From Octopus sinensis (Eukaryota), in the NCBI RefSeq assembly GCF_006345805.1, contig NC_043015.1, positions 14,260,001-14,324,000 on the forward strand: 64,000 nt of DNA. The letters run 5' to 3'. Shown piece by piece: positions 1 to 64,000 of this stretch (within the stretch, counting starts at the first letter, position 1; every line of letters begins with the position of its first letter). A program made the position numbers and the translations under genes. Below the pieces are notes generated by a model that saw nothing but the letters and a program-made list of their open reading frames with translations, was not told the DNA's origin and ran no database searches.

Positions 1-45
1 TTTACACCACCTGTCTTCGTCTTTTGTTTTTTCTGTGAATTCTTC
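1..45 (-). mobile_element. End of Penelope-associated repeat (same family as 32225-32410 and 45340-45525)
   Basis: Reverse complement matches gaattcacaaaaaaacaaaagacgaagacaggtggtgtaaa at ~32231-32271. Confidence 0.6.
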
Positions 46-281
46 TCCTACATATATACACACACACATATATATATTTCTCCCTGAATGGGACTCTGGC
101 TTGTTGCAGGATTACTCATTTTTACTAGCTGAGTGGACAGGAGCAATGTGAAATTAAGTATTTTGCTCAAAAACATAATGCATTGCCTGTTCCAGGAATC
201 GAAACAACAATCATGATCATGAGTCCAACACCCTTACCACTAACCCATGTTCCTCCACACATACACACATGCATGCATATG

Positions 282-384
<103 letters not shown>

Positions 385-2680
385 CAACAAATGAACTGAA
401 GTAGCACTCAGCTCATATAGTTGGATTTGTATTTATTAACAAGTTGTCTTATCTCCTTGTGTTACTTGAAGTTATGAGAATGTGAAAAATACTTGACCAG
501 CTATGTGTGTCATCTGATAGCAAATACTCTAAGCAGACTGGTGGAGGTCTACTCATAGTTTTTTAATATTTCAAGAAATATTTTGAAATTACTGTGGGGA
601 GTATTCAAGTGTTCAGATTGTTATTTTTTTCAGAGTTCATGGATAGGGGGCAAAGAAAGACAATGGAGTTTTATATCATTTATATTTAGTGATTTAAAAC
701 TTTATGAAATGCAAAACAACTTGAAACACACACAGGTTTAATGGAAGAGTGAAATTAGTTTAGAGTGGGAGAAGGAAAGATAAATGGAAAAAAAGAAGAG
801 TAAGGTGGAGGGATAAAATAAGGTAAGAGGGAGCAGATGAGGGATTAACATGCTAATACTGAAATAAGAGAGGTCAGTGTGTTAAAGGGGAAAAATGTTC
901 ACTTTTAATCATTTCTGTCATGGTTCTGAAACTGAATATGAAATATTTTTCTTTGTTTCTTTGAGTATGCATATCCATTATGTGCAGAGATGCTGCACAT
1001 TGATAAATATGTAATGAAATGGCCAATTTCGTTGAAATTGGTATTGGCCGGCTGTCCCTGCATATGTAGAAATATGCTTCAAGTATATTTGCAAAAGTGA
1101 TCAGCAAGGCAAAGTTTCTCTCTTTTGCCCAGTGTAAATACCATCACAAAGTTTGAAGATGGTGCAATGTTTTAGGTTGGAAGATTTGCAGCCTAAGTTT
1201 TGGGTGATGTGGTACTGTGACTTATGCCTAGTGATGGTTGTAGTGTTGCTAATGTTGGGAAAAGAGTTGCTATAATTTAAAAGTTCCTCATCGTGTATAA
1301 TTGGTGCTGTGGAGCTTTTAACTAGGAATTTGCTTAAGCTCCTATTTTTCTTGAAGGTGAGGAGAGGTGATGTGGGTAAGATCAGAGAGTAGGATTTTGA
1401 AGCTGCAGATGTGTTCCAATGGGTGGGAAGTGAGAGCAGGCGGAATCTGATTTGTTGGAGAGTGGTGGCATAATAAATGGCCTTGGCTCAGTGGAATGTC
1501 GAGTCTACAATTGATCAAGTGTACTATCCCTACATTAAGAAATTTCATGTTCTCACATTCTGATTTGAAATTTGAAACAATGCTACACAGCTGACATGAC
1601 CAAAGGCAGATTTAGTACGCTCAGAGTGAAAGGAAGAATGGTGGAGATTGGAGTAGGGTTCTGGAGGTTTGTAGTGGCCAGAGGTGGGCTGGTGGATATT
1701 GTTAATATCTATACATGTATCTTTGTATGTGTGTATATATATTTTTCAGTTGCATTGAATTACTTTTTCCTTGTATTGACTTACTTTATCTCTAGATTTT
1801 TTGATACACAATTTATATTGTATTTCCTTCACACACACGCAGCACTTTGTCTAGATTTTTGATGCAATTTGTACTTCTTTCATGCATACACACACACACA
1901 TAATATCTCCTCATAGCTAGACATGCTTTCATGGAAGGCTGAACATAAAGAACACTACTTCAATGACAGTAGCGTTTCTTTACAACCATCATGTGATGTC
2001 AAGGCAAGGAGACATTAACACACACACACACACACACACAGATTGTTAGTTCTTTTACTATCATTTTTATGACTTGTTCTGTTATTTTACTGGCTATTGT
2101 AAGTGTGAAATCTCTCAACACGGAAGAGTAGTGTGATGACTTTCTTAACCCTTTAGCATTTAAACCAGCCATATCCAGCCCAAATATTCAACCTTATATA
2201 TATTCAGACTCACACATACCCTACAATGTCATTTTAAAAATAAACAATCACATCATCAAAATCTCAAAGCTACAAGATAATGCATGTGTAATTCAAAGCA
2301 ATGCAAATAAATAAGCACTGCATTTGACAGAATAATCCAAAAGCTAAAGATTTATTCTTGGTGCTTTTACAAGTAATGTTTCTTTCTTTGATTTCTCTAA
2401 TTTTGTAGTTAAAAGTTAACCCATCTCAAGTTAGAATTAATTATTCCCATCCTTTTATTTCTGTATTCAATGTTTTAGAGGTTTATTTCATTATTCAAAG
2501 TCCTCTTCCTCCTGAGATTGTGTATCATAAATTGAATATTGGAATTCTTATCTACATTTAGTTTCTGTTAGGATATAAATAAGAAAGATTGTGTTTTATT
2601 TGGTATAAGGGTTGTCTATGAAAATAGACACAAGTACTACTTATATAAGAAAATTTCTAAACCTATTTTAGAATTGTATC

Positions 2681-3595
2681 TGAGAGAGTCTGCCAAATGT
2701 TGACCCAACTGAGGGACCAGCTATCCAAATTGAGTGTACCCTGGTAGATAAAGCAATTAAGAATATGAAGACAGGGAAAGCCCTTGGCTCATCAGGAATT
2801 ACTGCTGAGTTGCTTAAAATATCTGGCAGTGTGGATTATGGTCTAGTCACCCATATTGTAAATCAGGTGGTTCATGAAGGAATCATACCCAATGACTGGC
2901 GTAGCAGCACCATAGTAAACTGCTACAAAGGTAAAGGTAATGCCTTAGATAGAAATAATTACAGAGGTATCAAATTGTTGGATCAGGTGATGAAAGTTGA
3001 GAAGAGAGTCATAGCTCAACTAATCAGGGAGGGAGTTAATCTAGATGAAATGCAGTTTGGTTTTGTGTCACTGATGCTATATTTCTGGTAAGGCAACTGC
3101 AGGAGAAATACCTAGCCAAAGATAAACCTCTGTACTTGGCTTTTGTTGACATGGAGAAAGCCTTTGACACAGTTCCCCAATCCCTTATCCGGTGATCAGT
3201 GTGGAAACTGGAGATAGACGAGTGGCTGGTAAGAGCTGTGCAAGCCCTGTACAGGGATGCTGTCAGTAAGGTGAGGGTTGGCAACGTGTATAGTGAAGAA
3301 TTCCAAGTAGAAGTAGGGATTCACCAAGGATCAGTTCTTAGCCCCATCTTATTCATTATAGTCCTCCAGGCAATAACAGAGGAATTCAAGACAGGCTGCC
3401 CCTGGGAGCTCCTCTATGCTGATGTCCTTGCTCTTATAGCTGAATTACTACCTGAGCTAGAGAAGAAGCTCCAGGTATGGAAACAATGTCTAGAATTTAA
3501 GGGGGCCTCAGAGTTAACTTTGCAAAAACCAAAGTCATAGTAAGTAGGAAGGCAGACAAATCACAAATCCCCTCAGATAGATGGCCCTGCTCTTC
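2681..3595 (+). mobile_element. RTE-clade LINE reverse transcriptase fragment, frameshifted
   Basis: ORFs 2765..3091 and 3199..3540: KALGSSGITAELLK, YKGKG..NYRGIKLL, MQFGF, GIHQGSVLSPILF, LLYADVL. Confidence 0.9.
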
Positions 3596-4074
3596 TACTC
3601 TCTAGCCTTGGGCAGACCTAAGCTTTATGAGTCAATTTAGTCAACAGAAACTGAAAGAAGACCATTGTATGCATGTATGTATGTGAGTGTGTTAGTGCTT
3701 TCTTGTTTTGGCTCTATACATTAATTATGTCACCATCACACAAGCAGTGTCCTTTGTTTTTAATCTTCTGTGAAAAAACATGTCCAGCGTAGGGGTAGGG
3801 TAATATTACCTTACTTGGAAACAGGTGAGGGTTGGTGACAGGAAGGGTATCCAGCTATAGAAAATTGACTGCAACAAATTCTAATCTATGAAAAAGTGGA
3901 TGTTAAAATGATATATACTTATATATATTTCATTATCTTTTTAAATCCACTTTTGCATGCTTGTTATAGGTCAGTTGGAATTTACGGTTGATTTTTATAC
4001 CGCCATGCTTTTACTATTGCCAGCGTTAATCTGTTTCCAAACAAAGTAATATTTTCCTGTGGTTGAATATATTT

Positions 4075-4350
4075 ATACAGAAGGTAGTAAACAAAGGACA
4101 CCACTTGAATAACAGTGACAGATAGTATGATGCCTGTGTATGAACAGCAACACTACAATGATCGTGAGATGTGGACCCTGAATGCAGAGTACATGCAACA
4201 ACTGGAAAAATAATGAAGCTAGTATTCTCCAGTAGATATTAGTGTGGACATACGACAAAATGCAAATGTGTTGAGAGGAAAATTAGGCATAAGAGGAATC
4301 AGATGTAGTGTGTAGGAGAGAAGGCTGCACTGGTATGGTTATATTTTGCA
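4075..4350 (+). mobile_element. RTE LINE 3' ORF remnant
   Basis: Decayed EKLGIRGIRCSV*ERRLHWYGYI-type RTE C-terminal sequence; likely continuation of the 2.7-3.6 kb copy. Confidence 0.6.
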
Positions 4351-4499
4351 CATGGCTAGCAATAGAGGGTGCATGGCTAAGTGGTTGATATTCTGTTCAA
4401 AATCCTATGGTCATAAGTTCAATACTGGTGAAGTATTGAGTATTTGAGCAAGATACTTTTATTTCATGTTGCTCCAGTCCACTCAGCTGGCAAAGATGA

Positions 4500-5200
4500 G
4501 TAGTCTTCTTCTTCTTAATCCTTTTTGCCCCTTGTGGAGCATACTGCCTCAACAGTTGTTTTCCATATTTTGCGGTCATTGGCGTGTTTCTTGGCTGCTT
4601 CCCATGTCAAGCCAGTGGTCCTGAGCTCCTCCAAAATGCTTCCATATCTGCTTCGGGCATCCTCGCTTCCTTTTCCCCTGTGGGTTCCAGTATTTAAAAG
4701 AGCCAACTTTGTCACATCTGTATTACACTGAATCTCCCTAAGAACTATATTTAGGGCATGTGTATCTGTGGATGCTCAGCCATTTGCACATTAATTTTGC
4801 AAGTAAGTTGTTCCATTGATCGGATCAACTGGAACCCTTGTCATTATAACCAACAAAAAGCCAGTTTTATGGATGACAACAGCTGTATAAAAAAAAAGTG
4901 CTTGTTCCTTAAAGTGGATGAAACTTGTGAAAGCAGGAGACCTAGGAAGACATTGGATGAATAGCGAAAATGTCTCAAAATGTTTAGTTGCACAATGGAG
5001 AGGAACAAGATGATTGACATTTTGCTGTGCTTGATAAGACCTGTCTACCATGGCAAAATTAAGATCCAAGAAGCATTGGACTTATATCTATACACTCTCT
5101 GGGTCCTGCCCCTGTACCCAATCTGTCTCCTATACCCAGTCTGCTCCCATCGAGCTTTCTCCACCTTTCACCATGACTGGAGTGCAGCAGTTGCTTAATC
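4500..5200 (-). mobile_element. RTE-like LINE 3' end
   Basis: ORF 4515..4715 ends TGLTWEAAKKHANDRKIWKTTVEAVCSTRGKKD*, a typical RTE C-terminus, followed by a (GAA)n tail. Confidence 0.7.
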
Positions 5201-7453
5201 AAATAACACATTTAAATAGCAGAAATGATCATCATTATTACAATGGCAACATTAGCTCACTAACACTGTGTATCATGATTCTTTTCCTTAGGCAGCAACT
5301 GTAAAAAGTATGAAAATGGCTAATATTTCCTTCAAACTTCGCTTTTCTTACATTTACTCAAATCCCAAAGTCTTCCTCTTAACATATGGCTATGGTGCCG
5401 CCCCACACTACTCCTGCTCATAATCAGATTCACATATTGTCAGCCACTAAGCGACATGGTCAAGTGGTTAAGGTCAAGCAACTGACAAGCAAATCTGTGG
5501 TACTGAGCAGAATGTTTGCTATAACAATATTTCAGCTTCAGTAACTCAGCATTGAGTCTTTTTGAAACATTGATGTCCAGGTCACAAAAGCAAAGTTTGA
5601 AGGGAATAGTAGTCACTTCTTTTGGTTTCTAGATAGAAGCAAATAGGAAATAACACTTACTGACCAAAGAAAAAAAATTTTTTATTTGTTACACAGTGTA
5701 AGCATCAACTGACAATAGAGCAGTTTAAATACCTTAGGGTTGTATTCATGAGTGATGAGAATTAGGAGGTTGAATTGGATGCTGGAATCACAGATGTTAA
5801 CATTGCAGCTTCAGCATTCAATTCTTAAAAGAGAAGTTGATAAAAAAAACCAAACTTGGTATCTTCACTTTAGGTTCCATGCTTATCCCCACTTGTGGTC
5901 ATAATTTTACTCATTTACTTGTGAATATAAAACATGTAGAATATCTGGGCCAGGTATGGCCGGTTTAAACACTAAAGGGTTAAATGAGACTCAAACTGCA
6001 CACACCTGCTGAATGCAGTGTGACAGCCTGGACAATCTGTTGCATTCTCTTCAGTGTCCAGTTTATTATGTATGTTGGTTATTTAAGCTCGGGCTGGATC
6101 TAATTGACCAGACCTATCATCAAAGGCTTCTCAGCCATGAACATTCAACATGTTTTCAAATATAATTTATTTTGGACAACACTATAAAATGTGTCTTCTT
6201 TATGATGGTAAGATATTTAAATTCACTTGCATTTAACAGGAATATCCTATTTACCAAATTAATACTCTAAGCAACAAATTATACAATTTCAGTATATTGT
6301 TGGTCATAAAGATTAATGGTTAAATTACACTTGAATGAATTATTAGACAAAAACAGAACCTTTTTTATTTTATTTTGTTTTTACTTACAGTACATTTAAT
6401 GTACATGTATTGGTGTGACAGTCATGTAGCTTATTGCCAAGAAAGTTTTTTTTTTTTTTTTTTTTCATTTTCCTTTGACATTCTTAAATCCTTACATCTT
6501 GACATACTTTGAATTACTCAAAGATAACAACTAGGATCGTGCTGGTACAGAAAAGAATTAAGTAGGTGACTCACAAGGCTAATGTAGCTATTAATGCAAA
6601 CAGTATAGATTTAATTATAATATGATAAAAATATAAAAACAGTATTGTCAATACTTGGATAAAAATTGATTTTTTTTTTACAAATTTTATCTATCATGAA
6701 TATAAATATATGTGTAGCTGTGTGGTAATAAGGTTGCTTCCCAACCACATGATTCTAGGTTCACTTCCACTGTGTGGCACTTTGGGTAAGTGTCTTGTAT
6801 TATAGCCTTGGGCTGACCAAAGCCTTGTGAGTGGATTTGGTAGATAGAAATTGTAAGAAGCCAGTTTTGTATGTGTGTGTATGCATGTGTTTTCGTGTCT
6901 GTGTTGGTTCCCCACTACTGTTTGACAATCAGTGTTGGTGTGTTTACATCCCTGTAACTTGGTGGTTCAGCAAAAGACACCTATAGAATAAGTACCTGAC
7001 TCAACAAGAAAATAAGTACTGGGGTCAATTAGTTCAACTAAAAATTCCTCAAGGCAGTGCCCCAGCATGGCCATAGTCTAATAACTGAAACAAGTAGAAG
7101 AAACGATATATTGAAGAGTTTCATTACACAGAAAAACAAGATAAAATTGCACCAGAATCTCAACATTGATGGGCTGAATTGATAAAGATAATTTGAACAT
7201 GTTTGATTCTGTTGACATCAGTTATTTAACAACAAAACAGTGACTACTGTTGCTTTAACTCCTCTTAAAATGGAAGCTTCCAGAACAGTTTTATTCATAT
7301 CAAATGTTTAGTTTTATTCTACTTTTTACTAATTTTTAAAAATCAGAATGAATAAAAAAAGAATCATAAACAATTAATCAAGATTGGTGTTTTAAGAATT
7401 ATGTAATTAACAAAACTGTGCAATTGTCCAGTAATGCAATTTGTCAGAATGAC

Positions 7454-7495
<42 letters not shown>

Positions 7496-9559
7496 CATGC
7501 ATGCTAATACATATGTTACATTATATAGACATGATATGTAGATATCTGAATAAAGTTTAATATTTTATTAAATGAAATCACTAAAAATTGAGCCTTATCT
7601 GCTCCAGTCTGCATTACTAATCAAGAAGTATTTATTAGAAAATGTATTTTATTTGATGTTGCTCAGTTCGGTATTTTAGGGCTATGAATCTGCCTGCTAT
7701 TAACAGAACTTCATTTGAGATTTAATATTACCCAATCAAAAGCCAGTGAGCTGGCAGAATCGTTAGCACACTAGGCAAAATAGTGCTTAGCAGCATTTTG
7801 TCTGTCTTTATGTTCTAAGTTCAAATTTTGCCAAGGCTGGTTTTGCTATTCATCCTTTCAGAGTTGATAAAATAAGCACCAGTTGAGCACTGGAGTTGAT
7901 GTAATCGACTTAACCTCTCCCCCGAAATTGTTAGCCTTGTGCTAAAATTTGAAATCAATATTACCTTATCAACCTTAACTCTGTTCAGGAAATAAATCTT
8001 CATTATCTGTCAAATGAAACTTGTTCATAACACATTAACCCTTTAGCAGACAGATTACTTTGTCAAATGTAATGCTTATTTATTCACATTTTTTGAATTA
8101 CTCATGCCTTATCTCATAGCTTTGAGATTTCGATGATGTGTTTGTTTAGTTTTTGAATGACATTGTCAGGTAGCTATGAGAGGTTGCATCTGGCCAGTTT
8201 GGATATAAAACAGGTAGAATATTTTGCCCGGATATAGCCAGTTTGATTCCTGAAAGGTTAAACTTCACTGAGTTCCTTATCTCAGAACTCTCTCTTAAGT
8301 TGTGAACTATGATATATATTCATGAAGTATTTAACACACTGTTTCAACCAGGTTTCAATGACTGACATTAGGATTGGAGTGGATATGTGCATGATAATCA
8401 GATTTGCAACACTAGTGCATGATAAAAGGGTTTGGAACAGTGATGTGAAGCAAAATTAAATTCTCACTGCATAAAGGAAAAAATAAGAAATTAACTTTGT
8501 GTAGCTCAGATTATGACATGACTTACCAGCTGTCAGTGGAAAAAGATTGGCAAATACTGATCTACTATATTTATTATTATCTCTGTCTAATCAGATTTAT
8601 TTTGGTAGGGTTATTTCTATCCTTCAGTTGGTTATAATGTTTAAGCTACCGGACTGCTAATCCAATAGTAAAGAGTTGAAACTTTGCCATGATCACACAA
8701 TTACTTATATTTGTTTACTTGCATTAATGTTCATTTTCCTATACTAACAATGGGTGGGGAGTGGGAGCAGGCGTATTTGCGGCAGGATGCTTTCCCAGTC
8801 GTCAACACTTGCCTGCTTAATCCAAAGATCTCTGAAAGCACAAAATGACCAGTCAACAAGGCGTGTTTGCTCTGCTTAAAGTGAAGCTGTAGGATATCAA
8901 CATTTACATGCATTTCCACACACACACACACACATGCACACAATACGTTTCCAACAGTTTCCTTCTATAAAATTTATTCACTAGGCATTGGTCAGTCTTG
9001 AGGCCATTGAAGAAGACACTTGTGTCACATACCTCACAGTGTGACTGAACTTGAGACCATGTTATAAAGCAAGTTTCATTCAGCCATTCTTGTGCTTGTG
9101 TGTGTGTGTGGTGGACTCTCCTGTCAATTTTGACATGTACACACAGTTGTTCAATCAGGTGAATAACCTACGAATTAAATTATTGTGTAACATGGTTGAG
9201 TTTTTTCACCCTTAATGTTTATATGTGACACTATTTTAACAAGACTATGCCTTTCATTTACATAAATGTTTTTATCAGATGCACACATGAGTCTTGGCTT
9301 GAACCAAAATAAAGACATTTGCCCAAGATACCACTCAGTGAAATTCAACTCATGACTCCTAGTTTGCAAAGAGAACTCCTTAACTACTCGAAAATGCTTG
9401 TACCTATCTATCTATTTATCATATATATATATCATCATCGTTTAACGTCCGTTCTCCATGCTAGCATGGGTTGGACGGTTCGACTGGGGATCTGGGAAGC
9501 CAGAAGGCTGCACCAGGCTCCAGTCTTATCTGGCAATGTTTCTACAGCTGGATGCCCTT

Positions 9560-9593
<34 letters not shown>

Positions 9594-9595
<2 letters not shown>

Positions 9596-9764
9596 CGCAG
9601 GAGTGGCTGTGTGGTAAGTAGCTTGCTAACCAACCACATGGTTCCGGGTTCAGTCCCACTGCGTGGCATCTTGGGCAAGTGTCTTCTGCTATAGCCCCGG
9701 GCCGACCAATGCCTTGTGAGTGGATTTGGTAGACGGAAACTGAAAGAAGCCTGTCGTATATATG

Positions 9765-9797
<33 letters not shown>

Positions 9798-10005
9798 TTG
9801 TGTGTCTGTGTTTGTCCCCCTAGCATTGCCTGACAACCGATGCTGGTGTGTTTACGTCCCCGTCACTTAGCGGTTCGGCAAAAGAGACCGATAGAATAAG
9901 TACTGGGCTTACAAAGAATAAGTTCCGGGGTCGATTTGCTCGACTAAAGGCGGTGCTCCAGCATGGCCGCAGTCAAATGACTGAAACAAGTAAAAGAGTA
10001 AAGAG
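9594..10005 (+). mobile_element. Full-length, young tRNA-derived SINE (family A, CORE-like segment cttgggcaagt) inserted in (TA)n
   Basis: tRNA-like head (gtggctgtgtggtaag...ggttccgggttcagtccc), internal TA/TG microsatellite, CpGs retained. Older copies at ~6710-7100, 13520-13700, 15017-15350, 22240-22510, 44330-44650, 58111-58534, 62600-62950. Confidence 0.85.
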
Positions 10006-10038
<33 letters not shown>

Positions 10039-10268
10039 TATTTTGTTTTTGTCTAGGTACTTTCTACTTACCATGCGTGTGCTTATTCTAGATAGTTTTC
10101 TATGTTAAATTCCCACTTCACAATTGAAATGTTACTGTTCAGAAATGGTATACATATAGCTGTGGGTGTGGATATGTGGTAAAAGCTTTGTTTCCCAACC
10201 ACATGGTTTCAGGTTCAGTCCTACTGCATGTCACTTTGGGCAAATATCATTTTACTAAACTCCCCAGA

Positions 10269-11329
10269 TTGACCAAAGCTTGAAAAAAGCCCATTGTGTG
10301 TGTGTGTATGTGTGTGAATCATTTAACATCTATTTTCCATGCTGGCATGGGTTAGACAGTTTGATTGAAGCTGGAAAGCTTCACTAGGCTCCAGTCTGTT
10401 TTGGCTTGGTTTCTATGGTTTCTAATGCCAACCATTCCATAGAGTGTTCTGGGCGTCTTTTATGTGTCACCAGCACAGGTGCCTTTTACATGTGCTTTTT
10501 ACCATGATTTCACTTTGCTTGACATGTCTTCTCAAGCACAGCAAATGACCAGAAGTCTTGGTTGCTTGGCATTGCCTCTGTGTGACTCAATGACTGAATG
10601 TGTATGGATGTGTGTATTTGTCACTTTCTCCTTTCCTTAACATAATGTTGCAGTTGTAAATGAGTGTCATTATCATCCGAGCAGTATCATTCAATTTCAC
10701 TTTTCATGAAAACATGCCTGATCTTGGGAAAATATTATCTTAGTTGAAAACAGATGAGAGTTAGTGACAGGAAGGGCATCTGGCTTTAGAAAACCTGACC
10801 CATCAAATTCTATCTGATTCTATCTTCTAATCCATCACCATATGTTCCCTTCTTTTACAGTTATATTTAAATATTACAAAATGCTTTCAGAGTTTGGTTT
10901 TATATTTAACTTTATCCTTTTGACTTCTTTCAGTAATTATGCTCCTCGGGCAGTTACCCTTCGAAAAACTCCCAATGGTTATGGCTTTGTACTACGAGGA
11001 GCTAGATGTAAGTATATCTTATCAAACATTTTAATTTTGTTTCATGATTAAACTGTGGCCATACTGATTTGCTGTGCTTGAGAAGACATGTCAAGCAAAG
11101 TGAAATCATGGTAGAAGGCACCTGTGCTGGTGACACATAAAAGACGCCCAGAACACTCTATGGAATGGTTGGCATTAGAAACCACAGAAACCAAGCCAAA
11201 ACAGACTGGAGACTGATGCAGCTTTCCAGCTCCAGTCAAACTGTCTAACCCATGCCAGCATGGAAAACAAACGTTAAATGATGATTATGATCACACATAC
11301 ACAATGGGCTTCTTTCAGTCTTTAGTCAA
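10269..11329. repeat. Inverted duplication (arms 10269-10546 and 11067-11329) around the first Shank PDZ exon
   Basis: Perfect reverse-complement blocks of 70 nt (10416-10485 / 11115-11184) and 47 nt (10500-10546 / 11067-11113), plus shorter matching blocks. Confidence 0.9.
10934..11007 (+). CDS. SHANK: Shank exon (first in window): start of PDZ domain, NYAPRAVTLRKTPNGYGFVLRGAR
   Basis: Polypyrimidine tract + ttcag acceptor, gtaagt donor, 74 nt. GYGFVLRGAR matches the Shank PDZ carboxylate-binding loop (vertebrate GFGFVLRGAK). Phase joins the next exon in frame. Confidence 0.93.
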
Positions 11330-11589
11330 GTCATGAGATTTGGCTACAGGAATAGTACTCAACTCTAGAAAATTTAACTCGATAAACTTCGTCCAACACA
11401 TGCTAGCATGGAAAAGTCAACATTAAAACAATGATAATGTTTGTGGCATAACATCCAATACAGAACATATCACAACTGCTGAAAGATTTGTGCATATGTT
11501 TGTAAATGATCTACAACATATTTGTGTGCACACTGACACTACTCATCCAGAGCATGCTGACTTCATTTCTTTTAACCCTTTGCAAGTTT

Positions 11590-11830
11590 TAAGTGGTCAC
11601 AGCCCTTGGCTCACTGCTATGGAGCATAGCTGTTCATACACAGGCATCATACAAATTGCCTTTCTGAGGGAGAGGCCCTTTGTTACTAACAGAGGTAGTA
11701 GCTCTCTGAATTTTGCCCAGCCCACTCTTATTCTAGCAGCTATGCTTTCTAGACCGCTTCCACCACTGCTAATTTGGTCACCTAAGTAACAAAAACTGTC
11801 TACTACTTCTACTGATCCCACCTGACATTT
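11590..11830 (-). mobile_element. RTE LINE fragment
   Basis: ORF 11597..11821: VEVVDSFCYLGDQIS..ARIRVGWAKFRELLPLL. Confidence 0.85.
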
Positions 11831-11955
11831 GAGGAAGTCTATTTTCCATACATTCCTGGTGTTACATACACCTACACTTAATAAATTTTTTAAACGTTAT
11901 ATTATTTAAATTAACTTGCAGTAATTTCTCTGGAACTTTTTTTTCCTTTTTGTAG

Positions 11956-12077
11956 CTGATCATCAATTTCTTAATCATGTTTCAAATAATTCACCTGCCG
12001 TGCAGTATCTGGACACTGTGGATGCTGGTAGTGCTGCTGAAAAGGCAGGTCTTAGAGCTGGGGATTTCATATTGGAA
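11956..12077 (+). CDS. SHANK: Shank exon: PDZ core, (S)DHQFLNHVSNNSPAVQYLDTVDAGSAAEKAGLRAGDFILE
   Basis: ttttgtag acceptor, gtaagt donor, 122 nt. QYLDTVD..A..AGLR.GDFILE parallels vertebrate Shank QYLESVD..GVAWRAGLRTGDFLIE. Not in the ORF track (too short). Confidence 0.95.
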
Positions 12078-13227
12078 GTAAGTAATAAAACTTGAATTTT
12101 TATGTGTTATGTTCTCTTTTATATTATACAGTAGAAACCTGTTATAGCTAACCATTTAGTGGGAAATGACTATGCATGATGAAGATTAACAAAGAATAAG
12201 TGCAACAATATGTTGCAATTATTATATGCAGCCAGTTATCAGAACCACAATTTAGATCTATTTGTAATGCAGATCAAAATAGTGATGACCTTTAGTCTGA
12301 GATTAAACATTATCAGACAAACTAATGGTTACTCATGCAACATAAATTTACTGAGACATTACAGAATCATATGTTCTATCCAGAAAGTCCATGTGACACT
12401 AGCAGCAAGTCTGAAGTTTTAATTTATCCAACAATTTATCCACTCAGCTACCTTAGCATTACAGTATTCAATATTATTTCATATTACAATATTCATTGTA
12501 ATATGAAGTAATATAGGTAAATGGATAAGAATTTGTTTTCAATAGCTCATGCTAACTTTGACAGTATAAAATCTGTTTTTATTTCATTTCCTTATTGAAG
12601 TAGTTGATTGACATATATTCAAAGCAATACACTCAATATTCTATAGTAAAACTCATTAACAAGAATTCTTTGTCCTGAAATTTTAGTTACTTTTATTTTT
12701 CTTACGTGCTTCAGGGACTAATTTATTGCTACTTCTTACAAAATTGGTATTACAAAACCTCAAGGTGTACAAATTTCACCATTAGTTATTCAAAAGTATT
12801 TGTTGTCAATGCAGTAGCAGTTTCCACTGTTAAAATTATTTTCTGAAAATTAGTTTGTTTATACTAACTATATAATTCTATAATTCTTAGCTTCACCATC
12901 ATCTGTGGTAATGCCACAAGTGTGGGGGCTTGCTTCAGCCAATTGAGGCACTTGGTGTTGAATTGATGTTCTTTTTTCTTTCTTTTCCTTTCTTTCTTCC
13001 TCTTTTTCCTTTTTTTTTTTTTTTTACCTTTCTTCTCACATGCTTGAATTTTCTTCGGTTCTGGATTTGTATTTTAATGTGGTTTTGTATTATATATGCT
13101 ATATATGTAATAAAATAAAAGAAACAAATCAGATAGAGTATGTGGACAACATTCTATGATAAAAGAAAATCTAATAGTCTAGAATATTAAAAATTATTTC
13201 ACTTTCTTTTTCTTCTTTTTTCAAAAG

Positions 13228-13399
13228 ATCAATGATGAAAATGTAACTAGAGCTTCCCATGAACACGTTGTGAAGTTAATCAAGAATTCAGGCAACATGC
13301 TGAGAATGACAGTTTTAACTGTAAAACCAACAGATCAGGACAAAAATGCATTCGTCCATGAAGATGGTTCATTCACTCTACCAAGTCGCCGAAGACAAG
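13228..13399 (+). CDS. SHANK: Shank exon: end of PDZ plus linker, INDENVTRASHEHVVKLIKNSGNMLRMTVLTVKPTDQDKNAFVHEDGSFTLPSRRRQ
   Basis: T-rich tract + aaag acceptor, gtagga donor, 172 nt, phase 0 in and phase 1 out. Classic PDZ alphaB/betaF signature. Overlaps ORF 13270..13461. Confidence 0.93.
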
Positions 13400-13830
13400 G
13401 TAGGAATGCTTTACCTTGCAATATTTTCATGAATATTAGTTTGTATTGGTTCAAAATGTAGCACAGAAAGTAATTGCTTGTTATTTTCTTCAATTATTTT
13501 AAGCAGCTTAATAGACACACCTTGAGCAGAGTCCACTCTTTTGCAGGCTTCTTTCAGTTTCTGTCTCCCAAATGCACTCACAAGGCTTTGGTCAGCCCGA
13601 AACAATAGAAGACACTTGCCCAAGGTGCCATGCAGTGGGAGTGAACCCAGAACTATGTGGTTTGGAAGCAAATGTCTTACCGTACAGCCATGCCTACACC
13701 TGTTGTATAATTGGAGTAAAATATCTAGAATCTATTTTAGTATATAACATTTTTATGAAAAACTTTTAGCATGCAGCCAAGTGAGGATGTATTTCATTAG
13801 ATTATAACATTAAATATGGACCTTTTATAT

Positions 13831-14404
13831 CAAGGGTTCTCAACGATTTTATATCTGTGGACCCCTTTGATTACTATTTTATTCTGGTGCAGACCCCTCC
13901 CCCCTTCAATGTTTAACCCTTTCGTTACCAACCTGACTGAAACCGGCTCTGGCTCTGAGTACAAATGTCTTTTTTTCATAAGTTTTGAATTAAAATCTTT
14001 CAACAAACCTTAGTCACAATTTACATTCCTAACACTAGCTTAATGATTACTAAGTTATTTTACTAAATTCTTTGTTATATTTAAAATAATTGAAAGAAAC
14101 ACAGAGCATCTCAAAATAAATACAGTAATGAAAGGGTTAAAAGCTAGTTTTATAGAAAGTTCTTTCAAAATTTCTATTTTATTTATTTCACATTAACTTG
14201 TGTAGGTTGAATTATGTAAAATGTTAGAGAAAGAAACCTTGCTGTTTCTTGCAATACAAACCAATACATACATCTGAAGCAAAATTTTTACAGGAGCCCT
14301 TAAAATACTATTGTGGATTCCCAATTTACAATTTTGTTGCATGGACTCCCAAAAGTCTTATAGGGAGCCACATGTGCCATATGGACCCTGGTTGAGATCC
14401 ACTG
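13831..14404. mobile_element. MITE with short imperfect TIRs (caagggttctcaac / gttgagatccactg), hAT-like
   Basis: Imperfect terminal inverted repeats, no coding capacity; hosts a nested piggyBac-type MITE. Confidence 0.55.
13917..14136. mobile_element. piggyBac-type MITE (TTAA-CCCTTTCGTTAC ... GTAATGAAAGGG-TTAA)
   Basis: TTAA target duplication at 13913-13916 and 14137-14140; CCC/GGG termini. Confidence 0.8.
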
Positions 14405-14578
14405 TATTTATATAGTAAATATTTGAGTTGAATACATCTGTTGATTTTGAAAAAAAAAAGATCCTGAGTAAGTTTAGTCTAATGGTATCATGAGAAAACA
14501 TATATTAGTGAACATGTTAATATTATAATATGATTATTAATCATTCATCTTACTAATTATGGTGATTCATTTGTTTAG

Positions 14579-14668
14579 CACCTGAGCCACCAAGAAGAGA
14601 TCCTTCTACATCTTTATCTTTTAGTAAAGCAAAATCGAAATCTTTTGCAGAAGGAATGGCTGAAATTG
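14579..14668 (+). CDS. SHANK: Shank exon: (A)PEPPRRDPSTSLSFSKAKSKSFAEGMAEI
   Basis: ttgtttag acceptor, gtaagt donor, 90 nt, phase 1-1. Matches the conserved post-PDZ Shank motif APPPPKRAPSTTL..SKSM. Confidence 0.92.
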
Positions 14669-16158
14669 GTAAGTATAATCTCTCTCTCATAATCATTCTT
14701 ACATTATTAATTTAATTCTTTAACAAATTGTTACAAAGATTAACAAAAATTTATGAGAAAATAAGAGTTACAATGACCAAATGGATACAGTACCAAACTC
14801 TTAGCTCATTTGTGCTGTGTTAGTAATGGGTACAATGTTCTAAACTGGTCACTGAACATATTCAAAGCCAGAAACATGGAAGCAGAATAGATTATGGAGT
14901 GATGAGAGGAGGTGGAATGTTGAATTAACTCATAATTGGTGTAGTTTAGTGATCTGTTGTTTGAGGACAAATTCTCTTGCATCAAATTAAATGATAGAAT
15001 TAAGATTTTGTATAGGCACAGGTGTGGCTGTGCAATAAGAAGCTTGCTTCTCAACCACGTGGCACTTTGGGTAAGTGTCTTCTACTATAGCCTCAGTGGA
15101 TTTGGTAGACGGAAACTGAAAGAAGCCCATTGCATATATAGCTTTATATATATATATATGTACTTGTGTATGTTTGTCCCTCACCACTGCATGACAACTG
15201 ATGTTGGTGTATTTACGTTCCCATAACTTAGTGGTTCAATTTAGAGACTGATAGAATAAGTATCAGGTTTTTTAAAAAAAAAAGCATTCGACTAAAAATT
15301 CTTCAGGGTGATGCCCCACCATAGCTGCACAGTATAGTGACTGAAACAAGTAAAAAATATTCTTAGAATTTGTATCAGAACAATTGAACCCTTTTGTTAT
15401 ATTTCTTTGGAGACATACAAGTAGAAAATAAGAATGGCTGTGTGGTTTAGCAGTTTGCTTTGCAACCACATGATTCCATAGATTTGATCCCACTGTGAGG
15501 TGTGTTGGTTCCTTTGAAGTGTAGCCCCAGGTGGACCAATACCTAGTCTTGAGATGGAAACTTTGCAGAAGCCCAGTATGTGTGTGTGTGTGTATGTGTG
15601 CACACGTGCGTGTGCATGTGGGGTGGGTGGGCTACCACAGAGTGTAATTGCATAATGCTTTTTATGTTGTTAGGTAAGAAACTAAATATCATTTCAAATT
15701 TTGGTTCAGTGTTAGTAATTTTGTGAGGAAGGAGTAAGTTGATTACATAAGTACTAGTTGGGAACTTATTTTATTGACTTGTCCCTGGTAGATTTTGAAC
15801 TCGGAGCACAGTTAGTCAGAAGAAATTCTGCTAAGCATTTTGTCTAATATTCTAACAATTCTTCCAACTGATCATAGTTTTAGTATATGGTTCCAGTAAT
15901 TTAGTGTATCATTGGTCCTAGTGATTTCAGCTTCTGTTTAGTAACCTGCTTCTCTAGTTCCAAGCATTATTATTTATTTAGAAAAGAAGTTTTTCCCCAT
16001 ATTTTACTTGTCTACTAATTGCTCATCAACCTGCCTACACTATTATCTATGCTACTTCTCTTGTTTCTTTCACTAACAACAACAGCAACAACAAAAAAAC
16101 TAACAAACAAACAAACACAATGCTGTTAGTTTGATAATAGTCCAAGCAGAAAGCCATG

Positions 16159-16379
16159 TACAAGGGGGTGCTGAAAAGTTCCTGGCTTTAAGGGTGCCAC
16201 AAAAGGCCTAGTTGGAGGCCCGACCTTCTGAGTTCTTTTACAGAGCTTAGTAAAACTGAAGAACCGCTGCAATAAGGGTGTGAATCTGAGAGGGGAATAT
16301 ATTCAATAAAATCATAATTAACTGATGCTTCTGTATTTTCTTTTATCCAAAGCCAGGAACTTTTCAACATGCCCTTGTA
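16159..16379. mobile_element. mariner-derived MITE in the last Shank intron
   Basis: ~30-nt TIRs (tacaagggggtgctgaaaagttcctggcttt / reverse complement), TA flanks, internal remnant of the mariner C-terminus (..KLK.RCNK.VNLRGEYIQ). Confidence 0.85.
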
Positions 16380-16695
16380 TGAGTATTCTGACAATGTTGG
16401 TGATACTGCAATTTTGTTGTCAAACATAGGCTAGTTTCATAGGAAATTTCTAGTTTTGAATTGTCAATCACTTACATTAAGTGGGTCAAGTGGCTTTTTT
16501 TCTTTTCAAGCCACCTGTATTAGAAAGGTTGTGTTGGTAAACTTAAAACAACCTCTTAACATGTAATGAATGTTATAAGAATTATTTGATTTAAATATTT
16601 TATTTTATATTTTTAAATGTTTTATTTTATATTTCTTAATGTAATTTTTATGTAGATTTTCTAAAAAAAAACAAAAATTGATTTTGATCTTTCAG

Positions 16696-19600
16696 AAAAA
16701 CTGGATCAAACTCTTGCAGAATTTGAAGTGTGTGAAAGCCCAACAAAAGAAAATAGTTACAGTACTTATCAGAATGCAATGAAATCTGAAATAAAAACTG
16801 CTTCTATTAGGGCTGCTTATGCTAAAAAACGGCTGTCTAATATTGAAATTGATAACATTTGCTCTATGGAGGCCCCACACAAACCTGATCGTTTAAGCCC
16901 CTCAGAAGTGCGCATTAAAAAATACCACAAAAAGACAAGCAGTCTAGAAAAATCTCGAAGTACACCAAATCTTGCTCCTGACTTAGATTATGCACAAATT
17001 TCTTCTGGAAACAGTTCTTACAGCAGCAATTCCTCTGGACTTTTGAGAAGTCAACAAGCCAAAATGAATGCCAGTCAGATAAATCAGTTGTATCCTGCAC
17101 CATATCTGGGAAGTCTTTCTCAACCTCCACCAGGAATGGATTTATCTGGTTGTAGACATTCAGTTGCTATTGGCTCTTCTGTGCATATCAATTCTTTACC
17201 AAGCAGAGGTAAAGCTTACCCAGTTCCTCCACCTGTGGTGTCAAACCATTATGTTTCTCCTAAAGAGCATATTCCTCCTCCTCCACAAGTTATAACAATA
17301 AATACACAGAATGATCAGTCAGTTAATTCTACGGGAGAATCAACCAAACACAATTCTTATGAATCAAGTTTCAGACCTGGAACTGTGGCAGTATTTGGTA
17401 ATAATAAAAAATTAGTTACAAACCAATCTTCAGTCAATCAGGCAAAATCTCATAAACCACAAGATAGTTTGAATAGAAATAAATCTGCAAACAACTTCAA
17501 TTCTAATCTGAATAGTGTAACTAAAACAGTAATTGCAGATGTTCATCACATTGACCAGTCACAAGGTACTCAACACTATTCAAATGGTACACACGATACA
17601 TACTATGAACCTCAGCCCGACTATGAATCTGATGGAGAGGACAACTTAGCACATGATGGCAATGGTAATATTATTTCAGTTGGTTCAAATCTCACTAAAA
17701 ATAGAATGTCTTTGGCGGTACCTCTATCTTCATCTTCTTCCTCATCTGAGAGTTTCAAGACAGCATCAACTACTCCTTCTTTTCAAAATACTGTAGACCC
17801 ACAAATAATTCCTCCTCCACCTGAATTCTGTCCACCTCCTCCACCTGAATTTTCTCATGCTCCTCCTGCCCCTCCTCCTCCTCCATCTAATCAATTATGT
17901 GCCGTTCCTCCTCCCCCTCCTCAATTCAGTTCTGCTCCTCTTCCTGAATCCCAGGACAGTCAAGCAGCAGACCCAGGAAATGAATTACTAAATGAAATTA
18001 AACGTGCTGCACAGGAAAGACAGAATCGATGTAAAGATGAAATTCCAGAGAAGACCACACCCAAACCCACTAGTGTCAACTTAACTCCACAAGATAAAAA
18101 TCAAGCAGAAATTTTACAAGCTGTAGCAAAACGACGTTCAATGCTGGAAAATTCTGATGAAAATATTGTTGTAAATCAAATTGAAGCCCAAATTCACAAA
18201 GCTAAGAAACTACAATATTCTAAGTATTATTTCACTGGCAATAGAATGAAAAAAGTAGTGAAAGAATTACCTGAGGAGAACACATTAGAGGTTGAGGAGA
18301 ATAAACAGAACACTGAAGAAAACAAACCAGTTGTTAAAGAGAACAAACCAGTAGTTAAAGAAAGCAAACCAGTTGTTAAAGAGAACAAACCAGTTGTTAA
18401 AGATGCTAAAGTAGATGTTAAACAGAAAGGATTAAATGAAGGAAAAATAAACTCAGCTTCTTCAGAAGACAAACCTATATCTAAAGTAGTTTTGAAACCT
18501 AAGCTTTTGGAAAGATCTACTGACAAGCTGCCAACAGAAAGTAATAGTAATAAGACTACAGTAAAAACACTACAAAATCAAGCTATAAAATCTCAGAACG
18601 GTAAAGTAGAACCACATGTAAATGATGATTCCAAGAAAGGTCAAGAAGATTTTCTAATTAAAGCTGAAAAAGCACGGCAGAGGTACCTAAGTCGGAAATC
18701 ATTAGGTACGAACAATGAAACGGCTGATAAAGCCAACAGAACAGCTACACAAACTGAAATATCTGATAAGCCAAACAACATAAATGCACATACTAAAACA
18801 TCAGATAAACCAAACAGTACAGCAACACATACTGAGACAATAGATAAACCAAACAAAATAGCTATAAATAATGAAAAATCTGACAAACTAAACAGTACAG
18901 CTACAAATAATGTCAAATCTGATAAGTCATACAACATAGCTAGAGTTAATGAGAATAAGACATACAACTCTAAAAAAGAACCTGAACCTTGTGTAATCAG
19001 CCACAAAACTGTGGAAAAAAATAAGATAAACACTGACCAAACCAGACATGGAGTACAGAACAAAACCAATCCATTGATTAAGAGAACGACCAGTAAGGTG
19101 CACATTGAAATAAAACCAGCTCTAAATGTTTCATCAAAACCAATTAGTGGTGTGTCCATAAAAGAAAGAATTGCTAATTTACAAAACAACAATGGACTTG
19201 CTACAAATAATTCAAGGGATGGAGTGAAGTTAATAACTGTAAAGGGAGTGACTACAGGTCATTCTAATACTGACCCATCTAATTCTTCAGATTGTTCAAC
19301 TCCTAGTCAATCTCCATATCATACCAGTTTTGTAACAATCGTTGCACCACCTCCTGGGTTTTGTGATTCTGACACAGATGAAAGGGCTACTGATGAGCTT
19401 CCATCATACCCCACTCTACAAACTTTACCGGCTCCACTATCTGAGTTATCTATTTCGGTTGATCAGATTGGAGATATACATCCACCAGATGATTCTCTGA
19501 GCCTTATCTCTTCTCTTTCAACACTGTCAACACTCTCTACCTCAAGCACAGAACATCCAATTGACATTGTCCATCCACCACCAACTAGCTTTCAAGATGG

Positions 19601-19979
19601 TTCTAGCCCTGTATCAACAGATCAAGGTTTTGAAGAATCATTTATAGCAGCACCACAAGAATTTAATGAACCATTGAAAAAACACAATATAACAAAACAT
19701 TCTTATCAAAATAAATCAGTTGAAGAGTGGTTGTACGTGGATGTTCTTGAGTGGCTTGATAGCTTAAAACTGACACAATATAAAACTAATTTTTCTCATC
19801 ATTGTATTGATGGTAAAAAATTGCTTAACCTTAACAGAAATGATTACTTAATGCTTGGTATTACACAAGTTACTCATCGACTGAATTTGGAGAAGGCCAT
19901 CAAAAAGGCTTTACTGGCATCAAAAAGCTGTCAGAAAAGTCCAGTGACCAGTAAAATTTCATCATCAATGTCTCACTGA
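16696..19979 (+). CDS. SHANK: Shank terminal coding exon: EKLD motif, proline-rich region with PPxxF motifs, SAM domain, stop TGA
   Basis: ttcag acceptor at 16695, in frame with ORF 16728..19979 (1083 aa). SAM domain EEWLYVDVLEWLDSLKL..HCIDGKKLL..LGITQVTHRLNLEKAI aligns to Shank SAM. Confidence 0.95.
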
Positions 19980-21498
19980 TGTCTTTACCTTATTGAAATG
20001 TATGTTGCTGTATATTAAGTCTGTGAATAGTACTGGAATTGAGTTCTGACTGTGATAGAGAAATTCAGGTGACTTGCTTGGTTTCTTACTCGTTATATGC
20101 TATTCTAGAACTACTATTATTAACCTACCGTTGAACCGAAGCTAATGCTGGAAATAGGAAACCAAAGCTAATAGATAAAGTTATATCTATTGGGAAGTTC
20201 TATAAAATGTTGAATTATCTTAACACATACACCCACATATACGTATAACGTTAGACTGCAGCTTGAATCATTTATGAAAACACAATATATTCTAAAATAG
20301 TATTAAAATTTATATAAAACTTTTTTTTCTACTACAGCAGTTATTAATCCATGATAATCTTCAGGTTTCTTATAATTAACTGATTTACTTTATAAGTAAA
20401 TTCCTATATTTCAAGTAAAATTTCACAGTTATATTGCAAATCAACTTCTGAATGAACTTTTTTTGTTTTTTCTAACTTCCCAATATTGGAACCATAACCC
20501 CCACAGTGTATATAATAATGCATTATACAACCAGCACACACACTGGATATTGTTTTTTGACAAATTATTGAATATTAAAAAATATTTTATTTATTAGTAA
20601 ATATAATAAAACTATTAGTTCTATTATATTTATAATCAGTTACTTCACATTTTAAATATTTTATTTAATCTCTATAAATATTCAAGTGATACTGTTAACG
20701 AAAATTGCAACCTTTCATTTTAGAAGTATATTCCATATACCCTTTTAACAGCGCTTCCAAAATAAATATGATCTTGCCCTCTAAAAAAGATGTTCCATCT
20801 GTAATTGCTTGTTTGTTCAATTTTGGAAGATTTTCCATATGATTTAGAGAAATATCTCTTCATAATCCTTCATTATGTCACTGTTGTTGATATAGAAAGT
20901 TTTAAAGTTTTCAATGCTTTCTCTTGCCATAGTTATTATTTTACTTGAAATTTTTCTGGTGTTGAACGATTTTGTTTTATATCCTCTCAAATTCTCTTGA
21001 TTCCATTAGAAGATATTTAATTAAATAAAATGTAATTTTATTTCATAAATAAATAAATTAAACACAATTTCCTAAATTTTCATTTTGATTAGTATCAATT
21101 AATAATTAATATAAATCAAAATTTTTTTGATACATTTTATTTTTTAGAAGGTTTTATCAATTTAGTTATTCACAATTCTGTTTTAATTATAACAGCTATA
21201 TAAGTACATAACAGATATTTTGTATAAAGAAGAGTTGTGAAAAGTTTTGTATTCTTCAAAACACTAAGACATAAACCAACTATTCTGGTATTCTTAACAA
21301 AACTAAAAGTGTAAAGTTGTATAAACTTTCCTTGTTTTATTGACATTGGAAAATAGCTGAAATTTGTCCTAAGTGATGAGCTGTTTATTTTACAATCTAC
21401 TTCTTAAAAGCACTTCAGTTGATACTCCTAGGAAGTAAGTCATAAAATAAATAACACATTACACAATATTGAAAATAATTGACTTTTGACTTTTAAAT
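19980..21498. other. Shared or abutting 3' UTR interval of convergent Shank (+) and RABL2 (-)
   Basis: Lies between the two stop codons. AT-rich, with no recognisable SINE/MITE/LINE copy, unlike the flanking introns. Confidence 0.7.
21024..21057. terminator. Candidate bidirectional polyadenylation signal cluster
   Basis: AATAAA on + at 21024, 21048 and 21052, with an AATAAA on - (tttatt 21037-21042) interleaved. Such hexamers are common by chance in AT-rich DNA, so use is unproven. Confidence 0.4.
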
Positions 21499-21558
21499 TT
21501 AAATTTTCTTTTGTTCATCTGTCAAACTAAGGTTTCCTTCATCTTCAACATCAAAACT
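21499..21558 (-). CDS. RABL2: RABL2 last coding exon: SFDVEDEGNLSLTDEQKKI*
   Basis: Strong minus-strand acceptor ggtttttgttttttcag, phase 0, acidic tail comparable to human NFSLEQEEED..., stop TAA at 21501-21499. Confidence 0.85.
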   Translation of the reverse strand, partial: SFDVEDEGNLSLTDEQKKI

Positions 21559-24500
21559 CTGAAAAAACAAAAACCAAGCTAATATTGAATAATTTTTCAG
21601 GCAGAACTGGAAAACAAAGTCCTATAAAAAAATAAAAAAGTGTATCAGTGTTATATAGTTTAACTGAGAAAATATAAGCTACTGGCTATATTATGAGAAC
21701 TACAATATTGCTCAATGCAAGATATATTGTGTTGCTTGTACATGTGTATATGTAGCTTCTAAAATCAAACTAAGGATACAGTTCCCATTGCTGATATTCT
21801 CTGTTGGTCAGAACAACTGACAGATATCTCAATAATTTATTTTTTCTTCTGGTTACGAGAGTCAGGATTTGAGCTCAGAATGTACAGTCAGAACAGATAC
21901 TGCAAGGAATCCTGTCTAATGCTCTGACAGTTTCACTAAGTCATAGCCCTGTACTGGTATTTTGGCTTTCCTTCTTTCAAGCTCAGTAGATAAAGTTGAC
22001 TTTGGTGGGAATTAAACAAAACTGCAAACCATTCTGACATTAATAACATCTGCCAGTTCACTGCATGATATATATATATAAAGGGGTTAAAATCCACACT
22101 GTCCTTGTGAAGCACATCTGTATATTCAAATAATGAAATGTATGTATATGGATTATTATAAATGAGGCATACATACATACTAGTTGAAATTTCTGGTTAA
22201 TCATATTTGCAGAGTAAGTAAAATATACCACACTTTCCAGTCTATTACGCAAAAACATGTGGTAAGAAGCTTGCTTCCCAACCACATGGTTGCAGGTTCA
22301 GTTCCACAGTGTGGATATAAATGTGTGTCTTTGTCCTCCTACCACTGCTTGACAACTGGTGTTGGTGTGTTTACATCACCGTAAGTTAGTGGTTCAGCAA
22401 GAGATACCAATAAGAATAAGTACTAGACTTTAAAAAGTAAGTCCTGTTCAACTAAAACCTTTCAAAGCAGTGCCCCAGGATAGTTGCAGTCAAATGACTG
22501 AAACAAATAAAAGATATATGTTTATGTGATTTGTTTAAATGCCCACTTACTGCAGGACGGTGTCCAGCAAAAGCTCCTTACATGACACTGAGTGTTAAAG
22601 AACACCAAGTGTCCTACACCAGATGAGACAACTCCCTGGACACTATCCCACAGCAAATGGGCATTTAAACGAAATACACAGCTTACAGGCAACATTGATC
22701 ATCTGCTCCATCAAAACCAATCTGGGGATAAACAGCATATATTTTATCAAAGGAAGAGAGACAGTGTTTATTTGTCTTTCTAGAAATTCAATAATAATAT
22801 TCAGTTTGAACTTTTAAAGGTCAGTTGATCAGAAGTGGGTTCTACAGAAAAAGTGTTTTATAGTAGGGGTAACAGGAAACAGAAGTAGGTTAGGTAAGTC
22901 AGATAAGTATTAAATTAAAATGACAGGGGGAAAACGATTGGCTTCTTTATCTAGAAGATTGATTTTATTGGAAAATTGTCCAGAATACAAATGAGTATGG
23001 ATAATATTTTGACACACTCCAGTGTAGAAGAATCAATGTACAGGACCAGCTGATGTTCAGAGTTGATGAACTTTCTGCTCTGAGAAGAAACCCTGATCTT
23101 TTATGTTTGTCAAGAGAAATCTTAAGAGATAACAAACTATTATATTTGGAGGGTGTACCAGTGACATGTAAAAAGAACCTGGTACACTGTAAAGTGGTTA
23201 GCATTAGGAAGGGCATCCAGCTGTAGAAACCAAACCTAAACATACTGGAGCCTGGTGCAGCTCTACAGCTTACCAGTTCCAGTCAAACAGTCCAACCCAT
23301 GTCAGCATGGAAGACAGATGCTAAATGATATGTGTTATTTATGCATGGGATGAATTGCAGTTGCATTTTTGGTTCTGTGAACAACTATATATAAATGGAT
23401 ATGTTTCAATGACTGAGTGATTCCATGCATAATAGATAACAAACATATCGAACTCCTGACAGCTTAAAAAAATATTTAAATGTTTTCTTTTTAGTTCTAG
23501 GCAATGCCTGATAAGTAGACTTATGGTGAAAGACAATCTGACTATGATCATCCCATTTTTTCCATGTATAGTATATAAAATTATGCAGTGAAATTTATTT
23601 AGTTTTGATGAGTTTGTATGCTATAGAGAAAAGTGAAATTTGATGTTTTTAGAACTGACCCTTTCTGTGAGAAAGTGAAATTATTTTGCAGCTAAGGGGT
23701 TAGATAAGTGAGGTTTGGAGTAAACATGTAAAGTAGATACAGATTGTATATTAATCCTTTAGCATTTAAACTGGCCATATCTGGTCCAAATATTCTGTTT
23801 TATGTTCAAACCAGCCTCTCACACCTATCATATAGTCATTCTAAAAATAAACAATCATATCATCAAAATCCCAAAGCTATGAGATAATGCATGATTAATT
23901 CAAAATTATGTGAATAAATAATTATTACATTAGACAGAAAAATCTGAATGCTAAAAGGTTAGATATATATTTAGTGAATCAGTAATGTAGGTGTGTAGAC
24001 AGGTCACTGGACAGAGGTGACAAAATTAAGTGTAGTGGGTGGGGATTGTGATGTGTCAATGAAAGGAATAAAATAGTACTCATGTACAGATACAAATCAA
24101 TAGACAGTGCTTAATAAAGAGCAGAGTAGTGGTGATAGTCCTGATGAAAATACACATTAGTTGGTTAATGAATGGAATGAAATGAGGTGAGAGAATTGTT
24201 TATTAAGGTTTATAGGTATAGGAGTGACAGGTATGATAAGTTACTTCTTTTTGTTCATGAGAATGTAGCAGACTGGTGTTCAGAAATTCAGGATACCACA
24301 GACTGCAGAGAGGCAGGTGAATTAGAACAGTGAGCTTCAGATTTGCCCTGAATGTGGTGGCAAATACTATGAAAATATTTGCAGAAGCCATTACCTAAAC
24401 AGGATCTTATTTTACCTAATGTATAGCACATTACTGTGCTGTTATTCAGTAGATGAAGTTGACAGAAACGCAACTAAAGTTTTGAATGATCTCATTTTAG

Positions 24501-27431
24501 GATTTTGGCTGTGGTCATGGTGTTTGAATGTATCAGGCTGGGTGGGGTTGTCCCTGAGATTTTTGTCTCTTTTAAAGAAGTAGTGAAATAAAAAAAAATT
24601 GGTAAGGTTACATGGTTGAAGAATAGAAACTGTAAATTACATGTGAATTTTTAATTGGTAGAAGGTAAAAGAAAGGAAATTTGATCTTTAGATGTAGGCA
24701 TGTCTCATATGAATCTGGTAGCAAAGTGGGTGGTACTGCTCCCTTGAGGGCAGTGGAAAGGTGCAAGGGGGCACTGAAGAAAAGTGGAATAATGGGGTGG
24801 CCAAAAGGGGGCGATGTTTGTAAAAAAAAAAATGGATTGATTAGGTTAAGTTTTATTTGTGAAATACAATTGTTTTGAATTTGTGGTAGTGGTTGGGGGG
24901 GGGGTAGGGATGTGGTCTGTGTGCCAAGCGGGGCAGCAGCCTGTAAAAGTTTGGGAATCACTGGCATAGATGGCAGCTCTGGCTCAGTGAAGTGTAGCCA
25001 TCTGAAGAAATGTTACATCTCTAATTTAGAGTGGAAGTCAAGACTCTTTGCTACACATCAGTGAAGATGGAGGAATTGGGAGATGAAGATAATGGATTTG
25101 GTATATGCAGGGTTACATCAAGAACCATTGGAATAATGTACTTGTACGTATATACAGATAAATGATGCCAATAGTTATAAAGATGTCTTGGAAATTGATA
25201 CCACTGCAGAGTGAAATGTTTTCATGTAGATGAAACAGTTTAATTCAGCTCTTATAAAAGAGGGAGTGTCTCTTTCACTTGTTTCAGTCATTTGACTGTG
25301 GCTATGCTGGAGTACCGCCTTTAATAGTGTCAGTGCAGTTATCAATTTAGCAATCTTGGAACTTGGGGGCAGGCTCAATGCATTAAGCAAAACCCTAGGC
25401 CTTGATATGATCTACAGAGAAATTTACATAGCTAAGTGCCCACTATTACCCCAGATTTTGTGCGGGTAAAAATTCGTAGAAAAGGAGAAACTGAGTGTGA
25501 GAATGAGTTCAACTAAGCTGAGGTTGGGGTAGTGCTGGGTTGGAATAGGGTAAGGCAGTCCAGGAAGTATTTTAAAACTGACAGGTTGCCATTACAGGGG
25601 ACAAATGTAAATAGAGGTTTCAAGTCTATGGTAAAAAGAAAGTTTTGAAAATTTAGGGACAAATGAGACAGTACTGAAGAGGTTTAGAACATAGTTGGTG
25701 TTATTAATGTAGTAATGTAAGGCAGAGACAAGGGGTAACAATGATGTACCTAAGACTACATAATCTAATGAGTTCTAGCAGTTTAATAGATACTGGTTTC
25801 TGATATTTGCACAAATAAAACAAAGTACAGCCAACCACCATACATTGTTAGTAACATGTACCAGCCTTTCACTAATTATTGTAAGTGTTTATAGAGTTGT
25901 AAGAAGATGAAATTGGCAGAGCTGTTAGAGCATTGTATAGAATGCTTCATCTTTATTCCATCTTTACCTTACATCCTTTCAGGAGCAGTAAAAAAAAGTA
26001 CCTATCCTGGGCAGCAGACAAGCAGAACTGTAAACATGTTGGATAGGATGCCTTCTGGTTTTTGTTCCAACTCTTTGTGTTCTAAATTCAAATCCTGCCA
26101 AGGCCTGTTTGGCACTGTTGGTGCCTTAAGTGGAGTTCAATCTGTTTGAAGCATTCAGGCCAGCTCTCTGGTTTAATGATATCTTCTTGTCTCCCTCTCA
26201 CCAGTCTCAGATCCCCAATAAAGAGTCATGGGCAATGCCTTCCCTCTTGACTAAAAAACAAAAAAATACTCTTGCTCTTGATCCAGAGGACATACTGGAT
26301 GTGACAACTGGAAGAAGAGAGGGCTGTACAAGAATTTGGCTGGCCCATATTACAGCTGAGTAAACTGAATCACATGAAATAAATTGCTTTGGAATTGAAT
26401 CTAGGACCCTTAAGGTGTCACATTTTGGGGAGTATGTAACTGATTAATGCCAATATTTGACTGATAATTAATTTATTAATGATATCCCCCCTCCCTCTGA
26501 ATTATTTAAGCTAGGAATGTAAATGTAACTAAATAACAAATTTTTTTTTCCAGTGATCTGATCTATTTTTTTATTGATAAAAGTTTAATTAATACATCCC
26601 TGGTATATATTCTCTTTATCCATTATTCTAGGAATTGCAAAGTTGACCCCTATGGGACCTTAATTCAGAACATAGAGAATATGTAACTAGATATTATTAT
26701 TTATTTTGATAAAGCAGCAAGCTGTCAGAATCATTGATCCACTGGACAAAACGCTTAGCAACATTTCATCCATCTTTACATTCTGAATTCAAATTCTGCC
26801 AAAATCAACCTTACCTTTTATCCTTTCAGGGTTGATGAAATAAGTAACAGCTGAGAATTAGGGTCAATGTAATTGACTAACCACTCCCCTAAAATTTCAG
26901 GCTTAATGCTTATAGTAGAAAGACTTATTTACCTTATTGCTCAAATATTTTTTCTCTCAACTCAGTCAAAAGCACAGAAATATTTATTGTATAAATTTGA
27001 GGGAGCTAGAGTGCATGCAATTTGAAATAATCTAAACTGCATTTCTTTTTCTAAAGATAACTTAAGAAATACATATGGAATCAAAATTAAAATAATGTGA
27101 AATTGAGAGTAGTAGCTAACAGAGTGTATAATAAACCGATTTTCTTCCAGGCACCAAGCTGCACAACTTTTTACTATTAGTTCCATTTTAGTTTTGTATA
27201 ATTATTGTTATGATTCACTTTGTACATACTTTATCATTTATTTAAAACAAGAAATTCTCTAGATTCTTTGCAATATCTAGCTCTATTGCATATCATGCTT
27301 CTACTAGAAGTGTTGCTAACATAACAAATTCATGTGAGCCATCTACATTTATCCCCTACAAAAAAAATAAACAGCCTTCTTTTCTAATCAAAATAAATCA
27401 TTTTAATTTTGAAATATTCTAATTATCTTAC

Positions 27432-27515
27432 CTCCAGTTCTCTCATCACTTTATCAAGAAAGTCAGTTGTGTTCAGTTTATATCCAACTGCAGCTTCAAT
27501 TGCATCAGTAAAAAG
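27432..27515 (-). CDS. RABL2: RABL2 penultimate exon: LFTDAIEAAVGYKLNTTDFLDKVMRELE
   Basis: Minus-strand cttttattatttag acceptor, gtaaga donor, 84 nt, phase 0-0. Matches human LFNDAIRLAVSYKQNSQDFMDEIFQELE. Confidence 0.93.
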
Positions 27516-30500
27516 CTAAATAATAAAAGAGCAATAAGATTCTGAGTTTAAAACGTAGAAAAATTGCTTTTACACAGAAATGTTATTTTGGGATATTAAG
27601 GGCCTTCTTCTTCTTCTTATTATTATTATTATTATTATCACCATCATCATCATTAATACACTGGACAAAATGCTTAGCAGCATTTCATCCATCCTTATGT
27701 TCTGAGTTCAAATTCTACCAAAGTCAACTTTACCTTTTATTTTGGGAGCGGGGTTGATAAGATAAGTACCAGTTGAACACTGGGGTTGATGTAACTACCT
27801 AGCCCCATCCCTCCAAATATTTCAGGCCTTATACCTATAGTAGAAAGAATGGGAGTGTACCAAATATGAGAGCCTTCTGCAGGATTGCAGGGAGAAAGGA
27901 TAGCAGTTATGGCTTTTCCCAGTTGAGGCTGGCTTTAGGGTATTCCCTGCTCAGTCGGCATGGAGGATGCTTATAGCCATTGGAATGAGAGGAAAGGAGC
28001 AAAGGGTGGCTGTGCACAGGATGGGAGAGGCAGCTGAAAGAGCATCTTGTTGGCTTTGGAGCAAGAGCAAAGAGTTAAGCTGGAAGCCAGGAGGAGCAGT
28101 GACTTGACCACCTCTGCTGACCCACCAATGGGAGGGTGTTATGGTTCAGGGTTGAAACACCCAACGAACATTGAATACCATCTCTTCCTCCTGGCTAAAG
28201 TTCTGTTCACTTTGGTGAATGGAAAAAGGACCTCCTTATGGTGTTATTAACATTATTATTATTATTATTAGTGCTTCTCATAGTGTAAAGATGTCTCTTC
28301 TATTTCTCTCTGAGACATAACTTTATTTAAGCACTATCAAGTGAAAATTTTTCTGGGAGTGCTTGGTGTAAAAGATTTTATCTGAAAACAATTTGCCCCA
28401 ATACCCAGGAGTAGATCCACCCCCACTCCCCTGATGGATTGCTTTTATGCACTTTATTCATTTACACATTTTGGTTACATTTTGCATCAGAATCTTTGAC
28501 AGATATGCCCACTATACAAAGCAAAATATTACAACAAACAATATACAAAAAGACAGCAAAAAAACTGCACCACAGAATGAATAAAAATAAGAAAATAATG
28601 AACATTTTAATTAATAAAAAGAAAAATACTTCAAACAGTTTAACAAATAATTTTGAAGAGTAATAACTGAAGCAACACTTGCACAGAAACAAACATGTTA
28701 AATGATTCATATAGATGCTGTGTTAAAGCTAGTTTTACCTAGAAAATGAAGTTAGTTGAGAGAATTTTGTAAAACCAGATAGTGCCTTTTTGCTATAGGA
28801 TCTAATCCGAAAGAAAGCAAAGAAAAAAATATAATATATCTATGTTTAAAAAAGAAGATGGCTATTGAAGCATCAATTAGAACAAACACAACATGAAATT
28901 TCAGAAGAAATTCTCTCATTTAAGTTAAAGAGTACTGTCTGCTTTACTTTCAAGAATGAAAACTTAGCAAAAACACTAGCTGAAATAGTTAGAAATACCT
29001 CTGTGCATGTACTTTACCTCAGTACATGGGGGAAAGAAATAGAAGGGTGACGAGAAAGATCATTAGAAATGATGTGGATCCATAGCTGGTGGTTACTTTT
29101 GTATTGCAGATGGATGGATGGTTAGAACTCATATGAGAAGCAACATGTTCATTGGGTGTCAAAATGGATTTGTAAGACCTAATGGTCTCCAAAGGCCACA
29201 GGGCCATACCAATGTTGTGCCAAGTTGAGGGCAATAAGACAAAAGGTATGACAAATGGTGCAAGGGAAAAGGCCTTGTTGCTACCTGTGTTGTTGAAGAA
29301 CAGGGAAAATTAGGATTGAAAACAAGAAAGGAAAGCAGCAATCTCTAGTTTCAAGAGTACTGTCAGTCATAATTGCAAGAATAGCAAAGGAGATCATCTT
29401 ATGCCTAGTCATAGAAACAAATGAACTGACTCCCAATCCCATAAGGATAGCAACCAGTAGCCCCACTCCATTGCATGAAGAAGAAGAGATAATGGTTACA
29501 AAGGAAAGTATTCAAACTATAATGGGGAAACAGAAAATGATAAAAGAAAGTCATCAGCAACCTCTTTAAAATAATAACGATGGCCCTCCTCAGAGCAATA
29601 ATGAAATTAACGAAGAGGAAGACAATAAGTAAACCAACAGCTAATACACAAAATCACATACTTATGGTGCCATAGATATTCCATTGATGTTAAAATGACA
29701 GAGGTGCAGTTGGGTTGGGATATATAGGAGACACACAAAGGACAGATTGTTGGTTAAAACAATACAGAAATTTCAACAAACTGAAACAGTGTTATCTTGA
29801 AGACTTGGATTATTATCTATCCCAACCAACTCAAAAAAAAAGAAGAAAAGCCATTAATAAGTGCCTTCAGATGAAAAAGACAGTAGTACAAGTAATGGTA
29901 GGCAGATAGAGGCTCTAGCTCAACCTACCCACTAGTTTTCTCTTCCATGTACGAATGAGAACTCAAAATAATTTTTTTGTTTTATTTCCTTTTAACTAAT
30001 ATTAACTATATCATTTTAATTATTGTGTGTTTTATTATGCATCTTTATTTATTCCATGTAAATATTTATGCTTTATAAATTTTCAATTCATCCGCTGATG
30101 AAAGATGTTATCCATGGTAACATCTTTCACCCCATCCTTCATCATTGTATAACTTATCCATCTCACCTCACATATCTTTGTAAATACTGTTTAACACTCC
30201 TTTGTTTATTTGTGTATCACTTTGAGCCCTTGTGGCTAATAAAGAAAAAATTATCTTATTATTGCAGTTGTTTTCGTCATTATAGTATAAGGTAGAGTAG
30301 GAAATGATGATGTCTGTCCTATTTTGAGAGCGTTAGTCAAGTGAATTAACTTTAATCTGGCACGGAAACTACATGCTTCTTGGTCAGAGAGAAATTTGGT
30401 TTCATCATCATCATCATCATTTAACTGGCATAGGTTAGATGGTTTGACCAGGGCTGGCAAGCTGCAGTTTTACTTGGCTTAATGGGTCTTCTTCTCCAGC

Positions 30501-32224
30501 ACAACATAATGCCAAATGGACTCGGTCATTGCCTCCATGAAACCCAATGCTCGAAGCCTGGCATAATGCCAAATGGTCTTGGTCCTTGCTTCCATGAGGT
30601 CCAACACTCAAAAGGTGCTTTTACAGGCCACCAGCACAAGTGCCGTTTGCATGACACCGATATCTGTCATAACTATGATTTTACTTGGCTTGTTGGGTCT
30701 TCTTCTTAAGCACAACATAATGCCAAAGGTCTCAGTCATTGCATCTGTAAAATCGTGGCCATCCATACATAGAGGCATGTCCTTTGTGGCTGTGCCCCCA
30801 CTCCCTCTCCCAGCTGAGAGGTTTTTGCTTTGCAGGTATCAGTGCCACATAAAATGCACTCATGCCAGTGCCATGTGGAATACAATCATGCTGGTGCCAC
30901 ATAAAAGTACTCATAGCGGTAGCATGTAAAAAGCAACCAGCACATTCTGTAGAGTGGTTGGTGATAAGAAGGGCTTCCAGCTGCAGAAACTATGCCAAAA
31001 CAGACAATTGGAACCTGGCCAGCTCCAGTCAACCATCCAACCCATGCTCGTATGGAAAACAGACATTAAATGATGATAAAGGGTATGTTGTATCTTCAAA
31101 GCTAGAGTTAATAGGTCAAAAGCTGGTGATATTCTTGCCCCAGATATACACAAGAATAAGTTTAACTAATGTATTGCTAATTAAAAGCAGTCAAAGTTGT
31201 TTTCAAATATGTTACACATGAACAACGTAGGACTGGGCTACACAAGAACAGTATATTAACATCTTTAAACAAAAGCTATATATACATGACTTTGTACAAA
31301 AATAGGTCACATGAATAGATGATAAGTTATGATACAGTCTTGACATTTTCAAACAAATGCTCTTAATACTTATTAGCAGTGCTCTGTAACTAAGGACAAG
31401 ATATTTCATTTATGTTAATTTCTTGACAACATCAAATATTAATTCTCTCCAGGCTATCTTTTATCTCTCACTGGTTTCAATCATTAGACTACAGCCATGC
31501 TGGGTCACCACCTTGAAGAAATTTTACTCGAATGAATCAACCCCAGTACTTGTTTTTTAAGTCTGGTACTTGTTCTATCAGTCACTTTTGCTGAACTGCC
31601 AAGTTACAGGATGTAAACACACCAACACTAGTTGTCTAGTGGTGGTGGTGGTGGTGGTGGTGGGAGGGACAAACATAGACACAAAGACAAGCACATACAC
31701 ACACATAAATATATGACCTGTCTATGACTATGACTTTGGGGTGTTTTAAGAGCTGACGCTTTCAGAGATTCATCTCCACCACGTCAAATCACAGCCAACT
31801 GGCAAACAAACAAAGCACATACATTCAGTGTTCAATAATGTTTACAACACTCACACTGCTTCTAATTCATATTTGCCTCTATTCCTATGTATGCATTGTT
31901 TGGGAATAGCAACAGATGATTTTTACCCATTTTTACATATAATCATGGTGAGGCTATTCAATTTGCTTTCAGGTTGGTTCAAGTACATGGCATTGATAAG
32001 TCACAAAAACAGTGAAACATTGAAATCCATTGCTCCTGAATGGGACTAAAGGTGAGTTGTCTCATCTGTCTAAGACTATGACTTACAGGTGCTCTAACAC
32101 CTGGTGCTTCAAGAGAGTCATCTCTACTGCATCAAATCAGAAACAACCGGTGAACAAGCAATGCACATACATTGGGTATGTCTGTTCAATTAAAGAAGAC
32201 CCTTATCATATATATAAATATATA

Positions 32225-32410
32225 GGGGGAGAATTCACAAAAAAACAAAAGACGAAGACAGGTGGTGTAAACAACAAACAGATGTATTAGTATAAAGCTC
32301 GGGAAGTGAAAAAGTCTTTAACGTTTCAAGCCTACACTCTTCCACAGAAAGGAACACAAAGAAACAAGGAGAGAAAATAAAGAACATGTAGTGGCTAGCG
32401 ATCTATCATG
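32225..32410 (-). mobile_element. Penelope-associated terminal repeat with hammerhead-like motif (32316-32351)
   Basis: Minus strand reads CTTT-CTGTGGA-A-GAG-tgtagg-CTT-GAAA-CG-TT-AAAG. Confidence 0.6.
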
Positions 32411-35400
32411 GCGACGACAATAGTCTTCCTTCAGCTTCTATCTATGAAATCCATTCACAAGGCTTCGGTTAGCCTGAGGTTATAGTAGTAGACACTTGCC
32501 CATGCAGTGGGACTGAACCCAGAACCATGTGGTTCTTATACAAGCTTCTTACACACAGCCTGAGTTATTTTTTCATTTATTTTTATAGGTCTTTACTTTC
32601 ATTGTTATAGTCTGGAGAGAGCAGTTGTGCTATCCATGAATCATGAAACTGATGTGGGCAAGTCAACTAATACAGAAAAGATATGAAGAAATGGAATTCT
32701 AGAGAGGAATGGCTACATACAGTGATTAACATGGGTCTGTTAAGACAATACTGGTGACAACAAGAAGGGAAAAGTGAGTTGGAAATACTTGGATGAGACA
32801 GCATAAGTTCAGCCAGTTCCAAACAGTAGAAACCAGAAACCACTGCTGTAGAGAAGGGAGATAAAGTAATCATTCAAGTAACTTTCCTTTGAATGTTGTC
32901 AAGGTGTCTATAAGTGTGGCAACAGCACCATTCTAAATGTTGGAGTAGTACTCCATTGTGGAGTACTTGCACTTTGTAGAGAGTTAGTAGCTATTGAGAG
33001 CTGGAATATTTTCTGATTCTGAACAAAAGGCCGGTTTTTATGAAGCAGTTTTGGCTATGGTGAGGATGTGCATTCACCAAGTAAGATCCTCAGTGATAAT
33101 GAACCCTAGCATTTATAGCAGTCATAAGAATTCTTGTTGCATGTTGTTCATGTTTAGTGAAATGAGGTGTAATAATGTGTGTGTGCATGTTTTTCCAAAA
33201 TGGTTTTGGTGGGGTATATAATCCTAGTGGGTTCCAAGTTAATCCTCACTTGGTAAATCCAAATGTCCTTATAAGGACTGCATGGTTTCCATAAGGTCCT
33301 GGTAGGGTATAAATGTAGGGCGTTTCCAAAGCAGCACCCAACCTGAGTTCTGGGCTACCTTCAGATGTAGAAAATCCTGGTTTCATGATGGTAAAACTCT
33401 GTGCATGCGTGTGTGTGAATTGTGTCACTGTATTGTTGAAGAAGATAAGATTGCATGAAGTTTTCAAAGCTTCTGTTTATAGTTTCAATGTGGATTTGGC
33501 ATGGGGTGTTCAGGATTCATCTGGATAATGCTTGAGTGTGAAAAATATTTAGTAAAGAATAGAAAGGGCAATATCAAGTGTGTATGAGTAAACATTGTTG
33601 AATATAACAACAAATGGTCAAAATCAAGACTTGAGGAACAACAGAGTTAATAAACTATGGATAAGAGGGAGATCCATCAGTATATTCAACAATAGTGCAA
33701 CTTAACAGGAAGCCACTGGTATGAGAGATGACAGATAGCACCTATAAGCAAGCAATTTTATCAAGAGTTTCGTTATGTCAGACAGTCAAAAGTCTTGCTA
33801 TGGTGAGTGTGAAACACTCTTTTCACCAAATTCCTTTCACCAAAAGCCTTTAGTATTCAGATTATTCAGTCAAATGTAATGTTTACTTATTCCCATTGTT
33901 TTTAATTAATTATACAATATCGCATAGCTTTCAGATTTTGATGATGTGACTGTTTAGTTTAAAAATAATATTACAGGGCAAGGTATAAGAGGTCAGATCT
34001 GGTTGGCTTGAACATATAGCAGGTGGAATATTTTGGTTGGATATGGCCAGTTCTATATGCTAAAAGATTAAGGATGGGCGCCATCTAGTGACTGATATTG
34101 GAGAGTATGTTTCCAAAAATGTGGCTCTATGAAAGCTGAATGGAAGTATAAATGTCTTACTACCCTCCTCAAAGTAATTTGGTGGCTCTGTAAAGGTGAA
34201 CTGCAACAGTAATCTTTCATACTCTTTCCCATCACAAACAGGGTTAAGTAAACTTATGCTTTGGTCTCAAAGCTATTTGCAATGTTCCTTACTCTAACAA
34301 TGAGAGAAACTAAGTAAAAACAAAAAAAAAAAATTATAACATACTCTCTAATAGTTCTGAGTTGAAATGCAAAGAAACATGACTTTTCTATTCATTCAAA
34401 AATGTCAGTCATAAGTACATATGACTCTGTCAGGGTACGAAGTCTGGGTTAAGTGTAGTTCACACGCTTGCATGAAATTAACTTTTGACTTTTCTCAACT
34501 ACCTAAACGTAATGAAAATTTGGCTTCATTTAAAAACAGAGGAAAAACCAGAACATTAACATCTTGAATGTTAGATATATTTACTCATTATATCTACTGG
34601 TAAATGTATTTACTCATTAAACAAACTAACACTCATTGAATGAATTTTACCATGCATGGATTACATTCTATCACTGTAGTCTTTAAAGTAGTGAACTAGA
34701 AAGCCATCCTTATACAAAGAATAACTACTATAGGCTTGCACAATACTTGCTAGAAGTTATAAGTAGGTTGATTATGAACAATACAGAAAAATACTCTCCT
34801 TCAAACAATAACATACAAAATAAAAGCTAGGCACACTGAAGATAGAAAGACTACAGCACAAGAGAAAATGAGAAGAAAACAATGCATAAAGTGAAAGATG
34901 CTCAATGATTGATAATCTATTAAAACCAACTCAAAGAAAATTTATTTGTCTCTGCATATGTTGGAAAGAGAAACATTAATTTACATAATCACTGAATGTG
35001 ATTAATGTCTATCCAGTACTAGCGTAATAGCAAAGCAAGTGAAAACAGAATGTACAGTGAATATCAAAAGGTAATAAACTACCAGGTGTTGACAATATAA
35101 TCACAGGATTGTTAAACAGACAGTTAAGGAAGCTATTTCCATTGGATGATAAATATGCCAACACTTGTGGATGAGAGTTTAAAAAAAAATTACTGTAAGC
35201 ATGCACCAAAATGTGTAGAGTTTACAATACTTTCAGCAAATTGAAAAGTTATTGAAGTATAAAGCATCTCAAGAAAAGTTAAATGTTGAAAGTATAAGCA
35301 GAGACAGTAGCAGCATAGTACAGTATAAATGGCTGAAGAAAACATAAATAAATTATCTCTTTTGATGGAATTAACAAGGAGCTATAAACTGTAGAGGAAG

Positions 35401-35742
35401 TCCAATTAAGGATACTTTGTGTGCGTGTGTATGTGTATACATATACATGTATATATGAGGGTGCATGGTTTAGTTGTTAGGGGTTTTGGACTCATGATCA
35501 CTAGATTGTGATTTCAATTTCTAGACCAGATAGTGCATTGTGTTCTCGAGCAACATATTTCATTTCATGTTGCTCTACGATCACTTCAACACCTGACTCA
35601 TAGTGCACCTGTTCAGATGTCAACTAGATGGAGAGAGTGAGCTGATGTGCAGCATGAGCATTTCATCACTATAAACTAATCATTTGTGCAGGTCGTTTGG
35701 CAAAAGCTGAATGCTCATATTTAGTCTTTGTTGAGAGTCAGT

Positions 35743-35780
<38 letters not shown>

Positions 35781-36315
35781 TCATCATTATCATCATCATC
35801 ATTGTTTAACGTCTGCTTTCCATGCTAGCATGGGTTGGACGATTTGACTGCGGTCTGGCGAACCAGATGGCTGCACCAGACTCCAATCTGATCTGGCAGA
35901 GTTACTACTGCTGGATGCCCTTCCTAACACCAACCACTCTGAGAGTGTAGTGGGGGCAGTGTTGGCAACGGACACATTCAAATGGTGCTTTTTATGTGCC
36001 ACCTGTACACGAGCCAGTCCAGCGGCACTGGCAACAACCTCGCTCAAATGTTTTTGCACGTGCCACTAGCACAAATGCCAGTAAGGCGACACAGGTAACG
36101 ATCACACTCAACGTGCCATCGGCATGGAGGCCAGCTTGTTGCTCTGGCAACGATCACGCTCATATGGTACTCCTAGTCCTCTACTTATGTTTTATATGTT
36201 ATGTTTGTTTCAGTTGTGGTAAACAGTAGATTAACTTCCTTGTTTCTAGTCTTTGAATTTTAATAGTGGTTTGCCCTGTAAAAATAAATTTGATATTTCT
36301 TTAACTCTTTCTTAC

Positions 36316-38050
36316 CAATTTGAAAATATCAGTGGCAGCCTAATAGTACTTGTAACTCAGAGCTACAAAATCTTCATGTACATCATCTATTATCGAGCAT
36401 CTGGCACACTTATTAACTGCCAATATAGATTCACTTCCACTTTCAGCTTTAAAAAGCACAAAAGCATTACTGACCAACATTGAATTAAACCAGAAAAGAA
36501 ACTGTAAAAGTTTCTGTATAAGACCAAAGATGGAAATTGCTCCAGTGCATCTTTCCACAGTACATACACCTACCAAATTAAGGAAGTATGTGGCAAATGG
36601 AATGTAATGGACAAGATGACCAATACTGAAAATGTACACTTGAAGCACTTTATAGCATTTTAACATAATTAGATGTATTATGATAAGGCTGTCTTCTTAA
36701 AATTAGTCACATCAATTCCAGTTTGTTCAAAGAATTTCAAGACAAATTTGACAAAATGTTTCTCAGAATTTGCTATGAAAATAAATGTAATAAAACATTC
36801 AATGATCTTATTTTCTAACAGTGAATAATTATAGTTAGCTGATCAATGTGAGACATGGCTGATGTTGAATCAACACTTAGAGAAAAGTTTTTGTCTTCCC
36901 TGATTTCTTCTACAAAGGTTTTGCAATACTTTGTTTTTCATAATACCTATGAATTCCTCAGATATTTTAAAAATTAGATACGATGCTTGTCTTCATCCTT
37001 GATTAATGTATTTGTTAACTGAAGACAAAGAAGAAGAATCATATTCAGTCAGTAATTCAAATATCCCAATGTAGTAGTTGCCATTTTGTACTTTTTTAAC
37101 ACCATGGAAGGCTAATCCATGAAATGAGAGAAACTTTACAGCTGAAACTTCTCCCTAGTATTCATTTTCATTTATCAATTGGATACTCCAGTGTTTAAAC
37201 AATCCCCCCCAAGTGCATTTCATCTACTAATCCATGTCATCATATAGAAAGCCATGTTACCATACAGGTCCACTGTCCAGAACTGTTTTCATGTTCTGTA
37301 GTCCCTGTAGAGGATGTTTGCAGTCTGAAAATCAGCTGAAGGAAAATCGGGCTTTTGATTCATGGACACAAGCAAAACTATACATTTCTTTTTAAGGAAG
37401 AATACAAAAGCTATTCCTTTTTAATATTCTCACCAGATAGATATGTTTTAAATGACTGAAAAACAATTCTCTTTTCTTATCAGAGTATTGTCTTTCATAT
37501 AAAGGAATATCATCATTATGGTGCTGACATTCCAAGAGACTTTGTTTACAGCAAAAGTCACGTACACCTCTTCTAAAATATTTGTGTCTGTTCACAAACT
37601 AAAGTCATGTTGATACTCAAATTCCAGGTTATTTTTCTTATGAACAAACTTAGGCTGCTCAAACATGGAAAAGGAAGCTCAAGTTGTCTCTGTTGATCCA
37701 ACAAATGGAAAAGGAAGCTCAAGTTGTCTCTGTTGATCCAACAAATCAACTGAGAACTCAGTCTGCCTTTTTTTATGTTGCCTTTAAATTAATTGCATTT
37801 GTTATCTTCTCTCTCTGTGGCTCTATTACTGTCTGGTATTTGAACCCAAAATTAGCAAGTCTGGAAATTTACTGAGAAGTTCTCCATGCTTCCACATCTT
37901 TCAATGTTGTCATTTAATTTTGATCTATTGTCAAACACTTTTCCAATATGATTAAACCAAAAGGATGAAAAAATTGCTAAGAACTGTTTTAAGGGAAATC
38001 ATATTGTGAAAAAGATGATATATGCTTCAGGCCATAATGTTTAATGAAGG
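36316..38050 (-). mobile_element. Decayed hAT transposase (ZMYM1/ZBED-like)
   Basis: Minus-strand peptides: zinc-finger-like region (ORF 37392..37595), GLAF.GVKKVQNGNY..IFELLTEYD, and FLNLVGVCTVERCTGAISIFGLIQKL (ORF 36340..36666), matching the hAT CxxHxLNL region. Many stops. Confidence 0.8.
37665..37746. repeat. Exact 40-bp tandem duplication inside the hAT remnant
   Basis: atggaaaaggaagctcaagttgtctctgttgatccaacaa occurs twice in a row. Confidence 0.95.
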
Positions 38051-38413
38051 AGAATTCAATTCTATGCATGAATCACTTGGTTTCAGTTCACTTATTATTT
38101 GCATATCAAGTTATTTGTTATTATACCAATAATGTACAATTTATTAAAAAAAAAAATTAACAAAAACGTGTAGCATCAACCCATTTGGTCCAAACCCCAT
38201 AATTTACCATGACTGGAAAGCTTATAAAACATACTATCAGAATAAGCAAGTTTCCATTTAGACATTTTTTTTCACTATAAAACAAAAAAATTTCCAATTT
38301 TCAACAGAAACAGAACAATTTACATTGGTTTCAGTGCTTAGCCTCAAATCATTGTTAGACTTAACAGGCAGAATTATTGAGTTTAATAATAGTGATTAAG
38401 GCAGTTTAAACAA

Positions 38414-38797
38414 TGGCAAAATGCACATCCTTAAAGCTGAACTAAATTTAGTCTTCATTAAGAAACAGTAAAATGAAAATGCTTAACAATAAAGGTAAGG
38501 TTCTATATTTAAGAGATGAGGAATTATGTACATTATTTACATTTGATGGATATTTGTCCTCATCTTGTTTGTTGTTAACACAACGTTTTGGCTGATATAC
38601 CCTCCTGGCAAAATGCACATCCTTAAAGCTGAACTAAATTTAGTCTTCATTAAGAAACAGTAAAATGAAAATGCTTAACAATAAAGGTAAGGTTCTATAT
38701 TTAAGAGATGAGGAATTATGTACATTATTTACATTTGATGGATATTTGTCCTCATCTTGTTTGTTGTTAACACAACGTTTTGGCTGATATACCCTCC
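38414..38797. repeat. Exact 192-bp tandem duplication (38414-38605, 38606-38797)
   Basis: Both units start tggcaaaatgcacatcc and end ggctgatataccctcc. Confidence 0.92.
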
Positions 38798-39040
38798 AGT
38801 CTTCATCACAGGCATATAGCGTGGTTAAGAGTGCAGGCTACTAACCCCAAGATTCTGAGTTCGATTCCAGGCAGTGACCTGAATAATAATAATAACATCG
38901 AAAAATGCCTTAGGAATAAGAACCGAGGTTCGAAATTTCCCCAAAACACCTGATGAAGGCTGGAGGGTATATCAGCCGAAACATTGTGTTAACAACAAAC
39001 AAGATGAGGACAAATATCCATCAATTGTAAATAATGTAAA
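38711..39040 (+). mobile_element. Composite element: inverted truncated terminus (38711-38808) + tRNA-derived head (38811-38870) + hammerhead-like motif + Penelope-type tail
   Basis: B-box gttcgattcc and degenerate A-box in the head; ~95-nt arms are reverse complements; CTGATGA...GAAA core at 38950-38981. Confidence 0.75.
38945..38990 (+). ncRNA. Minimal type I hammerhead ribozyme-like motif
   Basis: AACAC-CTGATGA-A-GGCTG-loop-CAGCC-GAAA-CA-TT-GTGTT: perfect 5-bp stem I and 5-bp stem II with canonical CUGAUGA and GAAA. The inverted copy keeps CG instead of CA. Confidence 0.6.
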
Positions 39041-40985
39041 TAAAGGTAGGCCTCTGCCTCTAGACTTGAGAAGTCGACCAAATGGTAATATACCATAAGA
39101 CAGGGCTTCTCACAACTTTCCTTTCAGCATACTAAATCATTATGTCTGACAGAGTAGATGTAATCTTTGTGAAAGATACAGTATAAAACAGTTAAGTACC
39201 GTAAAACACAGACATGTATAATTTTTTATTAATATGAATTAATTTAAATCTCACTTTACTAAAATTTTCCCTTCATTCGTTGAGTTGATAGAATAAAGTA
39301 CCAATCAAGTACTAGGGTTGATATGGTTGATTGTCTCCTCTCCTAAACTTTCTGACTTCCTTCCCATGTAAGAAATAATCACTTTAATTCAATGTTACTT
39401 GCTTTTAATAAGATGGATGAGTGTGGCTCTTCCTAACAATTAACCCCGATTTTACAATGAATGAAATATTTTCAGAGTTGGGAGAACTGAGGGTTTCATC
39501 ATCTTTAATAATGAAAAACAAAAATCCAAATATTATCAACCATTTGATGCAAAACAACAATTTTTGTAAGCTGTATAATTACATTCTGCACTATATAACA
39601 GATTGCTGGAATCATTTCTTTCAAGTCTTTAGTAAGACTGTATTCAAGAAGAAAATGTTCAGAAACTGCATTGCCGTAATCATTATTAAGACAGATTATA
39701 TGTTGTTAATTACCTCAAGGTTTATTAATATACAAAAACTGAATCCCTTCTATAATAGATTGTGAGTAGTTATCAATTTTTCCAGCAGATTTTCATTCTC
39801 CATTGTAGATAGACCTGATTAGTTAGTTTTCCTGCATTTATACCTTTCACTCCAGATTTTCACAGCATTTTATGTGTGATACAATTCTCATGCTGGCTAA
39901 AACCTTTGCTTTTTTGACAAACCATTGTGTCATTTAGTAAATCCTTCAACTTTAGACATTTAGTATTTAAAGTAGCCATATATAACCTCAAATATGCTAC
40001 CTGTTTTATGTTCAAATCAACTAGATCCAGCCTCTCAAACCTACGCTACAATGTCATTCTAAAAACAATCACATCATTGAAATCTCAAAGCTACAAGATA
40101 ATGGATGATTAATTCAAAACAAAGTGAATAAACATTGCATTTCACAGAGTAAGCCAAATACTAAAGGGTTAAAGCAATTGACAGCACTCTGGAATGCCAA
40201 CAGCATAACAGGAAGTAAGATTGGAATGAACTAAAAATGTTAGGGTCTACCAATGGACTACGAAGTACTGATAGTTTAAATAGTTGGCATTACATCTAAT
40301 CCAGTTTGGTAAAAGAATTAAGTTATGCAGATTGTGACATCAGCTGCTCAACCAGTTAATGTTTGGTACAACATTGCAGATTCAACAGTGCATGAATGAG
40401 TTATGAAAGAAATCTTCTTGGTCTTGTGATTTTCACAAGTTTTGAAAGTATTACAACTTCCAAATGAAAACATTGACAAATGTCCTTTTTCTCATTTCAT
40501 TGAAGATATCTATATTAAAATTTTTTTTAAACCACACAAAATGGATATATATGATAATGGGAAACGTCACCACGAAAATTCATAATTATGTTGCATTGTT
40601 ACTTTGTCTATTCAAATATGCATTGCTTACTGAGGTTGGGGGAGGGTGCATGTCAGAACTATATCACTCCTTTAATACCATACATGAGTGTGAAGTCAAA
40701 TAACTTTGTGGTTAGGACATACAATAGCAAGGTTTTGAATCTCGTTTCCAAACCAGAAGGTGCATTGTCTCTGGTGAACTGCTGCACTGGAGTGTTTGTA
40801 GTTATAGCCATATATAGCATAAGAGAAACAATACAGGTACAAATAATGGAGAATAGTGAGAACCAACATACGAAAAAAAGAAAAGAAAAGAAATAAAATA
40901 AAACCTAAATACTTATGATGATTTTTTTTAAATATTACAACCACCACCACTAACAATAATAACTAGCAACAACAGCAAATTTTTT

Positions 40986-41127
40986 CTTCTCTAGGCACAA
41001 TTTTGGAGGCAGGGGTCAGTTGATTATACTAACTCCAATGTTCAACTGGTACTTATTTCATTGACCTTAGACAAAATGCTGTTAAGTATTTTGTCTAGTA
41101 TGCTAATTATTCTAGCAGCTCACCGCC

Positions 41128-41163
<36 letters not shown>

Positions 41164-42218
41164 GTAATCGTAATTGTTTCTACTAAAGGCACAAGCCCTG
41201 AAATTTATTGAGGAAGGGACTAGTTGATTACATCGATCCCAGTGTTTCACTGGTACTTAATTTATTGACCCCGAAAAGATGAAAAGCAAAGTTGACCTTG
41301 GCAGAATTTGAACTCATAATGTACAGGCAGATAAAATGCCCTAAGCATTTTGCTTGGAATGCTAACTATTCTGCCAGCTTGCCATCTTAACAACAACAGT
41401 AGTAATAGCTGTGGCATTCCATTGGTTACGACGACGAGGGTTCCAGTTGATCCGATCAATGCAACAGCCTGCTTGTGAAATTAATGTGCAAGTGGCTGAG
41501 CACTCCACTCACACATGTACCCTTAACATAGTTCTTAAGGAGAATCAGCATGACACAGAGTGTGACCAGGCTGGCCCTTTGAAATACAAATACAACAGAA
41601 ACAGGAAGAAAGAGTGAGAGAAAGTTGTAGTGAATGAATACAGTAGGGTTCGCCACCATCCCCTGCCAGCACCTCATGGAGATTTAGGTGTTTTCACTCA
41701 ATAAACACTCACAACGCTTAGTCTGGAAATCAAAACCATGATCTTATGACCACGAGTTCGCTGCCCTAACTACTGGGCCATTGATCTTCCACTAGTAGTA
41801 ATATTAATAATCAAAGATTGGAGCATGGGTGTTGAGTGTCTTCCACGATAAGTTAACATCCAGGTACCAAAGCTTATAATTTGTGGAAAGAAACCTTGTG
41901 AGACCTTTGACAACAGGTTGCTGTCCACTCTCACAGAACCAACCAGAGCAAGTAAGACTGAGAACTCTGACAAGTAAAATGATAATAATAACAATAATCC
42001 TTTCTACTATAGGCACAAGGCCTGAAATATTTTAGGGGAGGGGACAAGTCAATTACATCGACCCCAGTGTTTCTCTGATACTTAACTTATCGACCCTGAA
42101 AGGATGAAAGGCAAAGTCAACTTCAGCAGAATTTGAACTCAGAACATAGCAACAAGTGAAATACCACTAAGCATTTCACCTGGGATGCTAATGCTTCTAC
42201 CAGCTCATCACCATATAA

Positions 42219-42249
<31 letters not shown>

Positions 42250-42987
42250 GACAATACAATGAGCACGATGTGATTACAATAGATATTTCATTGGTTGAAC
42301 GACATTTTGACAGTTTGCTTGTCTTTGATGAGTTCAGAATGAAAAGTGATACATAGAAATTCAAAATATAGAAATTTGAATTTCTATAATTTTGAATTTC
42401 TATGTATCACTTTTTCATATTGAACTTGACAAAGACAGGCAAGTTGTTGAAATATTGTTCAACCAATAAAATATCTATTGCAATTGCATCGTGCTCTTCG
42501 TATTGTCTATTTATCTTTGTGAAGAGTTATGTCAGTCCTTTAAAATATAATAATAATAATAATAACAACACTAACAACAACAATAATCCTTTCTATTATA
42601 GGCACAAGTACTGAAATTTGGGAGAAGGGATTAAGTCAATTACATTGACCCCAGTGCGTAACTGGTACTAATTTTATTGACCCTGAAAGGATGAAAGACA
42701 AAATCAACCTCAGCAGAATTTGAACTCAGAATGTAACAGCAGACAAAATACCACTAAGCATTTCGCCTGGTGTACTAATGATTCTGCCAGCTTGCCACCT
42801 TAATAATAATAATAATAATAACAACCCTTTCTAGTGGAGGCACAAGACCTCACATTTGTTGGGAGGGGACTAGTCGATTACATCAACCCCAGTGTTTCAC
42901 TGGTACTTAATTTATCGACCTCAAAAGGATGAAAGGCAATGTCGACCTCGGTGGAATTTTAACTCAGAACGTAGTGACAGGCAAATG

Positions 42988-43036
<49 letters not shown>

Positions 43037-43452
43037 TAATAATGATAATAATAATAATGATTCCTAATTTAGGCAGAAGTCCAACGGTTCTCAGGGGAGG
43101 TGATTAGTTGATACTATTCACCCCAGTACTTGATTTTATTGACCCAGAAAGGATGAAATGCAAAGATGACTTCAGCAGTAATTGAACTCAGAAAGTAAAG
43201 AATCAAAGCAAATGCTGCAGGGTATTTTTTTCTGATGCTCAAACAATTCTGCCAACTAACCACCTTACAATAATAATAATCCTTTCTATTATAGGCACAA
43301 GGCCTGAAATTTGTGGGGAAGGGGTAAGTCAATTACATTGAGCCCAGTACCTGACTGGTACTTAATTTATTGATCCCGAAACTTGAACTCAGAACATTAA
43401 GACAGATGAAACACCACTAAGCATTTCATCCAGCATGCTAACAATTCTGTTG
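40986..43452 (-). mobile_element. Cluster of about seven co-oriented copies of SINE family B separated by (AAT)n/(AAC)n
   Basis: Repeated unit cctttctactataggcacaaggcctgaaattt...gaatttgaactcagaac...ccagctcacc at ~40986, 41176, 41998, 42587, 42825, 43060, 43279. Confidence 0.85.
42247..42510. repeat. 264-bp fold-back palindrome (MITE-like hairpin)
   Basis: Left arm atagacaatac..gagcacgatg..caatagatattt..ttggttgaac..gtgatacatagaaattcaaaa is mirrored by the right arm; 4-nt loop near 42378. Confidence 0.9.
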
Positions 43453-45339
43453 CTGGCAGGCAGGTAGGCAGACAGACAGACAGACAGATAGATATATCAT
43501 CAGCAGCAGCAGCACAATTTTTTGGCACTATTTCTGATTTTTGTTTTCACTGATGTTGCTGTAAATTGTTATTCTTATCACTATTTTTCTTTATGCCCAC
43601 TGTCAAGATGTATTTCTATTAATTTTCCCAGAAACTTTTGCTTCCTTTAGTCTGGGTCCAGTTGAGTAGTTCCTTTGGTCCCCAAAAGCAAGCCAACAAA
43701 ACATTTGATGATGTTTATTAACACTATTCACTACATCTAAAGGTGCACCATTTATAAGTAACTGGTAGTGATCATTTCAAAATTCCAATTTTGCTTTTTT
43801 AAATAAGTACCAACCAAGCACTGAGTTTGAATTACCGGCCTTGTGCCAAAATTTAAACCAAAACTTGAAACCAATATGTTTGCAAAATCTCACACAGCCC
43901 CACTGCTTCTTGTGTGTACCTCTAATGGTGCACATACACTAGTTTGACAACTTTTATTATAAGCTTTAACAAATCAAATAATATCTGAGATCCACTCTTA
44001 AATCTCTATTAAATTTCATCTGGCCCATGGAGTTTTATTGAAACAGATTTTTCACAGCCAGATACTCTTCTTGTTGCCAACCCTCACCCATTTCCCCATG
44101 ATCAGACATGCTGTTGCAGTATATTGGAAATGAATGACACTGCTTGTATGTCAGTGACACTCATTTACAACTAACATGATGTCAAGACAAGGAGACACAA
44201 ATACACACACACATATATATATAATGGGCTTTTTCAGTTTCCATTTTAAGGTGTTTCCATTATATTGTCCATTCCCTACATATATCTTTTATCTTTTCTT
44301 TTTTACTTGTTTCTGTCATTTGACTGTGGCCATGCTGGGGTACTGCCCTGAAGGATTTTAGCGGAACAGATTGACTCCAGGACATTTTTTTGTTTAAGCC
44401 TAGTATTTATTCTATTGGTCTCTTTTTGCAGAAACACTAATTTACAAGGATGTAAACACACCAACACCAGTTATCAAGCAGTGGTGGGGGACAAACATAC
44501 ACACACACACACATATATATGACTGGCTTCTTTTAATTTCCATGTCCCAAATCCACTCACAAGGCTTTGGTTGGCCCGAGACTATAATAGAAAATACTTG
44601 CCCTGCCCAAGGTACCATATAGTGGGTCTGAACCCATAACCATGTGGTTGTGAAGCAAGCTTCTTACCACATAGCCATGCTCGTGCCTAGTTAAATAGTT
44701 AGGTAAGGTATATGGGTGTGATTGTGAGATTAAGAAGTATGGTTTCAAGTTTGATAACCATCATTGGTTTGTTTATGTCCCTGCAACTTAGTGGTTCAGT
44801 AAATGAGACCAATAGAATATATACCAAACTTCAAAAAATAAGTACTGGAGTTGATTTGTTCAACTAAAACCTTTAAGGTGGTGCTCCAGTTTGGCCACTG
44901 TCCAACTATTGGAACAAGTAAAAGATAAAAGACAAAGCTAAAGGAGTCAATTTTTTTCCTTCATTATTACACATTCAGCTAGAAGACACCTGCTTCTAGC
45001 TTACATATTGCTTTATTCACATCATAGCATAACTTCCTTATAATGCTGAGATGAACCCAAGGAATGTCTGACAACTATAGCTGTTTTGATGTAATTGAAG
45101 TATTGTAAAGGTGTTTTAGTATGACTCAAGCCATATATTTGATTAGTATCTCTGCATGTAGCCAACTCCTATTTACTTGAAATATTACTTGGCTTCCTGG
45201 TAGATTCAAACTTGTTTTTGCAAGCCATCCCTGTCACAATGTACTGACAAAAAGACAAAATACTGAATTTCATTTCATTATCACTTGATGAGTGATGGAA
45301 TCTTCAACAATTTGACTTTATCTATAGAAAGATTAAGTG

Positions 45340-45525
45340 AGAATTTACAAAAAAAAAACAAAAGATGAGGACAGTTGTGTAAACAACAAACAGATGTATT
45401 AGTTTAATGCTCAGGAAATGAGAACGTCTTTTACGTTTCAAGCCTATGATCTTCGACAGAAAGGAACACAGAAATAAACAGGGAGAGAAAATAAAAAAGG
45501 TTTAGTGGCTAGCAATCTATCATGG
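45340..45525 (-). mobile_element. Penelope-associated terminal repeat with hammerhead-like motif (45428-45463)
   Basis: Minus strand reads CTTT-CTGTCGA-A-GATC-atag-GCTT-GAAA-CG-TA-AAAG; homologous to 32225-32410. Confidence 0.6.
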
Positions 45526-45585
45526 CAAATATGATTCTCAAGTCTGTTCAAAACATTGCAACAGATAGGTATCAAAATAGTAATA

Positions 45586-45626
<41 letters not shown>

Positions 45627-45862
45627 TTATTTTTAACATTGGCTTTCCATGCTGGCATGGGTTGGATGGTTTGGATGACCAGACAGAAGACTTCACCAAA
45701 CTTGTGTCTGTTTTAACATGGTTTTTATGTATGAATGTCCTTCCTAACATCAACCATCACACAGAGTAGACAGAGTGCTTTTTACCTGGCACCAGCACAG
45801 GCAAGGTCCATTTTGATATGGCTTTTACAACCAGATGCTTTTCCAAATGTCAACCACTTTAC

Positions 45863-46050
45863 AGTTGGAGGGAACTTAAGGAAGAGAAGAGCTCATCAGT
45901 TCTATACCAGCACACTGAGCGGAAACAAGGGAGCTCACTCATCAACATAGAAGTTAAAATCTTGTCCACACATAGAACGGATGCAACACTTAGACAAATT
46001 ATGGAAGCTACACACATAATAGAAGATAAACCTAGCCTAAATAAATAACT
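45863..46050 (+). mobile_element. Penelope-like element GIY-YIG endonuclease C-terminal fragment
   Basis: ORF 45818..46048: SVLYQH.....VKIL.....LRQIMEATHIIEDKPSLN matches the R.I.EA..I....P.LN motif. Confidence 0.75.
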
Positions 46051-46663
46051 AGAATGGAACACTAGCACACATCCCCTACACGCCACAACCAATCACAGAA
46101 TAAGATCCCCATAAACTAATAATAATATGAAACAAGAGACAGATAAATAAATGGAATTAGATAATTATATACATAAACAAAATAAAATAAATTAAATTAA
46201 TACAAAAAAAGAAAGAAATGAAAAAGTAAGCAGATAAAAACAAATTAATAAAATAAATAAAAGCAAATTAAACAAATGTGATTAAACAGTGGATACTGAT
46301 AATGCAGGTACCATACACATTCCCATGCACACACTTACTAAACATAGACACACACAGGGATATATGCATGCACAAATAAAGACACATACAACAGGAATGC
46401 AAAATAGCAGATCCTTAGGAAGGAGAGACACAAAAAAGAAAGAAGAAAGCAAAGGACCACTGATGAGGTCACAGAAGTGTGACAAAAGAACCCTGGTCAA
46501 AATACAATTAATACAAAATAAAACTGAAGCAAGTGAACACCAAATATATAGTGTGTGTGTTTTCATTGGCTAAACTGGCAACATGACCATCCCCAAATAA
46601 AACAATATCTGTTTCAACACACGAATTCACATCAAGAATCTTGCAAAATGAATATATGAACGT

Positions 46664-46694
<31 letters not shown>

Positions 46695-46698
<4 letters not shown>

Positions 46699-47553
46699 TA
46701 TGGTGAATAAACTGTTGTCTAAATTAAGCGAAAATGAAAATAACACTGACATCTCATTTTAACAGATATATTTACCAAAATTACATAAAAATATCTTGAA
46801 ATACTAAAGAGTAAATTGTTTCAATAAAATCGCCATCGGCTTCAACCACAGCCCCCAGACAACTTTGGAATCTCCTGCAACTCTTTTGGACAGTCTCCTT
46901 GTTTAAGTTGGTGAATGTTGCCATAATCCATGCCTTCAGTTCATCTTTGGTGTTACAAGGAGTTTTGTTGGTCTCTCACTCAGCTGCACACCACACATAA
47001 TAATCAAGGAGGTTGCAGTTTGGTGAGTTAGGTGGCCAGATGTAAGGGGTGATGTGGTCGCAGAAATAGTCTGACAGTTATGACTGGGTTCTCCTGCATG
47101 CGTGGCATCGTGCAGAGTCCTGTTGCCAGACATAAGGTTTTCCAGCAGCCACCCTCTTGACCCAGGACAGCACTACCTCCTCCAGGCACTTGATGTAGGC
47201 TTCTGTGTTGAGGACGTGTGGGAAGATGAATGGAGGCATAATGTCACCATCACTAGTGATCACTTCAAACACCATAATGTTGACTGGATGTTTAATTTTT
47301 ATTACTCTCAGTACATGTCCTCAGATTGACACCCAAACCCTGAAATGTTCGTGTCAGAGCTTCTGGCATGAATGCTATGCAGTACAGCATGTCATTTCCA
47401 AATTTCTGGCTAAGTGAATTGCATCATGCTGCTATTTTTCTCAGATGGTGCCCAACTGACCCTATTATACTGTGTAGTCAACAAAATCAAAAACAAACAG
47501 TGCACAAGCGTGAAATTAAAAGTATAAAATGGCGCCAATTTACCCATTGCACC

Positions 47554-47558
<5 letters not shown>
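46695..47558 (-). mobile_element. Internally deleted maT/mariner-group DNA transposon, copy 1
   Basis: YVWQQDSA.CH and WPPNSP.CNLLDYYVW motifs; imperfect ~28-nt TIRs (tacagggtgcaatgggtaaattggcgcc); TA flank. Confidence 0.85.
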
Positions 47559-47647
<89 letters not shown>

Positions 47648-48351
47648 CATGAGTAAGTAGACAAACAAAAGAAATGCACTTAACACATTTATTGGGAGTT
47701 GTGTATGTACACACACATATCTGTATTTATTCCTGCCTACAGTCTAGTCATTGACAAGAAAATTTCTTAAATGCATAGAGATTTAAGTATTCAGTTTTCT
47801 TTGATAGAAAAGAAAATTGGCTTTTTTCAGACCACATGACAAATTTAGAAAGAAGCTGCATAATTTTAACAATGGAAACATCTAATGCATTTTAGATGGG
47901 TTTCAAAAAGCTCAACACTGACCTACACTTATTCTTCTATGCATTTGTCCAGAATGCATACATAATTCTAACACCATTCCTTACCATCTTCAAAAGGATT
48001 ATTGCAAGCAAACACCATTATTTTGTCTTGAATAATTAAGATATTACCTAAGCCTATTTTATATATATTCCATGTCATGACAATTCTTTTACTTGTGGGC
48101 TTTTACATCAGCAGAGCAAAAATGGTAGCATACTGGACTAAATGCTTCAAACTAATTCCACTAAGATGGTCTTTGAAAAAATAAGTACTAATAGTGTGCC
48201 CAGAGTGATTGGATTGATTAGGCTTCCTCCTCTTAACTCTGGATTAACCATTAGGGCATCAAGAGAGGGTGGCTCCATAGTAATGGTAAATGGTTTATGG
48301 CACAAAAGAAATCACTTTAAACTTGCTAAAAAAAAATATTCAAAGTGCTTC

Positions 48352-48548
48352 TTTTAATTGCAATGATTTTGATCAGAACCTCACTACAACATCATGAAAC
48401 ACTTCAAAATTATATTTCCAATCGTATAAAGATCCTCATCATCCTCATCTTAATGTCCGTGATGATGATGTTTATATAATTGGAAGCATAATTTTGAAGT
48501 GTTCATGGTGTTGTAGTGAGGTTCTGATCAAAATCTTTCCAATTAAAA
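48352..48548. repeat. ~197-bp fold-back hairpin
   Basis: gattttgatcagaacctcactacaacatcatgaaacacttcaaaattat is mirrored by ataattttgaagtgttcatggtgttgtagtgaggttctgatcaaaatc; ~40-nt loop. Confidence 0.9.
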
Positions 48549-49129
48549 AATTTTGGAGAAAACTTTTCAATATGAATAAAGTGGGTGTATATAAATACGA
48601 ACATTATTTTCCAGCTTCCTGTTAGTTTTGTTTCATTTTGAAAAATAAAAGTATGGTTTACTATAGTTTAAATTTTGAATTACATATATATGGGGGCATC
48701 ATGATCTTTTAAGTGCTTAGGGCATCCATGGAACTTAATCTGGCCCTGCCTCCCCTACAGGAACTGATCATGTATCAGCGAAAGAAATTAATATTATGAA
48801 GGAGTGTCATTAATAAAGAAATCAATGTTATGAGATTGGGTTATTAATTATTAAGAAAGAGATCGATATAACTAGAGTGAAGGAAAGCAGTGAGCTACAA
48901 AATCGTTAGCATGTTGGGCAGAATGCTTAGCGACATTTCATCTATCCTTATGTTCTGAGTTCAAATTCCATTGAGGTCAACTTAGTCTTTCATCCTTTCA
49001 AGATCAATAAATTAAGTACCAGTTCAGCACTGGGGTCAATGCTATCAACTTTCCCATTTCCTGAAATTGCTGACCGTATGCCAAAATTTGAAACCAATAT
49101 TCCTAGAGTGAATCATTAATGCACTAATA

Positions 49130-49480
49130 AAAATTGTCACCAGTGATGTTTTTTCTCCATAATGCTTCATCAACATAATGCTCCAAAAGCCATTGGTAGA
49201 TTTTAAAACAATTTTATGTAGTTCTGTGAGTTGTTTTGGGACCCATCTTGTACAAACTTTTCCAAAGCCAAATCTTCTGTAGATGATTTCATAGGCAGGA
49301 CTTGAATAATTTGTTGTTTGCCACTTCATTAATTGCCACCCAATCTGGTCAATCTGGTCACAGACTTGTTCAGTGTTATCATCACCACAAGACATGGTCA
49401 GATGTCTGGCTCCCTCTTGATGTATAAAACTTGGGTGATAATGATGGAATTTTCCCATCCATTTATAGTGCATTTATAAA
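49130..49480 (-). mobile_element. mariner transposase N-terminal fragment
   Basis: ORF 49045..49473 contains GFGKVCTRWVPKQLTE, the mariner WVP motif. Confidence 0.8.
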
Positions 49481-49964
49481 TGCAAGCATGGCTGTGAGGT
49501 AAGAAGTTTGCTTCCCAACCACATGGTTCCAGGTTTTGTCCCAGTGCCTGGCACCTTGTCAAGTGTCTTCTGTTATAGGGTCGGGCTGATCAAAGTGTTG
49601 TGAGTGGATTTGGTAGACAGAAACTGTAAGGCAGTCAGCTGGCAAAAACATCAGCACACCGGACGAAATGCTTAGCGGTATTTCGCCTGCCATTATGTTC
49701 TGAGTCCAAATTCCACTGAGGTCGACTTTGCCTTTCATCCTTTCGGGGGTCGATGAAATAAGTACCAGTTACGCACTGGGATTGATGTAATCGACTTAAT
49801 CTGTTTGTCTCTCCTTGTTTGTCCCCTCTGTGTGTAGCCCTTTGTGGGCAGTAAAGAAATAAGAAACTGAAAGAAGCTCGTTATATATATATATATAGTC
49901 CCATCCATGCTAGCATGGAAAATGGACTTTAAATGATGATGATGATATATATATGTATGTATAT

Positions 49965-50375
49965 CATCATCATCATCATCATTTAGCGTCCGTTTTCCAT
50001 GCTAGCATGGGTTGGACGGTTCTACTGGGGTCTGTGAAGCCGGAAGGCTTCATCAGGCCCAGTCAAATCTGGCAGTGTTTCTACGGCTGGATGCCCTTCC
50101 TAACGCCAACCACTCCGTGAGTGTAGTGGGTGCTTTTTATGTGCCACCCGCACAGGTGCCAGACAGAGCTGGCAAACGGCCACGAACGGATGCTGCTTTT
50201 TACGTGCCACCGGCACGAGGCCTGTCGGGGCGGCGCTGGCAACGGTCGTGAAACGGAAGGTTCTCTTACATGCCACCGGCACTGGTAACACATCTGCAAT
50301 TTCCATTGATCGATTTCGATTCTGATCCTCACTTGCCTCAACAGGTCTTCACAAGTAGAGTTTGTGTCCCAAGAA
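49965..50375 (-). mobile_element. RTE-tailed SINE / LINE 3' end (family C, (GAT)n tail); other copies at ~9424, 10318, 11067, 23170, 30405, 35778, 45625
   Basis: Recurrent catcatcatc-gtttaacgtccgttttccatgctagcatgggttggac...ggatgcccttcctaacgccaacc. Confidence 0.8.
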
Positions 50376-50378
50376 GGG

Positions 50379-50453
<75 letters not shown>

Positions 50454-52367
50454 CATATATATATGCATATATCTATGTGGTTGTGTTTTTGTTTCACACA
50501 CACACACAGTACTTGACAACTGATGTTGATATGTTAACTTAGCAGTTCGGTAAAAGAAACTAACAGAATAAATACTAGACTTTGAAAAAATAAATCCTGG
50601 GGTTGATTTATTTGACTAAAACCCTTCAAGGCAGTGCCCCAGCATGGCCACAGTCAAAATGACTGTAACACGTAAAAGGTAAAAGATTTATAAACAATTC
50701 AATAAAACCCTGTTCCCATAGTGAATTGAAAGCCTTTGATGGATTTTGGTTCCTACTACACCTTCAACCCACAGAAAAAGGATCACTGGACATTGTTCTT
50801 TGTTAGAGCTAATAGACAGCCAAAGCCACCATGATTAATGTAATAGCAATGATAACTTAATCGATGTTTCAAATACAAATGTTCATCATGGTGACAAGGA
50901 GGAGATCGTTTCTAGTAACATGTACAGCTAATTTTTCTACTAATAGTAAAACAATTAGTGCACTGCAGATAATTAATGAGTCACCCTCAAAAATTCAAAC
51001 ACTCCACAGGTAGTAGAATATACAGAGAGTTATAGAACTTCTGCAATTTGCACTGAATCTAAGTATATTATGCCTCTATCTGTTTTGTTTCTGAACTCTT
51101 TGGATATAGAATCAGAATGGTTTCTTCCCTTGTAGACACCTCCATCACCACTACCACTGGCAATGTCAGATAACCAATTCCTAACTTTCCTAACATTCTT
51201 TCAAGACTTCATCCATCAGCTTGAAGTCTCAGCTACTGGACTAGGGGATCTCTCCCGTACCTCCTCTTTGTTCACATCAATAATGATAACACATTTGGCA
51301 CAACTTACTTCAAGCTAATAAGGGAGTCTATATAACCAGTCTAGTTGCAAGAAATAGCAACCAAAACTCCCTCTTAAAGTCTGCTATGTTAAAAAAGGCA
51401 TGTTAGAGAACATAGTCCTAGATATCCATAGAAAACCAAGATGATCACTGTTAGAATACCTTAAACTTGAAACCAGCCCCAAACAGTTCGATTAACTTTC
51501 AAGTAATAAGCATAATACCTACACATCATCAAGCTTTTCACTTCTTTTTACCAACTATTCTAACTGGATCTATAACTTTGTGTGCTTTCATATTCTTGAT
51601 TGCCCTAGTAACAATACTGAGCTAATCTCAGAAGTTGGCTCTCCTGTTATATCTATACATCCATTCAGATGTGTGTGTGTGTGTGTTTGTACATGTGTCT
51701 ATGCACATGTCTATGTATGTGATAGATGAATAAAATAAAAGCAAATCTGAAGTAGGCCAAGAAGTTGACATAAAAGATTTCGGTGTTCAGCACATAATGG
51801 TAAGAATAAAGAACATGTTGTTTTGTTTGTAAGATTCTAAGCAGCTCAAGAGTGTTTTTTAATCACAGGCTGTATGCTTGTCAAGACTTGTTTGGTAGGT
51901 TGTAGCAAGGGGAAATTTTCCATTTTCATTAAATGTTAATGACTTAGCTTAAGATTATTGAAATAATTCAACATTATATTTGTGTATTTCAGTTTCGTCT
52001 TTCTTTTTTTTCTTTTTTCTCTGAATACCTGAACCTGTCTTTGAAGTTAAATGCTAGGAGATCTCATGCTTCAGAAAACGAATGCTGTTACAGATGTCTT
52101 CCTAGGCTCAAACAAAGACATTATGAAAGAAAATGAATACAGTGAAGGTGTGGTTGTATGGTAAGAAGTTTGGGAAACAAACTTCCCAACCACATGGTTC
52201 CAGGTTCACTACCACTGAATGGCACCTTGGGCAAAGCATCTTCTACTACAAACTCAGGTTGACAAAAGTCTAGTGGGTGAATTTGGTAGAAGTAAACTAT
52301 GTGAAAGGGGTGTTATTAAGTTAGATATGGCTTGGGCCAAAGCTGGCCAAAAACTTATGTCTGTCTG

Positions 52368-52398
<31 letters not shown>

Positions 52399-53042
52399 GT
52401 CATTATTCAGTCTATTTCAAGATTTCTTGCCAATAGAGAAAGAACCGGTTTCTAACCTAGATTCAAGGTTCCTTCATTGGAATGTCAACATCAACAACAG
52501 GGTATTTTTGTTTGTTTGTTTCTATGTGTGTATGTATGTATGTTTTATGTATGTATTCTCATGCATATAGTTACATATCTAGACATGCTCATATATATAT
52601 TATTCAGAGATACTTATTCAGATTATGTAAAAGATGATAAGAGATTAAAGCATATTATGATGGAAAACCTGACACAATAGTAACAATTACTATTATTTCT
52701 CAAAATGCACCAACAACAAATGAACAACAATAATAATCCATCATTATTTTATGGGTGGAGGCACATGGCTTAGTGGTTAGGGTGTCAGCATCATGATCAT
52801 AAGGTTGCGGTTTTGATTCCTGGACCAGGCAATGCACTGTGTTCTTGAGCAAAACACTTCATTTCACGTTGCTCCAGTCCACTCAGCTGGCAAAAATGAG
52901 TAATGCTGCGATGGACTGGCATCCCATCCAGCTGGGGAACACATACGCCATTGAAACCAGGCCCATGAGCCTGGCTAGGCTTTAAAAGGGCGCATTTATT
53001 TATTTGTTTATTATTTTATGGTCTTTGTATGTAATGCTTTAA

Positions 53043-53249
53043 CCCTTTAGTGTTCAGATTTTCTGTTAAATGTTTTCTGTTTATTTATTCACATTGTTTT
53101 GAGTTAGTCTTGCATTATCTTGTAGCTTCAAGATTTTGATGATGTGGTAGTTTATTTTTAGGAATGACATTGTAGGGTAAATCTGAGAGGTCAGAATATA
53201 AGGTAGGTAGAATATTTTGGCTGGATATGGCCAGTTAAATGCTAAAGGG
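53043..53249. mobile_element. piggyBac-type MITE family (TTAA-CCCTTTAG ... CTAAAGGG-TTAA), representative copy
   Basis: TIRs and TTAA flanks visible. Related copies at ~2146-2350, 8036-8262, 23752-23960, 33846-34070, 39950-40152, 58545-58635. Confidence 0.75.
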
Positions 53250-53774
53250 TTAAGCAAATATTGTATTTGCTAAGGAATGAAAATGAAAATATAATCTACT
53301 ATACAGACAACGAAACATCTACCACCACTGTAGATATACCAATCTTGTCTCTTTTTCAATGGGAAGAAAACAACAAAGATACCCATTACAATCAGCCCAC
53401 AAATAGAACACTTAATGGTCACTCCATATATTGGACATCATCGCCACCAAATGTAGCTAAGATCATATTCTAATAACTGGCCATTCTCTTCAGAACCAGC
53501 AGATGCTTCAGCTCCAAAAAGCTATGGTGAGGTCCACACTGAGGTATTGCTACCACTTTCTAAGATGCTGCTGCTGCTGCACACATGGACACCCTAGAAT
53601 TATTCTCATCATCATCGTTTTAATGTCCACTTTTATCCTATTTTTAAATTGTAAATTTAACCGGAGTATGTTCAATGCTGAATTTTATTCCAAATAAACA
53701 TATTGTACCGAGGTGCAATTCGAAAAAGCCCGCCTTTTACATAGATGTCTAAAGGGTGAACAATTCTATATGTT

Positions 53775-54200
53775 ACGCTGGATACATCGCAGAACTCCAG
53801 GAGCCTAGTTCCCTCTTCATTTCTGGTACCAACTCCATGGCTCCCATGTACACCAGCAAAGATGCCAGGTTGCTGTCCGACATGCCCATTAAAATCTCCA
53901 GCCACAAAGATGAGATCATTGTCACTCATCTTTGAGTAGCCTGAAGTAGCCTGCAGAAGAATATCATAAAATCAATCCTTCTCTCCATTTGGAAGGTCTG
54001 CTTGTGGGGTGTAGGCAGAGATAATTGCAACTATACCATTCTGCAAGACTAGCCTGAGTTTAAGTACTCTATTGCACACCCTCACTACCTCTATGACCTT
54101 ATCCACCCATTTCTCTGCAAGAAGTATGCCCACACCCCCTATTCCATCACTATTACCTTCAAGCATCTCTACAATCTCACTAGATCTACCTTTCAATGTG
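53775..54200 (-). mobile_element. RTE LINE AP-endonuclease fragment
   Basis: [57 protein letters not shown]. Confidence 0.9.
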
Positions 54201-54203
<3 letters not shown>

Positions 54204-54243
<40 letters not shown>

Positions 54244-54365
54244 GCATATACACACACACACATATATATACATCACATATATATATATACATATATATAT
54301 ACATCTGTATATATATATATATATATATATATACATCTGTATATATATATATACATCTGTATATA

Positions 54366-54410
<45 letters not shown>

Positions 54411-54489
54411 ATATATATATATGTACATATATATAAATATATGCATACATATATACATATATGCATACATATATACACATATATTTATA

Positions 54490-54541
<52 letters not shown>
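54204..54541. repeat. Long compound (TA)n/(CA)n microsatellite
   Basis: Directly visible. Other long (TA)n tracts at ~285-380, 9563-9593, 47557-47642, 50376-50470. Confidence 0.95.
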
Positions 54542-54542
<1 letters not shown>

Positions 54543-55409
54543 GGATGCGGTGAATAAACTGTCGTCTGAATTACGCAAAAATGAAAATAATGCTGACATC
54601 TTATTTTAACATATATTTACCAAAATTATATAAATCATCTCAAAATACTAAAGAGTAAATTTATTCAATAAAATTGCCATTGGCTTCAACCACAGCCACC
54701 AGATGATTTCAGAATCTCCTGCAACTCTTCAGGACAGTCTCCTTATTTAAGTTGGTGAATGCAGTTATAATCCTTGCCTTCAGTTCATCGTTGGTGTTAC
54801 AAGTTTTGTTGCTCTCTTGTTCAACTGCAACCCACACATAATAATCAAGGGGGCTGCAGATTGGGGAGTTAGGTGACCATATGTTAGGGGTGATATGATC
54901 GCAGAAATTGTCCAACAGCCATGACTGGGTTCTCCTGCTTGTGTGGTATGGTGCAGAGTCTTGTTGCCAGACATAGGGTCTTCCAGCAGCCACCCTCTTG
55001 ATTCAGGGCAGCAATATCTCCTCCAGGCACTTCATGTAGGCCTCTGTGTTGAGTCTGATGCTGTGTGGGAAGATGAATGGAAGCATAATGTCACCATCAC
55101 TATTGATCACTCCACATACCATGATGTTGACTGGATGTTTAATTTTTATTACTCTCAGTACATGTCCTCAGATTGACACCCAAACACTCTAGAATGTTCA
55201 TATTGGAGCTTCTAGTGCAAATGCCAAGCAGTACAGCATGTTGTTTCCAAATTTCTGGCAGAGTGAATTGTATCATGTTGCTGTTCTTCTCAAAGACAGT
55301 GCCCAACTGACCCTACTATATTGTGTAGTCAACAAAATCAAAAACAAACAATGCGCATGCACAAAATTAAAAATACAAAATGGTGACAATTTACCCATTG
55401 TACCCTGTA
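54541..55409 (-). mobile_element. Internally deleted maT/mariner-group DNA transposon, copy 2
   Basis: ORF 54709..54993: RPYVWQQDSAPYH..WSPNSPICSPLDYYVW; same termini and same internal junction as copy 1. Confidence 0.88.
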
Positions 55410-55544
55410 TACTTATATATATATATATATATATATATATGTTCTTTTGTGTAGATTTTGTTTTTAGAGTTTGGTTCTGAACTGGAAATATTAAACTTTC
55501 AGTTTCACGCTTCAAGTCTCCCTTTCTTAACCAATCCCATGACT

Positions 55545-57160
55545 GGTTTATTTATTTATTTATTTTGTTATATGGTATTGATGTTGTAACCAGTTTAATT
55601 ACTCTTCCAATTGGCTCACAGAATGTAGTCTACAACAAAAAACATTCTTAACTTTGTTCTTATTAAAATCTTGACATGCTGTCTATGTCTGTCCTTACTT
55701 TGCATCAAAGTCTTTCCAGATAATTTGCGTTTATCAAGTAAATATGTGAACACTTTTCTGCTCTGCACCCACTCCCAGATTAAGGTCTAGCTTTCCAAGT
55801 ATTACTCACAACTTCTTTGTCACAATTCCAAAAGTCCCAATGATAATTAGTATGATCATGACCTTCCAACCTCTTTCTTCCAGTATTTGAGAATTCCATA
55901 TTTCAAGTGAGTGTAATATTCTACATTTTCTTCCCTCTGGTATTAAATGAACATGCCACATCAATTACATGACACACTATCCATTGGGGTCCAACAAACT
56001 TTGTAAATAATCCTTCTTTCACCACCTTCTTATGAAGAACTTTTTCCTCTTCCATGCAGAATCCTAGACTTGTTCTTTTTCTATATAATTCTACAACCTC
56101 TTCAACACTCATTAACTCCCTTCTTCCTCTTGTTCTTTTCTAGTATTTACATCTGATTACAATACATGCTTCTGTGCATTGTAAGTCACTTGCTTGTACT
56201 ACTTGCAAGTCACTTCCTTGCTTTTATTCTTCAGTTCCTCCTTTCTCTTCCCAAAGTATAGCAACCATCACCTTATTAGTGGTACTGCCCCAAAATTGAT
56301 TACTTGTATAATATTTCTTGCATTCAATTTTGATTTTAAAATCTTCTTAATTATACAAAAATAATCTCTTGAGTTTATCAGTTACCAGTTTTCCAAGAAA
56401 CTTACAGGCTTCTTTTACACCTAAAAAAGCTTAAAAGCATAAAGGATTCCTTCAGTCATGAATGACCATGAGATTGCACCTAGAAAGTTTCCCTCTGAGG
56501 CACAAGTTCAGGCAAGGTTGTTTATGGAAGATCAGCAGCCCAGTGATGTCACAACTCATTTCTACAGCTGAGTGAAACCAAGCAATGCAAAATAAAATGT
56601 CTTGCTCGAAAACTCAACACACAGCCCAGTTCAGGAATTGAACTCACTGATGCTCTAACCACTAAGTCATCTACATCTAAGCTATTGATATTTTTAACAC
56701 CAGATACAGTGATTCCAACACTTTTACATTTTTTCCATGCTTTATGTCTATCACAGTCCATTTCTTGATACCAAATTTTATCCCAGTGTCACAACTCAAT
56801 ATTCATAGTTTGAACCAAATAATCTACGTGATTGTTGTTTTTACCATAAAGCTTTAAATTATCCATGAAAATTCACTTTTCCCTAATTTTTTCCAAAGAA
56901 TATCGTATTTAGCTTTAATTAAAATAAATGACAAAATGATCTGTGCTATTTCAAACAAAATATGAAGGCGAGGTTGTCCACTTGAAAGATTCTTTTTCTA
57001 ATCTGTACATCTGCTAATCTTTCTTTCCTAACAATTACTCTCCAATGTTGCATTGCATTTTCTAACAGACATCTAACCTTTTCCTAGATCTTTGATGGAT
57101 CCATACAACACTAGACTGACAAGTGTTGAACTAGATCATGTACCTTTTTATAATTGATTT
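55545..57160 (-). mobile_element. Decayed R4/Dong-like (RLE-type) non-LTR retrotransposon, interrupted by a SINE remnant at ~56440-56690
   Basis: Minus-strand peptides RKRIFQVDNL (RT GIFQGDSL-like), FMDNLKLYGK (FMDDLKL-like), KKILKSKLNARNIIQVIN..AVPLIR, and R.LMSVEEVVE. Confidence 0.75.
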
Positions 57161-57411
57161 GAGCAAGCATAGCTGTGTGGTAAGAAATTTGCTTCTCAAC
57201 CACATAGTTCCAGGTTCAGTACCACTGCATGACACCTGTCTGAGAGCATTGTGTGTTACAGAGGTGAAGGGATAAGAACTGATTCAATGATTCCAGGTTC
57301 AGTCCCACTGCACAACACCTTAGATGAGTGTCATAGAGCCAACCAAAACCTTGAGAATGGATTTGGTAGCTGGAAGCTCAAAGAAGCCCGTTGTTTGAAT
57401 GTATGTATGTG

Positions 57412-57720
57412 TGTGGAGGCGCAATGGCCCAGTGGTTAGGGCAGCGGACTCGTGGTTGGAGGATCATAGTTTCGATTCCCAGACCAGGCACTGTGTGTAT
57501 TTATTGAGCGAAAACACCTAAAGCTCCACGAGGCTCTGGCAGGGGGTGGTGGCAACCCCTGTTGTACTCTTTCACCCCAACTTTCTCTCACTCCTTCTTC
57601 CTGCTTCTTGAGTAACGCTGCGATGGACTGGCGTCCCATCTAGCTGGGTGGAACACATACGCCATAGAAACTGGGAAACCAGGCCCATGAGTCTGGCTAG
57701 GCTTGAAAAAGGCGCATAAA
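57412..57720 (+). mobile_element. tRNA-derived SINE (family D/E); related copies at 52755-52995 and 60362-60601
   Basis: Head gtggaggcgcaatggcccagtggttaggg...gtttcgattccc; shared 3' half gatggactggc.tcc..ccagctggg..ggcccatgag.ctggctaggc. Confidence 0.8.
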
Positions 57721-59589
57721 TAAAAAAAAAATGCATGTATGTATGATGTATGTATGTATGAATGTATGATTTATGTATGTATGTATGTATGTATATATCT
57801 ATGTGTGTTTCGTCGGTGTTTGTCCCCAACCACTACTTCACAATGGGTGTTGGTGTGTTTATATCCTGTTACTTAGTAGTTCAGCAAAAGTGATCAATAG
57901 AATAAGCACTAGGCTTTAAAAAAAGTACTAGACTTGATTCATTCAACTAAAAGTTCTTCAAGGCTGTGTCCCAGCATAATCTGGCTCGCCAGTCCTCAGT
58001 CAAATCATCCAACCCATGCAAGCATGGAAAGTGGACGTTAAACGATGATGATGATGATGATTGTTTTGAATTAATCATGCATTATTTTGTAGATTTGAGA
58101 TTTTGATGAGGTATTTACTCTTTTACTTGTTTCAGACATTTGACTGTGGCAGTGCTGGAGTACCAACTTTAGTCGAGCAAATCGACCCCAGGACTTATTC
58201 TTTGTAAGCCTAATACTTATTCTATTGGTCTCTTTTGCCGAATCGCTAAGTAATGGGGATGTAAACACACCAGCATCGGTTGTCAAGCGATGTTGGGGGG
58301 ACAAAGACAGACACACAAACATATACACACACATACATATATATATATACATATATATATATACATATATATGACAGGCTTCTTTCAGTTTCTGTCTACC
58401 AAATCCACTCACAAGGCTTTGGTTGGCCCGAGGCTATAGTAGAAGACACTTGCCCAAGTTGCCGTGCAGTAGGACTGAACCCGGAACCATGTGGTTGGTA
58501 AGCAAGCTACTTGCCACACAGCCACTCTTGTACCTACTTGTTAATTTTTAGAATGATATTGTTGGGTAAGTCTGAGAAGCCAAATCAGGCTAGTTTGAAC
58601 TTAAAACAAGTAGAATATTTTGGCCAGATATGGCTGGTTTAAATACTAAAGGGTTAATACATTGACCTCATTAGTCTCAGAGAGCTTGCAAAGGCCTTGA
58701 GCACAGCTCTCTCCTCCAGAACAATTTAATAGAAAAAAAATTAGGTGATTGTTCCCAAATGTTTGTAAATAAAAAGAAACTGTTTCTCACACAGACAAGA
58801 GAAAATTAGATCCACAATAAAACAGGGTTGGAAATATGCATAGCAACAACTTGCTATGTAAGTAAAACTAATAAAAGGAGAGAATATGAGAAATACGGAA
58901 TTTTCTGTCTGAGAACTCTTTTCTCTTTTTTGATAAGAAAAGAAGTTGGGATCGTGTTGAGTAAATATTGATCTCTAGTGCCTCATCAATAATTTTTACA
59001 TTGAACTGTGCTTGTAAATAACAATGGGCAATGCTAAATTTAAGGTTATTGTGATTTTTGAAAACAAAAAAAGAACCTTAAAAGTGGTACTTTATCTTCA
59101 GTATGAGTACATGAGTTAAGCAAATAACTTTAATCATGGACTAATATCTAAAAATATAGTCTCTTTTGTTGAAGACAGCAAATAATGACTGTCTCCTGAT
59201 ATAATGCTTCTATTATCTTTAATGCAAATTGATTGAACTTGAGCAAATAAGTCAAGCCACTACTACTACTACTACTGCTAGTAGTAGTAGTAGTAGTAAG
59301 ACCAATACATTAATGCTAGTCAAGACTTGTTAATAATATCTCTTATTGATACTTCAATATTTCATTAAATATTTCTTAATCTTCGCCATTCATCTATTCC
59401 CTAGGAATTTTCATACATCTCCTGCCTTCAAAACAACAACAGTGGTGTCAATGAGTAAATTAATTCTTCAATTGTGTTAAAACCCCACCCAGAAAAACTT
59501 GTATTATTGAGACAAATTTAGAAATCATACTCATATATTTTTAACAATAGGGCTGAGAGAAAATATCTCAGGAGAATTCTGCATACTAA

Positions 59590-59825
59590 ATACACAGACA
59601 ACAGTATCTCACAAAATGTAAAGGGACTGTAAAAAAAGCTAAAACGTGGAGGGGACAGGTGGAGGAGGAGATTGGGCGGGATGGCTTGAGAAGCGAGGAC
59701 GCCCAAAACCAGGCAAGATGGCGAGACGGTGTGAGGGCGGTTGCTATGGCATTGAAGTAGATCCGACCACCCCACTTAATGGGAACAAAACCCAGATTTA
59801 AACACTGGATGATGATGATGATGCT
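59590..59825 (+). mobile_element. RTE LINE 3' end with (GAT)n tail
   Basis: WRGQVEEEIGRDGLRSEDAQNQARWRDGVRAVA followed by a short 3' UTR and gatgatgatg. Confidence 0.75.
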
Positions 59826-61329
59826 CTTTGGTCCATCTCTCTTTTAATTGTTTTCATTTTATTTTGACAGACACTAGCAATGAGAAGCAGACATTCTGTC
59901 AGTGGCCGTGGCTTCTGACTTGCATTACACATGCTTACTAGCGTGATGGCATAAAACTCAACATTTCTCACAAATTTTCATTTGGCTGAGATTATTTCTA
60001 TTCATATTTGTATTGTTATTCATGGCTTATGGGTTATATAATGTTACCATTGTTTTACATTCATTCATTTTTGCCTTTGTGTTTGTGCTTCATTCTTGGT
60101 TAAGCAATTTTTTTCAAAACAATATATTTTTTATGCATAATCAAAAGAAGGAGGACATAAAATAAGCATTAGTTGGTCTGGTTTGTTAATTTGGCTTAGA
60201 TATCTAGTGACATTATAGGACTTATTGTTTAACAGGAGGGCACTAGGCTTCACCATAACATGAAGCCAGTACTTTGTTATTATCATCATCATTGCTATTA
60301 TGTAAGACAGTAAGCTGGCAGAGACATTAGTGCTGAAAAAATGCTTTGCAATATTTCTTCTTGTGGAGGCGTGTGGCTTAATGGTTAGGGTGTCAGCATC
60401 ATGATCGTAAGATTGTGGTTTCGATTCCTGGACCAGGTGACGCGTTGTGTTCTTGAGCAAAACACTTCATTTCACATCGCTCCAGTCCACTCAGCTGGCA
60501 AAAATGAATAACGCTACGATGGACTGGCATCCTGTCCAGCTGGGGAACCATAAGCCAAAGAAACCGGGCCCATGAGCCTGGCTAGGCTTTAAAAGGGCGC
60601 ATTTACTTTTTTTTTATATTTCTTCTTACTCATTATATTCCAAGTTCCAATTCCACCAAGGTCAACTTTACCTTGCCTCCTTTCAGAGTAAATACAATAA
60701 GTAGTAGTTGAGCACAGGGTCTCTGAAACTGACTTGCCCCTACCCCCTAAAAAAACTGCTGGCCTTGTGCCAAATTTTGAAACCACTGTTATTATTTGGT
60801 GAGCTGGCAAAATCATTAGCATGTTGGACAAAGTGCTTAGCGGTATTTCATTCATCCATACATTCAGAGTTCAAATTCCATTGAGATCAGTTTTGCTTTT
60901 CATCCTCTGAAGGTCAATAAAATAAGTACCAGTTGAGTGCCAAAAAAAAAAGGTGAAGTTTCCTTCTCAACTCATAAGGGCCTGTTTCTTGGTTTCCATG
61001 CCGTATATATTCCTCACCTGGACAGGATGCTGGTCTGTTGCAGGATTACTCATTCTTGCCAGCTAAGTGGACTGGAGAAATGTGAAATGAAATGCTTTGC
61101 TCAAGAACACATATTGCCCAGTCCAGGAATCAAAACCACAATCTTACAATCATGAGTCCAACACCCTAACCAAACCACTAAGTCACATGCTTCCACACCA
61201 GTTGAGTACTGGGCTCAATGCAATCAACTTACCCCGAAATTGCTGGCCTTGTGCCAAAATTTGAAATCATTATCATTAACCTAGTGGTTAGGGTATTGCA
61301 CTTATGATTGCAAGGTCACAGTTTTAGAC

Positions 61330-62070
61330 CAGGTGGTGCCTCTGGACTTCTTCATGTACTGAAAAACCACCAGAAATGGCATCCTTGGGACCATGGCTTC
61401 CGTGCAAGAACCCTTGAAACTGCCTCCTCACAGGAGTTTGAACCCAAAAGAACATGACAGTAGACATGAGTTGTATTCTATTCACTGACGAAAGCAGAGC
61501 CATCCTTGACAAACCTGACAGTTGGGCAAACGGTTGGGTCTGTTTTGAAGATGAGCATCACCAACATTTACAACATCAACAAGAGGGTGGAGGAGACATG
61601 TTGTAGGCTGGTATCACTGGGGACAGACATGTTGGCCCAGTCAGGATAGCTGAAGAAATTAAAGTGACCACAACCACCTACTGCAATCTCCTGAAGGAAG
61701 TCTTGGCTCCCTGGTTAGATGACATACTGCTGTCACTTCTAAGGAATCTTGTATTCATGCATGGCAATGCTCCCTCCCACTCTGCTAGGACCACGTAAAA
61801 TTCCTAGGGTCTTACAGCATATTAGGTGAAAAGTTGATGGTGAGGCCGCTCGCATATCTGGATCTCAGCCCTATCGAAAATCTTTGGTCCATCATTAAAC
61901 AAGACGTTTATGCTGATGGAGGCCAATTTACATCGAAAGATGTCTTATGGGTGACCATCAAAGCTGTAGCAGAAGCAGTCCAACCTGCTACTATTAAGGA
62001 ATTGGCAGACTCCATAACTAATAGGGTTTTTGAAGTTATCTATCAAAATGGTGCCCATGTGGTTAAATAA
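61330..62070 (+). mobile_element. Decayed Tc1-like DD(34)E transposase
   Basis: LFTDESR, VFMHGNAPSHSAR and LDLSPIENLWSIIK (ORF 61834..62070). Confidence 0.88.
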
Positions 62071-62391
62071 TTCATTATGTCAATAAATGTTATAATATTA
62101 TTATGGGTTTCTGTTAAATATTTACTCAATGTATGCTTAATATGTATCATTACCACTGCTTCATAAATAGTGTTGGTGTGTTTACATCCCCATAACTTAG
62201 CAGTTCAGCAAAAGAGACCGACAGAATATGTACCAAGTTTGAAAAAAGAAAATGAATATTAGAGTCGATTCATTCAACTAAAATTTCTTCAAGGCGGTGT
62301 GCCAGTATGGCTGCAGTCTAACAAGTGAAACAGATAAAAGATACAAGCTTACAAAAAAAAAAGGAAAAAAGAAAAAACAAGGTATAAATAC

Positions 62392-62489
62392 CTTCACTAC
62401 ATTTGTTCCATTGGCAGCAGATACAAAATAAAGTGGCATTTTATGTTTCTCAGGAAAGTTAAAACTTTTCTTTGTCATATTCATATCAG
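62392..62489 (-). CDS. RABL2: RABL2 exon: (A)DMNMTKKSFNFPEKHKMPLYFVSAANGTNVVK (G5 region of Rab-like GTPase)
   Basis: Minus-strand tttttgtag acceptor and gtattt donor, 98 nt. Matches human RABL2 TQKSFNFAKKFSLPLYFVSAADGTNVVK as I recall it. Part of ORF 62278..62484. Confidence 0.92.
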
Positions 62490-63371
62490 CTACAAAAAAG
62501 CAAAGAAAACTTCCTTAGGAATTAAACAGGTATTTAAAATAGTCAATATGATAGATAGTTAATCTGTTAGACAATGTTCAAGGATTTAAAATTTGTTTCA
62601 GGCATGGCTGTGTGATAAGAAGCTTTCTTCCCAACCACATGGTTCTGGGGTCAGTCCCTCAGTGTGGCACCTTAGGCAAGTGTCTTCTACTATAGCCCTG
62701 GACCAACTAAAAGCCTTGCAAGTAGATTTTGTAGATGGAAACTGAAAGAAGCCTGTCATGTGTGTATCTGTGTTTGTATTTGTCCCCTACTACTGCGGAC
62801 AAACGGTATTTGTTTGTTATATCCCCATAATTTAGCAATTTTGCAATAGAATGAGTACCAGGTTTAAAAAAGAAGCACTGGTGTCAATTTGTTAAACTAG
62901 GCCCTTCAAAGGAGTGCTCAAGCATGACCACAGAGCAATGACTGAAACAAATATAAAAAAAAAAGATAAAAGTTAATATATTTCATATCATTATTTACAA
63001 ACAGCAACCAATTTCACATCATTAACTATTATCCCTAAATAAATCAGAGACTAATCCCTAAAGCCAACTCAGTTCACTATGTTTATATGTTATCCTTTTC
63101 AATCCAGTGGTCTCTGAGCTTAAAGGGTATGTTGTTGCTGAAGGGCCATTAGCAAACTGCTTTGGATATGTAGATGTAGTGGGATGGTGATTCAGGTACC
63201 AGAATCCAATTTTTCGATTATCTATTCACACATGACGGATGCCCAAATGCAAACCTGGAAGTATGTATAATACTAATACTGGATAGCACAGGGTAAATCT
63301 GAAGGTGGATGAGATTTATATTGTACTCTAATACATTCTTAACAGAATATACCATAACTATATATATATAT

Positions 63372-63587
63372 ATAAATGTGACCGCATGTGTACTGTTGGC
63401 GATTTTTTTTCCTCTGTCTTCCTTTCTCTGGATCTTTCCTTCTCCTATGTTTCCAACAAAGAGCTCCGCTCGAAACGTTAAACCCTCCTTCTTTCCTTCT
63501 TTCCTGAGCGTCCAATAATACTATATTTTTTCCACGCCCTCGCGTTGTTGTGTTTTTTTTTTGTGCTTTCTTGTTTGGATTAACTTT
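63372..63587 (+). mobile_element. Penelope-associated terminal repeat with degenerate hammerhead-like motif (63449-63483), between (TA)n tracts
   Basis: GTTT-CCAACAA-A-GAGC-tcc-GCTC-GAAA-CG-TT-AAAC. Confidence 0.55.
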
Positions 63588-63829
63588 ATATATATATATA
63601 TATTTCAGCCTTTCTGCCACATCTACATCATCAATGACCTTAATGCTTATGCCTACAATGCTGCTAACACCAGCTCCTGTCCACGGCAGGGTCCACAATC
63701 TTAACATGCCTAAATGCTTGAATGTTGTCAGGTCGGAAGAGAGATCAGAAGAAAAATGCCACGAAAACGATCACCACCACAACAACCCTCTTCTTTTCAG
63801 GCGCTGAATTGCTCCCCTCCCCCCCCACA

Positions 63830-64000
63830 TCTCTTTCCCAGTTTTCAGAGTTGGCACTGTCAATGTTGGTACATTGAAAGGTAGGTCTAGTGAGATTGTA
63901 GAGATGCTTGAGAGAAGACAGGTTGATGTATGCTGCATACAAGAGGTAAGATGGAGAGGTGCTTCAGCTAGGATCCTCACAGGCAAGGCACTTAGGTACA
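63830..64000 (+). mobile_element. RTE LINE endonuclease N-terminus, running off the window
   Basis: [38 protein letters not shown]. Confidence 0.9.

What the first reader, a model, noticed from the sequence alone, without database searches (positions are those of the whole stretch)
10934..62489. Shank and RABL2 are tail-to-tail neighbours, as SHANK3 and RABL2B are in human
The window holds Shank on + and RABL2 on -, converging, with no other gene I can find between them. In human 22q13.33 the order is SHANK3 (+), ACR, RABL2B (-), the block removed in terminal Phelan-McDermid deletions. Finding the same pair in the same orientation in an apparent mollusc implies linkage dating to the bilaterian ancestor (inference). 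That is notable because coleoid genomes are heavily rearranged. A synaptic scaffold and a ciliary IFT-associated GTPase share no obvious pathway, so a cis-regulatory or 3'-end constraint is the natural hypothesis. I do not know whether this pair has already been reported.
Basis: partly seen in the sequence, partly recalled or inferred. Interest (0 to 1): 0.8.

Follow-up and report, generated by a model that had tools for sequence, protein, structure and literature searches.

The report
Octopus Shank and RABL2 tail-to-tail neighbours
In this octopus sequence the synapse-scaffold gene Shank and the cilium GTPase gene RABL2 end only 1.5 kb apart, pointing at each other, as in several other molluscs and (with one gene inserted between them) in humans; this looks like a previously unlisted but ordinary example of old gene-neighbour conservation.

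Summary
The window is Octopus sinensis-type DNA. It holds the 3' part of Shank on the + strand: five exons, 10934-19979, from the PDZ domain to the SAM domain. They are identical to residues 529-1761 of NCBI 'protein shank isoform X2'. It also holds the last three exons of RABL2 on the - strand: 62489-62392, 27515-27432 and 21558-21499. The two stop codons are 1,519 bp apart, and no other gene was recognised in between.

The same convergent pair is seen in Argonauta (2.9 kb apart), Lottia (3.8 kb) and Elysia (7.6 kb), and probably in a scallop (10 kb). It is interrupted in an oyster. It was not seen within 10 kb in abalone, a chiton or the annelid Owenia.

In a lizard, an acrosin-like gene lies convergent to RABL2, as human ACR does.

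The linkage is therefore old in molluscs, and homology with the vertebrate SHANK3-ACR-RABL2B block is plausible. Bilaterian ancestry rests on only two phyla. No evidence supports a regulatory constraint; a tiny intergenic target is the simpler explanation.

The pair was not found in the searched literature. It is a new member of a known kind, of modest interest.

The parts
10934..11007 (+). Shank exon, start of the PDZ domain (…NYAPRAVTLRKTPNGYGFVLRGAR); first Shank exon in the window
   Evidence: AG/GT flanks. Matches P0121 around residues 529-553. PDZ Pfam hit on the spliced product.
11956..12077 (+). Shank exon, middle of the PDZ domain
   Evidence: AG/GT flanks. tblastn of P0121 residues 553-597.
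13228..13399 (+). Shank exon, end of the PDZ domain
   Evidence: AG/GT flanks. tblastn of P0121 residues 590-651.
14579..14668 (+). Shank exon (APEPPRRDPSTSLSFSKAKSKSFAEGMAEI)
   Evidence: AG/GT flanks. tblastn of P0121 residues 651-684.
16696..19979 (+). Shank terminal exon: long Pro/Ser-rich region, C-terminal SAM domain, stop codon at 19977-19979
   Evidence: Lies within the 1083-aa ORF. SAM_1 3.4e-16. 98.8% identity to P0121 residues 681-1761, differing only by gaps.
19980..21498 (.). Spacer between the two stop codons: 1,519 bp, about 27% G+C. It must hold both 3' UTRs. Several AATAAA/ATTAAA signals lie on each strand.
   Evidence: Only the first 150 nt or so after the Shank stop aligns with Argonauta.
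21499..21558 (-). RABL2 terminal exon (SFDVEDEGNLSLTDEQKKI, then TAA at 21501-21499). This is the hypervariable acidic tail, with no prenylation cysteine.
   Evidence: Polypyrimidine tract and AG acceptor. Aligns with the tails of bird RABL2. First minus-strand AATAAA signals are at 21389 and 21341.
27432..27515 (-). RABL2 penultimate exon (LFTDAIEAAVGYKLNTTDFLDKVMRELE): the extra C-terminal helix typical of RABL2
   Evidence: AG/GT flanks. tblastn against human RABL2B, E = 1e-5. 80% nucleotide identity to the Argonauta exon. Counterparts found in Lottia and Elysia.
27516..62391 (-). RABL2 intron of 34.9 kb, filled with transposon relics, SINE-like repeats and microsatellites. No host gene was recognised.
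62392..62489 (-). RABL2 exon (…DMNMTKKSFNFPEKHKMPLYFVSAANGTNVVK) carrying the G5 region SAA. It starts with two bases that complete a codon begun in the previous exon, which lies outside the window.
   Evidence: AG/GT flanks. tblastn against human RABL2B, E = 9e-11. Counterpart found in Lottia.

Best explanation
The window shows the 3' ends of two true orthologues, the postsynaptic scaffold Shank and the ciliary small GTPase RABL2. They lie as convergent (3'-3') immediate neighbours in an Octopus sinensis-type genome, with stop codons 1.5 kb apart.

This neighbourhood is inherited, not a local accident. It was present at least in the common ancestor of cephalopods, gastropods and (probably) bivalves. 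It is most parsimoniously the same linkage as vertebrate SHANK3-(ACR)-RABL2B, with ACR inserted later in vertebrates (inference).

The likeliest reason it has lasted is passive. The intergenic spacer is so short (1.5-10 kb in molluscs) that very few rearrangement breakpoints can fall in it without damaging one of the genes. Where the spacer was hit, as in oyster and in the vertebrate ACR insertion, both genes carried on. That argues against an obligatory shared regulatory unit (inference).

Shown here: gene identities, exon structure, spacing, and recurrence in other molluscs. Inferred: homology of the mollusc and vertebrate arrangements, and passive retention.
For: Gene identities:
- Shank: spliced 1246-aa frame, PDZ and SAM domains, 0 mismatches to O. 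sinensis Shank isoform X2; 120 listed hits, those with a descriptive name being Shank/SHANK/Prosap.
- RABL2: 79 aa from three in-phase exons. Best hits among 1.84 billion representative proteins reach E = 1.4e-20 at about 61% identity. Every named protein among the ten looked up is Rab-like protein 2A/2B. The tail exon aligns with bird tails.
- The exon layout fits the ancestral last three of eight RABL2 exons, with a hypervariable terminal exon (PMC4736243).

Recurrence of the pair:
- Argonauta hians: Shank(+) ends at L001:70744; RABL2(-) stop at 73671; the helix exon was verified.
- Lottia gigantea: a 218-aa RABL2(-) lies 3.8 kb downstream, with five exons verified by tblastn.
- Elysia chlorotica: a 242-aa Ras-family gene(-) lies 7.6 kb downstream and carries the RABL2 helix exon.
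- Ylistrum balloti: a 223-aa Ras-family gene(-) begins 10 kb downstream.

Vertebrates:
- Human order is ARSA, SHANK3, ACR, RABL2B (PMC7014655).
- In a lizard, RABL2 is followed 3.6 kb downstream by a convergent acrosin-like protease gene.

For passive retention:
- No non-repeat conservation between Octopus and Argonauta in the spacer or the first RABL2 intron.
- The pair is interrupted in an oyster.
Against: - Only two phyla show the linkage.
- The annelid Owenia has no RABL2 exon within 10 kb either side of Shank.
- Abalone and chiton show nothing within 10 kb.
- The identity of the scallop neighbour is unverified, because only 31 nt of it lie in the locus.
- Chance is not negligible. If gene order were scrambled only within conserved ancestral linkage groups, my rough estimate is that tens of human near-neighbour pairs would reappear as octopus neighbours by chance. 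A human-octopus match alone therefore proves little.
- No transcript data were available, so the UTR ends, any overlap, and actual use of the three RABL2 exons in octopus are unverified.
- The strands of the human genes come from my own knowledge, not from a tool.
Confidence: 0.6

Rival explanations
1. Selected linkage. The pair is kept together because the genes share function-bearing sequence. Either their 3' UTRs overlap, so that convergent transcription or antisense pairing tunes one or both genes, or the RABL2 introns carry Shank enhancers (the 'bystander gene' model of genomic regulatory blocks).
For: - The spacer is extremely tight for a 2-3 Gb genome: 1,519 bp between stops, with poly(A) signals of both strands interleaved.
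- Orientation is the same in every species where the pair was seen.
- The RABL2 intron is very large, 34.9 kb.
- Conserved pairs in general show excess co-expression and regulatory linkage (PMC3514665; PMC9023564).
Against: - No non-repeat conserved sequence between Octopus and Argonauta outside exons in the part that could be compared.
- ACR sits between the genes in amniotes, and another gene follows Shank in an oyster.
- 3'-3' pairs are the minority among conserved pairs, and their orientation is conserved in only 15-25% of cases.
- The 34.9-kb intron is full of transposon relics.
- There is no known functional link between the two proteins.
Confidence: 0.15
2. Coincidence. The mollusc linkage is real and old, but the vertebrate SHANK3-ACR-RABL2B neighbourhood arose independently, so nothing dates to the bilaterian ancestor.
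For: - The pair was absent within 10 kb in the only non-mollusc protostome that could be tested by sequence (Owenia).
- The vertebrate genes are not strictly adjacent, because ACR lies between them.
- A genome-wide comparison is expected to yield some chance matches (my estimate).
- Systematic studies avoid two-gene blocks because of false positives (PMC9023564).
Against: - The same two single-copy families occur in the same convergent orientation in both phyla.
- ACR is a lineage-restricted gene, so its insertion is a simple one-step difference.
- The spacers are very short in molluscs.
Confidence: 0.25

Closest known systems
Human 22q13.33 terminal block ARSA-SHANK3-ACR-RABL2B (Phelan-McDermid region)
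   Same: The same two gene families are near neighbours. Shank lies upstream and RABL2 faces it: SHANK3 on +, RABL2B on - (strands from my own knowledge; gene order from PMC7014655). A lizard shows an acrosin-like gene convergent to RABL2 at 3.6 kb.
   Different: In octopus nothing lies between the genes, and the stops are 1.5 kb apart. In human ACR intervenes and tens of kb separate the genes (distance from my own knowledge). Vertebrates have three Shank paralogues, and only SHANK3 keeps RABL2 nearby. The human block lies next to the telomere, and RABL2 is duplicated in primates.
Conserved ancient microsyntenic pairs (Irimia et al. 2012, PMC3514665) and metazoan microsyntenic blocks (Schmidbaur et al. 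2022, PMC9023564)
   Same: Two unrelated genes have stayed neighbours over hundreds of millions of years, in several lineages, with a short intergenic distance.
   Different: - Most such pairs are head-to-head (5'-5'); this one is 3'-3'.
- It is a two-gene unit, so the three-gene definition used for cephalopods would not list it.
- Neither paper's main text, nor the six held supplements of the second, mentions Shank or RABL2. The first paper has no supplements held.
Convergent gene pairs with overlapping 3' UTRs (natural antisense transcripts)
   Same: Tail-to-tail genes with a spacer short enough (1.5 kb) that the UTRs may touch or overlap.
   Different: Overlap is not shown here, because there are no transcript data. 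The spacer is 3-10 kb in other molluscs, and another gene fills it in amniotes.

Membership tests
Shank/ProSAP postsynaptic scaffold | PDZ domain followed by a long proline-rich region and a C-terminal SAM domain | tested here: met
   PDZ 7.4e-15 and SAM_1 3.4e-16. PPPP-rich stretches lie between them in the spliced product.
Shank/ProSAP postsynaptic scaffold | N-terminal ankyrin repeats and an SH3 domain | not testable with these tools
   These exons lie upstream of the window. The identical annotated protein P0121 carries precomputed Ank family hits.
Shank/ProSAP postsynaptic scaffold | Best database matches are Shank orthologues | tested here: met
   P0121 'protein shank isoform X2 [Octopus sinensis]' matches with 0 mismatches. 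Of the 120 listed hits from molluscs to fish, those carrying a descriptive name are called Shank/SHANK/Prosap; the rest are unnamed, 'hypothetical' or 'uncharacterized'.
RABL2 small GTPase | GTPase core with G1-G4 motifs | not testable with these tools
   These exons lie beyond position 64000. Motif and tblastn searches found none in the window.
RABL2 small GTPase | G5 region plus the RABL2-specific extra C-terminal helix | tested here: met
   PLYFVSAANGTNVVK followed by LFTDAIEAAVGYKLNTTDFLDKVMRELE aligns at about 60% identity with vertebrate RABL2. The helix is described in PMC4736243.
RABL2 small GTPase | No C-terminal prenylation motif; the hypervariable tail sits on its own terminal exon after a phase-0 intron | tested here: met
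   The tail SFDVEDEGNLSLTDEQKKI* has no cysteine. It is a separate exon after …ELE|gt. This matches the ancestral gene architecture.
RABL2 small GTPase | Closest relatives are RABL2 and not other Rab/Ran proteins | tested here: met
   The search against 1.84 billion representatives gave 412 hits. Ten of the best were looked up: seven clusters carry a Rab-like 2A/2B (RBL2A/RABL2B) name, three carry only uninformative names, and none is named as another GTPase. The only PDB hit was Rab27A at E = 0.98.
Ancient conserved microsyntenic gene pair | Orthologues adjacent in several anciently diverged lineages | tested here: met
   Octopus, Argonauta, Lottia and Elysia verified by sequence; scallop probable. 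Amniotes have one intervening gene.
Ancient conserved microsyntenic gene pair | Presence in three or more phyla, or in an outgroup to Bilateria | tested here: inconclusive
   Owenia is negative within 10 kb. The spider is uninformative. The Lingula isoform was not on record. Deuterostome invertebrates and cnidarians could not be reached.
Ancient conserved microsyntenic gene pair | Signs of shared regulation: conserved non-coding sequence or co-expression | tested here: inconclusive
   No non-repeat conservation between Octopus and Argonauta in the spacer and the roughly 7 kb of RABL2 available. Expression could not be tested.

The most novel reading that the evidence does not exclude
The convergent Shank/RABL2 junction is a functional unit kept for more than 500 million years. 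The two transcripts would overlap or collide at their 3' ends, or Shank regulatory elements would sit in the RABL2 introns. RABL2B would then matter for SHANK3 regulation in the Phelan-McDermid region, and the octopus 1.5-kb spacer would be the minimal form of that unit.
Probability: 0.12. Interest if true: 0.6.

Novelty: new member of a known kind. Interest (0 to 1): 0.3.

Why it matters
If the linkage is ancestral to bilaterians, it adds a disease-relevant locus, the end of human 22q13.33, to the catalogue of very old gene neighbourhoods. It would also be one of the less common 3'-3' examples. Surveys that need at least three genes per block, or strict adjacency in human, would miss it.

It raises a concrete and cheap question: do Shank and RABL2 transcripts overlap at their 3' ends in molluscs, and does that influence either gene?

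If retention is merely passive, it is a tidy illustration that very short spacers protect neighbourhoods even in the heavily rearranged coleoid genome, and nothing more.

Tried and rejected
- The word-indexed protein search with the 60-aa RABL2 fragment found no candidate. The fragment was then searched with full HMMER instead.
- The human RABL2B query returned only tetrapods among the 120 listed hits. Invertebrate RABL2 proteins therefore could not be used for locus look-ups, and synteny had to be tested from the Shank side with 10-kb flanks.
- Look-ups of O. sinensis Shank X2 and Lingula Shank X2 failed, because only the longest isoform is on record.
- The spider Shank gene was too long for its DNA to be returned.
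- PDB holds no close RABL2 sequence for this fragment; the only hit was Rab27A at E = 0.98.
- Pfam gave no hit for the 60-aa fragment.
- A search for an 'NFE…' tail like Argonauta's failed. The real tail exon was found by scanning AG-preceded acidic ORFs and confirmed by alignment.
- A nested gene inside the RABL2 introns was considered and rejected. None of the eight ORFs of at least 90 aa from that stretch has a Pfam hit. Shorter ORFs resemble transposon relics by eye. There are no Rfam or tRNA hits. The full set of 307 ORFs of at least 50 aa was not run through Pfam.
- Loci L002, L004, L006 and L008 were not copied to the script machine. Abalone was therefore checked by reading ORFs only. 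For the chiton and the scallop flank only the gene tables were used.
Full report
**What the window is.** It has 64 kb, no Ns and 27-42% G+C. The spliced Shank product is identical, apart from one 13-aa insertion, to residues 529-1761 of NCBI 'protein shank isoform X2 [Octopus sinensis]'. It is 92-93% identical to the O. bimaculoides protein. The DNA therefore comes from O. sinensis or a near-identical member of that species complex.

**Shank (+ strand).** Six-frame reading and splice-site inspection gave five exons:
- 10934-11007
- 11956-12077
- 13228-13399
- 14579-14668
- 16696-19979

All five have AG/GT flanks and compatible phases. They join into a 1246-aa open frame ending at the stop codon 19977-19979. 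Pfam finds a PDZ domain (7.4e-15) and a C-terminal SAM_1 domain (3.4e-16).

tblastn of the annotated octopus protein finds no earlier residues in 1-10900.

**RABL2 (- strand).** A human RABL2B sequence that I recalled from memory proved 99% identical to the top database proteins and 96% identical to a protein NCBI names human RABL2B. It hit two minus-strand segments, with E = 9e-11 and 1e-5.

The DNA shows clean exons:
- 62489-62392 is 98 nt. Its first two bases complete a codon from the preceding exon.
- 27515-27432 is 84 nt and ends in phase 0.

The third exon was not found by a simple pattern search or by nucleotide similarity to Argonauta. A scan for acidic ORFs preceded by AG and a polypyrimidine tract gave a single candidate, 21558-21499, encoding SFDVEDEGNLSLTDEQKKI*.

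The joined 79 aa were searched with phmmer against 1.84 billion representative proteins.
- There were 412 hits. The best had E = 1.4e-20 at about 61% identity, and the alignments ran into the tail exon.
- Of the ten top hits looked up, seven clusters carry a Rab-like protein 2A/2B name; the other three have only uninformative names.
- The octopus tail aligns with bird tails: ELESFDVEDEGNLSLTDE against ELESFDLEKESENSSDKEE.

The layout matches the last three of the eight ancestral RABL2 exons: a G5 exon, an extra-helix exon, and a hypervariable terminal exon without a prenylation motif (PMC4736243). The GTPase core exons are not in the window.

**Between the genes.** The stop codons are separated by 19980-21498, which is 1,519 bp of AT-rich sequence. 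Poly(A) signals occur on both strands.

The two RABL2 introns are 5.9 kb and 34.9 kb.
- None of the eight ORFs of at least 90 aa that I scanned from this stretch has a Pfam hit.
- Several shorter ORFs look by eye like Tc1/mariner transposase and LINE endonuclease relics.
- A SINE-like repeat family is also present in Argonauta.
- (TA)n-type microsatellites are common.
- There are no Rfam or tRNA hits.
- The one Pfam hit, a reverse-transcriptase fragment at 3199-3540, lies in the Shank intron, outside this stretch.

I found no other host gene. Not every short ORF was profiled.

**Is the arrangement shared?** Locus look-ups could be made only for proteins returned by the word-indexed search, and flanks were limited to 10 kb. 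I therefore went out from Shank orthologues.

| Species | Group | Result |
|---|---|---|
| Argonauta hians | octopod | Retained. Stops are 2.9 kb apart; RABL2 helix exon and a short tail exon identified. |
| Lottia gigantea | patellogastropod | Retained. A 218-aa gene(-) lies 3.8 kb downstream; five RABL2 exons verified. |
| Elysia chlorotica | heterobranch gastropod | Retained. A 242-aa gene(-) lies 7.6 kb downstream; helix exon verified. |
| Ylistrum balloti | scallop | Probably retained. A 223-aa Ras-family gene(-) begins 10 kb downstream; identity unverified. |
| Saccostrea cucullata | oyster | Interrupted or lost. The next gene is an IgGFc-binding-domain gene, with no RABL2 exon. |
| Haliotis rufescens | abalone | No gene or obvious RABL2 exon within 10 kb. 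|
| Liolophura sinensis | chiton | No gene called within 10 kb. |
| Owenia fusiformis | annelid | No gene and no tblastn hit within 10 kb. |
| Argiope | spider | No gene called within 10 kb; no DNA returned, so no RABL2 search was possible. |

In a lizard, RABL2 is followed 3.6 kb downstream by a convergent gene. Its long ORF has a trypsin-like catalytic region (…GDSGSPL…) and a huge Pro/Thr-rich tail, so it is acrosin-like. There is no Shank sequence within 10 kb. This matches the human order ARSA, SHANK3, ACR, RABL2B (PMC7014655).

**Interpretation.** The pair was present in the ancestor of cephalopods, gastropods and probably bivalves. That is a Cambrian-age linkage which survived the coleoid genome reshuffle.

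Homology with the vertebrate block is the simplest reading, because ACR is a lineage-restricted gene. It is still an inference from two phyla. My rough calculation runs as follows:
- With about 10^4 shared gene families and random genome-wide order, about one same-orientation near-neighbour coincidence is expected between two genomes.
- If scrambling is confined within conserved ancestral linkage groups, the expectation rises to tens.
- The human-octopus match alone is therefore weak, and the multi-lineage mollusc data carry the weight.

**Why retained?** Nothing found here points to shared regulation.
- Apart from repeats, only exons and about 150 nt after the Shank stop align between Octopus and Argonauta.
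- The junction has been invaded at least twice, by ACR in amniotes and by another gene in oyster.
- 3'-3' pairs are not the class for which co-regulation is usually found.

The very small spacer makes passive retention the economical explanation. The 1.5-kb spacing does leave open overlapping 3' UTRs, which only transcript data can settle.

**Prior reports.**
- No paper in the searchable library combines RABL2 with microsynteny, or SHANK3 and RABL2B with synteny. The single hit for 'syntenic' was a paper on the 3q29 deletion locus, judged unrelated from its title and abstract.
- The main microsynteny paper does not mention either gene in its text, and none of its supplements is held.
- The cephalopod microsynteny paper requires at least three genes per block. 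Neither its main text nor its six held supplements mention either gene.
- The RABL2 evolution paper does not discuss gene neighbours.

Absence from this library is not proof that the pair is unreported. Synteny browsers surely display it for vertebrates.

**Verdict.** This is a new member of a known kind, a conserved neighbour pair, and of modest interest.

Noticed in passing
window 18850-18890 (Shank terminal exon, residue 872 onward of the partial product): The window encodes 13 extra residues, in the repeated 'SDKPN…/KSDKL' region, compared with NCBI O. sinensis Shank isoform X2. Otherwise there are 0 mismatches. This could be a repeat-number polymorphism, an assembly difference, or an internal alternative splice.
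   Followed up: partly
window 18227-18526: The Shank terminal exon contains a short tandem peptide repeat, ENKPVVK repeated 4-5 times, inside a Lys/Asn-rich stretch that aligns poorly outside octopods.
   Followed up: no
window 9644-9756, 58373-58462, 13544-13634, 6760-6866, 44521-44603, 62664-62757, 15058-15134, 32418-32502 and others: A repeat family of about 90-110 bp, SINE-like, has at least 10 copies on both strands of the window. It matches two places in the Argonauta RABL2 introns at 79-86% identity. ARAGORN finds no tRNA-like head.
   Followed up: partly
window 61442-61887 (+), 54709-55167 (-), 49045-49473 (-): Broken ORFs that look by eye like Tc1/mariner-type transposase remnants (e.g. 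…LDLSPIENLW…, …VWQQDSAPYHTS…). One lies only about 500 bp from the RABL2 exon at 62392. Pfam gave no hit for the two that were scanned.
   Followed up: partly
window 2765-3540 (+); 53876-54202 (-); 63850-63954 (+): A reverse-transcriptase fragment (RVT_1, 3.5e-7) lies in the Shank intron. There are also two LINE-type endonuclease-like fragments (…[14 protein letters not shown]…), identified by eye.
   Followed up: partly
window about 47550-47650, 50380-50480, 54200-54530 and others: Long (TA)n-rich microsatellites produce spurious 'YIYIYI' ORFs on both strands. Similar arrays occur in the Argonauta locus.
   Followed up: no
L007 24941-28294 (-), Lacerta agilis: The acrosin-like gene next to lizard RABL2 has a single 1118-aa open frame. 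Most of it is made of hundreds of residues of tandem Pro/Thr-rich repeats (PTPETKPETTSQ…, TEAPSKPTTEAPSTP…), far longer than I would expect for acrosin. The annotated product is 1255 aa with no Pfam hit on record.
   Followed up: no
L009 55725-57316 (-), Saccostrea cucullata: In this oyster the gene that follows Shank, convergent and 8 kb downstream, is a 435-aa IgGFc-binding-domain gene instead of RABL2. The pair has been interrupted or lost in that lineage.
   Followed up: partly

What the first reader, a model, noticed from the sequence alone, without database searches (positions are those of the whole stretch)
10269..11329. Near-identical inverted duplication loops out the first Shank PDZ exon
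Arms 10269-10546 and 11067-11329 are reverse complements, with perfect blocks of 70 and 47 nt. Both share the same SINE-A/SINE-C chimeric junction and both lack the ggatgcccttcc segment seen in other family-C copies. They therefore look like a local inverted duplication or gene-conversion pair, not two independent insertions. The ~520-nt loop contains the 74-nt exon encoding the PDZ ligand-binding GYGF loop, and the right arm starts 60 nt after its donor site. A stem of this length in pre-mRNA could promote exon skipping, which would shift the frame because 74 is not a multiple of 3. It is also a prime ADAR substrate in a lineage known for extensive neural A-to-I editing.
Basis: partly seen in the sequence, partly recalled or inferred. 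Interest (0 to 1): 0.7.

Follow-up and report, generated by a model that had tools for sequence, protein, structure and literature searches.

The report
Inverted retroposon pair around Shank exon
Two copies of the same mobile element sit in opposite orientation on either side of the first PDZ-coding exon of a Shank-like synaptic gene and should pair into a ~244-bp RNA stem; this arrangement is already known from human Alu pairs, and whether it affects splicing or editing here is untested.

Summary
Arms 10269-10546 and 11067-11329 are reverse complements: 93% identity over aligned bases, with perfect blocks of 70 and 47 nt. They enclose a 520-nt loop that holds a 74-nt exon (10934-11007) encoding NYAPRAVTLRKTPNGYGFVLRGAR, the start of a Shank-type PDZ domain. 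The predicted RNA duplex has 244 bp (net about -292 kcal/mol), the strongest inverted pair in the window.

The anatomy needs correcting. Each arm lies antisense inside the microsatellite of a different tRNA-type SINE. The two copies differ in 5' truncation (37 nt), tail length and host. A third such nesting lies at ~49.9 kb, so the shared junction is a target preference, not one unique event.

Identity is mosaic: 18 mismatches in the outer 143 aligned nt and none in the inner 118 (P≈3e-4). The shared 10-nt deletion lies inside the perfect tract. That argues for recent arm-to-arm gene conversion or templated copying.

Skipping the exon would create an immediate TGA. ADAR editing, skipping and circularisation are plausible by analogy with inverted Alu pairs but untested. 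The genome-wide copy test could not be run. This is a new member of a known kind, of modest interest.

The parts
10157..10317 (+). Host SINE of the left arm: tRNA-type 'SINE-A' head, middle and (TG)n microsatellite, with a private 27-nt deletion
   Evidence: nhmmer with a SINE-A profile built from window copies matches model positions 3-188, E = 1.3e-26. See also alignment A2.
10318..10583 (-). Left family-C copy, a LINE-3'-end-derived retroposon antisense to the gene. Its true 3' end (..GGAAAATAGATGTTAAATGAT) is at 10318 and its 5' truncation point is near 10583.
   Evidence: The reverse complement translates to ...THASMENRC*. The host SINE resumes at 10584. The stretch 10547-10581 is weakly similar to the continuation of copy c30617 (P about 0.03).
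10269..10546 (.). Left arm of the inverted repeat, as defined by the finding
10416..10546 (.). Inner tract of the left arm. It has no substitution against 11067-11184 (118 aligned nt) and one 13-nt indel (10486-10499, absent from R). The shared 10-nt deletion lies between 10418 and 10419.
10584..10815 (+). Continuation of the left host SINE (microsatellite remnant plus body) inside the loop. It is collinear with an uninterrupted paralogue at 3660-3887.
   Evidence: Local alignment score 70, 0 of 500 shuffles as good. It also matches 44215-44090.
10934..11007 (+). 74-nt coding exon, the first exon of the PDZ domain (NYAPRAVTLRKTPNGYGFVLRGAR, with the GYGF carboxylate-binding loop). It starts with the third base of a split codon and ends with the first base of another.
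11029..11066 (-). Remnant of a SINE-A 3' tail (host of the right arm), reaching to about 21 nt from the exon's donor site
   Evidence: Local alignment to the SINE-A tail scores 19, with 0 of 1000 and 0 of 5000 shuffles as good. nhmmer matches model positions 354-385, E = 0.011.
11067..11291 (+). Right family-C copy, sense to the gene. It is 5'-truncated at 11067 and ends in the 3' tail ...GGAAAACAAACGTTAAATGATGATTATGAT.
   Evidence: It translates to ...LTHASMENKR*.
11292..11329 (-). Short microsatellite plus the SINE-A middle segment of the right host. This is the outermost part of the right arm.
   Evidence: nhmmer matches model positions 150-177, E = 3.9e-5. Beyond 11329 there is no significant similarity to SINE-A or to the left flank.
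11067..11329 (.). Right arm of the inverted repeat, as defined by the finding
11385..11450 (+). A further, severely 5'-truncated family-C copy (about 60 nt of the 3' tail) just outside the right arm
11956..12077 (+). Second PDZ exon. If 10934-11007 is skipped, the reading frame hits TGA at 11957-11959.
13228..13399 (+). Third PDZ exon
16728..19979 (+). Long open reading frame that ends at the gene's stop codon. It is read here as the large last coding exon of the same gene, with proline-rich stretches and a C-terminal SAM domain. The acceptor site inside this range was not mapped.
   Evidence: ORF listing. Pfam SAM_1, E = 1.6e-17.

Best explanation
The two arms are sister copies of one subfamily of a LINE-3'-end-derived retroposon ('family C'). 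Each lies antisense inside the internal microsatellite of a different tRNA-type SINE, and the two sit in opposite orientation on either side of the first PDZ exon of a Shank-like gene.

Origin. The copies most likely began as two separate events, or as one full copy plus one short copy. Their inner 131 nt were later made identical by a local DNA-level exchange between the arms: gene conversion, or templated copying from the longer left copy into the right one. That exchange also carried the 10-nt deletion.

Predicted behaviour. In the pre-mRNA the arms are predicted to pair into a stem of about 244 bp that closes a 520-nt loop holding the exon and both its splice sites. By analogy with inverted Alu pairs, the near-certain consequence, if the intron is transcribed where ADAR is active, is promiscuous A-to-I hyper-editing of both arms. 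A possible but probably minor consequence is some loop-out skipping of the exon, which would give an immediate TGA and thus an unproductive or truncated product. Back-splicing is another possibility.

Status of each step. Shown: the sequence anatomy, the orientation, the nesting, the mosaic identity and the predicted duplex. Inferred: the conversion event, the editing and any splicing effect.
For: Arms and perfect blocks.

True orientation and LINE origin of family C. Metagenome contig L004 carries a 1012-aa ORF with endonuclease and reverse-transcriptase domains ending ...LTHASMENGR*, followed by ccatgctagcatggaaaatggacgttaaa and then (gat)n. The other end is ragged, as expected for 5' truncation.

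Hosts. The SINE-A profile maps model positions 3-188 in front of L, and only positions 150-177 and 354-385 around R. The SINE-A tail next to R is significant (0/5000 shuffles). L's host resumes at 10584 and is collinear with an uninterrupted paralogue (0/500).

Recurrent nesting: a third family-C-in-SINE-A-microsatellite case lies at about 49.9 kb.

Mosaic identity. There are 18 mismatches in 143 outer aligned nt and 0 in 118 inner (Fisher P = 2e-5). Within the C part alone the counts are 10/98 vs 0/118 (P = 2.8e-4). A mismatch-free run this long has permutation P = 2.5e-4. The outer C part diverges by about 10%, like another same-subfamily pair in the window (9431-9563 vs 49972-50102, 89.5%). 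Homology ends abruptly at 10546/11067.

Local duplication is active nearby: a perfect 192-nt tandem duplication with a 95% inverted copy of sequence found nowhere else in the window lies at 38.4-39.0 kb.

Stem. The minimum-free-energy fold of 10250-11350 pairs the arms end to end (-531 kcal/mol). Cofolding gives 244 intermolecular bp and net -292 kcal/mol. The 18 mismatched positions become 8 A·C mismatches, 7 G·U wobbles and 3 others.

Literature. Neighbouring inverted repeats are the main hyper-editing substrates across Metazoa, and Octopus bimaculoides has an exceptionally high hyper-editing rate and fraction of loci forming long dsRNA (PMC5625713). Loop-out exon skipping by inverted Alu pairs is described in PMC13019027; the abstract of PMC10901737, seen in the listing, links an Alu insertion to tail loss.
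Against: No RNA data of any kind were available, so editing, skipping and circularisation are unobserved.

The species' genome could not be searched. A dispersed subfamily with the same deletion and the same inner sequence would explain the shared traits without local exchange. The mosaic could then reflect differences between two source elements rather than conversion.

The 13-nt indel sits inside the 'perfect' tract and needs a later event.

No target-site duplications could be identified for either copy.

The evidence that L's copy extends past 10546 is weak when taken alone (P about 0.03). It rests mainly on where the host SINE resumes.

The exon has a consensus GTAAGT donor and a good pyrimidine tract. 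In humans the effect of inverted pairs on skipping is small (effect size d = -0.12) and is concentrated on weak-acceptor exons.

A strongly skipping allele would destroy the PDZ, proline-rich and SAM parts of the protein and should be selected against.

The upstream exon was not located, so it is inferred, not shown, that the left arm lies in the same intron-containing transcript.
Confidence: 0.5

Rival explanations
1. Both arms are ordinary, independent retrocopies of one young subfamily, or of two closely related source elements. No DNA-level exchange occurred. The shared deletion and inner sequence are subfamily traits, and the mosaic reflects differences between source elements or uneven mutation.
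For: The two copies share a 3' end but differ in 5' truncation, tail length, host microsatellite length and host SINE. Insertion of family C into SINE-A microsatellites is recurrent. Octopus vulgaris is reported to have about 900 recently active SINE families, with SINEs making up 11.6% of the genome, so private-looking subfamilies are expected (PMC13282606). Dispersed same-subfamily pairs in the window reach 89% identity.
Against: No third copy of this subfamily lies in the 64 kb window, yet the two copies are only 520 nt apart. Within the element, 0/118 against 10/98 mismatches is very unlikely under one age (P about 3e-4). Five or more CpG sites of the family consensus are decayed identically in both inner halves, while a CpG is still intact in the outer half of R (reading of alignment A1).
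Confidence: 0.25
2. The right arm arose as a single local inverted segmental duplication of 10269-10546.
For: The copies are close together and share a subfamily seen nowhere else in the window. R is contained within L in extent. Homology ends abruptly on the inner side. A local tandem plus inverted duplication of sequence found nowhere else in the window exists at 38.4-39.0 kb.
Against: Homology does not extend into non-repeat flanking sequence on either side. R is embedded collinearly between a SINE-A middle segment and a SINE-A tail, which a random landing site would rarely provide. A single duplication predicts uniform divergence, not 10% next to 0%. Tail and microsatellite lengths differ at the junction.
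Confidence: 0.15
3. The stem is a selected regulatory device. It would act as an editing- or temperature-tunable switch that controls inclusion of the PDZ exon, through unproductive splicing or a PDZ-less Shank isoform, or production of a circular RNA.
For: This is the strongest duplex in the window, and it is placed exactly around a frame-breaking exon. Repeat sequence is tolerated to within about 21-60 nt of the donor. [quoted passage not shown]
Against: There is no conservation or expression evidence. The perfect tract looks recent, not anciently maintained. Inverted pairs are frequent in this sequence and in octopus generally. Both splice sites match consensus. A 74-nt circle would be unusually small (general knowledge).
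Confidence: 0.05
4. Assembly artefact: a falsely inverted or patched repeat.
For: Perfect inverted tracts can arise from chimeric long reads. This is general knowledge and was not tested here.
Against: The arms differ by 18 substitutions and several indels, have different hosts and ends, and enclose a bona fide exon with intact splice sites that continues into two further in-frame PDZ exons.
Confidence: 0.03

Closest known systems
Inverted Alu pairs that loop out an exon (genome-wide analysis in Denisko et al. 2026, PMC13019027; TBXT Alu insertion linked to tail loss, Xia et al. 2024, PMC10901737, abstract only read here)
   Same: Two copies of one short retroposon family lie in opposite orientation in the flanking introns. 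They are predicted to form a long stem that encloses an exon with both its splice sites. Skipping would change the protein.
   Different: The repeat family is different (a LINE-tail-derived element nested in tRNA-type SINEs, not 7SL-derived Alu) and so is the phylum. The arms are much closer to the exon and to each other (520-nt loop). Skipping here would be frame-breaking with an immediate stop. No skipped isoform has been observed for this locus.
Inverted-repeat SINE pairs as ADAR hyper-editing substrates (Athanasiadis et al. 2004, PMC526178, from the listing; Porath et al. 2017, PMC5625713)
   Same: A long, nearly perfect intramolecular dsRNA formed by neighbouring inverted repeats within one pre-mRNA. 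Octopus is reported as one of the two strongest hyper-editing species.
   Different: Editing at this locus was not measured.
Circular-RNA biogenesis driven by flanking inverted repeats (reviewed in PMC11263572, from the listing; mechanism from general knowledge)
   Same: Complementary repeats bring the downstream donor and the upstream acceptor of the enclosed exon together.
   Different: The enclosed exon is only 74 nt, far below typical single-exon circles. No back-splice evidence exists.
Arm-to-arm gene conversion between closely spaced inverted repeats or palindrome arms, and instability of close inverted Alu pairs (general knowledge)
   Same: A tract of complete identity is embedded in older, diverged homology between two nearby inverted copies, with a sharp tract boundary.
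   Different: The arms are short (about 270 nt). Only one candidate tract is seen. No population or outgroup data confirm an exchange or its direction.
SINEs and 5'-truncated copies that carry a partner LINE's 3' end, and modular 'jigsaw' SINEs of molluscs (PMC4758252, PMC5786205, from the listing)
   Same: Family C ends with the last codons, hairpin and short tandem-repeat tail of an endonuclease plus reverse-transcriptase LINE. Copies share the 3' end and are ragged at the 5' end.
   Different: The 5' head of family C was not identified in the window. The partner LINE was seen only in metagenome contigs from other organisms, about 65% identical to the window's own reverse-transcriptase fragment over that region.

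Membership tests
Exon-flanking inverted retroposon pair (loop-out exon skipping type) | Two same-family repeats in opposite orientation, one on each side of an internal exon | tested here: met
   Arms 10269-10546 and 11067-11329 flank exon 10934-11007.
Exon-flanking inverted retroposon pair (loop-out exon skipping type) | The arms are predicted to form a stable intramolecular stem enclosing the exon | tested here: met
   The minimum-free-energy structure pairs the arms. Cofolding gives 244 bp and net -292 kcal/mol.
Exon-flanking inverted retroposon pair (loop-out exon skipping type) | A skipped isoform exists and depends on the pair | not testable with these tools
   No RNA data are available, and neither the protein nor the contig look-ups returned any sequence from this gene.
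Exon-flanking inverted retroposon pair (loop-out exon skipping type) | Weak 3' acceptor, the context in which the human effect is concentrated | tested here: inconclusive
   The acceptor ttatccttttgacttctttcag and the donor GTAAGT look strong by eye. No species-specific splice-site score was available.
ADAR hyper-editing substrate | Long, nearly perfect dsRNA within one transcript | tested here: met
   Perfect helices of 71 and 47 bp lie within a 244-bp duplex. That both arms are co-transcribed is inferred.
ADAR hyper-editing substrate | Clusters of A-to-G mismatches in RNA reads | not testable with these tools
   No RNA-seq access.
Inverted-repeat-driven circular RNA | Back-splice junction reads (11007 to 10934) | not testable with these tools
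   No RNA-seq access. The 74-nt exon is atypically short.
Local segmental (non-retroposition) inverted duplication | Homology continues past the repeat-element boundaries into unique flanking sequence | tested here: not met
   The inner end is abrupt at 10546/11067 and the flanks are not similar. The outer flanks beyond 10269/11329 are not significantly similar (133/1000 shuffles as good).
Gene-conversion tract between paralogous repeats | A run of identity significantly longer than expected from the overall divergence of the pair | tested here: met
   0/118 against 18/143 mismatches. Permutation P = 2.5e-4. Within the C part, Fisher P = 2.8e-4.
Gene-conversion tract between paralogous repeats | Discordant relationships for tract and flanks using other family members or orthologous loci | not testable with these tools
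   There are no other subfamily members in the window and no access to the genome or to sister species.
Independent LINE-mediated retrocopies of one family | Common 3' end with tail, and different 5' truncation points | tested here: met
   Both copies end ...THASMEN..* plus a GAT-type tail. L extends to about 10583 and R stops 37 nt earlier. The tails differ in length.
Independent LINE-mediated retrocopies of one family | Separate target-site duplications | tested here: inconclusive
   Both targets are microsatellites. L is flanked by TG-rich host sequence on both sides. R has a host deletion instead.
Shank (SH3 and multiple ankyrin repeat domains) scaffold proteins | PDZ domain closest to Shank PDZ domains | tested here: met
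   The top solved-structure hits are Shank1 and Shank3 PDZ, E = 3.5e-20 to 1e-18. Pfam PDZ, E = 7e-15.
Shank (SH3 and multiple ankyrin repeat domains) scaffold proteins | Long proline-rich region followed by a C-terminal SAM domain | tested here: met
   The ORF 16728-19979 has PPPPEF-type runs and SAM_1 at E = 1.6e-17.
Shank (SH3 and multiple ankyrin repeat domains) scaffold proteins | N-terminal ankyrin repeats and SH3 domain | tested here: inconclusive
The upstream exons are probably outside it.

The most novel reading that the evidence does not exclude
A recently homogenised inverted retroposon pair works as an editing-tunable switch in neurons, for example one that responds to temperature or neural activity. 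When the stem is intact it loops out the first PDZ exon, giving an immediate stop and hence unproductive splicing or a PDZ-less Shank. ADAR hyper-editing melts the stem and restores inclusion. This would couple the lineage's heavy RNA editing to the dosage of a core postsynaptic scaffold.
Probability: 0.06. Interest if true: 0.75.

Novelty: new member of a known kind. Interest (0 to 1): 0.3.

Why it matters
If the stem forms in vivo, it would be a clear invertebrate counterpart of loop-out exon skipping by inverted Alu pairs, sitting on the ligand-binding exon of a Shank-type synaptic scaffold. It offers a compact, testable case: two arms of about 270 nt, a 520-nt loop and a 74-nt exon. That layout could show how repeat-derived dsRNA, ADAR editing and splicing interact in an animal with very heavy editing.

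The mosaic identity also gives a small, clean example of probable arm-to-arm homogenisation lengthening a perfect dsRNA stem.

As it stands, this is an ordinary consequence of a repeat-rich intron. Inverted pairs occur about once per 8 kb in this window, and no functional evidence exists.

Tried and rejected
1. I searched the protein database with a 78-aa open frame of the right arm to find dispersed copies. It returned nothing.
2. I searched it with the joined 122-aa PDZ domain to identify the species and its isoforms. Nothing scored at E <= 1e-10. That cut-off may have hidden single-exon fragments, but a full-length orthologue would have passed.
3. An exact look-up of the ORF spanning the exon found no record.
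4. Scans of metagenome, prokaryote-genome and viral contigs with the deletion-junction 22-mer gave 0 hits. These negatives are uninformative, because none of the searches returned any sequence from this genome.
5. A control scan with the conserved family-C core found 8 metagenome contigs. They share only about 40-70 nt of the tail, and three of them also match the window's reverse-transcriptase fragment. They were useless for counting subfamily copies, but they were decisive for orienting family C.
6. ARAGORN and Rfam found no tRNA or RNA family in 9300-11600, only microsatellite noise.
7. Full-text searches for SINE sequence strings found no paper. One paper (PMC4795812) was not held.
8. I rejected the idea that one arm is an ADAR-edited retrocopy of the other. 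The mismatches run in all four transition directions, with no A-to-G excess.
9. I first read L's post-arm segment 10547-10598 as a SINE-A tail, which would have meant identical truncation in both arms. The match is weak (55/5000 shuffles as good) and the SINE-A profile does not report it. The better-supported reading is that it belongs to the family-C copy and that the host SINE resumes at 10584.
10. The 'CCCATTG' variant shared by both arms' SINE-A segments is not private to them. It also occurs at 3653, 15118 and 57379.
11. The exon region alone has no unusual local structure (z = -0.15).
Full report
**1. The observation**

- The repeat finder reports three collinear inverted blocks covering 10269-10546 and 11067-11329.
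- A global alignment of the left arm with the reverse complement of the right arm has 243 matches, 18 mismatches and 19 gap columns. That is 93% over aligned bases. The longest perfect runs are 70 and 47 nt.
- The loop between the arms is 520 nt.
- It contains a 74-nt exon, 10934-11007, bounded by a pyrimidine-rich acceptor (...ttatccttttgacttctttcag|) and a consensus donor (|gtaagt).
- The right arm begins 60 nt after the donor.

**2. The gene**

- The exon encodes NYAPRAVTLRKTPNGYGFVLRGAR.
- The joined 122 aa match Pfam PDZ (E = 7e-15). Their best solved relatives are the Shank1 and Shank3 PDZ domains (E = 3.5e-20).
- A 1083-aa open frame at 16728-19979 carries proline-rich runs and a C-terminal SAM domain.
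- The gene is therefore Shank-like and lies on the + strand. The exon in the loop encodes the start of the PDZ domain, including the GYGF carboxylate-binding loop.
- The exon starts with the third base of a split codon. If it is skipped, the frame reads NN+C and then TGA at 11957-11959. A skipped mRNA would stop before the PDZ, proline-rich and SAM regions and would be a candidate for nonsense-mediated decay (inference).
- The upstream exon was not found in the window.

**3. What the arms are**

That is backwards.
- A control scan of metagenome contigs with the conserved core returned contigs from other organisms. One of them, L004, holds a 1012-aa single ORF with endonuclease, reverse-transcriptase and PHD-like domains.
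- That ORF ends ...LTHASMENGR*. It is followed by a short hairpin-containing stretch (ccatgctagcatgg) and a (gat)n tail. L006 shows the same arrangement.
They are ragged at the other end, and four of them are only 50-60 nt long.
- Family C is therefore a retroposon carrying a LINE 3' end. It has a shared 3' end and variable 5' truncation.
- The right arm holds a copy in the sense of the gene (11067 to about 11291). The left arm holds an antisense copy (3' end at 10318).

**4. Nesting in host SINEs**

A profile of the tRNA-type 'SINE-A', built from window copies, maps as follows.
- Model positions 3-188 lie immediately in front of the left copy (10157-10317), with a private 27-nt deletion.
- Around the right copy only positions 150-177 (11319-11292) and 354-385 (11067-11037) match.

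Further points on the hosts:
- The SINE-A tail next to the right arm is significant in shuffle tests (0/1000 and 0/5000). It brings repeat sequence to about 21 nt from the donor.
- After the left copy, the host SINE resumes at 10584 and runs to 10815. This stretch is collinear with an uninterrupted paralogue at 3660-3887 (score 70, 0/500 shuffles).
- The left copy (10318-10583) is therefore a clean insertion into its host's microsatellite.
- The right copy is 37 nt shorter at its 5' end and has a longer tail (ATCATAATCATC against ATC). It abuts a shorter host microsatellite (10 nt against 23 nt), and its host lacks its body.
- Both copies are antisense to their hosts.
- A third SINE-A, at about 49.5-49.9 kb, also has family-C fragments in its microsatellite. 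Other copies abut (TA)n runs.
- The 'same chimeric junction' is thus a recurrent target preference, not a shared unique event.
- The 'CCCATTG' variant of the SINE-A middle segment that both arms share also occurs at 3653, 15118 and 57379.

**5. Are the arms more alike than two ordinary copies?**

In the window they are each other's closest relatives by far.
- Other family-C copies are 67-79% identical to them.
- Only these two lack CTGGATGCCC.
- Dispersed pairs of young subfamilies in the same window reach 89% identity, so overall identity alone is not exceptional.

What is exceptional is the distribution of differences.
- All 18 substitutions lie in the outer 143 aligned positions, and none in the inner 118 (10416-10546 against 11184-11067). 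The inner tract differs only by one 13-nt indel.
- Within the family-C part alone the counts are 10/98 against 0/118 (Fisher P = 2.8e-4).
- A mismatch-free run of this length has permutation P = 2.5e-4.
- The switch point lies 3 nt from the shared 10-nt deletion, which is therefore inside the perfect tract.
- In the inner half, CpG sites of the family consensus are decayed identically in both arms. In the outer half, one arm still keeps a CpG that the other has lost (my reading of alignment A1).
- On the inner side, identity falls from 100% to nothing detectable at 10546/11067.
- On the outer side it fades through the microsatellite and about 37 nt of SINE-A. Beyond 10269/11329 it is not significant.

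**6. Origin: best reading and rivals**

The different truncation points, tails and hosts argue against a single segmental inverted duplication. They fit separate insertions, or a full left copy plus a shorter right copy. The two-age pattern then needs a later local exchange that made the inner 131 nt identical. This could be arm-to-arm gene conversion bounded by the end of homology. It could also be templated copying from the longer left copy into the right one, which would explain the missing host body and the arbitrary end at 11067 as well. This is inference.

The main rival is that a dispersed subfamily, or two related source elements, accounts for everything. Octopus vulgaris is reported to have about 900 recently active SINE families (PMC13282606), so this cannot be dismissed.

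The test that would decide is a search of the species' genome, and it could not be run. Searches of the protein database, the contig index and the metagenome, prokaryote and viral collections returned no sequence from this genome.

A perfect 192-nt tandem duplication, with a 95% inverted copy of sequence found nowhere else in the window, lies at 38.4-39.0 kb. It shows that local DNA-level duplication, including inverted copies, happens in this region.

**7. Predicted RNA behaviour**

- Folding 10250-11350 as RNA pairs the arms end to end (-531 kcal/mol).
- Cofolding the arms gives 244 intermolecular base pairs, with helices of 71 and 47 bp. The net gain is about -292 kcal/mol, against -72 to -153 for the other inverted pairs whose energy was computed.
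- The 18 differing positions become 8 A·C mismatches, 7 G·U wobbles and 3 other mismatches in the + strand RNA.
- A·C mismatches are favoured ADAR contexts (general knowledge).
- The exon region itself has no unusual local structure (z = -0.15).

**8. Comparison with what is known**

- Neighbouring inverted repeats in one pre-mRNA are the main hyper-editing substrates across animals. Octopus bimaculoides is reported to have an exceptionally high hyper-editing rate and fraction of loci forming long, nearly perfect dsRNA (PMC5625713).
- A genome-wide study describes inverted Alu pairs promoting 'loop-out' exon skipping (PMC13019027). The abstract of PMC10901737, seen in the listing, links an Alu insertion to hominoid tail loss.
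- That study also shows the general effect is small (d = -0.12). It is concentrated on short exons with weak acceptors and short downstream introns. Repeats are normally depleted within about 100 bp of exons.
- Here the exon is short (74 nt) and the downstream intron is short (948 nt), and repeat sequence comes unusually close to the donor. Both splice sites, however, look strong.
- My estimates: hyper-editing of the arms is likely if the intron is expressed where ADAR is active. Appreciable skipping is possible but unlikely to be large. A 74-nt circular RNA is unlikely.
The repeats match my recollection of octopus SINEs, but no tool result confirms the species.

**9. Verdict**

The junction argument and the element orientation are wrong. 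A simple inverted duplication is unlikely. A gene-conversion-like homogenisation of the inner half is supported by new evidence. The functional claims remain untested analogies.
- The feature is a new member of a known kind, an exon-flanking inverted retroposon pair. Its base rate is high in this sequence, with 8 inverted pairs in 64 kb.
- Interest is modest (0.3). It is a good, compact candidate for an RNA-seq check and a minigene test, but it would not surprise a specialist.

Noticed in passing
window 38414-39043: 38414-38605 and 38606-38797 are a perfect (100%) 192-nt head-to-tail duplication. Its last 82-93 nt recur inverted at 38951-39043 at 95% identity, 142 nt downstream. A tRNA-like SINE head lies in the spacer. 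The unit has no other copy in the window, so this looks like a very recent local duplication of non-repeat sequence.
   Followed up: partly
L004 154-3273; L006 1-240; window family-C copies: The last codons (...THASMENGR*), a CCATGCTAGCATGG hairpin and a (GAT)n tail of an endonuclease plus reverse-transcriptase LINE are 85-95% conserved over about 40-70 nt between the window's family-C copies and LINEs on metagenome contigs from other organisms. The rest of those LINEs is only about 65% similar to the window's reverse-transcriptase fragment. This points to a strongly conserved 3' recognition module.
   Followed up: partly
window 2912-3540 (+): Fragment of a LINE reverse-transcriptase ORF (Pfam RVT_1, E = 3.5e-7). 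It is about 64-69% identical to the LINEs on L004, L006 and L008. It lies upstream of the PDZ exons on the gene's strand.
   Followed up: no
window 9437-10005: A family-C copy (9437-9561) abuts, through a (TA)n run at 9562-9593, a young full-length SINE-A (9594-10005) that is 89% identical to another at 58114-58536. This is a further case of SINE-A and family C adjoining at a microsatellite.
   Followed up: partly
window 49489-50160: A SINE-A whose internal (TA)n microsatellite holds two family-C fragments in opposite orientation (cores near 49921 on the - strand and 49994 on the + strand), lying tail to tail and forming a small inverted repeat. This is the third nesting of this type in the window.
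   Followed up: partly
window 11957-11959: If exon 10934-11007 is skipped, the second codon of the next exon is TGA. The skipped product would end immediately before the PDZ domain.
   Followed up: yes
window 11008-11066: Repeat-derived sequence (an antisense SINE-A tail) reaches to about 21 nt from the donor site. That is well inside the ~100-bp zone from which Alu elements are depleted around human exons.
   Followed up: partly
window 16728-19979: The large terminal Shank coding ORF contains tandem peptide repeats (NKPVVKE x4; DKPN/DKLN-type repeats) between the proline-rich part and the SAM domain.
   Followed up: no
window 10407-10424: The shared 10-nt deletion leaves a perfect 9-nt tandem TGGTTTCTA TGGTTTCTA in the left arm (TGGTTTCTG TGGTTTCTA in the right). 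The change from diverged to identical sequence between the arms falls 3 nt from the deletion point.
   Followed up: partly
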